A DNA stretch of 64,000 nucleotides from Myxococcales bacterium (GTDB taxonomy: Bacteria > Myxococcota > Myxococcia > Myxococcales > JAJYLH01), in the NCBI GenBank assembly GCA_021787845.1, contig JAJYLH010000001.1, forward strand, positions 144,452-208,451, written 5' to 3'. The notes below the pieces were generated by a model. That model had not been told where the DNA came from and did not search any database. It was given only the letters and a program-made list of their open reading frames with translations. A program made the translations under genes and the position numbers. Numbering within the stretch: the first letter of the stretch is position 1; every line of letters starts with the position of its first letter. Of the stretch, positions 1 to 64,000 are shown piece by piece.

Positions 1-372
1 GGCGCCGGGGGAGCGAGTGCGGTCTCGGAGCTCGAAGCGGAGGGCACGCGCGACCCGGCGCTGCTCGTCGCGCAAGCCAAGCGATTCCTCGACGCGGGAG
101 CCGACCTGTTGATGATCGAGAGCGAGGGCATCACCGAGAGCGTTCGCGCCTGGCGCACGGACGTGCCGGCGCGCATCGCGGAAGAAGTCGGCCTCGACCA
201 GGTGATGTTCGAGGCGGCCGACCCGGACGTGTTCGCCTGGTACGTGAAGACCTTCGGCCCGGAGGTGAACCTCTTCGTCGACCACAGCCAGATCGTCCAG
301 CTCGAGGCGCTGCGGGCCGGGCTGTGGGGTACCCGCAGCCTCTGGGGGCGGGTCGTCACCTACAAGGGTTGA
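1..372 (+). CDS. comA: Phosphosulfolactate synthase (ComA/YitD family), C-terminal portion; 5' end lies outside the window
   Basis: Frame 1 is open from nt 1 to the stop at 370-372. The translation ...AKRFLDAGADLLMIESEGITESVRAWRTDVPARIAEEVGLDQVMFEAADPDVFAWYVKTFGPEVNLFVDHSQIVQLEALRAGLWG resembles the ComA family C-terminus as I recall it. Composition is sensible compared with the Arg-rich alternative frames. Confidence 0.7.
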   Translation, partial: GAGGASAVSELEAEGTRDPALLVAQAKRFLDAGADLLMIESEGITESVRAWRTDVPARIAEEVGLDQVMFEAADPDVFAWYVKTFGPEVNLFVDHSQIVQLEALRAGLWGTRSLWGRVVTYKG

Positions 373-556
373 CGCTCACCGGGAGCGCTCAAGGAGAGAA
401 TCGGAGCACGCTTGCGTGGCACCAACGGGCGGGGGCACGCGCGGTTCGTCGCCTTGCGAACCGCAGGCGCGGGCCAGATATCAGGGCGAAGGCGATGCCG
501 GTTCGGTTAGGAAGTGAGGTGGGAGCGCCGCTTCGGCGGCTGCTCGAGGAGCTCCA

Positions 557-3361
557 ATGCCGCGAGACCAGTGGGACATCGTCGATCGGCTGGCGCGACG
601 GGCGCTCGCGCTCGCGGTGAAGATGATCGACGAGGCGAACAACCGGCCGGACGAAGAGGAGGGGGACCCCAAGGTGGGCGGCCATCCGTCGGCGGTTGCG
701 TCGTGCACGCACATCCTGTCGACGCTGCGTTTCAGGGTAGCGGGGCCGCAGGACACCTTCGCCGTCAAGCCGCACGCCTCGCCGATGGACCACGCCGTGA
801 ACTTCCTGCTCGGCCTTTTTCGCGAGCCGGGCGGGCGGCGCTGGCTGTCGCTCGAGGAGTCGCAGGAGGCGATGAAGCGGCTGCGCCAGTTCCCATTCCA
901 CGGCGAGCCGGTGTTCCAGAGCTACCACGCGGAAAGCGACCCGGACTCGTGGGGCTACTTCCCGTCGGGTTCGGTGGGGATTCCGCCCGCTGTGTCCCTC
1001 TTTACCGCTCTCGCTTACCGTTACGCCGCGGACCACCGGTTCGAGGTCCCGAAGGACGTGCACCACTGGTCGGTCCTGGGCGACAGCGAGATGCGGGAGG
1101 GCTCGGTGAGCGAGGCGATGCCGGAGGCGGCCGAGCGGGAGCTGCCGAACATCACCTGGATCGTCGACTACAACCGGCAGAGCCTGGATGGCACCCGGGT
1201 ACCCAACGACCGCGCGCTCCACGGCACCGATTACGAGCGGCTGGAGCGCATCGCGAGGGCGAACGGGTGGGACGCGATTCAGGTGATGCACGGCCGCCAG
1301 CGCCTCGCCGCGTTCGAAAGGAAAGGCGGAGCGCTCCTGAAGGACGTGTTGGAGCACGACCTCACCGATTTCGAGCTGCAGTCGCTCCTGCTCAAGCGCG
1401 ACGGGAAGACCACGCGCGAGCGGTTGGTCAGCAAGGACGCCAAGCTCGGCGATTTCTTGAATGGCTGGTCGGATGCCGAGCTGCAAGCGCTCCTGGAGGA
1501 CCTGGGCGGTCACGATGTCCGGGAGCTCGGGCGGGCGTTCGAGCAGGCGAAGGGGGCGAAAGCGCCGACGCTCATCGTCGCGCACACGGTCAAGGGCTGG
1601 GGCCTGAAGATGTGGGCCCAATCGGGCAACCATTCGGCGCTGCCGGACGAAAAGGAAGTCGAATCGCTCCTGGAGGGCGCGGGCATCGACCGGGCGACGA
1701 AGACCCCGTACCAGCGGTTCCCGGAGGCGTCGGAGGAGGGTCGCTATCTCGGCGAGCGCGGGGCCGCGTGGAGGCGGGGCATCGAAGAGCAGTGGGCGCT
1801 CAAGGACCGGAACTCGAAGCGCTTCTCGGAGGGGGTGCAGCAGAGCGGGGCGCTGCCGCCCTCCTTGGGAATCGACCTCAAGATGACGCCCATCGCGCAC
1901 ACCCAGTACGTCTGGGGCCAGGCGATCGGTCGGCTCATCCGCGTCGCCACGACGGCGGCGGGAGGGAAGCTCGCGGAGGCGGAAGAGCGTTGGGTGCCCG
2001 TTGCCGAGATGCTGCTGACGCTGGCGCCCGACGTCGGGACCTCGACCAACATCAACCCGGCGATGGACGACAAGATCTACGGTCCGCCCCCCGAAGAGGA
2101 CTACGAAGAGACGCTCGGAGTGCGGGACCGCAGGCGCCCAGCGCTAGCGCCGAAGCTCGGCGAGTCGACCCGGCACATGCGGTTCGAAATCTGCGAGGCG
2201 AACGCGATGAGCGCCGCTGGCGCGTTCGGAAAGCTCGGCTACTCGCTGGGGATTCCGTTCCGGCCGGCGATGACCGTCTACGACTTCTTCATCAAGCGCG
2301 CGCTCGACCAGCTCTACTACAACCTCTATTGGGGCTCGACGTTCACGCTCGTCGGCACGCCGGGCGGCGTCACGCTCTCGCCCGAGGGCGCGCAGCACTC
2401 CTGGAAGAGCGACATCCAGATGCCGAACCTCGTCACCTGGGAGCCGATGTATGGCGTCGAGGTCGACTGGATCGTCGCGGAGACGCTCCGCCGCCACGCC
2501 GCGTTCGACGACCGCGCGCGCACGGGGGTGCTCCTGCGGTGCGTGACCCGCGGCTTGCAGCAGAAGGAGATGCTGACGCGCCTCAGGCGCCATCGGCGGT
2601 TCAAGCAGAACCCGACGGCGGCGCTGAAGCCGGCGGAGCTGGAGCTGGATGACGCGACCAGCGAAGCGGAGCTGGAACCCAGGAGCGATGCCGAGATCCT
2701 GGAAGCGGTGCGGCGGGATGTCGTTGCGGGCGGGTACTACCTGGTCGACTGGCGCGGTTACGCGGGCTACGAGCCGGGCGACAACGTGGTGCAGCTCGTC
2801 GCGATGGGCTCGGTGGGGACGGAAGCGCTGGCGGCGAGCGACGCGCTCCTCGAGCAAGGAATCTACGCGAACGTCATCGTCTGCACCTCGCCCGACCTCC
2901 TCCTCGGAAACCTCGCGCATGAGAACGGCTACCGGCATCTGAAGGAGACGCTGGGCGTGACCGGTGCCCTCTATTTCACCCGGCGGCGCACCAACGGTCA
3001 CACGCGCTACGAGGTGCAGACCAAAGGAGACCTGGTGGAGGCCGCGGGCGCGCGGGTGCCGGTGGTGTCGGTGGCCGACGGGGAGGTGGGGCTGCTCGAC
3101 AACCTCGGCTCCATCGTCGGCACCCGGCACGAGGCGCTGGGCCTGCGTAAGGCGTCGAAGAGCGGCCGCCCGAGCGACGTCTACAAGTTGCAGCACCTCG
3201 ATCGCGACTCGATCGTGCAGGCGGCGCTTCAAGTGCTGGGCGAGAGCGCTCTCGAAGAGGTCGTCGTCTCGCGCTCGCTCCTCGAGCTGGTCGCGCAGGA
3301 GCCGCCCTCGCCGCCGCCGCCCGACTGGCGGAAAGCCTGGGGGGCAGAAGCGCTGGAGTAG
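557..3361 (+). CDS. Homodimeric-type 2-oxoacid dehydrogenase E1 component-like TPP enzyme (AceE family, divergent)
   Basis: 934-aa ORF. The motifs [18 protein letters not shown]...[15 protein letters not shown] (TPP-binding GDG...N type) and [12 protein letters not shown] occur in the same order as in AceE-type E1. No E2 or E3 gene is adjacent. Confidence 0.65.
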
Positions 3362-3411
3362 AGTGGCTGCGGTTCGGCCACGCCGAGTCTCGGCACGCGA
3401 GCCGCGCCGGC

Positions 3412-3450
3412 GATCAGACCGATCGGTCGGATCGGACTGATCGGTCTGAC
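3412..3450. repeat. GATCGGWCN 9-bp tandem array, copy a
   Basis: gatcagacc gatcggtcg gatcggact gatcggtct gac. Lies between the convergent E1-like (stop 3361) and sucC (stop 3504) genes. Confidence 0.9.
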
Positions 3451-3503
3451 ATGCCCAGCGGCAGCCAACCGCGGCCAAATCGGGTCAGCGAGCCTTCGCG
3501 GCG

Positions 3504-4673
3504 TCAGTTCTTTTCGGTCACCGCGGCGACGATCTTCCGGGCGGCGTCGGTCAGGTCGCTCGCCGGGATGAGGGCGAGACCGCTCTCGGCCAGCATCTGT
3601 TTGCCGAGCTCGACGTTGGTCCCCTCCAGCCGCACCACCACCGGCACGTCGACCCCGACCTCTTTCGCGGCCTCGATGATGCCGGTCGCGATGACGTCGC
3701 ACTTCATGATCCCGCCGAAGATGTTGACGAGAATCCCCTTCACGTGCGGGTCGGAGAGGATGATCTTGAACGCGTTGGTCACCTTCTGCGCGTTCGCGCC
3801 GCCGCCGACGTCGAGGAAGTTCGCCGGCGTGCCCCCGTGCAGCTTGATCACGTCCATCGTGCTCATCGCGAGGCCGGCGCCGTTGACGAGGCACCCGATG
3901 TTCCCGTCCAGCGCGATGTAGGAGAGGTCCCACTTCTTCGCTTCGATTTCCTTCGGGTCCTCCTCGTCCAGATCGCGCATCCCGACCACGTCCTCGTGCC
4001 GGAACAGCGCGTTGTCGTCGAAGTTCATCTTCGCGTCGAGGGCGATGACCTCGCCCTCCTTCGTCACCACCAAGGGGTTGATCTCCGCGAGCGACGCGTC
4101 CTCGGCGATGAACGTTTCATAGAGCTTCTGCGCAAAGAACACGAAGCGGGAGACCGACTTCCCGGTCAGGCCGAGGCTGAACGCGACCTCGCGCGCCTGG
4201 TAGGGCATCAGCCCGGTCAGCGGGTGGATGGCGACCTTGACGATCTTCTCCGGCGCGTGCTTGGCGACCTCCTCGATTTCCACGCCGCCTTCGCTCGAGG
4301 CCATCAGGGTCACCCGCGAGGTCTCGCGGTCGAGCAGCATCCCCAGGTACAGCTCGCGGGCGATGGCGCAGCCTTCCTCGACGTAGACCTTGCGGACGAG
4401 CCGCCCCTCGGGACCGGTCTGGGGGGTCTTGAGCATCATCCCCAGAATCGCCTGCGCCCGCTCCTTGGCCTCGGCAGGGCTGCGGGCGAGCTTGACCCCT
4501 CCCCCTTTGCCTCGGCCGCCCGCGTGAATCTGCGCCTTGACCACCACCACCGGGGTCGCCAGCTCCTTGGCCGCGACCTCCGCTTCCGCCGGCGTCACCG
4601 CGAGATGTCCGCGCAAGGTGGGCACGCCGTGCTTGCGGAGGATTTCCTTCGCCTGGTACTCGTGGATTTTCAT
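3504..4673 (-). CDS. sucC: Succinyl-CoA synthetase (ADP-forming) beta subunit
   Basis: 389 aa. The N-terminus [33 protein letters not shown], and the C-terminal GGIMKCD and RLEGTNV motifs are typical of SucC. Confidence 0.9.
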
Positions 4674-4810
4674 GGTGTGCGAAGCTCCCGTCCCCCCGGA
4701 AAAAGGGCGGCGAACCTACTCGCGCCGCGGGTCGATGTAAAGCCGGGCGGTGCGGCGAGGGCGAACGCGCGCGACGGGTGCCCTGACGCGAGCTGCTCGA
4801 AGTCCGCGCG

Positions 4811-6709
4811 TCAGAAGCCCACGCCCGCCGAGAAGGTCGGCAGGAAGTCGAGGCGGAACCCGCCGCGCAAGAGTACCCGCAGGTCGACGCGAAGCTGGAC
4901 GAGGCCGAGTTGCATGCCGACGACGCTCGTCGCGTCGACCCCGGGGCGCAGCACCGCCCCCGTCGCTTGGGTGGGTTCTCCATCGTCCACGCGGTAGGTC
5001 GCGCTATTCTCGGTCAAGAGCAATCCCGCGCCGAAGCCGACGAAGACCTGGTACGGCTGCCACTTGAGATAGAGCAAGCGGATGGCGAAGTTGTTCCACG
5101 CGCTGTCGACGCTGACGAACGGGGTTCCGCCCGTCGCGGTGGCGCGAAAGGCGCTCAGGTCGATGGCGAACGGGCCGGCGATGGCGGGATTGAAGCTCGC
5201 GGTCAGACCGTAGGCGAGCCGGGTCGCGTACCCGGTGGTCGAGTCGTCCATGATCGCGGGGCCGACGCCCGCGAGGACCGACAGCCCGAGGAGCAAGGCG
5301 GGGCGGTGCGGGACCGGCGTCGGCGGGACGGCAACCGGCGTCTCCGCGAAGGGCGAGGTGTGGAAGACCCGCGGATGGATTTCCGCCGGGGGCTCGGGTG
5401 CGCTCTGGTCTGGAGGCAGCGGCTGGGTCTTCTCGAGCGCCCGCATGTCGCGATCGAGCTTCTGGAACGGATCCTCCAACTTGGCAGCGCTGCCGGCTGC
5501 CGGCGACGCAGCCGCTGGGCTCGGCACCGAAGCCCGTGGCGAGCTCGCCGGCGCGGCGGGGCCGCTCGTCGGGCTCGGGAGCTCGTCGAGCGCATCCGAG
5601 CGGACCGGGGCTGGTGCGCGAGCGGCCGAGCTCGGCGTTTCGGCGGGCGCCCCGGACGACGGCGTGGGGACGACCGCCGAGTGCGTCGATCGATCCGGCT
5701 CGTCCACCGGCGACGGCGATGGAGTCGCTGGCTGGCTCCTCGCGGGCGTGTTGGGTGCTGGCGCAGAGCTCTCGGGCTCGGACGGCGCGGAGGTCGGCGA
5801 AGAGAACCCGTTCGGGGACGACGTGCCGTCAGCCGGGAGGGGCGACGAAGTCATCGGCTCGGTCGGCGGGGTCGGGGCCGTCGCATCGGAAGCAGGCGGC
5901 TGCGCTGCCGGAGGGCTCGGCTTCGCCCGATGGTGGCGCGGCGAGCCTCCGACGACGATCTCCGTCTCGTCGTGGTACTGGAGCGGCACCTGGACGATGG
6001 GGATGGCGGTGCCGCTCCCGCTGGGTGCCGGGCTGGGCGGGACGAAGGTGCTCGGCGCGGCCGGCGCGCTCGGCGCCTGCTGGGAGGTGCCCGTCAGGTT
6101 GAGGAGCGAATCGGCGGTCGAGCCCTGGACCACGTTGTCGTCATCGTCGCTTTGGTCGGCGTCATTCGACGGCGGCTCTGGCGAGGGGGTCCCGGAGGAG
6201 GGCGCGACGAGGCTCTCGGGCGCGGCCGATGGGAGGCGAGCCCGGTGCGGCTTGGCCTGGGCGGCGCTCGCGCGAAACGTGAACGAGCCCTGCGCGTTCG
6301 GCTGGATCGGTTGCACCAGCTCGAGACCCTTGCCGTCGTTCACCAGCGGCACGCCGGCGCGCTGGCTCGACAAATCGCTCGGCGTCACGTCGGTCGGCAC
6401 CTGGTCCGGCTCATCGACGACCGAAAGCGGCGTGGCCGTCCCGCCGTCGCTCACCGCGTCGTCGCTCGATTGATCCACCGCGCGGGCGCCGGAACGCTTC
6501 TTCTCGTGCCGGCGGTGGCGCGGGACGTCCTCGCCGGACTGGTCGGAGGTGTCGATGTCGTCCGCGCCGGGGGCAAGAGCGCCGTCGTTCGACTGGACCG
6601 GCACCGTGAAGCTTTCCGGCGGCGGCGAGCTGTCGTCCGCCCGCGCGGGTCGGAAGGCGCCCACGACGAGCAGGACCGCGAAGAGCGTCGTCGCGCGCGT
6701 CAGGGACAC
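4811..6709 (-). CDS. Secreted protein with a long Pro/Ser/Ala/Thr-rich disordered region and a C-terminal OM beta-barrel-like domain
   Basis: GTG start at 6709 (GTGTCCCTGA overlaps the stop of the upstream protease gene). Signal-peptide-like LFAVLLVVGAFRPARA/DD. About 430 aa of low complexity follow. The last ~170 aa alternate hydrophobic residues and end ...TFSAGVGF with a terminal Phe, as in OM beta-barrels. The upstream part of the 908-aa track ORF is antisense noise. Confidence 0.6.
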   Translation of the reverse strand: MSLTRATTLFAVLLVVGAFRPARADDSSPPPESFTVPVQSNDGALAPGADDIDTSDQSGEDVPRHRRHEKKRSGARAVDQSSDDAVSDGGTATPLSVVDEPDQVPTDVTPSDLSSQRAGVPLVNDGKGLELVQPIQPNAQGSFTFRASAAQAKPHRARLPSAAPESLVAPSSGTPSPEPPSNDADQSDDDDNVVQGSTADSLLNLTGTSQQAPSAPAAPSTFVPPSPAPSGSGTAIPIVQVPLQYHDETEIVVGGSPRHHRAKPSPPAAQPPASDATAPTPPTEPMTSSPLPADGTSSPNGFSSPTSAPSEPESSAPAPNTPARSQPATPSPSPVDEPDRSTHSAVVPTPSSGAPAETPSSAARAPAPVRSDALDELPSPTSGPAAPASSPRASVPSPAAASPAAGSAAKLEDPFQKLDRDMRALEKTQPLPPDQSAPEPPAEIHPRVFHTSPFAETPVAVPPTPVPHRPALLLGLSVLAGVGPAIMDDSTTGYATRLAYGLTASFNPAIAGPFAIDLSAFRATATGGTPFVSVDSAWNNFAIRLLYLKWQPYQVFVGFGAGLLLTENSATYRVDDGEPTQATGAVLRPGVDATSVVGMQLGLVQLRVDLRVLLRGGFRLDFLPTFSAGVGF

Positions 6710-7896
6710 GTCTGCTCCGGCGGGCGCGACTCGCCGCAGTGGGGCACTTCGGCGGCGGTCAAATGGAAGCGGTCGAGGAGGATTCCGCACTCGTCCGGCT
6801 TCAGGTCGTCGGGCGAGGCGGTGCTCGCGAGGGCGTCGATGGCGTCGGCGACGGTGGTCTGGTCCTGGTTCTTCTGAAACGTCTGGCCGAGCGCGGTCAT
6901 CCCGTCGACGACGCCCTGCGCGAACGCCTGCTGGTCGTTGCCCGCGTTCGAGGCGATGGCCCACAGCGCCGCCGAGAGCACCGAGCCGACCGGGTAGGGG
7001 TCGTACTTGTCGATCGACTCGTCCTCGAGGTTTCCCTTGAGCTCTTCGGTGTAGCAACGGGGGTCCGGCGGGTCGAGCCGGCGGTCGTCGGTGATCTGCG
7101 AGTCCGACTTGCGCATGAAGGCCGGGTCGCCGCTGACCATCGCGCCGAAGAAGTCCGCCAGCCCCTCGTTGAGGCTGCGCTCCAGGTTCAGCGCCGCCTG
7201 GTAGCGGTCCGGTTCGGCGGAAGCCTTCTCGGTCAGCCACGGGATGCCGTCCTGCGACCCGTTGAACTGCTGGTCGAACACCGCGTGGGTGTATTCGTGG
7301 GCGACGATCCCGACGTTCATACCCATCGGGAGGGCCTTGATGTTCTTGAACGGCAGGACCACGAACTGGCGGGTGATGGAGTCCCAGAAGGCGTTGTCGG
7401 TCAACGTCTGCATGTGACCGGTGGTGCCTTCCGAATATTTCGCGAAATAGAGCACCGGCAGGTCGTAGAGCGCGGCGTTCAGGTTCGCGAAGTAGAGATG
7501 GGCCTGCTCGAAGTTGAAATAGAGCGTCGCCATGCACAACGAGTCGAAGTCTTCCGGATGGATGATTCCGTCGACGGTGAAGTAGGCGAAGTCGACCGGC
7601 GAGCCGGCGTGGACGGTGGTCAGGTTCTGGATTTCCTCGGCGGTCTGCGGGTTCTGCTGGTCGAGCTGGTCGTAGTTCACGCTGATTTCGGCGCCGCCGA
7701 GGATCTTGGCGGCGTCGCCGGAGAGCGTGCGCAGGTCATGGAGCGTCGTCACGTCGCCGATGACGAGCTTGTAGGTCCCGCTCGGCGGGTCGTAGGCGAG
7801 CACCAGCATCTGCACCGTGCCGCTGACCGGCTCGGGCGACAGACGGCTGCACGAAAGCGCGAGCAGACAGACGAGCGCGAGGGCGCAACGACGCAT
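6700..7896 (-). CDS. Zinc metalloprotease lipoprotein (gluzincin, thermolysin-like HExxH...E)
   Basis: Start placed at Met17 of the track ORF, giving MRRCALALVCLLALSC (lipobox ALSC). Carries an HEYTH zinc motif and a downstream NEGLADFFG, the thermolysin-type third-ligand Glu context. Confidence 0.7.
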   Translation of the reverse strand: MRRCALALVCLLALSCSRLSPEPVSGTVQMLVLAYDPPSGTYKLVIGDVTTLHDLRTLSGDAAKILGGAEISVNYDQLDQQNPQTAEEIQNLTTVHAGSPVDFAYFTVDGIIHPEDFDSLCMATLYFNFEQAHLYFANLNAALYDLPVLYFAKYSEGTTGHMQTLTDNAFWDSITRQFVVLPFKNIKALPMGMNVGIVAHEYTHAVFDQQFNGSQDGIPWLTEKASAEPDRYQAALNLERSLNEGLADFFGAMVSGDPAFMRKSDSQITDDRRLDPPDPRCYTEELKGNLEDESIDKYDPYPVGSVLSAALWAIASNAGNDQQAFAQGVVDGMTALGQTFQKNQDQTTVADAIDALASTASPDDLKPDECGILLDRFHLTAAEVPHCGESRPPEQTCP

Positions 7897-8152
7897 CGCA
7901 AACGCATGGTAGCGCGCTTTCGATCGCCCGGGTGGCGGTCGCATCCGTCCTTCGACCGGCGATCGAGGTTGGCCGCTCCCGATTGAGCGGGACCTTACGC
8001 TCGCTCAACCGTCCGCCGGAGTTTCCGGCTCGCTCGCCGCCGTCGCCCAGGCTGGCCGCTCTCGGGAAGCGCGCGGGGCCTCGACGGGCGCCGGACGGGT
8101 CTCTCGCATGGCACCGGACCTGCATCGGGCCGCACGTCGGGGGGGACGACAC

Positions 8153-9112
8153 ATGCGAACGGCGATGGCGGGCGTGTTGGCGATGGCGATGGCAGCGTGC
8201 GGAGGGATGGCGCTGTCGGGGGGCGGATCCGGTGTAGCTGGGCAGGGGTCGGCGCTGAGGGACGTGCGGCCCAACGGCAAAGGGGGCGGCCTGATGTCGG
8301 GCGACGCCCGCGGCGGCAACCACGGGGGAGGAGGCGGCCAGTCGGGCAACGGCATCTACTACCACGGCGGGCCGCTGATTCTGGGGACCACGAACGCGTA
8401 CTACGTCTGGTACGGCGACTGGAGCGGCAACAGCGCGACGAGCATCCTGACCGACCTCGCGAAAGGCATCGGCGGGACGCCGTACTTCAACATCAACACG
8501 ACCTACTACGACGGCGCGGGAACGCACGTGACGAACGCGGTGAGCTACGGCGGCGACGTGGTCGACGGCTATCCGTACGGCAAGGCGCTGAGCGATTCCG
8601 ACATCCAGTCGATTGTGCTCGACGCTATCTCCTCGGGAGCGCTGCCGTCGGACGCGAACGGCGTCTACTTCGTCCTGACCTCGAAGGACGTGAAGGAGAC
8701 GAGCGGCTTCTGCAAGTACTACTGCGGCTGGCACACCTACACGACGACCGCGTCGGGCACGCCGATCAAGTATGCGTTCATCGGCGACCCGGACCAGTGC
8801 CCGAGCGGCTGCGAGGCGCAGTCGAGCTCGAGCCCCAACGACAACCCGGGCGCCGACGGGATGGCGTCGGTGATCGCGCACGAGCTCGAGGAGAGCGTGA
8901 CCGACCCCGAGCTCGACGCCTGGTATGACCGGCGGGGCTACGAGAACGCCGACAAGTGCGCCTGGACCTTCGGGACGACGTACACGACCTCGAACGGCTC
9001 CCTGGCGAACATGAGCTTCGACGGCCGCGACTGGCTCATCCAGCGCAACTGGGTGAACGCCTCCGGCGGCTACTGCGCGCTGAGCTACTCGGCACCGCTG
9101 GCGGTCCAGTAG
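8153..9112 (+). CDS. EXORDIUM / phosphate-induced protein 1 (PHI-1)-like lipoprotein
   Basis: Start at MRTAMAGVLAMAMAAC (lipobox). YYHGGPLILG...YYVWYGDW, VYFVLTSKDV..SGFC..YCGWH, QCPSGC and PNDNPGADGMASVIAHEL follow the conserved order of the plant EXORDIUM/PHI-1 family (Pfam Phi_1) as I recall it. Confidence 0.65.
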   Translation: MRTAMAGVLAMAMAACGGMALSGGGSGVAGQGSALRDVRPNGKGGGLMSGDARGGNHGGGGGQSGNGIYYHGGPLILGTTNAYYVWYGDWSGNSATSILTDLAKGIGGTPYFNINTTYYDGAGTHVTNAVSYGGDVVDGYPYGKALSDSDIQSIVLDAISSGALPSDANGVYFVLTSKDVKETSGFCKYYCGWHTYTTTASGTPIKYAFIGDPDQCPSGCEAQSSSSPNDNPGADGMASVIAHELEESVTDPELDAWYDRRGYENADKCAWTFGTTYTTSNGSLANMSFDGRDWLIQRNWVNASGGYCALSYSAPLAVQ

Positions 9113-9180
9113 AGCGCTGGCGGTGGGGGCGTCGAGGTCCGAAAGCGGCCTCGCCCCCCGCCGTCGTCTTCGGCCGAGCC

Positions 9181-9222
9181 GATCGGACCGATCGGTCGGA
9201 TCCGACTGATCGGTCTGATCGG
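9181..9222. repeat. GATCGGWCN 9-bp tandem array, copy b
   Basis: gatcggacc gatcggtcg gatccgact gatcggtct gatcgg. Lies between the convergent genes ending at 9112 and 9268. A GC hairpin at about 9127-9165 precedes it. Confidence 0.9.
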
Positions 9223-9267
9223 CGCCGAAGGCCGGCGCCGACCCCGCACGGCACGGGTGGTGGTCTC

Positions 9268-9927
9268 CTAGAACAGCTCCTGCTGCTCGGCCGGCTCGAG
9301 CACCGCGGCGTCGTCGTGGTCGACGTGGTTGACGCGGCTCGAGACCCGGCGCAGTCGAACGCGGTCGGGCGCCACCGGCTCGAGCGCGGGCGCGAGCGCG
9401 TCGAGCGGCGTCGACGACGCGAGCCAGGCTGCGAACATCGCGCGCGGGACGACGACGGGCACGCGGTCGTGAATCGGCAGGACGGCCTCGTTGGCGCCGG
9501 TGGTGAGGATGACGCACGCCGCGGGCTCATCGGGTCCGCGCGCCGGCTGCCAGAGTGCGCCGAGGCCGAGCGGCTCGCCGTCGCTCGACGTGATCCAGTA
9601 GGGTTGTCGCTTGCCGTTCTCGACGCGCCACTCGAAGAAGCCGTCGGCCGGCAGGAGGCAACGGCGCTCGCGCAGGGCGTCCTTGAAGAGCGGGAGCGTT
9701 CCTGCCGTCTCGCTCCGGGCGTTGATGATCGGCCCGTGCCGGCCCTTGGGCGTCAGTCCCCAGCGGAGCAGGACCGGTTCCCGGGAGCCGTCGCCGGCCT
9801 GGCGAACGGCGAGCACCTCGCTCGTCGGCGGGATGTTCCAATGCGGCGCGAGGTCGAGGCGGGCGGCGAAGCCGAAGACCTCCTGCAGCTTCTCGAGCGG
9901 GCTGTGCAATCCATAGCGCGCGCACAT
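9268..9927 (-). CDS. yedK: SOS response-associated peptidase (SRAP / YedK-HMCES family)
   Basis: ATG at 9927 gives MCARYGL (catalytic Cys2). LLRWGL, INARSET and LPADGFFEW motifs are present. 219 aa, typical of the family. Confidence 0.85.
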   Translation of the reverse strand: MCARYGLHSPLEKLQEVFGFAARLDLAPHWNIPPTSEVLAVRQAGDGSREPVLLRWGLTPKGRHGPIINARSETAGTLPLFKDALRERRCLLPADGFFEWRVENGKRQPYWITSSDGEPLGLGALWQPARGPDEPAACVILTTGANEAVLPIHDRVPVVVPRAMFAAWLASSTPLDALAPALEPVAPDRVRLRRVSSRVNHVDHDDAAVLEPAEQQELF

Positions 9928-10328
9928 CGAGGCACCCGTCTTCCACCATAGCGTCCGATCGACGCGCGCGGGTCGCTCGACTCGCCCCGTCGAATTCCTG
10001 TCGACCGTGCCGAGCGTCCCGCCCGCGCTCGACGATGGCCCTCCAAGCCGAGCCGCTCCTGCCCACCAGAATAGATGCTCCTTCCCCGGTTCCTCCGAAG
10101 GCTCCTTGCCGCAGGTGACAACGCAATAGGAACGCGCTAGCACGGCCGGCCGAAAGACCAACAGCTTTCGAGGGGCGCCAGCGCACCTGTCCGCCCCCCG
10201 AACTTCGGAGGCAACATGTCACGAACTTCGCTCGTCGTATCGTTCTTGCTTCTCGTTTCGTTTCCTGCGCGGTCGCTGCCTCGCGACCTGGGTAGAAGGC
10301 CGACGCGGAAACGCACGGCGCCATCCAG

Positions 10329-10721
10329 GTGATCGCGCAGTTCGGGAAGGACATTCGCAAGGAAGCCGCGCGTTCGGAAGGTATCGTGCCGCTGTCCGCT
10401 CGAGTCGGCTGGACCGACATGGGCCTTGCGGTTCACTCAGGGCAGACGGTCCACATCGAAGGCGAAGGCACTTGGAGCGTGTCGCCCAAGTACGGTCTTC
10501 GCGACGCCGATGGGGTCACTCAGCGCAGCTTCTTCGACTACCGAATCTACAAGCACGCGAAGCTCGGCGCGCTGCTTTGCCGCGTCGTCGAATCCGACAA
10601 GATCTACGCGGGGAAGTCCCTTCACTTCATGGCCGACCGTGACGGGAACGTCTATTGCCGCGTCAACGACAGGGCGCTTGGCAACAACGAAGGGATCGTC
10701 TCAGTGCATTTCATCCGGTAG
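10329..10721 (+). CDS. PA-IL/LecA-like lectin-fold protein (possibly the 3' part of a frameshifted secreted-protein gene starting at 10216)
   Basis: 130 aa from GTG 10329. The pattern G.TV.I.GEGTW...P.G...GALLCRV...G......D.DG.VY.RVND...GNNEG.VSV resembles the PA-IL galactophilic lectin fold. A strong SD (GGAGG) plus ATG at 10216 encodes a signal-peptide-like 38-aa ORF in another frame, ending at the GTGA at 10329-10332. Confidence 0.45.
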   Translation: MIAQFGKDIRKEAARSEGIVPLSARVGWTDMGLAVHSGQTVHIEGEGTWSVSPKYGLRDADGVTQRSFFDYRIYKHAKLGALLCRVVESDKIYAGKSLHFMADRDGNVYCRVNDRALGNNEGIVSVHFIR

Positions 10722-10755
10722 AGGGCACGAAGAGACCGAACGACCTACGCGCGTC

Positions 10756-10941
10756 TCACTTCACGCCGAGCACGTTCGGCAGTTCCCACTCTTCGTGGTT
10801 CGAGTCGTTTTCGTTGAAGCCGGTCTCGTAGCTGCCGACGAAGTCGAGCGTCAGGCCGCCCTCTTTCACGGCGAGCGTCGCTTCCGAGTCTGGGGCGCTT
10901 GCTCGACGTCCCGGGGCACGCGCCCATTCTTCCGGCGTCAC
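10756..10941 (-). CDS. Small acidic hypothetical protein (61 aa), with a GTGA start/stop overlap on the upstream MFS gene
   Basis: GTG at 10941 overlaps the MFS stop TGA (10938-10940) as GTGA. The C-terminal 40 aa, ATLAVKEGGLTLDFVGSYETGFNENDSNHEEWELPNVLGVK, are Arg-free and Asn/Glu/Phe/Tyr-containing, very unlike spurious frames in this GC-rich DNA. Confidence 0.45.
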   Translation of the reverse strand: MTPEEWARAPGRRASAPDSEATLAVKEGGLTLDFVGSYETGFNENDSNHEEWELPNVLGVK

Positions 10942-12422
10942 GCCTGTTTCCGGCGGTTTCCGGGAGCGCGGGGCATCGGTGCGGCGGAGGCGGAGGATGG
11001 CGAGGCCGAGTCCGGCGCGGGCTGGAGGTGTGCGGACCGCGCGAGGTAGCGGCCGAGCTCGGTGATGCTCCGCGCTCCGGGTTCGGTCAGGCGCAGCGCG
11101 AGGGCCACCGCGAAGAGGCGCAGGCCGAACGACAGCGCGAACAGCGCCTGGAAATTCGCGAACGGGTGGCCGAGGACCAGGAAGTGCCGCGGGAGGCCGC
11201 CGGCGATGAGGCCTCCAACCGCCGCCGCGACCGCGAAGGGAATCCCGGCCGCCGCCGAGAATGCCGCGAGGAAGAACGGCCGCCCCTCGCGCGGCGCGAG
11301 CGAGAGCGGGAGCTGGAACGTCGCGAGGTTGTGGCCGCTCCAGAGGATTCCGGTGAGGACGGCGTCCACGCCGACCGGCCAGAGGCGGGCGGGCGTCGGG
11401 AAGAGCCAGACCAGGGGAATCATCGTCACCAGCGCGGAGCAGACGACGACCACCGGCCGCGCGCCGAACCGGTCGATGGCCCGTCCCCAGAAGGGTGCCG
11501 CGAGAATCCGCAGCGTCGCGGTGACGATGCCGAGCAGCGCCAGGGTCGTGAAGGCGAGCCGGAGATCCTGGAGCTCGAAGACGATGAAGAAAGCGCTGGA
11601 GAGGCCGATGGCGACGTTCCACGAGCCGAGAAAGGCGATGAGGCGGCGTGCTGCCCGGTGGCCGAACGGGCGCAAGAGGGTGCTCCAGGTGAACGGCGCC
11701 GCTGGTCCGCGGCCGGGATCGTGCTGGCGGCGCATGAGGAAGAACGAGAGGGTCCCCGAGAGGCCGGCGATCAGCGCCAAGAGGGAGAGCCCGAGGTTCT
11801 CGCTGCCCCTCGCGCGCGTGAAATCCAGCACCGCGCCCGCGCCCAACGAGCCGACCGCGCCGGCGAGCGTACACATCGCCGTCCGCCGGCCGAAGTAGCG
11901 GCCTTGGATCGATGACGGCACGAGCTCGCCCATCCAGCTCGTCCAGGCGTTGTTTCCGATGACCGCGAGAAGGGCGCTCGCGCCGCTCACCGCTAGGAGC
12001 ACCGCTTCTTTCGAGGTGTTCGCGAGCGGAAGGAAGGGGAGCGCCACGAGCGGCCAGAGCACCTGCCGGGAGAGCGCGACGGTGACGATGGCCAGGCGGC
12101 GGCTGCCGGTGCGGGAGGTCAGCCAGGCGGCGGGGAACTGGGCCCACGACGACCAGAAGGGAAGTGCCGCGACGATGCCGAGGACCAGCGCGCTGGCGTG
12201 CAGGTGGAGTGCCCAGGCGGTGAGGACCGCGCCGCCGGCGGTGGCGTTGACGACCTCGGCCGTCATCCCTTCGAAGACGCTGGAGACGAGGGAACGGCGG
12301 AGGCGGCCGCGGACCCAGCCGACGCGGGATGGCACGGCCGGCGTCGCAACGGCGGGCGCGGGCGCAGCGGCGAAGGGACCGGCGGCGGGGACCGTGCTGC
12401 CGCTGCGAAAACCTCCGACCAT
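10938..12422 (-). CDS. MFS transporter
   Basis: About 12 hydrophobic segments, with a cytoplasmic-loop-like GRYFGRR and FWGRAIDRFGARP between TM pairs (MFS signature-like). The start at ATG 12422 is uncertain; the upstream part of the 658-aa track ORF crosses repeat DNA. Confidence 0.65.
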   Translation of the reverse strand: MVGGFRSGSTVPAAGPFAAAPAPAVATPAVPSRVGWVRGRLRRSLVSSVFEGMTAEVVNATAGGAVLTAWALHLHASALVLGIVAALPFWSSWAQFPAAWLTSRTGSRRLAIVTVALSRQVLWPLVALPFLPLANTSKEAVLLAVSGASALLAVIGNNAWTSWMGELVPSSIQGRYFGRRTAMCTLAGAVGSLGAGAVLDFTRARGSENLGLSLLALIAGLSGTLSFFLMRRQHDPGRGPAAPFTWSTLLRPFGHRAARRLIAFLGSWNVAIGLSSAFFIVFELQDLRLAFTTLALLGIVTATLRILAAPFWGRAIDRFGARPVVVVCSALVTMIPLVWLFPTPARLWPVGVDAVLTGILWSGHNLATFQLPLSLAPREGRPFFLAAFSAAAGIPFAVAAAVGGLIAGGLPRHFLVLGHPFANFQALFALSFGLRLFAVALALRLTEPGARSITELGRYLARSAHLQPAPDSASPSSASAAPMPRAPGNRRKQA

Positions 12423-12667
12423 CGCCGCCAGCGAGGCGAGCGCGTTCAGCGGCGACTTCAATCCACGGCGAGGGGAAGCGGCGGCAGCCACGGCGAGACG
12501 CGACCGGACGCGACGGGCGTCCAACGCACGGCCGCGCAAGGTGGCACGCCCCCGGTCTGGCCGCAAGCGAGAGCCGAGCACCCGCCCGCCGGCCGCCGGT
12601 CGGTGCCGTATTCGTTGGAGCCATGCCTGTCCGGCTGACACACTCGCCACTGCTTGATCTCTACCCC

Positions 12668-12709
12668 GGCCGAAATTGGAGCTGGACACGTCATCTGTCC
12701 GGGTACAGG
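12668..12709. repeat. GGAGCCGGACACGTCAGTGTCCGGGT hairpin-repeat family, copy 1
   Basis: ggccgaaattggagctggacacgtcatctgtccgggtacagg is nearly identical to 22724-22764. Confidence 0.85.
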
Positions 12710-12773
12710 CTCGGCAGACGTGTTTCGCAAGGCCAACGCCAGGCCGCCGCCAGCGGGCGCACGCCCAGCCCGC

Positions 12774-12805
12774 ACCCGGACACTGACGTGTCCGGCTCCA
12801 TTCAA
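12774..12805. repeat. Hairpin-repeat family, copy 2 (inverted orientation)
   Basis: acccggacactgacgtgtccggctccattcaa. Stem ccggacac/gtgtccgg with loop tgac. Confidence 0.85.
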
Positions 12806-12948
12806 AACGCCGTTGTGCACAGAGACAGCGTCGAGCCAAGAATCGTCGGCCGGGCGGGGACGCCGGGCACCACCGTGTGCCGGGTGGCGACGCGTTGGTT
12901 TGAGTTGCGGGCATCGGCCCGCGCTACACGCATTCGAACAGCCAACTC

Positions 12949-13020
12949 GTAGGATGGGCAGAGCGCAGCGAAGCCCATCGTTGCGGCGCTCGCCGATGGG
13001 CTTCGCTCCGCCCATCCTAC
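12949..13020. repeat. 72-nt near-perfect palindrome (long hairpin)
   Basis: gtaggatgggcagagcgcagcgaagcccatcg ttgcggcgctcgc cgatgggcttcgctccgcccatcctac. The arms pair over about 27 nt with two bulges. Confidence 0.8.
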
Positions 13021-13290
13021 GGTTTTGGGTTGCGGGCGTCGGCTCGCGGCAAGCTGAGCAGAAACGGCGGGGGACGAGCCCCCGCCCTACAACGATCGAC
13101 CGGCAGGTGTGTGAACCGGACAGGCATGGGCTCGAACCTTCCATGGTCCGCAGGTACGACGAGCGCGGAGCGGATTGCGAGCGAAGGCTCGGGACTCGGC
13201 GTTCGGCTTGCTTGCCGCGGCCGCTTGCCAAGCGAGGGCGGCTCGTCTAGGCTGCGCGGTTTGGCGAGCCGATGCCCGCGGAGAATCACG

Positions 13291-14223
13291 ATGGACGAGG
13301 AAGCGATCCGGCCGGGAGAAGAGCTGTTGAACGACGCGTACGACGCGGGACAGGACGACGATTACGAGCGGGCGCGCTCGCTCATGGCGCAGTTCGACGC
13401 GACCGGTCCGCACGACCTCGACCTGCTCGCGCGCCGGCACGTGCTCGCGGCGCTGCTGGCCGAGCGCGACGACCCGGCGACGATGCGTGCGGAGTTGGAG
13501 GCGGCGCTTGGTTACGCCGAGGAGGCGGACGACGACTGGGAACGCGGTCGGATCTTCGTCGCGCAAGCTCGGGACCTGGCGCGCACGGGCGACGTCGAGG
13601 GCGCGCTGGCGCTGTTGCGGCGCGCGGACGCTCTCTACGACCTGTACGAGGAGCCGGAGTACGAGCGCTGCCATGTGCGGATCAACGTCGTGAAGATCCT
13701 CGACAATGCCGGCCGCTCGTCAGAAGCGATCGACACGGTCCGCGAGGCGGTCGATCTGATGGGCCAAGCGGGGGACACCGACGAGCAGCACTCGTTTGCC
13801 GAAGACCTCGCGCGCCGGCTGCAGAAGCTGAAACGTCATAGCGAGGCGATCGACGCTTGGCAAGAGGCGGCGCGACTGGCGCAGGAGATCGGCAACCAGC
13901 CGCATCGTGCCTATGCGATAACGCAGATGGCGTTCTCCGAGGCTGCGCTGGAGCAGCTCGACGACGCGCTGGCGCATTTGTTCGAGGGACACCGGCTCTT
14001 CGTCGAGGCCAAAGACCAACTGGGCGCTGGCCTCGCCGGGGGGCAGCTCGCGTCGTTCCTGCTCCTGCACGACAAGGGAACGCCGGAGCAGGTTTCCGCT
14101 CTCTTGAGCGAGTCGGCTCAGAGGCTGCGCGAGGCCGGCCATGAAGGAGGCGTCGCCGAGACCGAGAAGCTGATCGACTCCGTCAACGAAGTTCTCGCTC
14201 ATAACCCCAAAGCGATGGCCTGA
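13291..14223 (+). CDS. TPR-like helical repeat protein (acidic, cytoplasmic)
   Basis: ATG at 13291 (MDEEAIRPGEELL). Repeated A..Y/A...G....A helix-pair pattern with a D/E-rich composition. The upstream part of the track ORF lies in repeat DNA. Confidence 0.5.
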   Translation: MDEEAIRPGEELLNDAYDAGQDDDYERARSLMAQFDATGPHDLDLLARRHVLAALLAERDDPATMRAELEAALGYAEEADDDWERGRIFVAQARDLARTGDVEGALALLRRADALYDLYEEPEYERCHVRINVVKILDNAGRSSEAIDTVREAVDLMGQAGDTDEQHSFAEDLARRLQKLKRHSEAIDAWQEAARLAQEIGNQPHRAYAITQMAFSEAALEQLDDALAHLFEGHRLFVEAKDQLGAGLAGGQLASFLLLHDKGTPEQVSALLSESAQRLREAGHEGGVAETEKLIDSVNEVLAHNPKAMA

Positions 14224-14274
14224 AGCGGTCTGCGGCCGAGGTTGGAACCGGCCGCGGCCGACGCACCCCCCGTC

Positions 14275-14313
14275 GATCGGACCGATCGGTCGGATCGGTC
14301 GGATCGGTCCGAT
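14275..14313. repeat. GATCGGWCN 9-bp tandem array, copy c
   Basis: gatcggacc gatcggtcg gatcggtcg gatcggtcc gatggg. Lies between the convergent genes ending at 14223 and 14410. The hairpin gcggccg...cggccgc precedes it. Confidence 0.9.
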
Positions 14314-14409
14314 GGGCGGCAGAGCGCGCGCGACAGGAGACGAGCGGTGGTTCCAACCCGAGCGTCCGGCTAGCCCGTATCCGGCGCAGCTCGTACGCCC
14401 GGCGCGGGT

Positions 14410-15300
14410 TCATCGGACGGCGAGCACGGCCCCGGCGAAGCCCATCGCGATGGCCGCGCCACGCCGCCAGGAGAGCGGTTCGCGCAGGAACACGGTGGCG
14501 AAGAAGAGCACCAGGAGCGTGCTCGTCTGATTGAGCACCCCCGCCACGCCCGCGGCGGCGTACTTGAAACCGGCGACCCAGACGATGAGCGCGAGATAGG
14601 CGCCGACGAAGGTGGCCGGGAGCATCGCCTTCCAGTGCGGCCCCGGGGTGAACGCCTGTCGGACCTGCGCCCGCTGGCGGGGGAACGCGCCCTGGAGCAT
14701 CAGCACCGGAAACGCGCCGGCCATGCGGACCGTCGTCGCCCAGAGCGGGTCGACGCGCTCGATCACCGGCTTCGCGACCACGATCGACGCGGCCATCAGG
14801 GCCATCGAGACGACGCCATACGCGATGCCAGCGGTCATCTCGCGGGTCGGCCGGCCGGGTCCCTCTGGCTGCCAGGTTCCAACGAAGATGGCACCGCCGA
14901 TGAGCACCGCCGCGCCCGCGAGCGCCGGACCGATGGGCTCGTCGAGGTAGACGAACGCGCACAGGATGACGAGTGGGCTATAGAGACAATCGACGATGGC
15001 CGACCGGCCCGCGCCCAGGCGGTTCAAGCTCGCGAAGAAGAGCGTGTCCGCCGCCGCGATGCCCACGACGCCGCTCGCGAGCAGCACCGCCCAGTCCTTT
15101 CCCGTGGAGCCCTTGGGGAACAGGGGCGTTCCCAGGATCAGCATCGTCGCGCAGAGGAGCACGAGCCCGACGGAATTCTTGAACAGGTTGAGCGCGCCGG
15201 GCGCCACCGTCTCGCCGCTTTGGCGAAAGAGGACGACCGCGACCGCCCACAGCACGGCCGAGGCGGCCGAGTAGGCTTCACCCGTGCCCGCCAACGTCAT
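14410..15300 (-). CDS. DMT superfamily (EamA-like) transporter
   Basis: ATG at 15300 (MTLAGTGEAYS). 296 aa with about 10 hydrophobic helices in two similar halves. The remainder of the 952-aa track ORF is antisense to the next gene. Confidence 0.7.
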   Translation of the reverse strand: MTLAGTGEAYSAASAVLWAVAVVLFRQSGETVAPGALNLFKNSVGLVLLCATMLILGTPLFPKGSTGKDWAVLLASGVVGIAAADTLFFASLNRLGAGRSAIVDCLYSPLVILCAFVYLDEPIGPALAGAAVLIGGAIFVGTWQPEGPGRPTREMTAGIAYGVVSMALMAASIVVAKPVIERVDPLWATTVRMAGAFPVLMLQGAFPRQRAQVRQAFTPGPHWKAMLPATFVGAYLALIVWVAGFKYAAAGVAGVLNQTSTLLVLFFATVFLREPLSWRRGAAIAMGFAGAVLAVR

Positions 15301-15447
15301 GCGAACAAAGACCTCCCCGCCCGACCGTCGCCGGGCGCGGCAGGATAACCGTCCGAGGCGAGACAGGCCAGGGCCTTGCCCTTGCGTACGCGCGGAGGGC
15401 ACGCCTCGCCGCCGGCGTTGTGCTAGGCTCGCGGCCCGGAGGATTTC

Positions 15448-17298
15448 ATGCTGCGTCGATCGGTCCCTGTCGTTGCCGCCTTCCTGTTCCTCGCCTCGAG
15501 TGCCGTCGCGACCGCGCCGCAGGTGCCGGACGAGTTGGTCTCCACCGGCCGGCTCCTCGACGCGAACGACCGCCCGCTCAGCGGGATGCAGACGCTGACC
15601 TTCGGTCTGTTCGCCGCGTCGGTGCAGCCGCAGACGCCCGACGAGCCGGTCTGGAGCGAGACGTACCAGGTCCAGTGCGACGCGAGCGGCCTCTACCGCG
15701 TCGTGCTCGGCGGCTCCACCGACGACTCCGGCGCGACCGGGAAGAAGCCGCTCGATCCGTCCGTCTTCGCGGAGAACCCGCAGCTCTATTTGCAGGTCAA
15801 GGTCGGCGCCGTCACCCTCTCGCCGCGGATCGCCATCGGCAGCGTGCCCTTCGCGATGTTCGCGAGCGTCGCCGGAGATGCCGACACGCTCGGCGGCCAT
15901 TCCCCCGACTACTTCGCGACCGCCGCGTCGGATGCGTCGAAGCTCGCGGCGGTCACCGCGCAGGCGCCGCTCGCCGTCGACACGACCGACCCGACGCATC
16001 CGGCGCTCTCGATGGCGCAGGCGTCGGCGACCGCCGATGGGTACCTCGCACAAGGCGACTTCGCGACGTTCGAGGCGAAGCTGAGCGACGTGACGGCCCA
16101 GGCGCCGCTTGCGGTCGATGCCAGTCAGCCGACGCATCCCGTGCTCTCGATGGCACAGGTGTCGGCGACCGCGGATGGCTTCCTCGCGCACGGCGACTTC
16201 GCGCGCTTCGACGCGAAGCAGGACGCGCTCAGCATGTCGCCGCCGCTCACCCTCGACGCGAGCGGGCACGTCGGGCTGAACACCGGCTCGACGCTGTCGC
16301 TCGACGCGAACGGCGCGCTGGGCGTGACACCGGGAACGTACATCGAGAACGGCACCTCGACCCAGCACGCGTCGTTCGCCATCGACGGCAACGGCGCGGT
16401 CGGGACCCTGACGACGACCGGCGCGGTCGGCATCGGAACTCCCTCGCCGATGGAGGAGCTCGATGTCGCCGGCAACGTGCGCGCCGCGAGCTTCTACATT
16501 CGGAAGATGACCCTGCCGGTCGACGGCAAGTGGTACAAGGTCGCGGAAGTGGGAGGCGAGTGGGGGCGCATCGCGTACATGTACGACAACCCCAGCGGCA
16601 ACAATCCAGTGCTGTCGAGCGGCGAGATCATGGTGATCAACGACAACTTCGCCCTGCGGATGCACAGCTTCGCTTCTCAGTACGGCCAGAACAACAACCT
16701 CCAGTTCGCCCGCAGTGGCAACGCGGCCGAGTCGGGAGTGATCTGGGTCAAAGCGGCGGGCACCTCGAGCGGAACCTTCTACGTCACCGAAAACCAGAAC
16801 TGCACTCTCGACCTGGATGGGACGAACGTCGACACGCCGCCGGCGGGTCCCGGACAGGTCATCTACCCGCGGCTCGCCGGGAACACCGAGACGTACAGCT
16901 CGACCAACCTCGCGGTCGATGGAAACATCGCGGCGGGAGGAGACGTGTCCGCTTATGGCGAGACGCTGACCAACACGGTCAACGTGCAGTACTCCTTCAC
17001 GAAAGCGAGCGCCAACGGGGTCTGCCCGTCGGGCAGCCTGGCGGTCTACACACCATGGGCGTATCGCGGTCAAACCGGCGATCAGATCTGCGGCGCGACC
17101 CGCAGCCACAAGACGTGCGCAGCGGTGAAGTACGTATACGGAACGATCGCGGGAAACTTTGGTACCTATCCCCAGGGCGATATCACTTGTCCTGCCGCGG
17201 TGAATGATCCATGGCCCTGGGGAAGCTACGACACGAGACCAGACACGCTCGACAGCGAGTGGGGACACCCGGATCTATACGTCGTGTGCTGTCAGTGA
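15448..17298 (+). CDS. Secreted phage-tail-fiber-like repeat protein with a Cys-rich C-terminal domain
   Basis: Signal peptide MLRRSVPVVAAFLFLASSAVATA. The N-terminal domain (...TLTFGLF...VWSETYQVQCDASGLYRVVLGG...NPQLYLQVKVG...LSPRIAIGSVPFA) and the S.TADG.L...DF..F.AK motif are typical of tail-fiber-domain proteins as I recall them. The C-terminal ~130 aa contain 8 Cys and end ...YVVCCQ. Confidence 0.6.
   Translation: MLRRSVPVVAAFLFLASSAVATAPQVPDELVSTGRLLDANDRPLSGMQTLTFGLFAASVQPQTPDEPVWSETYQVQCDASGLYRVVLGGSTDDSGATGKKPLDPSVFAENPQLYLQVKVGAVTLSPRIAIGSVPFAMFASVAGDADTLGGHSPDYFATAASDASKLAAVTAQAPLAVDTTDPTHPALSMAQASATADGYLAQGDFATFEAKLSDVTAQAPLAVDASQPTHPVLSMAQVSATADGFLAHGDFARFDAKQDALSMSPPLTLDASGHVGLNTGSTLSLDANGALGVTPGTYIENGTSTQHASFAIDGNGAVGTLTTTGAVGIGTPSPMEELDVAGNVRAASFYIRKMTLPVDGKWYKVAEVGGEWGRIAYMYDNPSGNNPVLSSGEIMVINDNFALRMHSFASQYGQNNNLQFARSGNAAESGVIWVKAAGTSSGTFYVTENQNCTLDLDGTNVDTPPAGPGQVIYPRLAGNTETYSSTNLAVDGNIAAGGDVSAYGETLTNTVNVQYSFTKASANGVCPSGSLAVYTPWAYRGQTGDQICGATRSHKTCAAVKYVYGTIAGNFGTYPQGDITCPAAVNDPWPWGSYDTRPDTLDSEWGHPDLYVVCCQ
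15943..16218 (+). repeat. Intragenic 138-bp tandem duplication (2 units) inside the tail-fiber-like gene
   Basis: Unit 1 (15943-16080) encodes LAAVTAQAPLAVDTTDPTHPALSMAQASATADGYLAQGDFATFEAK. Unit 2 (16081-16218) encodes LSDVTAQAPLAVDASQPTHPVLSMAQVSATADGFLAHGDFARFDAK. Confidence 0.9.
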
Positions 17299-17344
17299 CG
17301 CGCTTGGGTGATGGTTCGCGCGTCGACCCAGGTCGCGCCCAGCC

Positions 17345-19894
17345 TCAAGCTCCGTAGTAGTAGGCGAGCTTGAGGAGCAGCACGTCGTCATACGGCCCGC
17401 GCCCGAGGGATGGAAGGTCGAAGGCAGTCGGCGTCAGACCGGGCGTCGGGTCGCCGTTCTGTTGCGCGCGGCTGTAGACGAGGTAGAGCACGCTCCCGGG
17501 CCGATACTCCCAGCGGAGGACGACGTTGACGTTCAAGCTCGTGTCCTTGAAGTCGGGACTGGTCGCCGGTGCCGCGCCGGGCTTGAGATCAGACAGGCGC
17601 ACGTGGGCGCGGCCGGCTGGCACGGTGACCGAATAGAACGGCCCGTAGTGGGCGAGGTCGGCGAACGCTTGCACGTAGACCTGGAGCGCGAGCGTCGGAC
17701 TGAAGCCGTAGGTTCCGCGCAAGGTCATCGAAGCCAGCCGCGCTTCCTGGTCGCCCAGCCGATACGTGTGTGACGCGCCAAACGCGCCGTCGGTCTCGAA
17801 CCAGCGCGGATCTCCGGTAACCCACTCGGCGGAAGGCGTCAGCGTGAGCTCGAGGCGCGTCGTCGGTCGCCACGAGAAATCGACGGCCGAAGAGCTCTGA
17901 ATGCCATGCAGTGTGTCTCCGAACCAGACGTAGCCGCCCAAGGAGAGCGCCCGCCGCGGATCGGAGGTGGTGTTGAGATAGAGGCCGTGCATCGCCGGGC
18001 GGTCGTAGAGCGAGCCGTCGCGCAGCTCGCGGTTGTCGGTGGTCGGCGGGTCGAAATCGAGCTCGAGGTAGCTCGTCCAGCGGTTCTTCCATTCGATGCT
18101 CTCTCCCAAGTCGACCCAGCGCGTGATGTCGATGCCATCGAAGCTGTCTGCGATGTCGCCGTAGAGGACGGTCTCGGTCGACCGCGTCGGCCCGTGCGGC
18201 TCGAGGGTGCGATAGGCGAGCTTGCCATAGAGGCTGTGGAGATTCTGCCGTTGGAGCCAGCCTGCCTGGTTCAGGTCGAGCTTGGGCGAGTAGCCTTCGT
18301 AGCTCAGATCGAAAATCCAGCTCCCGCCGGCCTTCGCGAACTCGGCTCGGCCGCCGACGCCCGTGTCGCCGGAGCGCAACACCGTGCCATCGGGCAGGCT
18401 GTCGTCGGGCCCGCCTTGGCGCTGGCTGCCGAGCAGCGTGGCCGACGCGACGTAGGTTCCCGCCGGCGAAGTCCAGGTCGCGTCGGCGCCGCCGGTGGTC
18501 GCATCGGGACTACAGCGACCATCCTTGCCGGGCGCGTCGCCGGTGTCCGGACAGCCTTGCGGCCAAGTCGCGCGCGGCTCGTGACGCAAGACGCTCGTCG
18601 CCATCGCGCCGACGGTGAATCCCTTGGGCAGCTTGGCACGCACCCGCGCTACCGCGAAATTCGAGAGCGGGCTCACCGGCACCGCGGACGTGCGCCCATC
18701 GGCATCCTGCACCAGCGCGGCCTCGTCGCGCGTGACCGCATCGAGAACCGCGACGGACACGTGGTCACTGACTTGACCGGTCAGCTTCAGCGCGCCCCAG
18801 ATGTCGGTTGTCAAAGGCTGTGACACGAGTCGCTGGCCGTTCGCGAGCTCCGGCGACGGCGGCGGGCGCCCGACGCGACGGGAGTAGAAGAGCTGCGTGC
18901 CCGTCGGGTTGCCAAAGGCGTCGTGCAAAGCATACAGGTCAGACCCGGAAAGGAAGAACGGCCGCTTCTCCGGGAAGTAGGTTTCGAAAGTCGAGAGGTT
19001 CATCACCGCCGGGTCCGCCTCGACCTCGCCGAAGTCCGGAAGGATCGTTCCGTTGAGGGTGAGGTCGGTCGTCGGATGCACTTCGAGATCCCCGCCTGCT
19101 CCGAACGCCGGATGCGTGCCCGACGGCGGATCGTATCCGGGTCCCGGCGAGTAGCGATGATCGACTTGGGCGCGCACGAACGGCGTCAAGGCGAGTCCGT
19201 GGCCCGGATGCAGACCCACGAGGCCGCTGAGCGTCGCCATGCGGAGCAGCGCGCCCTGGGATGACGGCGGTTGGTAGACGAGTTGATCGGTCTCGCCCTC
19301 GTGAGAGAGGTAGCGATTGACCTCGACCCGGAACGTCACCGCGCCGGGCCCCGGACGAAAGCGCAGAGCCGACAGCGGGATGGCGAGCTCGGCGGTCCAT
19401 CCGTCGACCGTGATGCGCGTCGCCGATCGCCAGACCGCGTTGAAGTCGAAATCGGTCGCGTTGTCCCCGGTGCGCAGGTAGTCGAGCTGCACGTTCGAGG
19501 GGTAGACGCCAAAGGCGAACGCCCGCTCCGCGCTGCCGCTCGAGTCGATTTCGATGTCCAGCCAATCGCACTCGATCTGCGAGTCGCGCAGCGCCACCCG
19601 ACGGCAGATGCGGCTCGGATCGTCCTGGGCGAACATCGCGACATAGAGCGTCCGGTCGTCGTAAGCGAACTGGACCGAGGTGCGCCGCGAAGAGGCTTTG
19701 CCCGCATTCGGCCAGCGCTGGAAGAAGCGGTCGAAGATCGGTGCCTTGGCCCAGACGGCGTCCGACAGGTCGCCGTCGATTCGAGGTGCCACGCTGGCGC
19801 GCACGGCCCGGACGATGACCGCGCGCGATGCCGCGCCGGGCGCGACCGGCGGAGTGACGAGCGCGAGGACGAGCGAGACGAGAGCCGGCGACAT
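17345..19894 (-). CDS. CBM9-like / DUF5916 family outer-membrane-associated protein
   Basis: 849 aa with a signal peptide. The N-terminal APRIDGDLSDAVW...FQRWPN...FAYDDRTLYVA...DW..IEIDS......F.F.V.P..VQ.D....G....DF.FNAVW.S.....DGW.AE.AIPLSALRF matches the CBM9/DUF5916 family pattern. The long C-terminal region is strand-rich and ends ...LKLAYYYGA. Confidence 0.7.
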   Translation of the reverse strand: MSPALVSLVLALVTPPVAPGAASRAVIVRAVRASVAPRIDGDLSDAVWAKAPIFDRFFQRWPNAGKASSRRTSVQFAYDDRTLYVAMFAQDDPSRICRRVALRDSQIECDWLDIEIDSSGSAERAFAFGVYPSNVQLDYLRTGDNATDFDFNAVWRSATRITVDGWTAELAIPLSALRFRPGPGAVTFRVEVNRYLSHEGETDQLVYQPPSSQGALLRMATLSGLVGLHPGHGLALTPFVRAQVDHRYSPGPGYDPPSGTHPAFGAGGDLEVHPTTDLTLNGTILPDFGEVEADPAVMNLSTFETYFPEKRPFFLSGSDLYALHDAFGNPTGTQLFYSRRVGRPPPSPELANGQRLVSQPLTTDIWGALKLTGQVSDHVSVAVLDAVTRDEAALVQDADGRTSAVPVSPLSNFAVARVRAKLPKGFTVGAMATSVLRHEPRATWPQGCPDTGDAPGKDGRCSPDATTGGADATWTSPAGTYVASATLLGSQRQGGPDDSLPDGTVLRSGDTGVGGRAEFAKAGGSWIFDLSYEGYSPKLDLNQAGWLQRQNLHSLYGKLAYRTLEPHGPTRSTETVLYGDIADSFDGIDITRWVDLGESIEWKNRWTSYLELDFDPPTTDNRELRDGSLYDRPAMHGLYLNTTSDPRRALSLGGYVWFGDTLHGIQSSSAVDFSWRPTTRLELTLTPSAEWVTGDPRWFETDGAFGASHTYRLGDQEARLASMTLRGTYGFSPTLALQVYVQAFADLAHYGPFYSVTVPAGRAHVRLSDLKPGAAPATSPDFKDTSLNVNVVLRWEYRPGSVLYLVYSRAQQNGDPTPGLTPTAFDLPSLGRGPYDDVLLLKLAYYYGA

Positions 19895-20156
19895 GCGATG
19901 GGGTCACGCGAAGAGCGCCGCTGTCTACCACGGACGCCGGCCGAGCGCCAGCCGCGGTTCACCGAGCCGCGGATCCGGCTGAAGAGGCTGCGGAAAGAAA
20001 CGACGCAGCAGCCCTTCGTGGCACGGCACGTCCCCGCCTTCGTGATCCGCCGAGCCTCCGCCAGGATTGAACCCGGACCACTCCCGTCCAAGACAGATTC
20101 TGCCTCCGAGCTGAGAACCGCTCATTCCGAGCGGCAATCCTGATCTACCAAGCCTC

Positions 20157-20364
20157 GAAAGGCTCGCGCCGCGCGCAGATTCTCGGCGCCACGTAGCACG
20201 ACTTCGTGGCACGGGCGTCCCCGCCCGTGAGCGCTTGGGGACCTGCCATGCCAGCGGGTTCGACTGGGCTTTCACGGGCGAGGACGCCCGTGCCACGATT
20301 CCGATCGTCTCCAAAGTCGAGCTTGGGTTGCGGGCGTCAGCCCGCGCTATGCGCAGTCGAAGGA
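20157..20364. repeat. 207-bp composite hairpin repeat, copy A (inverted partner at 57874-58080)
   Basis: Aligned by eye to the reverse complement of 57874-58080, I see only about 5 differences including one 1-nt indel. It contains two CACGGGCG-N4-CGCCCGTG hairpins and one GCGGGC-N4-GCCCGC hairpin. Confidence 0.9.
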
Positions 20365-20442
20365 AGAGGGGCGGGTTCGGTCCGCGGCGCTCATCCTTCG
20401 ACTGCGGAGATTCCCAGCGCGGCGTGTCTTGGACAGCAGTGA

Positions 20443-20472
20443 ACCCGGACACTGACGTGTCCGGCTCCAAGC
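20443..20472. repeat. Hairpin-repeat family, copy 3 (inverted orientation)
   Basis: acccggacactgacgtgtccggctccaagc matches copy 2 exactly over 26 nt (acccggacactgacgtgtccggctcc). Confidence 0.85.
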
Positions 20473-20564
20473 TCGGCTAGTTTCGCGCGCACAGATTCCG
20501 TTGAGGAGCCCATTTCCGAAGTCGAGCTGGCTTGCCGGCGCGAGGTCCGCGAAGCCGAGCTGCC

Positions 20565-21131
20565 TCAGGCTTCCAGCGGGTTGGCGTAGATTTCGTCGAG
20601 CGGCAGAGAAATCTCCAGCGGCGGGACGGGCGCGTCGCCGGCGGAGTAGGCGCGCACGAGCCAGCTCCCGTCGTTGTTGCGAACGGCCACCTCGAGGCGT
20701 CGTTCCCGCTGCGACACGAGCACGTACGCGCGCAGGCTCTCGATGCGACGGTAGTGGGTGCTCTTCTCGCCGCGGTCGTAGTGCGCGGAGCTGTCCGAGA
20801 GTACCTCCACCAGGAGCGTCGGATTGGTCGCCGCCTGCGGGTCCTCCGGGTCGAGCTCGAGCTTGCCGCAGACGACGCTGACGTCCGGGTATGTCGCGAG
20901 GCCGGTCGCCAGCACCCGCACCCGCAGGTCGGAGCTGAAGACGCTGCAAGGCTTGCCCGCCAGCTTCTCCCTGAGCACGCCAGCCACGCTCGCGCAAAGC
21001 CGCGCGTGCTCCGGCGTGCCGCCGGCCATCGCGGAGATCTCTCCGTCGAGGAACTCGTGCTTCTCCTCGCTCTCTCGTTCCTTCGCGAGGTATTCGGCGT
21101 AGCTCGTCAGGTGGGTGGCGGTCCGGCTCAT
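20565..21131 (-). CDS. Uma2 family (DUF820) endonuclease
   Basis: Start at MSRTATHLTSYAEYL. The EFLDGEI..M, YPDVSVV, PTLLVEVLSDSS...D...K...Y and LRAYVLV motif order is typical of Uma2. Confidence 0.75.
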   Translation of the reverse strand: MSRTATHLTSYAEYLAKERESEEKHEFLDGEISAMAGGTPEHARLCASVAGVLREKLAGKPCSVFSSDLRVRVLATGLATYPDVSVVCGKLELDPEDPQAATNPTLLVEVLSDSSAHYDRGEKSTHYRRIESLRAYVLVSQRERRLEVAVRNNDGSWLVRAYSAGDAPVPPLEISLPLDEIYANPLEA

Positions 21132-21594
21132 GCCGCCATGATAGCCGTCCGGCAACCCTCTCGCAAGCGGCGCGCGGCATCGACAGATGCGCTCTTGCCC
21201 GCACCGCGCCCCAGAACGGCTGAAGGGCCGAGGTCAGGCAAGGCCGATGCCTCAGCCCTCGCGTGCCGCGAGTGAGCGGGCGCCCTTGCGGAACCCGTCG
21301 CTGACGCGCGAGCCTTCCACGACCCGGTTCCAGAAGCTCCCCGCGAGCCGGCTCGCTTCTGGCCAGACATCGACCAGGCGAGCTATCTCGGCGGCGATCG
21401 AGCGACGCACGCTCGAGCTTGCCGGCGAGCCGCCAGCGCGACGATGCCGTCGCGCGCGCTCTGAAGCCGCAGCGGTGAGCCGGCGCGGTGCCCCCCGGAA
21501 GCGGTCCGGGGGGCGCGTCGACTTTCCGCTTGCAAACCGAATCGGCTTGATCTACAAAGCTTTTCGGCGTTCCACATCGCAACCGGAGGACATC

Positions 21595-22581
21595 ATGCGC
21601 CCCGCCCCGAGACCGACCCGCGCCCCGCTCACGTCCGAGCAGTGGGTGACGAAGCTCAAGACCAATTCCAAGGCGATTCTCGCGGCCGGAGGTCCGCACA
21701 TCGACGCCGGTGCTGCTCGGCTCGCGGCGACGCAGGTTGCCGCCGTCTTCGCGAAGCAGCCGGAGAATGCGGCCAAGCTCGCCGGCCGCGGCATCGACGG
21801 CGGCTTCTTCGACGCGCTCGCGCAGCTCGCGGCCGAGTCGAAGACGGCTGCGGCGCCGCTCCCGCCGGACTTGCGGCGGCACGAGACGCTGACGCCCGCG
21901 GACGCGACGGCCATCGACGAGGCGGTGGAGGCGTTCCGAGACTTCCGCGGCGCGTCGGTCGACACCGCGAGGGCGACCGCGTCGATCGAGCAGACCACCG
22001 TCCTCGGCCACGGCGTCGATTTCCGGCTCTCCTCGGCGGCCGCCACCAGCACGGCCATCCAGCATTTCCTCGCCGGCGCTCCCGAGCGCAAAGCGCTCCT
22101 CGACGACGCCGGCATCACCGGCGACGACCTGAAGGAGCTGGCCACCCACAAGCAGAAGATGGACGACATCCTCGGCGCGAAGGGCCTGCGCGCGAGCGAC
22201 TTCACGACCAACGTGGGGAGCGTCGACGAGCTCACCGCCGCCCTCGAGAGCGGGTTCGACTACTACCGCGGCCGGGTCCGGCTCGCGTTCCGCGGCAAGG
22301 ACAAACCCCTGCGCGCGAAGGCGCTCAAGCCGCTCCCCGGGAGCACCGAACGGCGAGGGACGAAGGCGAAGCCGAAGCCCAAGCCGAAGCCCGCGCCGCC
22401 GAGCCCGCCGCCGGCCCCGCCGGTGCAGGAGGCGGAGGCCAAGCCGAGCTCCGCACCGACGAACCCGCCGCCGCGGGAGAGCGAATCGAAGCAAGAGAGC
22501 GCGCCCCAAACGGAGCCGGCACAGAAGAAGCCGACGCCCACGCCGAAGAAGCGCAAGCGGCGAACCCCAAAGGGTGCGTAG
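21595..22581 (+). CDS. Hypothetical protein with a Lys/Pro-rich basic C-terminal tail
   Basis: ATG at 21595 is preceded by GGAGGA (21585-21590). Helical, Ala-rich body; tail KAKPKPKPKPAPPSPPP...KKRKRRTPKGA. I recognise no family. Confidence 0.5.
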   Translation: MRPAPRPTRAPLTSEQWVTKLKTNSKAILAAGGPHIDAGAARLAATQVAAVFAKQPENAAKLAGRGIDGGFFDALAQLAAESKTAAAPLPPDLRRHETLTPADATAIDEAVEAFRDFRGASVDTARATASIEQTTVLGHGVDFRLSSAAATSTAIQHFLAGAPERKALLDDAGITGDDLKELATHKQKMDDILGAKGLRASDFTTNVGSVDELTAALESGFDYYRGRVRLAFRGKDKPLRAKALKPLPGSTERRGTKAKPKPKPKPAPPSPPPAPPVQEAEAKPSSAPTNPPPRESESKQESAPQTEPAQKKPTPTPKKRKRRTPKGA

Positions 22582-22723
22582 TCCTAGAGTAAAGAGAACA
22601 TGACGAACCCGTTCACGACAAACCAAGGAGAATACCAATGGCCTGGAGCGACGAAATCAGGCTCTGCGCCGTTTCGCGTGGGTGGTGGGGAACGAGATGA
22701 CGTTCATGATCATGCTCTTTCTC

Positions 22724-22764
22724 GGCCGAAATTGGAGCCGGACACGTTAGTGTCCGGGTGCAGG
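22724..22764. repeat. Hairpin-repeat family, copy 4
   Basis: ggccgaaattggagccggacacgttagtgtccgggtgcagg. Confidence 0.85.
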
Positions 22765-22785
22765 CACGGCAACGCGAACGAGGAT

Positions 22786-23037
22786 CGTAGGGCGGGGGCT
22801 TGTCCCCGCCGTTTCCGGGGCATCGGCATCGCGGCGGGGGACAAGCCCCCGCCCTACGGAATGTCGCGAAACGCGGGAATCCGAGCGAATCGGGCGATAG
22901 GTCAGCGCTTATGGGGCTAGTCCCCCGCCGTTTCCGGGGCATCGGCATCGCGGCGGGGGACAAGCCCCCGCCCTACGGAATGTCGCGAAACGCGCGGGAA
23001 TCCGAGCGAATCGGGCGATAGGTCAGCGCTTATGGGG
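22786..23037. repeat. About 120-bp tandem duplication (about 2.1 copies), each unit carrying a 25-bp-stem hairpin
   Basis: The unit gtccccgccgtttccggggcatcggcatcgcggcgggggacaagcccccgccctacggaatgtcgcgaaacgcgggaatccgagcgaatcgggcgataggtcagcgcttatgggg occurs at 22802-22916 and again at 22920-23037. The hairpin is cgtagggcgggggcttgtccccgcc / ggcgggggacaagcccccgccctacg. Confidence 0.85.
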
Positions 23038-23284
23038 TATCCAGACACCTCAGGTGTCTTGGTCCCCGATCCGCTCACCCTGAGGTGCCCGCGCCCACGG
23101 AGCATGAATGGAGCACGGCAAGCATGCGCGGGCCTCGAAGGGCGAGCGCGAGGGTGGCACAGGCTGTGCCGAGCCCTCACGGCCCTTCGAGGGCCGGGCA
23201 CGAGGGCGGTGGCAACGAGCGAGGTCCGTGGGCCCGGCCGCCTCAGGGCGAGCGGGAACGACAACCTGAGATGTCTGGATACCC
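23035..23284. mobile_element. MITE-like 250-bp long imperfect palindrome bounded by 20-bp inverted repeats
   Basis: The left IR gggtatccagacacctcagg (23035-23054) matches the right IR cctgagatgtctggataccc (23265-23284) with one mismatch. Nested internal inverted repeats are present (caccctgagg/cctcagggcg, ggcctcgaagggc/gcccttcgagggcc, ggcacaggctgtgcc). The motif agcgcttatgggg occurs on both flanks. Confidence 0.45.
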
Positions 23285-23324
23285 AGCTAGCGCTTATGGG
23301 GGTATGAGGTCGGCCACGAATTCG

Positions 23325-23576
23325 CAACCACCGCCCGACGATGCGCAACCGTCCGTCGAGCCCCGGCAACCGCCCGTCGGGCACGGGCAACCGCCCGTCG
23401 AGCACCGGCAACCGTCCGTCGAGCCCCGGCAACCGTCCGTCGAGCCCCGGCAACCGCCCGTCGAGCACCGGCAACCGCCCGTCGGGCACCGGCAACCGCC
23501 CGTCGGGCACCGGCGATCGCCTGCCGGGCACCGGGAATCGCCTGCCGAGCGCCGGCGATCGCCCGCCGAGCGCGCC
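23325..23576. repeat. 21-bp tandem repeat, about 12 units (consensus CAACCGCCCGTCGRGCACCGG)
   Basis: Units begin at 23325, 23346, 23367, 23388, 23409, 23430, 23451, 23472, 23493, 23514, 23536 and 23556. The outer units are degenerate. The array ends 16 nt from the ClC gene stop codon. Confidence 0.9.
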
Positions 23577-23591
23577 AAGCGCAAAGCCCTT

Positions 23592-25781
23592 TCAGTGCAA
23601 CTCGCCGGGCGGCGGCGTCACTGGCCGGTAGACTCGCAGGATGTCCCGCCGGGAGAGTAGGCCCACCACGTGCGTCGGATCGTCTCGGGCGACCACCGGG
23701 AGGTGATCGACGTCGGTCAGCGTAATCCGTTCGAGGGCGACCTGGAGGTCCTCGTCCTCGAGGATCGGTTGCACGTCGTGTCGCGCGAGCTCGCCGGTGA
23801 CCACCACGTCGCTCAAGGACTCTTCGAAGATAAACTGTCTCACGTCGTTGAGCCAGACCATTCCCGCGTACCGGCCCTTGTCGTCGATGACCACGTACGT
23901 CGTCAGCGGCGTTTCCGCGAGGCGCTGCAAGAGATCATGGAAGCTCATCGTCGGCGGCACCGCGACGAAAGATCGGTTCATCGCGTCGGCCACGGGAATG
24001 CGCCGGAGCGCCTCCAGCTCCCGTCCCGCTTGCGGGTCGATGCCCTCCCGCGCCAGCGCCAGCGTGTACATCGACTCGCCGAGCCATCGGTGGACGAGCA
24101 GGCTCGCGGTCAGGCACGACACCATCAAAGGCAGGATGATCGCATAGTCGCCGGTCATCTCGAACATCATCACGATGCCGGTGATCGGAGCGCGGGCGGC
24201 CCCGGCGACGAGCGCACCCATTCCGACGAGAGCGTAGGCGCCGCTGGTGGCCGTCGTCGCCGGGAACGCGTGATGGACGATGGCCCCGAAAGCGCTCCCG
24301 GCCATCGCGCCGATGAAGGTCGCGGGAAAGAACGACCCTCCCTCGCCGCCCGAGCCCAGCGTCAGCGGCGTCGCAATCAGCTTGGCGCCGAGAATCGCCA
24401 GGGTGACGCCCAGCCCCAGCTTCTCCCGCAGCGCCGCGTTCATCGTCTCGTACCCGGTCCCGAGAATCTGCGGCACGAGGAGGCCGAGCGCGCCCAGCAA
24501 GGCGCCGCCGAGCGCGGGCTTGAGCCACGTCGGCACCCGGAAGAGCAGCCGCCCCACCGGACCTCCCCAGTGGCCCTGGAAGAGCGATTCGAAGCGGTCG
24601 AGCGACGCGATGTACGCCATCGAGACGATGCCGCAGAAGAAGCCGAGCATCAGATAGGGAGCTATTTCGAAGGTGGAGACGAGCTGGTAGGTGGTCTGGA
24701 CGATCTCCCGCGGACGCCCCGCGAGAGCGCCGGCGAGGACCATGTCGCCAGCGGCGATTTGCGCCTGCGCGTAGAGGGCGCGGCCGACCACCGTCGCGAG
24801 CACCGCCGAGAGCACGATGGGGCTGAAGGTCGAGACGCCGAAGTCGCCAAGGATGAGCTCCAGCGCGAACATCGCGCCGCCGATGGGCGCGTCGAAGGAG
24901 GCGGCGATGCCCGCCGCGGTGCCGCATCCGACGAGCATCCGCAGTTGCGAGCGCGACACGCCCAGCCGCTGGCCGATGGAGGAGCCGACGGCGCTGCCGA
25001 TCTCCACCACCGGTCCCTCTTTGCCGACGCTCCCGCCGCTGGCGGTGGTCAGCGCCGCGGTCAGGCCCTTGAAGACGGCGGTCCGCGCTGGAATCCGCGC
25101 GTTCTTGACCACGATGGCTTCGAGCACCTTGGTGATGCCGTGCCCCCGGCTGTCCGGCGCGAATTTGTCGATCAAGAGGCCCATCAGGAGGCCGCCCAAC
25201 GCCGGCGCGAAGAGCACGAGCCACCAGGGCGATTCCTGGACCAGCGCGAGGAGGCCGCCGCGCTGAATCGGGAAGGTGTGGGTGATCGCGCCGAAGAACA
25301 GCACCGAATAGAAGAGCCCGACCCCCGCGCCGCCGACGGTCGCGACCGTGAGGATGCGCTTTCGCCAACGCCGCCGCTTCTCCCCGCGGATGGCGACGCC
25401 GTAGACGAGCGCCACCACCATCACGACGAGCGTCGTCGCCGCGAGGTACGGGTGCCAGTCGGTCGCCGCGAGAAAACGGATGAAGCGCCCGCGGAGGGCG
25501 GGAGCGCCTTCGAGAAACGCGAGGGCGTCGCGGGTGCGAAAGAACACGATCTGCAACACCACGATCGCGGACGAGAACAGACCGGCCGCCAGCCCGCCGT
25601 ACACGCCGACGAGCCCCGCGAGCACCAGCATGAATGCCTGCTCGCTCGTCGCGAGGCGCCTCAGGTCGAGCAGCCGCGCCAGCCTTTCGAAGAGCGCCTG
25701 CTCGGCCGTGCGCGGTCGCTTGCGCCGCCGTGGGGGAATCGATTGGCGCTTGGGCGCAGGCTTTTCGGGACCGTCCCCCAC
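23592..25781 (-). CDS. ClC family voltage-gated chloride channel/antiporter with a C-terminal CBS pair
   Basis: 729 aa. GSVGKEGPVVEIGS (GKEGP selectivity motif) and GIVMMFEMTGDY are present. The C-terminal ~140 aa have a CBS-like pattern (IPVADAM...VVIDDKGRYAGMV...HLPVVARDD..HVVGLLSRRDI). Confidence 0.85.
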   Translation of the reverse strand: MGDGPEKPAPKRQSIPPRRRKRPRTAEQALFERLARLLDLRRLATSEQAFMLVLAGLVGVYGGLAAGLFSSAIVVLQIVFFRTRDALAFLEGAPALRGRFIRFLAATDWHPYLAATTLVVMVVALVYGVAIRGEKRRRWRKRILTVATVGGAGVGLFYSVLFFGAITHTFPIQRGGLLALVQESPWWLVLFAPALGGLLMGLLIDKFAPDSRGHGITKVLEAIVVKNARIPARTAVFKGLTAALTTASGGSVGKEGPVVEIGSAVGSSIGQRLGVSRSQLRMLVGCGTAAGIAASFDAPIGGAMFALELILGDFGVSTFSPIVLSAVLATVVGRALYAQAQIAAGDMVLAGALAGRPREIVQTTYQLVSTFEIAPYLMLGFFCGIVSMAYIASLDRFESLFQGHWGGPVGRLLFRVPTWLKPALGGALLGALGLLVPQILGTGYETMNAALREKLGLGVTLAILGAKLIATPLTLGSGGEGGSFFPATFIGAMAGSAFGAIVHHAFPATTATSGAYALVGMGALVAGAARAPITGIVMMFEMTGDYAIILPLMVSCLTASLLVHRWLGESMYTLALAREGIDPQAGRELEALRRIPVADAMNRSFVAVPPTMSFHDLLQRLAETPLTTYVVIDDKGRYAGMVWLNDVRQFIFEESLSDVVVTGELARHDVQPILEDEDLQVALERITLTDVDHLPVVARDDPTHVVGLLSRRDILRVYRPVTPPPGELH

Positions 25782-25903
25782 ATGGTCAAGCTAGCGATGA
25801 CGCTTCGCCGCTGAGGCGATGGCCGGCCGAGCCGTCGCATCTGGGCTCGGAGCGCGGAGGGGACGAAAGGGCGTCGCCGGCGGCTGGCCTCCCGCGACCG
25901 CTG

Positions 25904-27754
25904 CTACTCGACGGTGACGCTCTTGGCGAGGTTGCGGGGCTGGTCGACGTCGGTGCCGCGGTGGTCGGCGACGTGGTACGCGAAGAGCTGAAGCGGCAGC
26001 ACGTTCAACAGTGGCGCGATGAAGGCGCTCGCCGGGGGAACCCAGAGGGCGTGGTCGGCGAGGCGGCTCACCAGGTCGTCGCCGTCGGTCACGAGCGCGA
26101 TGATCTTCCCGCCGCGGGCGCGGACCTCCTCGATGTTGCCGACGATCTTTTCGTAGGTGTCCTGCCCGTGGCCGCGGCCGGGGTCGCGGGTGGCGATGAC
26201 GACCACCGGCACCTGCTCGTCGATGAGCGCGATGGGCCCGTGCTTCATTTCGCCGGCCGGATAGCCCTCGGCGTGGACGTAGGAAATCTCCTTGAGCTTG
26301 AGCGCGCCCTCCAACGCCACCGGCGCCTGCAAGCCGCGGCCGAGGAAGAGCATGTCGCGCGCCGACGAGTAGGTGCGCGCCGCCGCGAGGATGGAGTCTT
26401 CGCGGGCGAGGATCTTCTCGATCAACGCCGGCGCGCCGCGCAGGTCTTGGAGGAGCTTGCCCGCGCGATCCGCGTCGAGCGTGCCCCGCAGCCGGCCGAG
26501 CTTCAGCGCGAGCAGCAGCATCGCCGCGAGCTGGGTCGTGAATGCCTTGGTCGAGGCGACGCCGATTTCCGGACCCGCATGCGTGTAGAGCACGTCCTCG
26601 GCGTCGCGCGCGATGGCGCTGCCGACCACGTTGCAGACCGCGAGCGTCCGCGCGCCTTTCGCCTTCGCCTCCCGCATCGCCGCGAGCGTGTCCGCGGTCT
26701 CGCCCGACTGCGAGATGGCGATGCAGAGCGAGCCCGGCGGCACCAGCGGATCGCGGTAGCGGAACTCGCTCGCGACGTCGATTTCCACCGGCAGCTTGGC
26801 GAGGCTCTCCAGATAGTGCTTGCCGACGAGCCCGGCGTGGTAGCTCGTGCCGCACGCGACGATGGTGACGCGCGCCAGGCTCTTCGCCAGCGCCTCGTCG
26901 ATGCCGACGCCGTCGAGCACCACGTCGCCGGTCTCGAGGGCCGTGCGGCTGCGGATGGTGTCGACGAGGGCGCGCGCCTGCTCGTGGATTTCCTTGTGCA
27001 TGAAGTGCTTGTGCCCGCCCTTTTCGGCCATCACCGGCGTCCAGTCGATGTGCCGCGGCTGGCGCGCGATGGTCTGCCCGTCGCCGTCGAAGAGCTCGAC
27101 CGAGTCCTGGCGCAGGCGGACGAGGTCGCCTTCTTCGAGGAACATCACCTCGCGGGTCCGGTCGAGCAGCGCCGGCACGTCGCTCGCGAGGTAGTTCTCG
27201 CCCTGGCCGAAGCCGACGACGAGCGGGCTCGCGTTCTTCGCCGCGACGAGCGTGTGCGGGTCGGTCTCGGAAACCACCGCCAGCGCGTACGTTCCGCGCA
27301 CGCGTCTGAGCGCGCGCCGGGTCGCCTGAAGCAGGTCGTGACCGCCCTCGACCTCCTCCGCGATGAGGTGCGCGAAGATCTCGGTGTCGGTCTCCGAGGC
27401 GAACGTGTGCCCGGCTCGGCGCAGCTCCTCGCGCAGCTCCAGATGGTTCTCGATGATGCCGTTGTGGACCACCGCGACGCCCCGGAAGCTGTGCGGGTGC
27501 GCGTTCTCGTCGCTGGGGCGGCCGTGCGTCGCCCACCTCGTGTGGCCGATGCCGAGCGTGCCCTTGGGCGCCTTGCGTAGGACCAGCGATTCCAGGTTCG
27601 AGAGCTTCCCGCGGCTGCGCAGGACTTCGAGTCCGCTCTCGCCGACCAGCGCCACTCCCGCGCTGTCGTAACCGCGGTACTCGAGCCGCTTGAGACCCGC
27701 GATGAGAAACGGCGCGCAGTCCTCAGCGCCGACGTAGCCCACGATGCCGCACAT
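25904..27754 (-). CDS. glmS: Glutamine--fructose-6-phosphate aminotransferase (isomerizing)
   Basis: MCGIVGYVG N-terminal nucleophile. 616 aa with two SIS domains, ending ...NLAKSVTVE. Confidence 0.95.
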   Translation of the reverse strand: MCGIVGYVGAEDCAPFLIAGLKRLEYRGYDSAGVALVGESGLEVLRSRGKLSNLESLVLRKAPKGTLGIGHTRWATHGRPSDENAHPHSFRGVAVVHNGIIENHLELREELRRAGHTFASETDTEIFAHLIAEEVEGGHDLLQATRRALRRVRGTYALAVVSETDPHTLVAAKNASPLVVGFGQGENYLASDVPALLDRTREVMFLEEGDLVRLRQDSVELFDGDGQTIARQPRHIDWTPVMAEKGGHKHFMHKEIHEQARALVDTIRSRTALETGDVVLDGVGIDEALAKSLARVTIVACGTSYHAGLVGKHYLESLAKLPVEIDVASEFRYRDPLVPPGSLCIAISQSGETADTLAAMREAKAKGARTLAVCNVVGSAIARDAEDVLYTHAGPEIGVASTKAFTTQLAAMLLLALKLGRLRGTLDADRAGKLLQDLRGAPALIEKILAREDSILAAARTYSSARDMLFLGRGLQAPVALEGALKLKEISYVHAEGYPAGEMKHGPIALIDEQVPVVVIATRDPGRGHGQDTYEKIVGNIEEVRARGGKIIALVTDGDDLVSRLADHALWVPPASAFIAPLLNVLPLQLFAYHVADHRGTDVDQPRNLAKSVTVE

Positions 27755-27810
27755 CGGTCAGGTCCTTTCCGCTCAGCGAAGCCGGACCGTGCACCCAGGT
27801 CGGGTCTCGC

Positions 27811-27851
27811 GATCAGACCGATCAGTCCGATCCGACCGATCGGTCCGATCG
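27811..27851. repeat. GATCGGWCN 9-bp tandem array, copy d
   Basis: gatcagacc gatcagtcc gatccgacc gatcggtcc gatcgcc. Lies between the glmU stop (27881) and the glmS start (27754). Confidence 0.9.
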
Positions 27852-27880
27852 CCGCCCAAGAGGAGCGGGCACCCGTGGGC

Positions 27881-29341
27881 TCACGTTCCACCGGCCTTCT
27901 TCGGTTTGCTCTCGCCGACAGCGCTCTCGGCGAGCTTGGCCTTGCGCCGCGCCACCCAGCCTTCCTTCACCGTCAACGGCGGGCGGGTGAACGCCAGCGC
28001 GTCCGCCGGCACGTCCTTGGTGATGGTCGAGCCCGCCCCCACGTACGCGTTGTCGCCGAGCGCGACCGGCGCCACGAGCTGCGTGTCGGAGCCGATGAAC
28101 ACCCCGTCGCCCATCCGGGTCTCGTACTTCTTTGCGCCGTCGTAGTTGCAGGTGATGGTGCCCGCGCCGATGTTGCAGCCTTGGCCGATCACCGCGTCGC
28201 CCAGGTAGGTCAGGTGGTTCGCCTTCGACTTGGCGCCGATGCGCGCCTTCTTCGTCTCCACGAAGTTGCCGACGTGCACCTCTTCCGCGAGCTCGGTGCC
28301 GGGCCGCAGCCGCGAGAACGGGCCGACGAGCGAGCGCGCGCCGACGACGGCGCCGTCGAGGTGGCTGTAGGGCTTCACCTCCGCGCCTTCGCCGATCGTC
28401 GAGTCGACGATCACCGCGCCCTGTCCGATGCGCGCGCCGGTCGCGATTCGCGTCTTCCCGCGCAGCGAAACCTGCGGCTCGATTTCCACGTCGTCCGCAA
28501 CCTCCACGCCGAGCTCGACGTACGTCGACGATGGGTCACGCATCGTGACGCCGGACTTCATCAGCGCAAGGTTGATCTCGCGCCGCAGGCTCGCCTCGGC
28601 CTCGGCGAGCTCGGCGCGATCGTTGATGCCGCGCGTCTCGGCGTACGGCGCCTTCGTCGCGACCACCTCGCGCCCGTTCGCGTTCGCGAGGCCGATGAGG
28701 TCGGTCAGGTAGAGCTCGCCCTGCGCGTTGTCGGGCTTGAGCGCATCGAGTGCGCTGCCGAGAAACTTCGCGTCGAAGGCGTACAGGCCCATGTTCACGC
28801 CGTGGACGGCGCGCTCGGAGGCGTTCGCGTCCCGGTGCTCGACCACCCGCAGCACCCGGCCCGATTCGTCCTTCAAGACCCGACCGTAGCCGGTGGGTTC
28901 GTCGAGGTCGCTCGTGACGAGCGCGATGGCCGCGCCGGATTCCCGCCGGGCGCGGACCAGGGTCGCGAGGGTCTGCGGCCGCACCAAGGGCACATCGCCG
29001 GAGAGGACGAGCACCTCGCCCTCGCCCAGCCCCGCCGCGTCGCGGGCGATGCGCACCGCGTGACCGGTGCCGAGCTGCTCCTCCTGGAGGGCGAATTCGA
29101 CGCCGCTCGGAAAGAGCGCTCCTGCTCTCACGCGGACCTCGTCCGCCTGGTGCCCGACCACCACCACGATGCGGGTCGCGCCGACCGCGCGCGCTTGTGC
29201 GATGGCGAAGGCCACGAGAGGCCTGCCGCACAGCTCGTGGAGCACCTTCGCCCGGCCGCTCTTCATCCGGGTGCCCTGGCCGGCGGCGAGGATGATCGCC
29301 GTCAGCAGCGCGGAATTCTCGAGGGAGGGGGTCGCGTCCAT
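27881..29341 (-). CDS. glmU: Bifunctional GlcNAc-1-phosphate uridyltransferase / glucosamine-1-phosphate acetyltransferase
   Basis: LAAGQGTRMKS nucleotidyltransferase motif and C-terminal left-handed beta-helix hexapeptide repeats. Lies immediately upstream of glmS. Confidence 0.9.
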   Translation of the reverse strand: MDATPSLENSALLTAIILAAGQGTRMKSGRAKVLHELCGRPLVAFAIAQARAVGATRIVVVVGHQADEVRVRAGALFPSGVEFALQEEQLGTGHAVRIARDAAGLGEGEVLVLSGDVPLVRPQTLATLVRARRESGAAIALVTSDLDEPTGYGRVLKDESGRVLRVVEHRDANASERAVHGVNMGLYAFDAKFLGSALDALKPDNAQGELYLTDLIGLANANGREVVATKAPYAETRGINDRAELAEAEASLRREINLALMKSGVTMRDPSSTYVELGVEVADDVEIEPQVSLRGKTRIATGARIGQGAVIVDSTIGEGAEVKPYSHLDGAVVGARSLVGPFSRLRPGTELAEEVHVGNFVETKKARIGAKSKANHLTYLGDAVIGQGCNIGAGTITCNYDGAKKYETRMGDGVFIGSDTQLVAPVALGDNAYVGAGSTITKDVPADALAFTRPPLTVKEGWVARRKAKLAESAVGESKPKKAGGT

Positions 29342-29454
29342 GATTCTCGAAAGATCGGTGGTTGGGCTCGCGTTCGTTGGGAGCCCGAAGTTGGCCTTGA
29401 CCGCTGCCGCCGACCGGGAGCGGCCTCCTGCGCCGACGCCCTTGCACGCTAGCG

Positions 29455-30387
29455 ATGAGCCGGTGCGACCGTCAAGGCGCGAAGGGACCCACCGGGTGGG
29501 CGGACGGCTCCCAAGGTGGCGCGCCCGCGACGGACTCGACGGGCTTTCGCTATGCTTTCGCGCTGGTGCAGCGGCTCGAGCTCATCGACGCACACGTCCA
29601 CGCTGACGGCCTTTCTGACGCCGATCTCGACACCCTGGCGCGCTTCGGCGTCGGCCGGGTGGTCGTCTGCGCGCACGATGGCGCCCTCGAGCCCGGCGCC
29701 GAGGCGACCGCGAAAGCGTGGCTGACGCAATTCGAACAGCTCCTGACGGTGCAGGCGCCGCGTCTGAAGCAGGCGGGCCTGTCGCCGCTGTTCGCGCTGG
29801 GCGTGCATCCGGCGCACGCGCCGTGGCACGGGCTCGACGAGATCCTGCACAAGCTGCCAGCCTTCCTTTCGGACCCGACGGTGGTCGGCATCGGTGCCGT
29901 GGGGCTGAAGCGGGCGGACGAACGGGAGAGATACGTGCTGGCGCGGGAGCTCGAGCTGGCGGCGGAGCTGCGGCTGCCGGTATGGGTCTCGGCACCGCCG
30001 CTGGACCCCGAGCGGGGGCTGCGTCAGGTCGCGGCGACCTTGCGAGAGCTGGCCTTTCCCGCCGAGCGGGTGCTGGTCGGCCAGGTGACGCCGGGGATGG
30101 TGCCGCTCCTTCTGGCGTGCGGCTTCTCGCTCGCCCTGGAGCCGAGCGCGCAACGGCTCTCCGTCCCGGAGATCGTGCGGCTGGTGCGACGGCACGGACC
30201 GAACCGGTTCGTGCTCACCTCGCATGCCGGCGATGGCTCGGCCGATCTCCTGGCGGTGCCGTCGGTCGTCGCGCACCTGCGTGACGCGGGCCTGTCGCCG
30301 GCGGTGATCCGCCGGGTCGCCCGCGACAACGCGCTCAGGCTCGCCGGCCGCGAGGAGCCTCTTGCCCGCCGGGCGCGCGCTGGGTGA
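29455..30387 (+). CDS. TatD-family metal-dependent hydrolase
   Basis: LIDAHVHAD (metal-binding HxH) and ALGVHPAHA motifs. The start is uncertain (ATG 29455 or in-frame GTG 29566). Confidence 0.55.
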   Translation: MSRCDRQGAKGPTGWADGSQGGAPATDSTGFRYAFALVQRLELIDAHVHADGLSDADLDTLARFGVGRVVVCAHDGALEPGAEATAKAWLTQFEQLLTVQAPRLKQAGLSPLFALGVHPAHAPWHGLDEILHKLPAFLSDPTVVGIGAVGLKRADERERYVLARELELAAELRLPVWVSAPPLDPERGLRQVAATLRELAFPAERVLVGQVTPGMVPLLLACGFSLALEPSAQRLSVPEIVRLVRRHGPNRFVLTSHAGDGSADLLAVPSVVAHLRDAGLSPAVIRRVARDNALRLAGREEPLARRARAG

Positions 30388-30439
30388 GCAGGAGCGCTGG
30401 CCTCAGAAGCCTCTCGGGGGAACCGAAGGGGCGCGGCCG

Positions 30440-31804
<1,365 letters not shown>

Positions 31805-32221
31805 CGCTGGTCGTCCTCCTCCGGGGCGCGGCGTTCTATCACCGACCTGGAAGTTGGGCGCGCCGACGGGCCGGCGCCTCGGCCGCGGCATCGGCCATCG
31901 AACGCCACGGCCCGACGCCCGCAGGCGCGGTCGCGGGCGGCGCTCGGACCGGTCGCCGGCGCAGGGCGAAGCGCGGGACTTGCGCGGGCGGCCCGGGCTG
32001 TTGGAAGGTGGCGGGCGGCGCGCTCGAGCGTCGGAAGGAGGCGCACTGCAGGTCTTCGGGAGAAACCTGGACCGTTGGACCGCTCGCCGGCCTAGACGCG
32101 ATTCGTGCGCCGGCGCGACGCGCAAATTCTGCGCCCCGCTCCCGTGCCGGCGCCGATTCGGCCGGTTCGCCGTCCGGCCCGATCCTTGCTTTCGAAACCG
32201 GATCGCCAACACGAGGCGCCG

Positions 32222-33595
32222 ATGATACCCCTGCCTTCTCCCGAGCTGATCGAGCGTTACAACCGGCCGACCCCGCGGTACACGAGCTACCCGCCGGCGA
32301 GCGAGTGGACGCCCGCGTTCGACCATGCTGCCCTGGACGAGCGGCTTCTCGCGGCCGACCAGGCCACGGGAGCGCTTTCGCTCTACGTCCACCTGCCCTT
32401 CTGCCCGGAAATGTGCCGGTTCTGCGGGTGCAACGTCATCGCCACCCGGGACCGGTCGCGGGCGGACGAGTACCTGGACGTGCTGGAGCAGGAGATCCGG
32501 CTCTGGGCCGAGAAGCTGCCGCGCCGGCGGGAGGTCCAGCAGCTCCACCTGGGCGGCGGGACCCCGACCTTCCTGACGCCGGCGCAGCTCGAGCGGCTCG
32601 TCGGGATGATCGACGCGACCTTCGAGCGCCTGCCGGGAGCGGAGCTGTCGGTGGAGGTCGACCCGGCCATCACCACGCCCAAGCACCTGGAGACCCTGGG
32701 CCGGCTCGGGTTCAACCGGCTGTCGGTCGGCATCCAGGACCTGGACGGGTCGGTCCAGGCGGCGATCGGGCGCATCCAGTCGGCGGAGCAGACGGAGCTG
32801 GTCATCGGGGCGGGGCGGGCGAACGGGTTCACCAACGTCAACGTCGACCTGATGTACGGGCTGCCGTTCCAGACGCCGCTGTCGGTCGAGCGGACCATCG
32901 GCCGGGTCTTGGACATGCTGCCCGACCGGCTGGCGCTCTTCGGCTACGCGCACGTGCCGTGGGCGAAGCCCCACCAGCGCTTGCTCCCCCAGGCGGCGCT
33001 GCCGGGGTCCGTCGCGCGGGTCGAGCTGTTCGCGCTGGCGGCGCGCCTTCTCGAAGAGAAGGGGTTCCAGCAGATCGGCCTCGACCACTTCGCCCGCAAG
33101 ATGGACCCGCTCGCGCGCGCCCAGCGCGAGGGGACCCTCACCCGCAATTTCCAGGGCTACTCGACCCAGGTGCCGCCGGACACCATCGCGCTGGGGGTCA
33201 GCGCCATCTCGGACATCGGCGGCGCTTTCGCTCAGGGGAAGCACCGGCTGGGCGAGTGGGCGGAGTCGGTCCGTCGCGGGGAGCTGCCGCTCGAGCGCGG
33301 GTGGGTGCGGACGAACGACGACGAGCGGCGGGCGGCGGCCATCCGCGAGGTGATGTGCCTCTTGCGCTTCGACGTCGGCCCGCTCACGACGCAGTACGGC
33401 CAGGCGGCGCAGGAGCTGTTTGCCGAGGTCCAGCCGGGGCTCGAGGCGCTGGAGAAAGACGGCCTGGTCACGATGCGGCCGGGCGGGTTCGACGTGGCCC
33501 CGCTCGGGCGGATCTTCCTGCGCAACATCGCCGCGGTCTTCGACGGCTACCTCGGGCAGACCGGACGGCAGCAGGTGTTCTCGAAGGCGGTGTAG
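32222..33595 (+). CDS. hemN: Oxygen-independent coproporphyrinogen III oxidase (radical SAM)
   Basis: ATG at 32222. YTSYPP, radical-[21 protein letters not shown], then the HLGGGTPT... order typical of HemN. 457 aa. Confidence 0.85.
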
Positions 33596-33601
33596 GTCTT
33601 C

Positions 33602-33708
33602 GAGGGTGTGGCCCAAGAGCAGATGCAGGCACAGGCCAGAACCGCTCAGGATGACCGCTCGGGATGAGCGGATCGTGCGGAGGGCACCGATGTTCTGGCC
33701 ACACCCTC
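33602..33708. other. 107-nt structured element immediately downstream of hemN (12-bp closing stem plus inner hairpin)
   Basis: gagggtgtggcc (33602-33613) pairs with ggccacaccctc (33697-33708). The inner stem is ccgctca...tgagcgg. Its function is unknown (terminator, REP or ncRNA). Confidence 0.35.
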
Positions 33709-33783
33709 TTAGGTAGCGCTGCCGGTCGGCAGGAGGGTGCGGTTCATCGCCGCGGCTCGAGGACCGACACCGCGGAGCTGAGC

Positions 33784-33820
33784 GGACCGATCGGTCGGAT
33801 CGGTCTGATCGGTCCGATCA
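33784..33820. repeat. GATCGGWCN 9-bp tandem array, copy e
   Basis: ggacc gatcggtcg gatcggtct gatcggtcc gatca. Lies between the convergent hemN (stop 33595) and hslV (stop 33838). Confidence 0.9.
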
Positions 33821-33837
33821 TTCCGCAGGGTGCGCGC

Positions 33838-34368
33838 TCACGCCAGCTCTTCGAAGGCGACCTGCTCGTTGGTGTAGATGCAGATGTCGGCGGCGATCTT
33901 CATCGCCTTTTCGGCGATGGAACGCACCTCGAGCTCTGTGGTCTCCAGGAGCGCTCTGGCTGCCGCGAGGGCGTAGGGGCCGCCGGAGCCGATGGCGGCG
34001 ACGCCGTGGTCGGGCTCGATGACGTCGCCGGAGCCGGAGAGGACCAGCGTCCGTTCCCGGTCGGCGACGAGCAGCAGCGCTTCCAGGCGGCGCAGGAACC
34101 GGTCGGTCCGCCAGTCCTTGGCGAGCTCGACCGCGGCGCGCGGCAGGTTCTTCTTGTGCTCCTTGAGCTTGGCCTCGAACCGCTCGAAGAGGGTGAACGC
34201 ATCGGCGGTGGCGCCGGCGAAGCCCGCGAGAATCTGTCCGTCGCCCAGGCGGCGCAGCTTCTTCGCCGAGTGCTTCATCACCGTAGTGCCCATCGTCACC
34301 TGTCCGTCCCCGGCGATGACGACCTTCGGACCGCGGCGGACGCAGAGGATGGTGGTCGCGTGGAACAT
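33838..34368 (-). CDS. hslV: ATP-dependent protease subunit HslV
   Basis: [13 protein letters not shown] (catalytic Thr after Met removal/processing), [16 protein letters not shown]. 176 aa. Confidence 0.95.
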
Positions 34369-34456
34369 CGGGAGCCCTCCTGGTTCGCGCTCGTCCCTCG
34401 ACCGCGCTCGGAACGAGCGGTGCCGCCGATGGCTTGCGATTCTACTCCTCGCCAGC

Positions 34457-34499
34457 GGATCGGACCGATCGGTCGGATCCGACGGATCGGTCTGATCCG
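34457..34499. repeat. GATCGGWCN 9-bp tandem array, copy f
   Basis: ggatcggacc gatcggtcg gatccgacg gatcggtct gatccg. Lies 21 nt downstream of the leuS stop and upstream of hslV. Confidence 0.9.
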
Positions 34500-34519
34500 C
34501 AAAGGCGCGAGGCCCGCAC

Positions 34520-37015
34520 CTACACCACGAAATTCACCAGCCGTCCCTTGATGACGATGGCCTTGCGCACGGGTTTGTCGCCAAGGTGCGCCGCCACCCG
34601 CTCCGCCTGGCGCGCGGTGGCCTTGATTTCCTCGTCGTCCGCGGTCGCCGGCACCTGCACCTCGCCCCGCAGCTTCCCGTTGACCTGCACCGCGTAAGTG
34701 ACGAGCTCGTCGACGGTCAGCGCCTCGTCCCACGCCGGCCAGGAGTGGAGCTGGATCTCGTCAGCCCTGCCGAGCTGCTCCCAGAGCTCCGCCGCGAAAT
34801 GGGGAGCGAGAGGGCTCAAGAGCAGCGCGAAGGCCTCGTACGCCTCGCGGAGCGCGGAAAACGGAGCGGGTTGCGTCGAGTCGACCGCGCCGATCGCGTT
34901 GGACAGCTCCATCAGCGCGGAGACGCAGGTGTTGAACTGGAGGTTGTCGATGTCGTGGGTGAGCTTGCGAATGGTCTTGTGCGTCTTGCGCCGCAGGGGG
35001 TTGACGCCGGTCTCGGCCGCGAGCCGCTCCTCGTCGTTCAGGTCCTTCTTCACCGACTGGAAGTGGCGCCAGACGCGGTTGAGGAACCGGCTGATGCCCT
35101 CGACCTGGTCGTCGGACCACTTCATGTCGTCCTGCGGCGGCCCGGCGAAGAGGATGAAGAGGCGGGTCACGTCGGCGCCGTACTGCTCGACGATGTCGCG
35201 GGGGCTGACGACGTTGCCGAACCGCTTGGACATCTTGCGGCCGTCGGGGCCGTTGACGATGCCCTGGGTGACGAGGCGCTTCACCGGCTCGCGCGCCTCG
35301 CACAGGCCGAGCTCCTGCATCACCTTGGTCCAGAAGCGGAAGTACATCAGGTGGAGGACCGCGTGCTCTGGGCCGCCGACGTAGGTGTCGACCGGGAGCC
35401 ACCCGTCGGCTTCGCTCCGCTCGAACGGCGCCCGATCATCCTGCGGCGAGAGGTAACGGGCGAAGTACCAGCTCGAGTCGACGAAGGTGTCGAGGGTTTC
35501 GCACTCGCGCTGGGCGGGACCGCCGCACCGGGGGCAGGTGGTGTTGACGAAGGACGAGATCTTGGCCAGGGGGGGCTCACCGGTGCCGGAGAGCACCTCT
35601 TTCACGTCCATCTCGTCGGGCCCCGGGAGGCGGACCGGCAGGTCGCTGTCCGGGACCGGTATCCCTCGCCGCTCCGGATCGCACTTTTCGCAGTAGACGA
35701 TGGGGATGGGCGTGCCCCAGTAGCGCTGCCGGCTGACGCCCCAGTCGCGGAGGCGGAAGGTGATCGACGGGTTACCGAAACCGCTCTTGCGGGCCAGCTC
35801 CGCCATCGCCTGGCGGGCAGCGGCGCTCTCGAGGCTCGAGAACGGTCCGGAGTCCCGGACGACGCCGTCGTCGGTGAAGGCCGCCGGCGCGGTCGCCGGG
35901 TCGAGGAGCGGCGAGCCGTCGGCGGGTTGAATCACCGGTCGAATCGGGAGGCGGTACTGCTTCGCGAACTCGAAGTCGCGCTGGTCGTGGGCGGGGACGC
36001 TCATCACCGCGCCGGTGCCGTAGTCGGCGACGACGAAGTTCGCGACCCAGATGGGCACCTTCTGGCCGGTGAAGGGGTTGACCGCGAAGGCGCCGGTGAA
36101 GAGGCCCTGCTTGTTGGTGTCGGCGGCGCGGTCGGTCTTGCGCTCCTGGGCGATGCGCTCGGCGAAGGCGTCGATCTCCGCGAGCTTCTCCGCCGAGGCG
36201 AACTCGCGGACGAGCTTGTGCTCCGGGGCGATGACGAGGTAGGTGCAGCCGAAGATGGTGTCGAGCCGGGTGGTGAAGATGGGGATCTCGACAGCGGTGC
36301 CGTCCACCTTGAAGGCGACCGTCGCTCCTTCCGACCGGCCGATCCAGTTGCGCTGCATGGCGACGATGCGCTCGGGCCACTTGTCGAGCTTGTCCAGGTC
36401 CTGCAAGAGCTCGTCGGCGTAGGCGGTGATGCGAAACGCCCACTCGGGAATCCGCCGGTCCTCGACCTTCGAATCGCACCGCCAGCACAGGCCCTCCAGC
36501 ACCTGCTCGTTCGCCAGCACCGTCCGGCACGACGGGCACCAGTTCACCCGCGAGAGGCGCCGGTAGGCGATGCCCCGCTCGAGCATCCGGAGGAAGAACC
36601 ATTGATTCCAACGATAGTATTCAGGCTCGTGGGTCGAGATCTCGCGCGACCAGTCGTAGGAGATGCCGAGGCGCTTCAGGTCCTCGCGGAAGCTCTCGAT
36701 GTTCCTGGGCGTGCGGATGGCGGGGTGGAGGCCGTCCTTGATGGCGGCGTTCTCGGCGGGAAGGCCGAAAGCGTCGTAGCCCATCGGGTGGAGGACGTCG
36801 AAGCCGCGCATCCGGGCGAGCCGAGCGATGACGTCGCCCAGGGTGTAGACGCGGACGTGGCCCATGTGCATCGCGCCGGACGGGTAGGGGAACATCTCGA
36901 GCACGTACGCCCGGGGCGCGCCCGCGCGCTCGCCCGCGCGAAAGAGGTGGCGGTCGTCCCAGTGCTTCTGCCACTTGGGCTCGATCTCGGCGGGCTGGTA
37001 GCGGATGTCCTCCAC
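34520..37015 (-). CDS. leuS: Leucine--tRNA ligase
   Basis: GTG at 37015 gives (M)[22 protein letters not shown] (HIGH-type) and KMSKRFGN (KMSKS) motifs are present. About 831 aa. The upstream part of the 1205-aa track ORF is noise. Confidence 0.95.
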
Positions 37016-37209
37016 TTTCGTCCTCGTCGGCGGCCTTGGCCGGTGGCCGCGGCGCAAAAGGAGCCGGGAATCTAGTCGAGGTCGGGCGCCGGCGCGACGA
37101 GGAAGACGCGATGCGCCGTTCGCCGACGTCGAGGATGGAGCCCGACCGGCGCGTGCCCCGGAGCGGACGGGCACTGAGGGCCCTCGGGCGCCGGAGCTCG
37201 TCGACGTCC

Positions 37210-37244
37210 GATCCGACCGATCGGTCGGATCGGTCGGATCGGAC
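37210..37244. repeat. GATCGGWCN 9-bp tandem array, copy g
   Basis: gatccgacc gatcggtcg gatcggtcg gatcggac. Lies downstream of the DUF4142-like gene stop (37321) and upstream of leuS. Confidence 0.9.
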
Positions 37245-37320
37245 TTGTCGGCGACAACGGTCGTGGGTGGGCGTTCGACAGGTTCCCGCCGGCGCGCCGC
37301 CCCGGGATCGGCTGCGCCGG

Positions 37321-37899
37321 TCAGACGTTCTGGAGCTTCATCCGGCCGAGCAGGCGCCAGGCGCGGACCCGGTGCTTGTGCAGTGCCCGGACGGCCGGCC
37401 GCAGGAGCGCGTCGGTGTCCGGGAACTGGCGCATCCCGGCGATGATGGTCGCGATGGCGGCGTCGTGCCCGGTGACCATCGCGGCGAGGAAGGTGTGGTC
37501 GAACATCGGCCCGGTCATCGCGTGCAGCTCGCTGCCGACGGCCCGATCGGCGGTCCGCATCTTCTGGCCGAGCGCGGTGGTGGGCAGGAAGGGTCCCAAG
37601 GTCCAGCCCTTCGCCTTGGCGAACGCCTGGATCTTCACGTCGATGGCGGTGTGGTCGCGGACGAGCATCTTGCCGTAGCGCCGGACGGCAGGATCGCTGC
37701 TGTTCACCTGGGCGAGCTGACCGAGGTGGATCTCGGTCTGGTCGACGCCGTGGAGCCACTCGAGGAAGTCCTGCTGAGTCGGTGGCACCTGAATCTGGTT
37801 GACGGCGGAGCGCACGCGGCGGGTCCTGGCGGTCGCCTGGGTGCTGGCCGCGAAGACGAGCAGGCTCACGAGCGCCATGGTCCTGAGCGGTCTTCTCAT
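37321..37899 (-). CDS. DUF4142-like secreted four-helix (ferritin-like) protein
   Basis: Signal peptide MRRPLRTMALVSLLVFAASTQA. F....H..DQTEI.LGQLA......P.V+.+GKML+.DH...D.K...FA pattern, then F...M..GHD..I as in DUF4142. Confidence 0.6.
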   Translation of the reverse strand: MRRPLRTMALVSLLVFAASTQATARTRRVRSAVNQIQVPPTQQDFLEWLHGVDQTEIHLGQLAQVNSSDPAVRRYGKMLVRDHTAIDVKIQAFAKAKGWTLGPFLPTTALGQKMRTADRAVGSELHAMTGPMFDHTFLAAMVTGHDAAIATIIAGMRQFPDTDALLRPAVRALHKHRVRAWRLLGRMKLQNV

Positions 37900-38054
37900 C
37901 GCTTGTCTCCTCCCCCAAGGCGCGGCCGACAGCGCTCGCGCCTTCCAGCGGCAAGCTGTCCTCGCGGCGGCAGAAGAGCAATTCGGCCCGACGGGTGGGC
38001 GCCCGGCCGGCCTCGTGGCATACTCCGGCGGCTTTTGCGGAAGGAGCCCGCCGC

Positions 38055-40202
38055 GTGCGCCGTCTCGTCTCGATCCTCGCCGCCCTCGCGCTGACCGCTT
38101 GCGCTCCCGGTAAGCAGACGCCCCCGAAGACCCGCACCTACACCTTCCACGCGCTCAGCGGCATCTCGATGGGCGCCATCGGGACGGACTTCCTCGCGGG
38201 GAGCGGCGACAACTGGAAGCGGCTGGACGCCATCGCCGCGATGGGCGGGCCGCTGGACGCGACCTACTTCTTGAGCCGCATCACCCAGCTCCAGATGGGA
38301 GGCTTCTGCCCGTACGCGACGCTCGATGAGGTGGCGCAGCAGGAGGCGGCCGACCCGACCCACAAGGATCGCTTCGACGACCCGAACGACCCGGTGCTCT
38401 CGCAGTGCGACCACCCGGTGCCACCCATCGCTTTCGAGCGGCAGGAGGACTACAACCACTGGGCGTTCACCACCAGCGGCGCCCACTTCAACCGGGACGA
38501 GTACATCGACATCCTCTACGACCTGTCGCTGGCGATGGGAAATCCGCTCTACTACAACCCGGACAGCCCGTTCTTCCCGGTCCCGCAGATGACGAAGGCG
38601 AACTTCAACGAAGACCTCTGCGACCACCCGATCGTGCTGCACGATTTCTTCGACGCGAAGTTCAATCCCGAGGGGAAGTACCCGGTGATCAGCTACTGCG
38701 ACGGGCAGCCGCCGGTGCTCTACTGCGACGATCCGAGCCAGACGCTGGTCGACTATTGCAAGCTGCCGTTCACCGGTCCGCCGACGGTCGCCTCGGGCGA
38801 GGTGCAGTCGCTCGCGGACGCCTACTGCCAGAGCATCGGGGGGACGAAAGCGCTCACGGCGGGCCAGAACGGCAACGAGAACCCGGACCTCTACTACCAA
38901 TGGGAAGGCGTCTTTCGGGCCTGCTACCCGTACACCAATCCGGTCAGCTTCGCGTTGGCGGTGGACTTCAACGGCAACGGCCGGCGCGACTACTTCGAGC
39001 CGGTGATTTCCGAGGAGACCGAGCCGTTTCAGGACGTGGGCACCGACGGCTGCCCGGATGCCGAAGAGGACGGGAAGGGCGGCTGCACCGCGCACAACCA
39101 GACCGGCGACCCGAACCACGACAACTTCGACCCGGTGAAGAACCCGCTCGGCACCGAGGGCGACGGGATCTGGGAGCCGGGCGAGCCGTACCAGGACGTG
39201 GGGCTCGATGGCGTGCCAGGCACCCACGACTACGGCGAGGGGAACGGCAAGTTCGACGTGAGCCCGATGTACGCCCGCTGGATGGCGACCGATTTTCGCC
39301 GCCGGTACCTGGCGAAGGGCTCGCCCTTGCCGGGGCAGATCGACGTCTACGCCGACGGCGGCATCCGCGACGTGTTCAACCTGGGCGTCTCGGCGGAGAT
39401 GATGACGAGCGCGCAACGGGGGCTCCTGCCGGACGTGAGCCATCTGTTCTACCGGTTCACTTCGATTCCACAGGTCGGCGGCGCGCCCTGGCCGAATGGC
39501 GTCTACGACGGCACCAGCGCGGACTACGACGCGATGGGGCAGAATGTCTTCGTCCGCTACGGCGACCCGAACGCGAGCCCCCAAGACATTCGCGGCGGCG
39601 AGGGCGACCACGTCGGCACCTACGGGGAGGTCATCAGCCGGTTCACCACCTACGTCGAATGGCTCAGCCACCACTGGCAGCGGGTCCTGGGACCCGCGAC
39701 GACGCCGAGCTCGCCCCCGCGGCAGTTCTCCGTCACCATCTTTTCCGAGAAGCTCCACGCGCTGCGCAGTTTCGACGTCGCTCTCCCGCCGGGCTACGAC
39801 GATCCCGCCAACAAGGACACCCGCTATCCGGTCGTCTTCCTCCTCCACGGCTACGGGATGGACTCGGCCAACATGTCGAACACCTTCATCGTCATCCAGG
39901 GCCTGATGTCCGCCCGGAAGAACCCGATTCTGCCGATGATTTTCGTCTTCCCCTCGGGACGCTGCTGCTACGTCAGCAAGGCGGACGGGCACAAGGACTG
40001 CCGCGACGACGACGACAACGGCAACGCGCTCTCCGACAATCCCGATTTCGTGCGCGAGTGCCGGACCGGGACCTTCTTCGTCAACCGGGCCGGTTTCGCC
40101 GCCGGCGACAACACCGCCTACGGCGACAGCCTCTTCGAGATCATGGACTACGTCGACCAGCACTACCGGACGCTGAAACCAGAGACGGTGACCGTGAAGT
40201 AG
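38055..40202 (+). CDS. Lipoprotein with alpha/beta-hydrolase (esterase) motifs and thrombospondin-type-3-like Ca-binding Asp-rich repeats
   Basis: GTG at 38055 is 9 nt after AAGGAG. VRRLVSILAALALTAC lipobox. Nucleophile-elbow-like GISMG near the N-terminus. D.NGNG..D / D.D.DG.PD.. repeats at about aa 330-440. The esterase-like strand RYPVVFLLHGYGMD lies near the C-terminus. Confidence 0.55.
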   Translation: MRRLVSILAALALTACAPGKQTPPKTRTYTFHALSGISMGAIGTDFLAGSGDNWKRLDAIAAMGGPLDATYFLSRITQLQMGGFCPYATLDEVAQQEAADPTHKDRFDDPNDPVLSQCDHPVPPIAFERQEDYNHWAFTTSGAHFNRDEYIDILYDLSLAMGNPLYYNPDSPFFPVPQMTKANFNEDLCDHPIVLHDFFDAKFNPEGKYPVISYCDGQPPVLYCDDPSQTLVDYCKLPFTGPPTVASGEVQSLADAYCQSIGGTKALTAGQNGNENPDLYYQWEGVFRACYPYTNPVSFALAVDFNGNGRRDYFEPVISEETEPFQDVGTDGCPDAEEDGKGGCTAHNQTGDPNHDNFDPVKNPLGTEGDGIWEPGEPYQDVGLDGVPGTHDYGEGNGKFDVSPMYARWMATDFRRRYLAKGSPLPGQIDVYADGGIRDVFNLGVSAEMMTSAQRGLLPDVSHLFYRFTSIPQVGGAPWPNGVYDGTSADYDAMGQNVFVRYGDPNASPQDIRGGEGDHVGTYGEVISRFTTYVEWLSHHWQRVLGPATTPSSPPRQFSVTIFSEKLHALRSFDVALPPGYDDPANKDTRYPVVFLLHGYGMDSANMSNTFIVIQGLMSARKNPILPMIFVFPSGRCCYVSKADGHKDCRDDDDNGNALSDNPDFVRECRTGTFFVNRAGFAAGDNTAYGDSLFEIMDYVDQHYRTLKPETVTVK

Positions 40203-40238
40203 CCCGAGCAGGCGGGGGACAAGAGGAGAGCCTCGAAG

Positions 40239-40481
40239 ATGCCGCGTGACGAGTACGCCCTCGACGACGAAGAAGACAAGCGGCCGCGGGTCAAGCGCGA
40301 CGCCTCCGGCTTCTTGAAGCCCACCGACCAGCGCTACGAGTTCGACTGCCCGCAGTGCGAGGCGAACAATCCGTATCCCGACGGCTTCGGCGACGGCGAC
40401 GGCATCGTCTGCCACTACTGCGGGCAGGAGTACCGGGTGATTATCGAGGACGAGGGCCGGCTCAAGCTGAAGGCCGTGTAG
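40239..40481 (+). CDS. Small zinc-ribbon protein (80 aa)
   Basis: ATG is preceded by AGGAGAG. Two CxxC pairs (CPQC ... CHYC) are spaced 22 aa apart. Acidic N-terminus. Confidence 0.55.
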   Translation: MPRDEYALDDEEDKRPRVKRDASGFLKPTDQRYEFDCPQCEANNPYPDGFGDGDGIVCHYCGQEYRVIIEDEGRLKLKAV

Positions 40482-40722
40482 GAGCCCGGCAGCGCAGCCG
40501 GGGGGGGTCGGCGCCGCCGCCGCTGGGCCGAGGCGACCGCGACCGCCGAGGGGAGCGCGCTCGTCCCGCGTCGGGTCGCGGGCCTCCCTGCCGGGATCGG
40601 TCGCCAGGCGTGCTCGCGTGCCGGCACGAGCGTTCGCGCCGACCGGACGCCCGCGCACGCGCTTTCACGCCGATTGAGCTCGCGCCCGCCCGCGGGCCTG
40701 TTTCGAGCGCGCGCTCGCGTGA

Positions 40723-40751
40723 TTGCCTCCCAGCCGACTTTGGCCTAGACT
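40723..40751 (+). promoter_or_regulatory. Putative sigma70-type promoter of the giant gene
   Basis: TTGCCT (40723-40728), a 17-nt spacer, then TAGACT (40746-40751). It lies about 95 nt upstream of ATG 40850. This is a sequence-pattern match only. Confidence 0.3.
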
Positions 40752-40849
40752 GCCGCGGTTTTTCGCAGGCGGGGGACGTGTCCTCGAGCCTGTCGGTGCG
40801 GGGCGGCGACGTGACGCTCGCCAAGCCGTCGCGCGAGAAGCGAGGAACG

Positions 40850-43800
40850 ATGCCGCAAGGGCGCAGCCGCCAGACGGGACCGCTCGCGCTCGCCGCGCTC
40901 GTGCTAGCGGCAGCGCTCCTGCCCCCCCCGGCGCGGGCCATCGTCGAAGGCACGCCCCCGACCTTGATCAAGGCGTACACGGTCGAAGGGGGCTCGACCA
41001 TCATCGGCAACACGGTCCTGGCGTCGGACTGGAAGAACGCCATCTACAACGACATCCCGCTCGATCCGCAGGACACGATTTCCACGCTGACGGTGGCTCC
41101 GCCCGACGCCAAGCTCGTGGGCGCGTACGTCTTCTGGTCCGCCTCGATTCTCGCGAACGATCCCGTGGACAACACGGCCACGTTCTGGATGCCCGACGGC
41201 ACCCAGCAGCCGTCGCTCCTGGCGGACCAGTGCTATTCGGTCAAGCGGCTCCCGATCGGCGACACCGCGGCGTACAAGTGCCGGGCCGACGTGACGAACC
41301 TCTTGAAACGCCACCTGGGGAAGAACGCGGACGGTTCGACGACGTTGAACGGGACCTACAACGTCTCGGATTTCCACGTGGTGGCGGCGGACCCGGCCGC
41401 CTGCGACGCGGGCGATCAACAGAACCCCTGCCAAGCCGCCTTCGGGGGGTGGGCGCTCATCCTGGTGTGGAGCTCGCCCTCGGCGAGCAGCACCAAGAAC
41501 GTCGCCATCTACGATGGTTTCTTGCGGCTGGACGAGATCTGCGGCATCGACACCAGCACCGACCCGGTGAGCTGCGACATGCCGAGCTCCGGCATCTCCC
41601 CGCCGATCACGCTCTCCGGCTTCACGGCCTCCGACACGCATGCGGACGTGTCCGTGTTCGGGCTCGAGGGCGATGCGCTCTTGGGCAATCCGCCGCAGCC
41701 GTGGCCGCAGGTCGCGGACTTCATGGCGTTCAACGGAACCCGGTTGGTGGACGGAACCAATCATCCCAACAACTTCTGGGACAGTCGCATCGAGACCGGA
41801 AACATCACGACGACCTCGTTCAGCGGGGTCGACATCAAGACGGTCGATGGAACGCTCCCGCAGCCGAGCGGGTTCCCGCCGGAGACCACGAGCGTGACGA
41901 TTCAGCCGGGAAGCGGAGACGGCATCCCCGACCCGGGTCCGGACTGGCAGACCGCCGGCGAGGACAACGGCGAGATGTTCTTCGTCGGCGACGTCATGCT
42001 TTCGGTGAACACGTTCGCGCCGAGCTTTCGCAACTCGACGAAGAAGGTGGACAAGACGGTCGCCGCTCCGGCCGACACGCTGACCTACACGATGCACGTC
42101 GAGAACGACGGCACCTGGCCGGCGAACGTGAACGTGACGGACACGCTTCCGGCCGGCGTCACCTACGTCGCCGGCTCGACGGCGATGGACGGCAACCCGG
42201 TTCCCGACTCCGGCGGCACGAGCCAGCTCTTCAGCGGCAACGGCGTCGACGCGGGACAGCTCTGGCCGCTCAACTTTCCGGGTGGCGGAATCAAGCAGTA
42301 CACGGACATCGCGTTCAAGGTCACCGTCAACTCCAATTTCACGAACGGCAGCATCTGCAACACCGGCGACATCGACGCGACCTACACCTTGCTCGGCGGC
42401 GGTCCGACGACGATGCCGCCGATTCCGATCACGACGAACCCCTGCACCTCGGTGCAGAAGCCGGACATCCAGCAGCCGCTGATGACGGCGACGGTGCCGG
42501 GAACGTGGCCGAACGTGCTGCCGGGCGACCGGGTTTCCTACACCATCACCATCGCCAACAACGGCTCGCAGGCCGCCTCGGGGTTGTCGCTCAGCGCCGA
42601 TCTTCCCAAGTATGTCTCCTTGATTCCGAACAGCGTCCAGGTGCCGTATGGCGCGACCAACGCCTCGACCACCACCGGCGGCGCGAACGGGACCGGGAAG
42701 ATCCAGGTCAACAACATCACCATCCCGGGAAACTTCGGCATCACCATCACCTTCGACGTTCAGATCTTCGACGACGCGGCGTTCGCGGCGGCGGGCGGGA
42801 CCGACGGCACCGCGCTGTCGATTCAGGCGCTCTTGTCGGGGCCGAACGTCAATCCCGCCCTCGCCGAGAGCGATGACCCGCAGACGCCCGCGCCGAACGA
42901 CCCGACCACCGTCTTCGTCCGCTTCGGCGTCGACCTCTCGAAGAGCCAGAAGACGGTCACCGGCGACACCAATGGCACCATCGTGCCCGGCAAGACGCTG
43001 ACGTACACCGTGCGGCTGACCAACTCCGGGCAGAAGGGCGCGACCGCGAGCTTGGCGGATCCGCTCTCGTCCTCCTTGACGAACTGCCGGGTGGTTTCCG
43101 GTCCAATCATCTGTGCCAATGGGGCGGTGACCGGGTCGAACATCGTCGTCGGGCCGGGCGCGAGCGTCGACGTGACCTTCGCCGCGGACGTGGTTTCGAA
43201 CGCCGCGGATGGCACCCCAATCAACAACGTCGCGACGCTCTCCGCGGCCGAGCGTCCGGGGGTGACGTGGCAGGCGACCGCGCCGACGGTGACGGTGAAG
43301 AGCCAGGTGGTGCTGGTGTCGACCAAGTCGGTGACCGACCTGAACGGCGGCGCGGTCAGTCCGGGCGACGATTTGCAGTACACGATCACCCTCGAAAACA
43401 CCGGCAATCGCGCGTCCGGCGCCGCGGTGATCAAGGACACGCTCGACCCGAATCTGACCTTCGAATCGGCGAGCGACGGCGGCCAGCTCTCGGCCGGCAT
43501 GGTGCTGTGGAATTCGACCACCACCCCGGCGCTCGCGAGCCTCGTGCCGAACCAGACGGTGACGGTGACGTTCCGCGCCAAGATCAACCAGAACGTCGCG
43601 ACGGGCACGACCATCTCGAACGTGGCGGACTCCGCGACGCCGGAGGCGAGCATCGCGAGCAACACGGCGACGGTGAAGGTCGTCGCGGCGCCCTCGTTCG
43701 TCGGCTCGACCAAGACCGTGACCGACGAGAACGGCGGGTCGACCGTCAAGCCGGGGGACCTCCTCGATTGGAACATCTCGGTCAAGAATACCGGCAAGGC

Positions 43801-46800
43801 GAACGCGACGAACATCGTCGTGACCGATCAAATCGACTCGAACCTGGACATCGTCAACGTGACGCAGGGTGGCACCGCTTCGGGGAACCTCGTCACCTGG
43901 AACCTCGCGAGCCTGGCGGTGGGCGCGACCGCTCCGCCGCTGACGGTGGTGACGCGCGTGCACACGCCGCTCGCGAACGGCACCAAGATTCCGAACCAGG
44001 CGATGATCAAGAGCGCCGAGGCGCCGCAGCCGGTGCCGACCGACGACCCGACGACGCCCGCGCCGAACGACCCGACGGTGGTCACGGTGACCTCGAGCGT
44101 GTCGTTGTCGACCAGCACCAAGACGGTGACCGACAACGACAACACGACCGCCTACGTGCCGGGCGACAAGCTGACCTATCACTTGAGCGTCATCGCCACC
44201 GGCGACGCGCCGGCGCAGAACGTGTCGGTGGTCGACCAGATTCAGCGATGTCTCGATCCGAAGACGGTGGTGCCGGGGAACGGCGGAACCTGGGATGGCA
44301 CGCAAATCCGATGGGATTCGACGACCACTCCCGCGCTGGCGAACGTGGTGCCGGGGACGCCGGTCGACCTGACCTTCAATGCCAACATCACGCTCGGCGT
44401 GCCCGACGGCACCCAGTGCCCGAACCAGGGCTTCCTGACGACGCCGAGCATCGCGACGCAGACGCCGACCGACGACCCCTCGACGCCGGCGCCGGGCGAT
44501 CCGACGGTCATCACCATCACGTCGAAGCCGGTCTTGACGACCAGCACCAAGGTCGTGCAGCTCGTCGACGACAACAACTCGGACGGCACCTACAGCCCGG
44601 GCGACAAGATTCGTTACACGATCACCGTCAACAACAGCGGGAGCGACACCGCGAAGGGCGTGACCCTGCAGGACCCGCTGTCGCCGGACTTGACGGACGC
44701 CGTGCTCTCGAGCGGCGGCGTTCTCTCGGGCAACCAGGCGACCTGGTCGCTCGGGGACATCGCGTCGCGCACGAACAAGGTGGTCACCATCGACGCGATG
44801 ATCGTCAAGCCGCTCGACGACGGAACCATCATCGACAACCAGGGCACCATCACCGCGACCAACGTGGCCGCCCCGGCCGTGACCGACGACCCCTCGACGC
44901 CGGTGTTCGGCGACCCGACCCGCATCGTCCTGAAGAGCGCGCCCAAGCTCTATGTTTCGAAGGTCGCGAAGGACCTGAACGGCGGGCGCATCGAGCCCGG
45001 GGACGCCATCGAGTACACGCTTGCGCTCTCGAACAGCGGCACCGCTGTCGCTCACAACGTCGAGATCACCGACCCGCTCGACCCGAACCTGAGCTTCGTC
45101 TCCGCGAGCGACGGCGGCACCTACGACCCGACCTCGCACACGATTTCGTTCCCCACGCTGGCGACGCTCGACCTGACGACGACCAAGACCTACACCGTGG
45201 ACGTCAAGATCGTGCCGGCCTTGGACAATGGAACGCGCATCGCGAACCAGGCGCAGATCGTCTCCGACGAGGTGAAGACGCCGGTCTTGTCGGACGACCC
45301 GGCGACGCCCGCGGCGAACGATCCGACGATCATCACGGTCATCAGCGCGGCGGACTTGTCGACCTCGACCAAGACCTACACGAACCGCGCCGGCGGCGTC
45401 GTGCGGCCGGGCGACATCGTGGACTACACGATTACGGTCAAGAACACCGGCAACGCTTATGCCCGGCAGCTCCGCATCCAGGATCCCATCGACCCGAGCC
45501 TGGCCGTCCAGCAGCCCATCGACCAGGGCGGGGCGCTGGCCAACGGCACGGTGACCTGGACCCCAACCGACCCCCTCGCGCCAGGCGCGACCGACGCCTT
45601 CGTGCTCTCCGCCAAGGTCGCGCTGCCGCTCGCGAACGGCACCGCCGTCTCCAACCAGGCGCAGCTCTTCGCCCAGGGGCTCGCCTCGCCGTTCGTGACC
45701 GATGACCCGACCACACCCGCGCCCAGCGACCCGACGGTGTTCAAGGTGACGAGCGCGCCGATTCTCGCCGCGACCAAGACCGTCACCGACGTGACCCACA
45801 CCAACGGCGAAGTGCATCCGGGCGACGAGCTCGACTGGAAGATCACGGTCAAGAACACCGGCGACGAGGAGGCGACGAGCGCGGTCCTCACCGACGCGCT
45901 CGACCCGAACCTCGACTTCCTCTCCGCGACAGGCGGCGGCACCTTCGACGCTTCGACGCGGCAGGTGAAGTGGAACGCCGGCACGGTTCACCTCTCGCCG
46001 AACGACACGGTCCTCACGCTGGCGACGCGGGTGAAGCGGCCGCTCGCGAATGGCACGGTGATCTCGAACCAGGGAAGCTTGACGGTAGCGGAGCTGCCCA
46101 CCCCACTCTTGACCGACGACCCCTCGACGCCCGCGCCGAGCGACCCGACCAAGGTGACGGTGGTCGCGCGGCCGGACCTCTCGACGAGCACCAAGGTCGC
46201 CATCGACTTGAACGGCGGCGACCTCGAGCCCACCGACCCCATCGAATACGACATTACGGTCAAGAACACCGGCGACACCGCGGCGACGAACGTCATCGTC
46301 ACCGACGTGGTCGACCCGACGCTGACCAATGTGCAGCCGCTCGACGGCGGGACCTTCGACAGCGCGACGCGGACGGTGACCTGGAAGCTCGCGACGGTGG
46401 ACCTCTCTCCGGCGGGCGACCAGCGGCTGCGCTTCCAGGCTACGGTAGCGCCGCTGCTCCCCAACGGGACCAGGATTGCGAACCAGGCGTTCATCGGGAG
46501 CGATGAGACCGCCCCGGTGCCGACCGACGATCCGGCCACCCCGCAGCCGGCCGACCCGACGGTGGTCACGGTCGTCAGCTCGCCGCAGCTCCAGACCTCG
46601 ACCAAGACCGTCGTCGACAACGACCAGACGAACGGGATGATTCGTCCGGGCGACTCGCTGACCTACACCATCGTCGTCAAGAACACCGGCAACACCTACG
46701 CGACCGACGTGGTGGTCGAGGACCCCATCGACCCGCAGCTCACGAACGTCCAGCCGGACCAGGGCGGCGTGCTCGTCAACGGGGAGGTCCGGTGGGACAA

Positions 46801-49800
46801 GAACAGCGTCGCGGCGTTCGCGAAGCTCGCGCCGGGCGGCAGCGGGGTGACGCTGACCTTCCGCGCCACCATCGCGCCGGCGACCAAGAACGGCGTGACG
46901 ATTCTCAACCAGGCGAACCTGTCCTCGGCGGAAGGCGTGCACGCGGTGACCGACGACCCGACGACGCCCCAGGTCGGCGACCCGACGGCGATCACCACCC
47001 GGTTCCCGGACCTGACGCGGTCGGTGAAGACCGTGCTCGACGAGAACGGTGGCGACGTGGAGCCCGGCGACTGGCTGACCTACACCATCCGCATCACCAA
47101 CGACGGCAACGTCCCGGCGACGAACGTCACCGTCACCGACCCCATCGACCCGAACCTGGTCAGCGTCGCGCCCGGAAACGGCGGGTCCGTCGTCGGCACG
47201 AACGTCGTCTGGAACGCGAGCTCCACACCAGCGCTCTCGCACCTCGACGCTGGCCAGTCGGTGACCCTGACCCTCCGCGGGCAGGTGAAGGCACTGACCA
47301 GGAACGGCACCGTCATCTCGAACCAGGCGAGCATCGACGCGACCGAGCTCAAGACTCCGGTGCTGACCGACGCGGACCTCTCGACGCCGGCGCGCGACCC
47401 GACGACGGTCACGGTGGTGTCGCATCCGACTTTGGATACCTCGACCCTGTCGGTGGTCGACCCGCGCGGCGAGCAGGTGCGGCCCGGCGACCGACTGACG
47501 TACACCCTGACCGTTCACAACACCGGCAACGAGGCGGGCACGCACGCGGTCGTGACGCTCCCGATTCCGCCGCAGCTCACCGACTTGAAGCTCGACACGC
47601 CGGGACAGCTCAGCGGCAACGTCGCGCGGTGGGACGAGACGAACCTGGTCCAGCTCCAGTCGGTGGTGCCGGGAACGGATCCGGTGATGGTGCTGGAAGC
47701 GACCGTCGCCTCGCCGCTCGCGAATGGCACGATCATTTCGATGCAAGGGCAGATCAAGGTCGACGAGCTGCCGCAGCCGGTCTTGACCGACGACCCGTCG
47801 ACGCCGGTCCTGGGCGACCCGACGCTGGTCCATGTCTTCAGCGCGCCGCAGTTCATCCACAGCGAAAAGACGATTACCGACCTGAACCATACGGACTACG
47901 AGCCGGGCGACACCGCGCTCTACGAAATCGATGTGATCAACGACGGCACTGAGCCGTCGACGAACACCATCGTCACCGACACCGTGCCGCCAGGAACGAC
48001 CTATGTGCCCGGTAGCTTCACGCTCAACGGCCAGAAGGTCGACGACCACGGGACCTTCCCGCTGACCAACGGGCTCTTGGTGAAATCGAAGGCGGCGGAC
48101 GCCGGGCCGGGCGTGGTCATCGTCCAGGACGGCCACACGCCCGACGCGGCGGCGGTGATTCAGTTCCGCGTGGTCCTGTCGCGCGACCTCGTGGCGGGCA
48201 CGACCATCTCCAACCAGGCGTCGATCACGAGCGATCAGACGAGCGCCCAATACACCGACGACCCGACGACGCCGATGCAGGGCGACCCGACGGTGGTCGT
48301 GGTGGGCGGCGGCGCTTCCGTCCAGGGCGCGCGGCTGACCTGGAAGCTGGTGCAGGACCAGGGTGAGCCAGGCGTCGTCAACCCGGGCGACGTGGTGGAG
48401 ATGCGCATCGAAGTGCCCAACGACGGCGACGCGCCGATCAGTTGCCTCGTCAGTGACTTGCCGCTCGATCCGCTGTTCCAACCGCAAGGCGACTTGACGC
48501 TGAATGGCGCGACGCTGACCGCGGCGACCGACGGCGACGCCGGCGAGTGGACGACCACCGGAAATGGGACGATGGCGACGGTGCGGCTGGGTCTCATCAA
48601 GCCGCACGGGCTCGACACTTTGACGCTCCAGGCGCAGGCGCGCGCGGGCGCGAACGGGGTGGCCGTCGAGCAGGCGCACATCTACTGCACGGGCTCGATT
48701 TCTCAGTACACGGATTCGGATCCGAGCATCCCCGGCGCGCAGCCGGCGCGCATCCCGGTGTGGGACGGAACCACCAACGCCGCCGAGCTCAAAGGGTCGA
48801 CCAAGATCGTCGAAGACCTGAACGGCGGCGACGTCGAGCCGGGCGACCAGTTGCGCTACCGGCTGACCATCGAGAACGACGGCACCGCGCCAGCGAACAA
48901 CGTCGTGGTGACCGACGTGCTGCCGCAGGGCCTGACCTACGTCGCCGGCAGCGTTCGCGGCGATCCGGGCTTCAGCGTCAATGGACAGGTCAATAGCGGC
49001 ATCTCGACGGTCACCGGTCAGATTGCGAGCCTGCCGGCCGGCCAGCGGATGCAGGCGACGTTCCTCGCGACGGTCGATGCCAAGGCGCCGATTGGAAAGC
49101 CCATCGCCAACACCGCGCAGATCACGCTCGGCCAGGCGCCGCCAATCACCATCGGCCCCGCCACGGTCACCGTCGGCGGCATCACCGGAACCGGAACGGT
49201 CGTCGGAAAGGTCTACGAAGATCTCAACGATTCCGGCGCCTACGACGCGAAGGATTGGGCTGCCAACGGGTTCCAGGTGCAGGCGTACGCCAAGCCGGCG
49301 AGCTCCGGGAGCTCCCCGGCAGCGCCGGTGCTCGTCAAGAGCACCTTCGCGAATTCGACCGGCGACTACGCGATCGTCGACCTGCCGCCGGGCGACTACC
49401 AGCTCGAGTTCCGCGCGCCCGATGGGACGCTCTGGAAGACCGAGGATGTCTCGCAGCTCTCGGCCGGAGAGACGCGCGACGTGGACGCGGTGCTCTTGCC
49501 GACCGGAGTCGTCTACCGATCTTCCGATACGACCGGCGTCTCGGGCGCGCAGATGTTCCTTTTCTACGACGACGACATGGTGGGCAAGGCGCCACCGCCG
49601 TGCGACGAAGACCAGACCGTCATCCAGACCGCGCTCGACCCGGTGGTCGGCGAAACCCTGCCGCGGCGCGTGGGCGCGAAGTGCCTCCTCGACGGCCAGC
49701 AGGGGCAGCACACGCTGGATTCGGGCGCCTACCGCTTCGACTTCCCGAACACGACGACGGCGGTCGATTACCAGCTCTGGGTGGCGCCGCAGACGGTGAC

Positions 49801-52800
49801 CTTGACGTTCCCGTCGAAGACGCACCCGCCGACCGCCGGGTTCGCGCCCAAGGGACGCATCGGCGCCGGCCACCGGCCGAGCCGCGGCCCGCACACCGAT
49901 CCGTACTACCTGAAGTTCAGCTCGACCGGCTCCAGCGACGCGGTCTCCGCGAACCACATCCCGCTCGATTCGCTCGAGAGCGCCATCAGCATCACCAAAC
50001 AAGCGTCGCGCGCGTCGGTGCACCTGGGCGAGTTCGTGACCTACACCATCGCGGTGGTCAACGGGTCGTCGCAAGATCTGTTGAGCCATGCTGGCGTCGG
50101 CGGGCTGACCGTCGTCGACGAATTCCCGGCCCATCTGCAGTACGTCCGCGGCAGCACGCGCGCGTTGCGGCGGACATCGACCGGCGACGAGTGTCCCGTC
50201 ATCGCCGGCGGGAACGACACGAACTGCCCGCAGGGCAGGGTCGAGCCGCAAGGCGCCGACCAGGGCGACGGCCGGCTGGGCCGGTTCGGACCTTATGATC
50301 TCAAGAGCGGCGAGACTCTGATCTTGCGCTACACGCTCACCGTGACCGGCGCCGCGACCCCGGGCGACTATGACAACGTCGCCCACGCCGAGTACGACAG
50401 CGTACCGATTTCCCAGGAGGCCAAGGCGTCCGTCCGCGTGATGTACGACTCCATCTTCGACGAGTCGAGCGTCATCGGCAAGGTGTTCTGCGACGACGAC
50501 GGCAACGGCATCCAGACCCCGGGCGAAGTCGGCATCGGCCTCGCGCGCGTCTACACCGATACCGGCTTCTACGCGGAAACCGACCCGAGCGGAAAGTTCC
50601 ATTTCCAGGGTCTCCTGCCCGGCCTGCACCTGTTCAAGCTCGACGAGCATTCGCTGCCGCCGGGCTCGACCGCCGGCGACAAGGTTCGGCAGAGCTACTA
50701 CCTGACGGCCGGCCTCGACGCGCGCCTGAACTTTCCGGTCAAGTGCCGCTGGCCGGAGGCCAAACCGGACAAGGTCCAGGTGGTCTACGTCAAGCCGCCG
50801 CCGCCCCCCCCGCCGCCGGTGCCGCCGGTGAAGATCCAAGGCTCGACGGCAGCGCTGGCGCTGTCCATCGACGGCCAGCCGATTCAGGCGCCGCTCGCGG
50901 ACGTGCGCCTCGCCTTGTCGAAGCGGGCCGAGACGGCCGCGTCGAACGTCGCGCTGGCGAACGGACGCCTTGCCGAGCAGGCGGTCTTCCGCGTGCTCCC
51001 GGAAGCGGGGCCCGTGGCGCAGAGGTGGCGGTTCTTCATCGAGGACGAGGTGGGCAAGCTCGTCGATGAGCAGCAAGGCAGAGGCTCTCCGCCACCGCTC
51101 CTGTCCTGGGATGGCACGGATGGCAAGGGCAGGCTCCTCGTCCACGCGGGCGGGCGCTACCGGTACCAGCTCGAGCTGTCGACCGCCGATCGGACCGGGA
51201 AGAGCCCGCTGCGGGCGTACGGGGTGAGCTGGAGCAATCCGCTGCTGCCGAAGCCCTCTCGGCCGGCGGCGCCGCCGCTCGCCACGGTGCTGACCGGCGA
51301 CCTCTTCGGCCCGCGCGACGCGAAGCCTCGCGCGGCGTTGATGTCGGCTGTCGACGCCCTCGTCGCCAAGCTGCCGCCGTCCGGCGAGACGATTCGCATC
51401 GACGTCTACGCCGACCCCTCCGACGGCCAGCGGGCTCAGAAGCTGACCGACCTGCGGGCGGCGGCGGTGAAGGGGCTGCTCGTCGACGAGGGAGTGCCCG
51501 CGTCGGCGGTCGTCGCGGCCGGGCACGGCGCGACCCATCCGGTCGCGGTGGCCCAGCGGGTCAGGCACCGCAGGCCGAGTCGGCGCGCGGTGCTCGCAGC
51601 GGCGGCGAAGAACCGGCGGGTGGCGATTCTCGTGCAGCTCCCGGCACCGCCGCCGCTCCCCGAGAGCGTTCCGCAGCCCCAGGTGAAGCCCGCGGCGATC
51701 CTCGCGGGGAACCCGCTCCCGATCGCGGTGAACGGCACCTTCGAGGCGAGCGTTCCGGGGAGCCCCAAGGGGCGCATCGCGCTGCGGGTGGTCGACCGCT
51801 CCGGCCGGACGATCGAGGCCGCCTGGGCCCCCCCGGCGAAGGCGAGCTCGGGGCCGGTCGTCGTGCAGCTCGACTCTTCGCGCGGCGTGGTGGACGTGAG
51901 TGGCCTCGACGTTCAAGTGCCGATGATCACGACCGACGTGCGCCTCGACGGCGGCGCGGTGGTCAAGCTCGGCAGGAGCGGTCCCGAAGTCCCACTGCGC
52001 TTCGTCATCGACGGCGCTCCTGCTGCCTCCCGTTGGACCTTGACGCTCTGGAACAATGCCGGCGCCGTCATCGAGGGGCTGAAGGGCACCGGCTCGCCGC
52101 CCGGGGAGCTGAAATGGAACGGCCGCGACGCCGCGCGGGCGATGGTGCTGACGCCGGGCACCTTCCGCTACCAGCTCGCGATCACCGACCGCGACGGGAA
52201 CACTCTCTTGACGGCGAAGAAGCCGGCGCTGGTGGTGGTGCCGCCGCCGAAGATCGACGTGGTGCTGCCGAGCGACTCGCTCTTCGTCGGGCGCACCGCG
52301 CGTCTGAGGTGGACCGCGCGCAAGAAGCTGTCGGCGCTCGCGAAGCGGTTGAAGGCGGTCACCGGCAGCATCGTGGTCTACGGATACATCGACACCGGCG
52401 GCGTCGGCCTCACCCAGAAGCGCGCCGACGCGGTGCGGGCGATGCTCGTCAAGCTCGGCGTCAATGCCTCGCAGATCGCCGCGGTCGGACGCGGGGCGTC
52501 GAGCCCGCTGGTGCCGAACCTGGGACCGCGCAACCGGGCGCAGAACCGCCGCGTCGAGGTGCGGACCGCGCGCAGGCTCCCGCTCTTGCCGGCGACGGCC
52601 TCGAAGGTGACGTTGAAGATCGGCGGCGTCGAGGCGCGCCCGCAGGGGCAGGGACGATACGCCGTGATGCTCCCGCAGGCGCCGGAAGGTCCGCTGGCGA
52701 TCGACTGGACGGATGTCGACGGTCGGCAGGTGCGCTATCGGGTTACGGTACCGCCGCTGCCCTCGACGCCGGCGACCCCAACGCCGGCGCCGCCGCCGAT

Positions 52801-55800
52801 TCCCCTGGTCGGGCAGGCGCCGGCGCCGCCACCACCGGTGCCGCTGCTCGCGGACCATGCGGGTCCACCGGCTCCGGGGAGCGATTCCGGCTCTCCCGGC
52901 TCGTCGCCGCCGACGGCGGGCAAGAGCGTTCCGGCTCAGCAGGTGGCGAGCGCGAGCGGCGGGGGCCCCCAGGGTGGCGCGCGCGCGGGCGCGCCGAAGC
53001 CGCCGCAGGTTCCGGGGTTCGAGACGTTGATCGCGATGTCGCCCGAGAAGGCGCCGAAGGACGTGCTCGCCGGCAAGCTCGTCGTGCGACTGCCGGCCGA
53101 TCACGCGGTGCTGCGCACCTCGAAGCTGTTCATCCGCGGCATCACCGACCCGAAGAACGTGCTGAAAGTCAACGGACAGAAGGTGGCCGTCGCGGCCGAC
53201 GGATCGTTCTGGGCAGCGGTACCGCTGCCGGACGGCGAGTCGAAGGTCACCATCCAGACGAAGGACCCGAAGGGCGATCGCGCGACGATCGAGCGGACGT
53301 ACGAGGTCGACCCGAACGGGTTGTTCCTGATGGGCATCGCCGACGCCGAAGGCGGGATGGTCGGCGGCGAGAACGCGGGCATCGATTCGTACGACCTGAA
53401 GGTCGGCGGCGTGCGGCGGCTCTTCGTCGGCGGCCGGGTAGCCGGCACCGCTGTCGGGCAGCTCGACGCCTCGAAGGTTCTCGGCGGGTTCTTCAAGGCC
53501 GTCCGGGTGGTCGCGAACGTCGACTCGACGAGGCGCGACAGCGAGTCGGAGTTCGAGGACCTGCTCGACCCGGCGCGCTACTACCCGGTCTGGGGCGACT
53601 CGTCGAACGTGGTCCAAATCGCGCCCGCGCGCGGGCCACTGTACGTCCGGGTCGACGCCGACGAGAGCCACGCGCTCTTCGGCGATTTCCAGACGGCGTT
53701 CGGTAAGAGCGAGCTGTTCCGCTACGACCGCACGCTCTACGGCGGCGACGTCGACTTCCAGCGGCAATGGACGCCGAAGGTGAAGACCGACGTCCATCTC
53801 ATCGGCGCGACCGGCGACAGCACCATCTCGCACGGCCATGTGGAGATTCAGGCGACCGGCGGCAGCGTCTACTATCTGCAGAGCGGCAACGTCGTGGAAG
53901 GCACCGAGCACGTGCGCGTCGTCGTTCGCGATCGCGACACCGGGATGGAGCTGTCGGACCGCGAGATGCAGCGCGACGTCGACTACGAAGTCAGCTACGT
54001 CGACGGGCGGATTCTCTTCAAGCAGCCGGTCAGTGCCATCTCCGATTCGAGCTTCGTCGCCAACACCAACGTGACGAGCATCCTGAACGGCAACCCGGTC
54101 TTCATCGTGGTCGACTACGAGTATCGCGACACCGTCAGCACCGACGGCGGGACGCTGGGCGGCTACACCCGCGAGTCGTTCTGGAAGGGGCTCCTGACGG
54201 TCGGCGGCGGGTACATCCAGCAGTCGCGCAGCAAGGCGGACCCCTACCGGCTCATCGGCGCGGAAATCGGGACCGAGAAGACCGAGCGCACCTACGCCAA
54301 GCTGACCTTCGGCCGCTCCTACGGGGCCGATTCGAACAGCTACTACTCGGCCGACGGCGGGCTCACCTACACCGCTCTCGGAGACCAGTGCGTCTCGCCG
54401 AACGACCCGGCGTGCAGCTCGACCGGCGACGCGTGGAAGGCGGAGGCGGCGGGCGACCTGGCGGACTTCCTGGGCAAGAAGGGAAGCCTCTTGAGCGGGA
54501 GGATCTATTATCAGAATTTGGGTCGCGGCTACTTCGCGGATGGCGCGCTGGTCGAGCAGGGGACGCAGAAGTACGGCGGCAGCTTGACCTATCCGATCAC
54601 CAAGAAGGACGCGGTGACCGCCCGGCACGACTCGGTGGAGAGCCTCCTCGACGCCGACCCGACGAAGCCCGGGTGGCAGGGGAAGACCATCATCCGCCGC
54701 GTCACCGGGTTGCAGTACCGGCACACGGAGAAGACCTGGGGCGCTCTCGGAGAGTATGACGACGTGCTGACCAGCGACTCGGCGCTCAAGGAGACGGTGC
54801 CGATGGACATGCTGGTCATCGGGGGCAACTACAAGCCGATTCCGAAGCTCAACCTGACCCTGATGCAGCAGGGCGTCGTCCGCGGCGACCGGCAGCTCCT
54901 GCCGACGTGGCAGAGCAAGCTGACGACGACGCTCGGCGCCGAGTACAAGCTGTCGAAGTCCTTGAGCGCGACGGGCAGCGAGACGGTGCGGTGGGACGGC
55001 GAGAACGCGACGCAGCTCGGCCTCGCCGCCGAGACGAGCCAGAAGAGCCAGGTCTATCTGACCGACCGGCTGGCGGCCGAGGCGGGGCAGCTCGCCAACA
55101 CGACGCTCGTCGGGGGCAGCACGGAGCCGTGGGCAGGCGGGCGCGCGTACGGCGAATACCAGCTCGACGACGCGGTCAACGGAACACAGAACCGGGCGGT
55201 GCTGGGTCTGGACAACAAGTGGAAGCTCAAGCCGGGGATTCTGATCTCCGCGGGGTACGAGAGAAGCCAGGTGCTCGGCGACGGCTCGGGCACGCTGGCT
55301 TTCGGCGGCGTGTCGGGGGGAACCCAAGGGACCATCACCGGCGCGGCGCCGGGCGCGACCCAGGGCAACATCCTCGGCGAAACGCCGTACGGCGCGCCGG
55401 GCATGAACCCCTCGACAGCGATTCAGCCCGGCACGACCAGCCGGGACGTCGCGTCGTTCGGCATCGAGTACCTGAAGCTCAAGTACTTGAAGGCGTCGGC
55501 CGAGCTGCAAGCGCGCTATGACAACGCCGACCCGCGGTTTGCGAAGACCATTCCGGGCATCGCCGACCGGTTCCAATTCCTGGTGCTGTCGACGGTCGAT
55601 TGGAAGTGGACGAGCGACCTGTCGTTCCTGGCGCGGGTGGTCTGGGCGGACGACTACCTCTTGAACGTGAAAGACGACTTGCCGTGGCTGGGCAAGGACG
55701 CGTCGCTCGACGCGCGCTACCTGGAAGCGACGGCGGGCATCGCGATTCGGCCGGTGCAGTACGACTGGTTCGCGTTCCTGGGCAAGCTTTCCCGGGTCGA

Positions 55801-56260
55801 GGACCGGCGGCCGCTCGACCTCGTGTCGAAGTCGTGGGACATGCAGACGGCCGACGTGCTCTCGCTCGCGCCGACGTTCCAACTGCCGTTCAAGCTCGGC
55901 ATCGCGGAGAAGATCGCGTTCAAGCACGTGCGCGACGACGTGACCGGCGTGCCCAGCGAGACGAGCTACGTCATCTTGAACGTCAATCGGCTCGACTACC
56001 ACCTGCTGCCGAAGGTAGATCTATCGGTAGAGTATCGCTTCCTCTGGACGCGCATCGCGGACAACGGGCAGAATCCGGAGAACAAGTCCAAGCCGCAGGG
56101 CGACTTGAAGCACGGGGCGGCCCTCGAGGTGGCTTACCGGCCGTTGCCGTACACGCGCTTTGGCATCGGCTACAACTTCTCCAGCTTCTCCGACAACGAG
56201 CTGAGCGACTTGAACCAGTATGCCGGCGGGTTCTTCGTGCGTGCGACCGGACAGTATTGA
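40850..56260 (+). CDS. Giant (5136 aa) secreted surface/outer-membrane protein: DUF11-type repeats, SdrD-B/Cna-B-like domains, 2 x (Ig-like + OmpA-like) modules, large C-terminal beta-barrel-like region
   Basis: ATG at 40850 (GAGGAA 5 nt upstream) gives the signal peptide MPQGRSRQTGPLALAALVLAAALLPPPARA. Repeated 140-160 aa units carry LTYTI.V.NTGN..A.NV.VTD.LDPNL and ..TDDP(S/T)TP.P.DPT motifs at about 42000-49150 and 49990-50400. GKVYEDLNDSG... lies at about 49195-49430 and GKVFCDDDGNG... at about 50470-50660. A PPPPPPPPVPP linker spans 50793-50826. OmpA-C-like segments end NRRVAILV (about 51385-51640) and NRRVEVRT (about 52370-52570). The last 950-1000 codons are strand-rich and end ...GGFFVRATGQY. 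The track ORF starts 165 codons too early. Confidence 0.85.
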   Translation: MPQGRSRQTGPLALAALVLAAALLPPPARAIVEGTPPTLIKAYTVEGGSTIIGNTVLASDWKNAIYNDIPLDPQDTISTLTVAPPDAKLVGAYVFWSASILANDPVDNTATFWMPDGTQQPSLLADQCYSVKRLPIGDTAAYKCRADVTNLLKRHLGKNADGSTTLNGTYNVSDFHVVAADPAACDAGDQQNPCQAAFGGWALILVWSSPSASSTKNVAIYDGFLRLDEICGIDTSTDPVSCDMPSSGISPPITLSGFTASDTHADVSVFGLEGDALLGNPPQPWPQVADFMAFNGTRLVDGTNHPNNFWDSRIETGNITTTSFSGVDIKTVDGTLPQPSGFPPETTSVTIQPGSGDGIPDPGPDWQTAGEDNGEMFFVGDVMLSVNTFAPSFRNSTKKVDKTVAAPADTLTYTMHVENDGTWPANVNVTDTLPAGVTYVAGSTAMDGNPVPDSGGTSQLFSGNGVDAGQLWPLNFPGGGIKQYTDIAFKVTVNSNFTNGSICNTGDIDATYTLLGGGPTTMPPIPITTNPCTSVQKPDIQQPLMTATVPGTWPNVLPGDRVSYTITIANNGSQAASGLSLSADLPKYVSLIPNSVQVPYGATNASTTTGGANGTGKIQVNNITIPGNFGITITFDVQIFDDAAFAAAGGTDGTALSIQALLSGPNVNPALAESDDPQTPAPNDPTTVFVRFGVDLSKSQKTVTGDTNGTIVPGKTLTYTVRLTNSGQKGATASLADPLSSSLTNCRVVSGPIICANGAVTGSNIVVGPGASVDVTFAADVVSNAADGTPINNVATLSAAERPGVTWQATAPTVTVKSQVVLVSTKSVTDLNGGAVSPGDDLQYTITLENTGNRASGAAVIKDTLDPNLTFESASDGGQLSAGMVLWNSTTTPALASLVPNQTVTVTFRAKINQNVATGTTISNVADSATPEASIASNTATVKVVAAPSFVGSTKTVTDENGGSTVKPGDLLDWNISVKNTGKANATNIVVTDQIDSNLDIVNVTQGGTASGNLVTWNLASLAVGATAPPLTVVTRVHTPLANGTKIPNQAMIKSAEAPQPVPTDDPTTPAPNDPTVVTVTSSVSLSTSTKTVTDNDNTTAYVPGDKLTYHLSVIATGDAPAQNVSVVDQIQRCLDPKTVVPGNGGTWDGTQIRWDSTTTPALANVVPGTPVDLTFNANITLGVPDGTQCPNQGFLTTPSIATQTPTDDPSTPAPGDPTVITITSKPVLTTSTKVVQLVDDNNSDGTYSPGDKIRYTITVNNSGSDTAKGVTLQDPLSPDLTDAVLSSGGVLSGNQATWSLGDIASRTNKVVTIDAMIVKPLDDGTIIDNQGTITATNVAAPAVTDDPSTPVFGDPTRIVLKSAPKLYVSKVAKDLNGGRIEPGDAIEYTLALSNSGTAVAHNVEITDPLDPNLSFVSASDGGTYDPTSHTISFPTLATLDLTTTKTYTVDVKIVPALDNGTRIANQAQIVSDEVKTPVLSDDPATPAANDPTIITVISAADLSTSTKTYTNRAGGVVRPGDIVDYTITVKNTGNAYARQLRIQDPIDPSLAVQQPIDQGGALANGTVTWTPTDPLAPGATDAFVLSAKVALPLANGTAVSNQAQLFAQGLASPFVTDDPTTPAPSDPTVFKVTSAPILAATKTVTDVTHTNGEVHPGDELDWKITVKNTGDEEATSAVLTDALDPNLDFLSATGGGTFDASTRQVKWNAGTVHLSPNDTVLTLATRVKRPLANGTVISNQGSLTVAELPTPLLTDDPSTPAPSDPTKVTVVARPDLSTSTKVAIDLNGGDLEPTDPIEYDITVKNTGDTAATNVIVTDVVDPTLTNVQPLDGGTFDSATRTVTWKLATVDLSPAGDQRLRFQATVAPLLPNGTRIANQAFIGSDETAPVPTDDPATPQPADPTVVTVVSSPQLQTSTKTVVDNDQTNGMIRPGDSLTYTIVVKNTGNTYATDVVVEDPIDPQLTNVQPDQGGVLVNGEVRWDKNSVAAFAKLAPGGSGVTLTFRATIAPATKNGVTILNQANLSSAEGVHAVTDDPTTPQVGDPTAITTRFPDLTRSVKTVLDENGGDVEPGDWLTYTIRITNDGNVPATNVTVTDPIDPNLVSVAPGNGGSVVGTNVVWNASSTPALSHLDAGQSVTLTLRGQVKALTRNGTVISNQASIDATELKTPVLTDADLSTPARDPTTVTVVSHPTLDTSTLSVVDPRGEQVRPGDRLTYTLTVHNTGNEAGTHAVVTLPIPPQLTDLKLDTPGQLSGNVARWDETNLVQLQSVVPGTDPVMVLEATVASPLANGTIISMQGQIKVDELPQPVLTDDPSTPVLGDPTLVHVFSAPQFIHSEKTITDLNHTDYEPGDTALYEIDVINDGTEPSTNTIVTDTVPPGTTYVPGSFTLNGQKVDDHGTFPLTNGLLVKSKAADAGPGVVIVQDGHTPDAAAVIQFRVVLSRDLVAGTTISNQASITSDQTSAQYTDDPTTPMQGDPTVVVVGGGASVQGARLTWKLVQDQGEPGVVNPGDVVEMRIEVPNDGDAPISCLVSDLPLDPLFQPQGDLTLNGATLTAATDGDAGEWTTTGNGTMATVRLGLIKPHGLDTLTLQAQARAGANGVAVEQAHIYCTGSISQYTDSDPSIPGAQPARIPVWDGTTNAAELKGSTKIVEDLNGGDVEPGDQLRYRLTIENDGTAPANNVVVTDVLPQGLTYVAGSVRGDPGFSVNGQVNSGISTVTGQIASLPAGQRMQATFLATVDAKAPIGKPIANTAQITLGQAPPITIGPATVTVGGITGTGTVVGKVYEDLNDSGAYDAKDWAANGFQVQAYAKPASSGSSPAAPVLVKSTFANSTGDYAIVDLPPGDYQLEFRAPDGTLWKTEDVSQLSAGETRDVDAVLLPTGVVYRSSDTTGVSGAQMFLFYDDDMVGKAPPPCDEDQTVIQTALDPVVGETLPRRVGAKCLLDGQQGQHTLDSGAYRFDFPNTTTAVDYQLWVAPQTVTLTFPSKTHPPTAGFAPKGRIGAGHRPSRGPHTDPYYLKFSSTGSSDAVSANHIPLDSLESAISITKQASRASVHLGEFVTYTIAVVNGSSQDLLSHAGVGGLTVVDEFPAHLQYVRGSTRALRRTSTGDECPVIAGGNDTNCPQGRVEPQGADQGDGRLGRFGPYDLKSGETLILRYTLTVTGAATPGDYDNVAHAEYDSVPISQEAKASVRVMYDSIFDESSVIGKVFCDDDGNGIQTPGEVGIGLARVYTDTGFYAETDPSGKFHFQGLLPGLHLFKLDEHSLPPGSTAGDKVRQSYYLTAGLDARLNFPVKCRWPEAKPDKVQVVYVKPPPPPPPPVPPVKIQGSTAALALSIDGQPIQAPLADVRLALSKRAETAASNVALANGRLAEQAVFRVLPEAGPVAQRWRFFIEDEVGKLVDEQQGRGSPPPLLSWDGTDGKGRLLVHAGGRYRYQLELSTADRTGKSPLRAYGVSWSNPLLPKPSRPAAPPLATVLTGDLFGPRDAKPRAALMSAVDALVAKLPPSGETIRIDVYADPSDGQRAQKLTDLRAAAVKGLLVDEGVPASAVVAAGHGATHPVAVAQRVRHRRPSRRAVLAAAAKNRRVAILVQLPAPPPLPESVPQPQVKPAAILAGNPLPIAVNGTFEASVPGSPKGRIALRVVDRSGRTIEAAWAPPAKASSGPVVVQLDSSRGVVDVSGLDVQVPMITTDVRLDGGAVVKLGRSGPEVPLRFVIDGAPAASRWTLTLWNNAGAVIEGLKGTGSPPGELKWNGRDAARAMVLTPGTFRYQLAITDRDGNTLLTAKKPALVVVPPPKIDVVLPSDSLFVGRTARLRWTARKKLSALAKRLKAVTGSIVVYGYIDTGGVGLTQKRADAVRAMLVKLGVNASQIAAVGRGASSPLVPNLGPRNRAQNRRVEVRTARRLPLLPATASKVTLKIGGVEARPQGQGRYAVMLPQAPEGPLAIDWTDVDGRQVRYRVTVPPLPSTPATPTPAPPPIPLVGQAPAPPPPVPLLADHAGPPAPGSDSGSPGSSPPTAGKSVPAQQVASASGGGPQGGARAGAPKPPQVPGFETLIAMSPEKAPKDVLAGKLVVRLPADHAVLRTSKLFIRGITDPKNVLKVNGQKVAVAADGSFWAAVPLPDGESKVTIQTKDPKGDRATIERTYEVDPNGLFLMGIADAEGGMVGGENAGIDSYDLKVGGVRRLFVGGRVAGTAVGQLDASKVLGGFFKAVRVVANVDSTRRDSESEFEDLLDPARYYPVWGDSSNVVQIAPARGPLYVRVDADESHALFGDFQTAFGKSELFRYDRTLYGGDVDFQRQWTPKVKTDVHLIGATGDSTISHGHVEIQATGGSVYYLQSGNVVEGTEHVRVVVRDRDTGMELSDREMQRDVDYEVSYVDGRILFKQPVSAISDSSFVANTNVTSILNGNPVFIVVDYEYRDTVSTDGGTLGGYTRESFWKGLLTVGGGYIQQSRSKADPYRLIGAEIGTEKTERTYAKLTFGRSYGADSNSYYSADGGLTYTALGDQCVSPNDPACSSTGDAWKAEAAGDLADFLGKKGSLLSGRIYYQNLGRGYFADGALVEQGTQKYGGSLTYPITKKDAVTARHDSVESLLDADPTKPGWQGKTIIRRVTGLQYRHTEKTWGALGEYDDVLTSDSALKETVPMDMLVIGGNYKPIPKLNLTLMQQGVVRGDRQLLPTWQSKLTTTLGAEYKLSKSLSATGSETVRWDGENATQLGLAAETSQKSQVYLTDRLAAEAGQLANTTLVGGSTEPWAGGRAYGEYQLDDAVNGTQNRAVLGLDNKWKLKPGILISAGYERSQVLGDGSGTLAFGGVSGGTQGTITGAAPGATQGNILGETPYGAPGMNPSTAIQPGTTSRDVASFGIEYLKLKYLKASAELQARYDNADPRFAKTIPGIADRFQFLVLSTVDWKWTSDLSFLARVVWADDYLLNVKDDLPWLGKDASLDARYLEATAGIAIRPVQYDWFAFLGKLSRVEDRRPLDLVSKSWDMQTADVLSLAPTFQLPFKLGIAEKIAFKHVRDDVTGVPSETSYVILNVNRLDYHLLPKVDLSVEYRFLWTRIADNGQNPENKSKPQGDLKHGAALEVAYRPLPYTRFGIGYNFSSFSDNELSDLNQYAGGFFVRATGQY

Positions 56261-56324
56261 TCCGACGCGAGGGCGGCTCGTGAACGGGACATCGACTCGA
56301 GACCTTGGAACCAGGAGGCATCTC

Positions 56325-56726
56325 ATGAAGACCGATTCGCTCACCGTGTCCGACGTGATTCCGGCTTCTCCCGAGGCCGTGTACCAGGCGTGGCTCGACG
56401 GCAAGCAACACGGCGCGATGACCGACACGCCGCCGGCGAAGATCAGTGCGAAGGTGGGTGGCAAGTTCAACTGTGGAGGCGGCTACATGTGGGGAATGAC
56501 CCTGGAGCTGGAACCTTCGAGGCGGATCGTCCAGTCTTGGCGCACGACCGAGTTTCCGGAAGACGCGGCGGATTCGCGGCTGGAAGTGACGCTGGGGGAG
56601 ACGGCCGGAGGAACGAGAATCACCATCGTGCAGACCGAGATCCCTTCCGGTCAGGGAGAGCGCTACCGGCAGGGCTGGATCGACTACTATTTCGCTCCCA
56701 TGAAGCAGTACTTTGCGAAACGCTAG
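56325..56726 (+). CDS. SRPBCC superfamily protein (Aha1/activator of Hsp90 ATPase homolog-like domain)
   Basis: ATG at 56325 follows AGGAGG. 133 aa. ...SPEAVYQAWLD...H..M.......GG.F.......G...EL.P.+RIVQSWR......DS.+EV.L....GGT.+...Q..IP pattern typical of this family. Confidence 0.65.
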   Translation: MKTDSLTVSDVIPASPEAVYQAWLDGKQHGAMTDTPPAKISAKVGGKFNCGGGYMWGMTLELEPSRRIVQSWRTTEFPEDAADSRLEVTLGETAGGTRITIVQTEIPSGQGERYRQGWIDYYFAPMKQYFAKR

Positions 56727-56945
56727 CGGATCCGCTCGGTCCGTGCCGAGCGGCCGAGATGTGCCAGGGACCGCCTGCCGGAAAGGGGAGCGCAAGGCGT
56801 TCGAAGTGGTGGCGTGCTCCGGAAGCGCGGTGTCGCGCGGGCAAGGTCGACCGGGTGCTCGTGCCCTCCCGGGCTTCGAGATGACAGTGACGGGGCGGCT
56901 CGCGTCGAGTCGGACGCCCGCTCGAGCGAAAGCAACGAGGTCGTG

Positions 56946-57779
56946 ATGGGCGGTTTCACGCAGACCATGGGCAAGACGCCGATTCTCGGGCCAGCGGTGG
57001 TGACCGCGCTGCGCGCGAGAACCGCGCTCAGCTATTACAAGCGTCCGGCCGTCGAGATCGTTCGCTGGCTGGTGCGATCCCGCGAGACCACCAATTTCAC
57101 CTACGACCTCGAAGAACAGAATCGGCTCCATCTCGCCGCTCTCCTCGCCGACCTCTTGAATCTGGAGTTCGAGGGCATCCTCGGCTATTTCAAGGAGCTC
57201 GAAGGCGATGCGGAGCTGAAGACGCATCTGGCGACCCATGCCGCCGACGGCGGTCTCTCTTTCGTCGCGGACCCGGAAGCGCGGTATGGGCGGCGGCTCG
57301 GCTGGTACGCCATCGCGCGGGCGACGAAGCCCCGGGTCGTGATCGAGACCGGCGTCGACAAGGGGCTGGGCGCTTGCGTGCTCACGGCGGCCTTGCGAAG
57401 GAATCTTGCGGAGGGCGACCCCGGGACCTACTACGGGACGGACATCGACCCCAAGGCAGGCTACCTCCTGGCCGGCGCCTACGCGTCGCAGGGAAAGATA
57501 CTCTACGGCGACTCGCTCGAGTCGCTGCGCCGCCTCGAGGGCCCGATCGACCTCTTCGTCAACGACAGCGACCACTCGGCGGAATACGAGGCCGCGGAAT
57601 ACGACGCCATCGCCGACAAGCTGTCGGAAAAGGCGATCGTGCTCGGCGACAACGCCCACTGCACCGACAAGCTCTTGCGGTTCTCGCTCGACCGGGGACG
57701 CCGTTTCGTCTTCTTCTCGGAGCGGCCCGCCCGCCACTGGTATCCGGGAGCCGGCATCGGTATCTCGTTCCGTCGTTGA
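56946..57779 (+). CDS. Class I SAM-dependent methyltransferase (Methyltransf_24/CmcI-like)
   Basis: ATG at 56946. VIETGVDKGLGACVL (motif I-like) and IDLFVNDSDHS (post-II/acidic) are present. 277 aa. Confidence 0.55.
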   Translation: MGGFTQTMGKTPILGPAVVTALRARTALSYYKRPAVEIVRWLVRSRETTNFTYDLEEQNRLHLAALLADLLNLEFEGILGYFKELEGDAELKTHLATHAADGGLSFVADPEARYGRRLGWYAIARATKPRVVIETGVDKGLGACVLTAALRRNLAEGDPGTYYGTDIDPKAGYLLAGAYASQGKILYGDSLESLRRLEGPIDLFVNDSDHSAEYEAAEYDAIADKLSEKAIVLGDNAHCTDKLLRFSLDRGRRFVFFSERPARHWYPGAGIGISFRR

Positions 57780-57873
57780 GGTCAGACGCGGCGGAGTCGA
57801 GTCGCCCGTCCCTCGCGGGGTCCGGGTGCCATCCGATCGAGCAGAGGAAGACGCCCCGGCCAGAAACCGCTGC

Positions 57874-58080
57874 CCTTCGACTGCGCTTAGCGCGGGCCGA
57901 CGCCCGCAACCCAAGCTCGACCTTGGAGACATCGGAATCGTGGCACGGGCGTCCTCGCCCGTGAAAGCCCAGTCGAACCCGCTGGCATGGCAGGTCCCCA
58001 AGCGCTCACGGGCGGGGACGCCCGTGCCACGAAGTCGTGCTACGTGGCGCCGAGAATCTGCGCGCGGCGCGAGCCTTTCG
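57874..58080. repeat. 207-bp composite hairpin repeat, copy B (inverted relative to copy A)
   Basis: See copy A. Weaker similarity continues for about 30 nt beyond 58080 and before 20157. Confidence 0.9.
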
Positions 58081-58356
58081 CAGCTTAGTAGAACAGGGTG
58101 AGCCCTCCAGTGCCCCATGACCCCTTTAGCGCTTTCGTCGGGCAATACCGGTACCTCTGCCCACCTGGGCTTCGCCAAAGACGCAGCCTCATCGGCGGGC
58201 GTGAGCCCTGCCGATGGGCATCACATCCCGATGGCTCGGCGACCGGCTCCGGTGCCGGCTAGCAGCACGCTCACCACGCTGGCCGCGCCCGGCCGACGAG
58301 AGCGCGCACGGACCGAAAGTGAGCGGATGGACGGCGCGATTCGAACGCGCGGCGCA

Positions 58357-58385
58357 TTGACAGCCGTCGTCGCGGGGGCTAGGGT
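58357..58385 (+). promoter_or_regulatory. Putative sigma70-type promoter of the dihydropyrimidinase / pyrimidine-catabolism cluster
   Basis: TTGACA (58357-58362), a 17-nt spacer, then TAGGGT (58380-58385). It lies about 45 nt upstream of ATG 58433 and is followed by an unusual T-rich hairpin, cccgttttcttttttcggg. Confidence 0.35.
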
Positions 58386-58432
58386 TCCCGTTTTCTTTTT
58401 TCGGGCACCCGCGCGATGCCCGGAGGTCGCTC

Positions 58433-59836
58433 ATGCGCACCCTCATCGAGCACGGCACCCTCGTGACGGCGACCGACACCGCTCTCGCCGACCTCCTGGT
58501 CGAGGACGAGAAGATCTCGCTCATCGGCGCGAACCTGCGGGCGAAGGTCGAGCGCATCGACCAGGCGATCGACGCGAAGGGCAAGGTCGTCATCCCCGGC
58601 GGCATCGACGTCCACACCCACCTCGACATGCCCTTCGGCGGCACGGTCTCGACCGACGACTTCGAGACCGGCACCCGCGCGGCGGCGTTCGGCGGCACCA
58701 CCTGCATCGTCGACTTCATCGTCCCGCCGAGCGGGGGCGCCCTCCGAGAAGGGCTCGACACCTGGCACCGCAAGGCGGAGGGGAAGGCATACATCGACTA
58801 CGGCTTCCACATGATCGTCCGCGCGGTGAAGGACGAAACCCTGCGCGAGATGGACGACCTCGTCAGGCACCAGGGCGTCACGAGCTTCAAGCTCTTCACC
58901 GCCTACCCGGGCGTTTTCCTCTCCGACGACGCCTCGATTTTCAAGGCGCTCGTGCGCACCCGGGAGAACGGCGGCCTGGTGATGATGCACGCGGAGAACG
59001 GCACCGCTATCGACGTCCTGGTGCAGCGCGCGCTCGCGCAGGGCAACACCGCTCCCAGGTACCATGCCGAGACGCGGCCGGCGGAGCTGGAGGCCGAGGC
59101 GACCGGCCGGGTGATCGCGCTCGCCGAGACCGCCGGGGCGCCCATCTACGTCGTCCATTTGACCGCGAAGAAGGCGCTCGAGCACGTGCGGGCGGCGCGC
59201 GACCGCGGCGTGCCCGCGTTCGCCGAGACCTGCCCGCAGTACCTCTTCTTGAGCTCCGAGAGCTACGAGGAGCCCGGCTTCGGCGGCGCGAAGTACGTGA
59301 TGAGCCCGCCGCTCCGGGAGAAGTCGGACCAGGAGGCGCTCTGGCGCGGCTTGAAGAACGACGAGCTGCAGGTCGTCTCGACCGACCACTGCCCCTTCAC
59401 CCTCCAGGAGAAGCGCCTGGGCGAGCACGACTTCTCGAAGATTCCGAACGGCGCGCCGGGCATCGAGTACCGGCTCCTGTTGACCTACGACGGCGGCGTC
59501 CGGACCGGGCGGCTCTCGCTCAACCGCTGGGTGCAGCTCATGTCGACCGCGCCGGCGAAGATGTTCGGCCTCTACCCGAGGAAGGGCAGCTTGAGCCCCG
59601 GCGCCGACGCGGACCTCGTGGTGTGGAACCCGGAGAAGACGCTGACGATGTCGGCCGCGACGCACCACTCGGCGGTCGACTACCACCCCTACGAGGGTTG
59701 CGTGGTCGAGGGCGCGCCCGAGGTGGTGATGAGCCGCGGCAAGGTCGTCGTGCGGGACGATCGCCTCACCGGCGAGAAGGGGCACGGCCGCTTCGTCAAG
59801 CGCGGCGAGCTCCAGTCGAACGCGTTGAGCTGGTAG
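58433..59836 (+). CDS. Dihydropyrimidinase / D-hydantoinase
   Basis: 467 aa. GGIDVHTHLDMPFGGT, the carboxylated-Lys context SFKLFTAY, MMHAENG and STDHCPF motifs are typical of cyclic amidohydrolases. Confidence 0.9.
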   Translation: MRTLIEHGTLVTATDTALADLLVEDEKISLIGANLRAKVERIDQAIDAKGKVVIPGGIDVHTHLDMPFGGTVSTDDFETGTRAAAFGGTTCIVDFIVPPSGGALREGLDTWHRKAEGKAYIDYGFHMIVRAVKDETLREMDDLVRHQGVTSFKLFTAYPGVFLSDDASIFKALVRTRENGGLVMMHAENGTAIDVLVQRALAQGNTAPRYHAETRPAELEAEATGRVIALAETAGAPIYVVHLTAKKALEHVRAARDRGVPAFAETCPQYLFLSSESYEEPGFGGAKYVMSPPLREKSDQEALWRGLKNDELQVVSTDHCPFTLQEKRLGEHDFSKIPNGAPGIEYRLLLTYDGGVRTGRLSLNRWVQLMSTAPAKMFGLYPRKGSLSPGADADLVVWNPEKTLTMSAATHHSAVDYHPYEGCVVEGAPEVVMSRGKVVVRDDRLTGEKGHGRFVKRGELQSNALSW

Positions 59837-59898
59837 AAGGCGCTCTCCCGATTGGGAGTAGCAGCGCTCTTGCACTTCAGTAACCGGAGTTGCCCACC

Positions 59899-60678
59899 AT
59901 GAGCCCTGGCGCTCGGCGTTTCGCGGTCCTGCTCGTCCTCCTCGTCGCCATCCCGGCGATGGGCCGGGCGCGAGCGCTCTCGCTCTTCGACAGCGGTGAC
60001 GGTCCCGACCTGACCCGCATCGACCTGACCCGCGGGCTTCGCCTGCTCCCGACCGCGCAGCTCGACCAGGCGTCGGGCTTCTTGCCCAAGGGCCAGCTCG
60101 GCGACGACCCGGTCGACTGGCCGGTCGCGCTCGGCCAGTTCGCGACTTCCGCGGCGATCAACGTGCTGGGCGCCTTCGCCTTCAACTCCATCGCGACCCC
60201 GGGCAAGAACTGGAGCGCCAAGGCGAAGAAGGGACAGCTCATCACCACGACGGTGATCCAGCTCCTCACGCAGCCGCTCGTCTCCGCGACCGGGGTCTAC
60301 TTCGTCGGCGAGGCGGACTCCGTCCACGACGTCGGCTTCGGCTGGCCGCTCTTGACGAACTACGTCGCCGAGCTGGTGGTCGACGCCTTGAAGGTCGGCA
60401 TCGATCTCGGCGCCGCTTCGAGCTCGGATGCCCTCAAACAAGCGTCGGATCTGTTGTCGGCGTGGGTCGCCGTCGACTACGTGCTGCACGCGCTGATTCC
60501 GCCGGTCGCCACGACCTACATGTCCATCCGCAGCCGCGAGCCGAAGTCGATTGCGTTCTCCGAGCTCGCGCCTGTGGTCCCGAGCACCCGGTCCGTCGCG
60601 GACCTGCGGTCGCAAGCGACGCTCGCCGCCGCGCAACCGATGGTCGCCGGCCTGCCCCTCGCAGCCGGCAAGTTCTAA
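59899..60678 (+). CDS. Hypothetical secreted/membrane protein
   Basis: ATG at 59899 is 9 nt after CCGGAG. MSPGARRFAVLLVLLVAIPAMGRARA signal-like N-terminus, plus internal hydrophobic segments. I recognise no family. Confidence 0.45.
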   Translation: MSPGARRFAVLLVLLVAIPAMGRARALSLFDSGDGPDLTRIDLTRGLRLLPTAQLDQASGFLPKGQLGDDPVDWPVALGQFATSAAINVLGAFAFNSIATPGKNWSAKAKKGQLITTTVIQLLTQPLVSATGVYFVGEADSVHDVGFGWPLLTNYVAELVVDALKVGIDLGAASSSDALKQASDLLSAWVAVDYVLHALIPPVATTYMSIRSREPKSIAFSELAPVVPSTRSVADLRSQATLAAAQPMVAGLPLAAGKF

Positions 60679-60692
60679 AGGAGGATCAAGAC

Positions 60693-61988
60693 ATGGACGC
60701 ACGCGAGATCATCGAAAAGCACAACCAGTACCTCTTCCCGAACGTCTCGAACTACTACCAAGAGCCGCTGGTGCCGCTCAAGGCGAACGGGATGATCGTC
60801 ACCGGCGCCGACGGGAAGAACTACCTCGACTTCTTCGGCGGCATTCTCACCGTCTCGGTCGGCCATTGCCATCCGAGGGTGACCGCGCGGGTGATCGAGC
60901 AGCAGAAGACGCTCGTCCACCTGTCCACGCTCTATCCGATGGAGACGCAGGTGCGCCTGGCGGAGCGGCTCGCGCACATCGCGCCGTTCTCGCAGGCGAA
61001 GTCGTTCTTCACGAGCTCCGGCACCGAGGCGGACGAGACGGCCGTGCTCCTCGCGAAGGTGAGAACCGGCCGGCGGGAGCTCATCGCCCTCCGACACAGC
61101 TATGGCGGCCGCGGCGCGGTGGCGCTGAACATGATGGGTCAGGCGCCCTGGCGGCTCGTCGACTCGGAGATTCCCGGCATCAAGCACGCGCACGCGCCTT
61201 ACTGCTATCGGTGCGATTTCCATCTGAAGTATCCGGACTGCGGCCTCGCCTGCGCCCGGGACGTGGAGACGCTGATTCAGACGGAGACCCGCGGCCTCAT
61301 CGCTGGAATGATCGCCGAGCCGGTGATGGGCGTCGGCGGCTTCATCGTGCCGCCCAAGGAGTACTTCGAGATCGTCTCCGGCATCGTGAACCAGTACGGC
61401 GGCCTCTTCATCGCCGACGAAGTGCAGACGGCTTGGGGCCGGACCGGCAAGTGGTGGGGCGTGCAGAACTTCCCGAACTTCACGCCCGACATCCTCACGA
61501 GCGCCAAGGGCATGGCCAACGGGCAACCCATCGGTTTGACGATGGCCAAGGCCGACGTCGCCGACGCGATGAGGGGACTGCTCTCGCTCGCGACCTTCGG
61601 CGGCAATCCGGTCAGCACCACCGCCGCGCTCGCGACGCTCGAGGTCATCGAGGAAGAGCACCTGGTTCAGAACGTACAGGCGATGGGGGCCCGCCTGCGC
61701 GACGGTCTCGAGCAGCTCCAGGGCGATTTCCCGGTCCGCATCGGCGACGTGCGGGGCCTGGGGCTGATGCAGGCGGTCGAAATCGTCAAGGACGCGAGGA
61801 GCAAGGAGCCGGACGCCCCGGCGACCGTTCGGGTGATGGAAGCGGCCAAGAAGCGGCAACTGCTCATCGGCAAGGGCGGGCTCTATGGCAACACTCTGCG
61901 TATCGCGCCGCCGATGATCGTCAACGTCGGGCAGGTCGACGACGCGCTGAAGGTTCTCGCGGACAGCTTCGCGGAGGCGTTCGCCTAG
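60693..61988 (+). CDS. Class-III (PLP) aminotransferase, probably an omega/beta-alanine-type aminotransferase
   Basis: ATG at 60693 follows AAAGGAGGA. SGTEADE, FIADEVQTAWGRTG and TSAKGMANGQPIG (PLP Lys) motifs. 431 aa. Confidence 0.85.
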   Translation: MDAREIIEKHNQYLFPNVSNYYQEPLVPLKANGMIVTGADGKNYLDFFGGILTVSVGHCHPRVTARVIEQQKTLVHLSTLYPMETQVRLAERLAHIAPFSQAKSFFTSSGTEADETAVLLAKVRTGRRELIALRHSYGGRGAVALNMMGQAPWRLVDSEIPGIKHAHAPYCYRCDFHLKYPDCGLACARDVETLIQTETRGLIAGMIAEPVMGVGGFIVPPKEYFEIVSGIVNQYGGLFIADEVQTAWGRTGKWWGVQNFPNFTPDILTSAKGMANGQPIGLTMAKADVADAMRGLLSLATFGGNPVSTTAALATLEVIEEEHLVQNVQAMGARLRDGLEQLQGDFPVRIGDVRGLGLMQAVEIVKDARSKEPDAPATVRVMEAAKKRQLLIGKGGLYGNTLRIAPPMIVNVGQVDDALKVLADSFAEAFA

Positions 61989-62020
61989 CGTCGGGCCGGC
62001 AAGCCGGCGAGGAGCGGCAC

Positions 62021-62509
62021 ATGGGGATCAGGCGAACGTTGCTCGGCCTGGCGGTTGTCGGGCTGGCGGGTTGCTCGTGGCTCGAGACGCCGTGCGCTCG
62101 GGTGGCGGACAGCATCTGCACGATTCCGAGCGAGTCGAGCTCGTGCCAGTTCCTGCGGAACGTGAAGAGCGAGAACGAGCTGGCGCAAAACACGTGCAAG
62201 GATCTCGAGCCGGCGGCGAAGGCCTACGCGGCCGATCCGACGAGCCTCGTCGAGAAGGCCAAGTGGCTGGCCGCGAGCGTCGCCCTGCGCGCCATCGGGT
62301 TCGTCGGAGACAAGACCGCGAGCAAGCCGACGTCCGAGCAGCAGATGCAGAACGCGGCCAACAAGCTGCAGAACGCCGCGAACCAGACGGGCGGCGCGGC
62401 GCCGGGGCTGGGCGACGCGATCAGCAACATGGCGAAGAACGCTGGAAACATCGTGCGCGACACCGCGCAGGCGATTCACGACGAAAAGAGCGCCACCAAT
62501 CCGAAGTGA
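62021..62509 (+). CDS. Hypothetical lipoprotein (162 aa)
   Basis: MGIRRTLLGLAVVGLAGC lipobox. A Cys-containing N-terminal segment is followed by a helical Ala/Lys/Asn-rich region. Confidence 0.5.
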   Translation: MGIRRTLLGLAVVGLAGCSWLETPCARVADSICTIPSESSSCQFLRNVKSENELAQNTCKDLEPAAKAYAADPTSLVEKAKWLAASVALRAIGFVGDKTASKPTSEQQMQNAANKLQNAANQTGGAAPGLGDAISNMAKNAGNIVRDTAQAIHDEKSATNPK

Positions 62510-62516
62510 GGCTCTG

Positions 62517-63788
62517 ATGACGTTCGAAGAGCGGTTCACCGATCTCGTACCGGCGCTGACGAAAGCCGACGCCGTGGCCGCGGCGAGCGCCTGCCTCTAT
62601 TGCGCCGACGCGCCCTGCACCAAGGCCTGCCCGACCCACATCGACGTGCCCGCGTTCATTCGCAAGATCTCGACCGACAACCTGAAGGGCGCCGCGCGGG
62701 TCATCCTCTCGGCCAACGTCCTCGGCGGCTCCTGCGCCCGCGTCTGCCCGGTCGAAGAGCTGTGCGAGGGCGCCTGCGTCCAGAATCGGCTGCGGCACGA
62801 GCCGGTGAGAATCGCGCGCCTCCAGCGGTACGCCACCGACGCGGCGATATCCCATGAGTGGAAGCTATTTGAAAAGGGTCCCATGAACGGGCGGAAGGTC
62901 GCTTGCGTCGGCGCCGGACCGGCCTCGCTCTCGGCCGCGTTCGTCCTCGCGCAGAAGGGTTACGCCGTCACGGTCTATGACGAGCGCGAGCTGCCCGGCG
63001 GCCTCGACACCTACGCGATGGCCGACTACAAGCTGAAGATCCCGGCTGCGCAGGCCGAAATCGAAACGCTCAAAGACCTGGGCGTCACCTTCGTGATGAA
63101 GACGACGGTCGGCCGCGACGTGCCCTTTGCGGAGCTCGAGGCGAAGTCCGACGCGATCTTTCTCGGCATCGGTCTCGGCGGCACCGCGCGGCTGGGCATT
63201 CCCGGGGAGGGCGAGCCGGGCGTCGTCGACGCCTTGAGCTTCATCGAAAAGCTCAAGACGGCTCCCTACGCGCAAAGCGCCTTTTCCGGCGAGGTGCTGG
63301 TCATCGGCGCTGGCAACACCGCCATCGACGCGGTCACCCAATCGAAACGGCTCGGCGCGAAGAGCGCGACCATCGTCTACCGGCGCGGCGAAGAGGACAT
63401 GCCGTGCTTCGACTACGAATACGAGCTGGCGAAGAAGGACGGCTGCCGGTTCGAGTTTGGCGCCAGGCCGAAGCGGATCGAGCGAAGCGGAGATCGGTTG
63501 GCGCTCGTCTGTGAGCGAGAAGGACGGGAAGTCTCGTTCCTGGGCGATCGGATCATTCGCGCCATCGGTCAAGCCAAGCGCCGCGAGATGTTCGACACGC
63601 TCGGCATCGCGCTCGACGACCAAGGACGGGTCCTGGTCGACTCGGCGTCGCAGCGGACCTCGAACCCGCGCTACTTCGCGGGCGGCGATTGCGTCAACGG
63701 CGGCCAGGAAGCGGTCAACGCCGTCGCGGCGGGCAAGAGGGCCGCGGCTGGCATCGACGCGACGTTCGCGCTCCGGCAGGTCGCGTGA
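62517..63788 (+). CDS. preT: NAD-dependent dihydropyrimidine dehydrogenase subunit PreT (glutamate synthase small-subunit-like)
   Basis: N-terminal Fe-S Cys clusters (CLYCADAPCTKACP, CARVCPVEELCEGAC). Dinucleotide fold VACVGAGPASLSAA and a second VIGAGNTAID. Confidence 0.8.
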   Translation: MTFEERFTDLVPALTKADAVAAASACLYCADAPCTKACPTHIDVPAFIRKISTDNLKGAARVILSANVLGGSCARVCPVEELCEGACVQNRLRHEPVRIARLQRYATDAAISHEWKLFEKGPMNGRKVACVGAGPASLSAAFVLAQKGYAVTVYDERELPGGLDTYAMADYKLKIPAAQAEIETLKDLGVTFVMKTTVGRDVPFAELEAKSDAIFLGIGLGGTARLGIPGEGEPGVVDALSFIEKLKTAPYAQSAFSGEVLVIGAGNTAIDAVTQSKRLGAKSATIVYRRGEEDMPCFDYEYELAKKDGCRFEFGARPKRIERSGDRLALVCEREGREVSFLGDRIIRAIGQAKRREMFDTLGIALDDQGRVLVDSASQRTSNPRYFAGGDCVNGGQEAVNAVAAGKRAAAGIDATFALRQVA

Positions 63789-63827
63789 CGCGCTATTGAA
63801 CATCGCCCACTGAAAGGGAGCCACTCC

Positions 63828-64000
63828 ATGGCGGTCGACCTCTCCATCAACCTCGCGGGCATCCGGAGCCCGAACCCGTTCTGGCTCGCCTCGGGGCCGC
63901 CGACCAACGAAGGCCCGATGATCATGCGCGCCTTCGAGGCGGGGTGGGGTGGCGCGGTGTGGAAGACCCTGGGCGAGCCCATCGTCAATGTTTCTAGCCG
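63828..64000 (+). CDS. preA: Dihydropyrimidine dehydrogenase subunit PreA (dihydroorotate dehydrogenase-like), N-terminal fragment; 3' end lies outside the window
   Basis: ATG at 63828 follows AGGGAG. MAVDLSINLAGIRSPNPFWLASGPPTNEGPMIMRAFEAGWGGAVWKTLG is typical of the PreA N-terminus. Confidence 0.8.
   Translation, partial: MAVDLSINLAGIRSPNPFWLASGPPTNEGPMIMRAFEAGWGGAVWKTLGEPIVNVSS

Follow-up and report, generated by a model that had tools for sequence, protein, structure and literature searches.

Each of the seven arrays of 9-bp units in the window, the 64-kb stretch of Myxococcales DNA that was analyzed, corresponds to a single copy of a discrete, dispersed repeat whose length is fixed, and not to a free-running microsatellite. 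The arrays look like an undescribed family of selfish repeats. Overall, the element is probably a horizontally spreading selfish repeat that is tolerated past stop codons, rather than a purpose-built terminator.

A scan of the two strands of the window with the pattern (GATCGGNCN)x3, allowing up to 2 mismatches, gave 28 overlapping matches, all of them in the seven arrays that had been located by an earlier reading of the sequence alone (the sequence-only reading). The same pattern had 0 matches in 100 dinucleotide-preserving shuffles, and TRF reported period 9/18 arrays at the seven sites. Four copies lie between convergent genes. The first (3412..3450, + strand) occupies the 142-nt spacer between an E1-like gene (+, stop at 3361) and sucC (-, stop at 3504), the second (9181..9222, +) lies between a Phi_1/EXORDIUM-like gene (+, stop at 9112) and the SRAP gene (-, stop at 9268), the third (14275..14313, +) between a TPR gene (+, stop at 14223) and an EamA (DMT) transporter gene (-, stop at 14410), and the fifth (33784..33820, +), in which the first GATC is degenerate (GAGC), between hemN (+, stop at 33595) and hslV (-, stop at 33838). 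The remaining three are within same-strand gene pairs. The fourth copy (27811..27851, -), which is the sole reverse copy against six on the + strand, follows the glmU stop (27881) by 30 nt and precedes the glmS start (27754) by 57 nt; the sixth (34457..34499, +) is 21 nt from the leuS stop (34520), with the start of hslV (34368) 89 nt further on; and the seventh (37210..37244, +) is 77 nt from the stop of DUF4142 (37321), with the start of leuS (37015) ∼195 nt further on. This layout of gene pairs is the one given by the sequence-only reading, whose gene names also agree with Pfam; the window genes were called with a caller that reproduces the Pfam-checked genes.

All seven, at a density of 7 copies in 37 kb, are in noncoding spacers that hold a gene 3′ end, as had been claimed, and coding periodicity in a third-position GC frame plot is lost at every array. 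Coding DNA makes up ∼88% of the window, and the absence of arrays from it is clearly not due to chance. In an inventory of the 34 spacers of the window, arrays occupy 4 of 8 convergent spacers (4 of the 5 that are longer than 100 nt), 3 of 18 co-directional spacers, and 0 of 8 divergent ones. Since the copies number only seven, their lack in divergent spacers is no more than suggestive (P ∼0.05 by length and 0.12 by count).

The element has a consensus of ∼38 bp, ATC-N-GACC GATCGGTCG GATC-N-G-W-C-N GATCGGTC-N GAT, made up of four 9-bp units, GATC-N-G-W-C-N, with GAT at the end. Its 12-bp inverted arms come from unit 1, which is of the GAC type, and unit 4, which is of the GTC type, and the 14-nt center between the arms contains a freely varying middle unit. 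Alignment of the window copies showed that the order of the units is conserved and that a 17-mer is invariant in all seven. Thus, the tandem nonamer arrays of the sequence-only reading are real but are not arbitrary tandem runs; each is one oriented element of 4 to 5 units, and that reading did not recognize a discrete inserted repeat family. Two of its details also needed correction. The 14-mer palindrome that it quoted, GGACCGATCGGTCC, is absent from the window, the true perfect palindrome being the 12-mer GACCGATCGGTC, which occurs exactly once per array and is absent from the rest of the window. CGATCG, said to be carried by most units, accounts for only 10 of the 31 GATC sites in the arrays.

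A logo of 127 distinct copies showed sharp ends, ATC in 90% and T-C-n-G-A-T in 85 to 94%, at positions outside the searched pattern. Beyond ATC...GAT, the flanks in this logo have background composition, and they showed neither a target-site duplication nor a conserved target motif. A stem covariation check showed no tendency of the variable positions to co-vary or to keep base pairs; conservation lies in the 9-mer GATC-N-G-W-C-N, repeated at a fixed pitch, and not in the pairing. Rfam gave no match at the gathering threshold, and none at the arrays even at an E value of ≤1. Unlike the 24- to 48-bp direct repeats of CRISPR arrays, which are separated by unique spacers of similar length, the units abut without spacers.

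Comparison with relatives shows that the copies were inserted into spacers of the window's lineage. The leuS-hslV spacer (34369..34519, -) is 151 nt long in the window and 4 to 13 nt long, without an array, in four relatives. Similarly, the glmU-glmS spacer (27755..27880, -) measures 126 nt in the window and 28 nt and 65 nt in two relatives, again without an array. Because the relatives' spacers are short and array-free, the window copies are insertions. The element was not found in ∼115 kb of sequence from seven relatives, and no two-unit seed fragments were found at their orthologous sites. The gain in the leuS-hslV spacer was ∼140 nt, i.e., more than the element alone.

The element family occurs nearly unchanged in several bacterial phyla. 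The 38-mer core with its sharp ends was found in at least 120 metagenome contigs with GC contents of 0.55 to 0.76 and unrelated flanks. It was also found in metagenome-assembled genomes (MAGs) labeled Planctomycetota, Thermoanaerobaculia, and Desulfuromonadales, although MAG taxon labels can be wrong, as well as in the isolate genome of Oligosphaera ethanolica DSM 24202 and in chromosome-scale records. A literature search with the DNA strings, the coded peptides, the 9-bp tandem repeat, and the TIGR and Pfam accessions found no description of the element; matches to GACCGATCGGTC were unrelated operator or attC papers.

In this wider sample, in which genes were called with a home-made caller, the element was statistically rarer than expected both within genes and in the promoter spacers between divergent genes. 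Among the matches listed, 28 of 106 copies were in called coding sequence though 89% of that DNA is coding, and the copies in spacers were co-directional in 38 cases, convergent in 13, and divergent in 8, compared to 34.7, 7.9, and 16.4, respectively, expected from spacer length (an approximately twofold depletion of divergent spacers, P = 0.007). Two simpler patterns were rejected: that all of the wider matches are noncoding, since ∼40% of the loose-pattern matches are within open reading frames (ORFs), and that copies have a preferred orientation relative to transcription (16 same-sense versus 24 opposite copies). Some copies are 2 to 30 nt upstream of the next start codon within operons, and copies also occur directly before Shine-Dalgarno sequences. 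Others are in frame in genes, where the element reads D-[RPQL]-[ST]; examples are the AMP-binding_C loop of nonribosomal peptide synthetases (NRPS) and the carrier-protein linkers of polyketide synthases (PKS), and paralogous modules differ by whole 3-residue units. Single-orientation arrays reach 28 units in other genomes.

The element is also associated with one particular gene, a single-gene cassette whose protein joins a four-helix bundle (TIGR02436/PF05635) to a TIGR04258 suffix and a zinc ribbon of the Top1/GRF type. Copies are almost always present at the edges and domain junctions of this highly conserved gene, which was found by tblastn in 23 of 255 repeat-selected loci. The association also appeared in the other direction. 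Homologues fetched by protein alone had arrays at the gene edges or junctions in 3 of 3 cases, and the array-coded peptide, in two different frames, was present in 103 of 120 homologues selected solely on the protein, compared to 0 of 120 LeuS controls. A simple example is contig L122, where two 38-mers flank the gene and there are no internal copies; homologues 63 to 77% identical to the L122 query occur in many phyla (named sources). In contig L264, with a GC content of 0.52, the copy within the gene has a 38-mer identical to that of the second window copy. The family comprises 799 representative clusters at 50% identity (E ≤ 1e-30).

A fold search with the protein returned only S23-family bundles and GRF/Top zinc ribbons, and no enzyme or recognizable catalytic fold. 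The bundle matches the S23-family proteins 2gsc and 2rld, with at least five chains (A to E) per entry, and the C terminus resembles single-stranded DNA (ssDNA)-binding GRF/Top1 zinc ribbons. No recurrent neighbor such as a transposase or reverse transcriptase was found beside the gene, there was no PADLOC defense match, and IMG/VR had no homologue of the protein. The association lends indirect support to the "protein-binding array" that the sequence-only reading had put forward as a putative function, and the protein may bind or mobilize the element. Within the 64-kb window there is no transposase, RAYT, reverse transcriptase, or four-helix-bundle gene, and no remnants of the latter lie beside the window copies; for the source genome, therefore, the partner is unproven.

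The family behaves as selfish DNA, and its copies survive where they are least harmful: past stop codons, in the short spacers of operons, and, when read in frame, in the flexible linkers of proteins. Its spread would need a sequence-specific agent, for which the four-helix-bundle/TIGR04258/zinc-ribbon cassette is the sole candidate seen. A transcribed copy would fold into a strong hairpin whichever strand is read. Polymerase could pause there, 3′ exonucleases could be stopped, or RNase III could be recruited, and these RNA effects are presumably by-products and not the reason for the element's existence. A more specific proposal, which we advance tentatively and with clearly less confidence than the selfish reading itself, is that the element and the four-helix-bundle/TIGR04258/GRF-Top1 protein form an unrecognized two-part mobile or selfish system that crosses phyla. 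The protein would read the 9-nt units, perhaps one per oligomer subunit, and, although without a known transposase fold, would drive or guide their copying by a mechanism that resembles no described transposition pathway; spacers, linkers, and the gene for the protein itself would be the destinations. Several observations count against the selfish reading: the window's lack of a transposase, RAYT, reverse transcriptase, or four-helix-bundle gene, the candidate's lack of a recognizable catalytic fold together with the missing target-site duplication or target motif, and a leuS-hslV spacer gain larger than the element.

The most serious competitor of the selfish reading, although an unlikely one, is that the arrays are selected, orientation-independent terminators or 3′-end stabilizers for the genes on both sides, the hairpin stopping or pausing RNA polymerase or blocking 3′-5′ exonucleases. 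Part of what the sequence-only reading proposed in this respect stands. Every array folds, on either strand, into a 16- to 21-bp hairpin (MFE, −29 to −51 kcal/mol with 12-nt flanks), and a G+C-rich hairpin shortly past a stop codon, as in an intrinsic terminator, is indeed present. The residence of 7 of 7 copies in spacers with a 3′ end, four of them between convergent genes, fits this function, as does the convergent enrichment in the wider sample, and the occupation of 4 of 5 longer convergent spacers would also fit 3′-end selection. Moreover, canonical hairpin-plus-T-run terminators are no more common than in shuffles in the window, with its GC content of 0.69, so that some other device may be needed there; in the lower-GC contigs L188, L197, L142, and L237, the element is followed by a T run. 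However, a T tract immediately 3′ of the stem was found in 0 of 7 window arrays, and a terminator scan reported none of the seven. The same junctions work without arrays in relatives, copies occur in frame within ORFs, and others lie upstream of Shine-Dalgarno sequences in operons, where termination would be harmful. In addition, the primary sequence is conserved across phyla, yet its variable positions show no pair-keeping covariation. Cross-phylum identity, copies in ORFs and before ribosome-binding sites, empty sites in relatives, and the lack of pair-keeping go beyond the needs of a hairpin-only function.

Somewhat less likely still is that the arrays are working DNA or RNA binding sites for a protein that benefits the host. 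In that case, an oligomer of the four-helix-bundle/zinc-ribbon protein, with each subunit reading a single 9-nt unit, could organize DNA or process RNA at gene ends. The conservation of the 9-mer at a fixed pitch in place of pairing, the five (G)ATC sites per element, and the tight association with a protein whose zinc ribbon is of the ssDNA-binding-like GRF/Top1 type and whose bundle resembles multichain S23 structures are all consistent with this idea. It accounts poorly for the recent acquisition of the arrays in the window's lineage and their absence from relatives, for the absence of the gene from the window, and for copies within NRPS/PKS genes and the protein's own gene.

Two further explanations are very improbable. 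Independent origin at each site, with a self-complementary 9-mer multiplied through replication slippage as in ordinary minisatellites, would explain the tandem structure, the 28-unit arrays elsewhere, and the variation in unit number between paralogous NRPS modules. It predicts free copy number, homogeneous units within an array, and arbitrary ends, whereas the 4 to 5 units have the same order, with the invariant 17-mer in 7 of 7 copies, and 127 copies from elsewhere share both end positions; nor were there any two-unit seeds, either outside the seven arrays anywhere in the 64 kb or at the relatives' orthologous sites. A minisatellite (VNTR) origin is thus largely refuted. Equally hard to sustain is the idea of an epigenetic or restriction-related signal for which the arrays would supply phased sites of the methylation or restriction type (GATC, CGATCG, CGGWCCG). 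Each array does contain 4 to 5 GATC sites at a 9-bp pitch together with PvuI-, RsrII-, and BamHI-type palindromes, and two four-helix-bundle genes are located between type I hsdS and hsdR. Against this, just one in three GATC sites is CGATCG, the arrays of the window have no linked gene for a methyltransferase or restriction enzyme (the sole methyltransferase domain of the window, 56943-57779, and Uma2, 20565-21155, are not adjacent to them), and the fixed 38-bp architecture would be left unexplained. Finally, that the arrays are assembly or adapter artifacts is barely conceivable: the Illumina adapter sequence also begins with GATCGGA, but hundreds of independent assemblies, among them the isolate genome of Oligosphaera ethanolica DSM 24202 and chromosome-scale records, have the element between unique flanks, and it is read in frame within conserved genes.

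The selfish reading matters for several reasons. Small palindromic repeats, REPs among them, are usually lineage specific and tied to a tyrosine transposase, whereas the 38-mer described here is found almost unchanged across phyla, occurs in frame in the linkers of proteins, and flanks a conserved four-helix-bundle gene from the enigmatic "23S rRNA intervening-sequence/Avd-like" family. If the link is causal, a large protein family would gain a first function, and short DNA would be seen to spread by a new route. In practical terms, the element is a ready marker of horizontal transfer, supplies high-GC genomes with strong hairpins at the ends of genes, and causes spurious D-R-S/D-P-T "linkers" in annotated proteins.

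Among known systems, REP/BIME elements with RAYT transposases form GTAG- and CGTC-tagged superfamilies (PMC3733652, PMC2817692, PMC3116915). The element lacks the unpaired GTAG/CGTC tag (PMC3733652), CGTC being found just 5′ of it in only 2 of 7 window copies. Like REPs, it is a short (20 to 40 bp) imperfect palindrome, multicopy and extragenic, mostly at 3′ ends or inside operons with occasional intragenic copies, and it flanks a dedicated single-copy gene. Unlike them, it has 9-bp tandem units, 12-bp arms, and a 14-nt variable center, and it is nearly identical across phyla instead of species or genus specific. The flanked gene also differs, being a four-helix-bundle/zinc-ribbon gene with copies within its own reading frame and not an IS200/IS605-like Y1 (HUH) RAYT. 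A second parallel is the Rickettsia palindromic elements (RPE) reportedly described by Ogata et al. in 2000. They share with the present family the nature of a selfish palindromic repeat found both in spacers and in frame in protein-coding genes (here NRPS/PKS and the four-helix-bundle gene), but they are 100 to 150 bp long and confined to Rickettsia, whereas the element is 38 bp, nonamer built, and without an in-frame copy in the window. RPE-4 and RPE-6 have been cited as CGTC REPs (PMC3733652).

Use of one conserved hairpin past many genes, often convergent and sometimes without a U tract, recalls the paired DNA uptake sequences of Neisseria and the TRIT motif of M. tuberculosis. These are the terminator-forming repeats that Gardner et al. 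are said to have treated in 2011 with RNIE. They are lineage specific and tied to competence or termination, whereas the present element is found across phyla, occurs within ORFs, and is tied to one specific protein gene. In cyanobacteria, HIP1 (GCGATCGC) is an over-represented solitary octamer present in genes and spacers at ∼1 per kb. It resembles the element in being an over-represented palindrome with a GATC core whose function is not known, but the unit here is a 9-mer in a 38-bp array and not the octamer. The protein itself points to the 23S rRNA intervening sequences, which encode S23p/four-helix-bundle proteins (PF05635, TIGR02436), and to Avd of diversity-generating retroelements (PMC10053308). 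The intervening sequences have in common with the cassette the same protein superfamily and the form of a small selfish insert bracketed by stem-forming repeats. The cassette differs in its extra TIGR04258 suffix and zinc ribbon, in its location in protein-gene operons instead of rRNA, and in that its bracketing repeats also occur as hundreds of solitary copies.

The seven arrays of 9-bp units (GATC-N-G-W-C-N) proved to be copies of a discrete repeat. A search of the window for three consecutive GATCGGNCN units with up to two mismatches gave 28 overlapping matches on both strands, all within the seven sites picked out by the sequence-only reading (3412-3450, 9181-9222, 14275-14313, 27811-27851, 33784-33820, 34457-34499, and 37210-37244), and none in 100 dinucleotide-preserving shuffles; Tandem Repeats Finder independently reported period-9/18 arrays at all seven. 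GC content is 0.65-0.71 in the window, and a third-position GC frame plot showed no coding periodicity at any array. Pfam agreed with the flanking genes and orientations read from the sequence, namely, the convergent pairs E1-like/sucC, Phi_1 (EXORDIUM-like)/SRAP, TPR/EamA, and hemN/hslV and the same-strand pairs glmU->glmS, leuS->hslV, and DUF4142->leuS. The extent of LeuS (34520-37015, 831 aa) is fixed by a database protein of 100% identity. Our own gene caller, which recovers all Pfam-checked genes, delimits 34 spacers. An array is present in 4 of the 8 convergent spacers (or 4 of 5 when only those above 100 nt are counted) and in 3 of the 18 co-directional ones, and all 8 divergent spacers lack one, as expected from the remark that divergent promoter regions held none. 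The 40- to 56-kb part has no spacers, and hence no arrays, because it is a single open reading frame (ORF; 40250-56260, ∼5,200 to 5,300 aa) encoding a surface-type protein that has DUF11 repeats together with SdrD_B, CARDB, and OmpA domains.

Other features of the window were also recorded. Positions 8108-9112 encode a bacterial homologue of the plant Phi_1/EXORDIUM family (Pfam E=6e-31). In the region 30440-34368, hslV (33838-34368, minus strand) and hslU (30440-31801, minus strand) are split by the opposite-strand hemN; two oxidoreductase genes lie between them in the relative L115. A 1010-nt convergent spacer ahead of the CLC channel gene has no Pfam-recognizable ORF and holds two further repeats, a 119-bp tandem duplication (22795-23037; two copies, 96% identical) and a 21-bp unit (23345-23571; 10.8 copies, consensus GCAACCGCCCGTCGAGCACCG).

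Alignment of the seven copies with 60 to 70 nt of flanking sequence showed a common core of only ∼42 bp, CGATCGGACC GATCGGTCG GATCsGwCn GATCGGTCy GATCG, with a 17-mer invariant in all seven and no similarity in the flanks. Six copies are in the plus orientation and the one at 27811 is in the minus orientation. A shared core between unrelated flanks means that this is one oriented, fixed-length dispersed element with an internal 9-bp periodicity, rather than the arbitrary tandem runs first described. Two other details needed correction: the palindrome GGACCGATCGGTCC has zero occurrences, the perfect palindrome being the 12-mer GACCGATCGGTC, found once per array and nowhere else in the window, and CGATCG accounts for 10 of 31 GATC sites, not for most units. 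Hairpins on either strand, also anticipated, were borne out by folding, which gave a 16- to 21-bp stem for every copy on both strands, with a minimum free energy of -29 to -51 kcal/mol when 12-nt flanks are included. The "forward" strand fold is 2 to 10 kcal/mol more stable because its G.U pairs become C.A mismatches on the opposite strand.

Comparison with relatives showed that the arrays are insertions. Among named relatives, the best LeuS and GlmS matches come from Myxococcales or Deltaproteobacteria MAGs (59 to 67% identity), and metagenome proteins reach 71 to 81%. A search of related genomes for the nonamer, suggested with the sequence-only reading, found not even a three-unit array across seven relative loci (L113, L115-L118, L269, and L270; ∼115 kb). 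The gap between the leuS stop and the hslV start is 4 to 13 nt in the four relatives that keep the pair (L113, L115, L116, and L118) compared to 151 nt in the window. For glmU-glmS, the window spacer is 126 nt, and those of L269 (which shares the glmU-glmS-CLC synteny and has a GlmS of 81% identity) and L270 are 28 and 65 nt. Since these spacers are array-free and shorter, the element was gained in the window lineage and is not a conserved device. The leuS-hslV spacer also gained ∼100 nt of other sequence, and a second stem-loop (GCTCGTTCC...GGGACGAGC; 34385-34430) lies there just upstream of hslV. At the site of the 37210-37244 copy, after DUF4142, L115 (LeuS 79% identical) carries another repeat of 11-bp period, GACGGCTCGC(G) x4 (L115:4747-4830), followed by a hairpin and T run (CTCCCGGCGGGCGTGGCCTGCCGGGAGACCTGTTTTCT), a conventional terminator.

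The element family crosses phyla. A loose scan for (GATCGGWCN)x3 in one genome per GTDB species returned at least 112 loci, and the PVC superphylum (Lentisphaeria, Verrucomicrobiota, and Planctomycetota) made up ∼60% of the 80 titles counted. The matches listed also include Hydrogenedentota, Thermoanaerobaculia, Chloroflexota, and others, and they are heterogeneous: some are arrays in a single orientation that reach 28 units, some are compound hairpin repeats (Lentisphaeria), and 44 lie within called ORFs. In Lentisphaeria, including the isolate Oligosphaera ethanolica, tandem compound units of ∼85 bp (L020:1850-2180, L028:260-410, L053:2860-3030, and L088:80-560) are each built of successive GGACGGATC copies, successive GATCGGTCT copies in inverted orientation, and a spacer, for example, TTCTGTCTGTTATC. 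The invariant core (GACCGATCGGTCGGATCNGNCNGATCGG) was found between unrelated flanks in at least 120 JGI metagenome loci of GC 0.55-0.76, some linked by protein matches to MAGs labeled Pirellula and Thermoanaerobaculia, and the exact 17-mer also occurs in MAGs labeled Planctomycetota, Desulfuromonadales, and Thermoanaerobaculia, labels that may be wrong. The loose pattern occurs 23 times in IMG/VR viral contigs. One putative viral contig of 7.5 kb (L261:100-6050) has six arrays, most of them at successive gene junctions directly upstream of a Shine-Dalgarno sequence.

Placement was analyzed in the metagenome loci, with foreign genes from our own caller and after removal of loci carrying the partner gene described below. 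Some trends were apparent. First, copies with called genes on both sides were co-directional in 38 cases, convergent in 13, and divergent in 8, compared to 34.7, 7.9, and 16.4 expected from spacer length (P=0.007 for the divergent deficit and P=0.04 for the convergent excess). Second, only 28 of 106 copies fell in called ORFs, though 89% of that DNA is coding. Third, in co-directional spacers the median distance from the core was 31 nt to the preceding stop and 44 nt to the following start, and one of the two was often just 2 to 30 nt away. Finally, orientation relative to transcription was unbiased (16 same, 24 opposite). The element is thus filtered from genes and divergent spacers and lies close to stops and starts in either orientation, which is the pattern expected of insertions filtered by selection. 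The alternative that the arrays are terminators or mRNA stabilizers, as their position after stop codons had suggested, is improbable: a signal acting at 3' ends should seldom lie just ahead of the next ribosome-binding site. No T run follows any of the seven copies, a consensus terminator scan of the window reported no array, and hairpin-plus-T sites there showed no excess over shuffles (13 versus 8.6; 3 versus 8.0).

A unit reads as codons GAT-CNG-WCN, or D-[RPQL]-[ST], and copies within ORFs are mostly in the D frame. Several metagenome matches lie within giant proteins homologous to one another. For example, an NRPS (Pfam; L150:2-12796) has an in-frame copy in an AMP-binding_C loop, and a PKS (Pfam; L127:7511-13186) has in-frame copies in linkers flanking carrier-protein domains. 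These contigs are GC-rich, and L014 and L065, which encode homologous giant proteins, are from MAGs labeled Acidobacteriota and Thermoanaerobaculia. Between paralogous NRPS modules, the segment is present, absent, or different by whole 3-residue (9-nt) steps.

A logo of 127 distinct copies extended beyond the searched pattern, with left-hand ATC (90%) and right-hand T-C-n-G-A-T (85 to 94%), and conservation fell sharply to background outside ATC...GAT. These sharp ends define a discrete 38-mer, ATC-N-GACC GATCGGTCG GATC-N-G-W-C-N GATCGGTC-N GAT. The fourth unit, not constrained by the search, is GTC-type in 85% of copies and therefore complements the first, forming 12-bp arms. The middle unit is free to vary, and the outer variable pair shows no more complementarity than expected under independence. 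Conservation resides in the 9-mer GATC-N-G-W-C-N, which as a class equals its own reverse complement, and in the arm arrangement, not in full pairing. A host-beneficial array of binding sites, where protein binding is predicted, seems still less probable than the terminator reading. Slippage in situ, methylation phasing, and an assembly artifact are unlikely origins or roles for a fixed-length repeat recurring in many genomes.

The element is tightly linked to one conserved gene. Comparison of proteins from labeled and unlabeled loci gave one recurring family of 240 to 300 aa, with a four-helix bundle (PF05635, "23S rRNA intervening sequence protein"; TIGR02436), a TIGR04258 "four helix bundle suffix," and a C-terminal Top1-type C4 zinc ribbon (PF01396). 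By tblastn it is present in 23 of 255 repeat-selected loci (16 of 120 metagenome, 7 of 112 genome, and 0 of 23 viral loci listed), and it was not found in the window by tblastn or six-frame HMM search. It was annotated at L080:5504-6292, L122:38-790, L264:10001-10855, L267:10001-10723, and 20 further loci. Elements lie at both edges of the gene (N- and C-terminal) and at two domain junctions, where they encode linkers; in L122, two 38-mers bracket the gene with no internal copies, and in L264 (GC 0.52), one copy is the identical 38-mer to the window copy at 9181-9222.

A protein-first search, run to remove repeat-selection bias, gave at least 8000 matches to the L122 query. The large family, with 799 representative clusters at 50% identity (E<=1e-30), shows striking uniformity. 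The best 120 of these homologues are 63 to 77% identical to the query, with named sources in Brocadiia, Pirellulaceae, Opitutaceae, a PVC-group bacterium, Deltaproteobacteria, Desulfobacterales, Acidobacteriota, Chloroflexi, Bacteroidota, and Armatimonadota, and 103 of them contain the array-coded peptide compared to 0 of 120 LeuS controls. Three homologues retrieved solely through the protein, one from an Armatimonadota MAG, one from a Deltaproteobacteria MAG, and one from an ENA metagenome contig, all had arrays at gene edges or junctions. Internal copies are nearly all in the D-x-S/T frame (81 versus 4), and edge copies use the D frame (55) or the S-[DV]-[RG] frame (52). Different frames for the same DNA indicate a nucleotide-level element, not a conserved peptide.

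The gene always stands alone as a cassette, at varied sites (after pnp, between hsdS and hsdR, or beside a primase-like gene), and no recurrent neighbor was found. In two unrelated loci (L226:300-400 and L264:9880-10000) it follows an ORF ending ...LKQGMMQELLTGR..., which we take to be a typical HsdS C-terminus; with hsdR next, the L264 gene is inserted in a type I restriction-modification operon. An AlphaFold model (pLDDT 86.7) shows a helical bundle and a three-stranded zinc ribbon, best matched by the S23-family bundles 2gsc and 2rld and the NEIL3 GRF zinc finger; these matches include no nuclease or transposase fold, and the modeled protein has no evident catalytic activity. PADLOC gave no match for the gene, and IMG/VR held no homologue.

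The most probable reading of these observations is selfish DNA that would spread via a sequence-specific process involving the partner protein. Alternatively, spread may occur by recombination between copies, which would move the gene cassette too. Hairpin effects on transcripts would be secondary under the selfish-DNA reading, and a partner gene elsewhere in the source genome is only a prediction. We tentatively propose the element and its partner protein as a candidate new kind of mobile system.

The element is not an intrinsic terminator, as it has no T tract, nor is it a VNTR, a CRISPR array, HIP1, or any Rfam family; an Rfam search matched no array. A literature search found no paper with its sequence or coded peptides or a discussion of TIGR04258. 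It works like the small palindromic repeats of the REP/RPE type but lacks several of the features that define REPs, namely, a GTAG or CGTC tag, a RAYT partner, and lineage specificity (PMC3733652).
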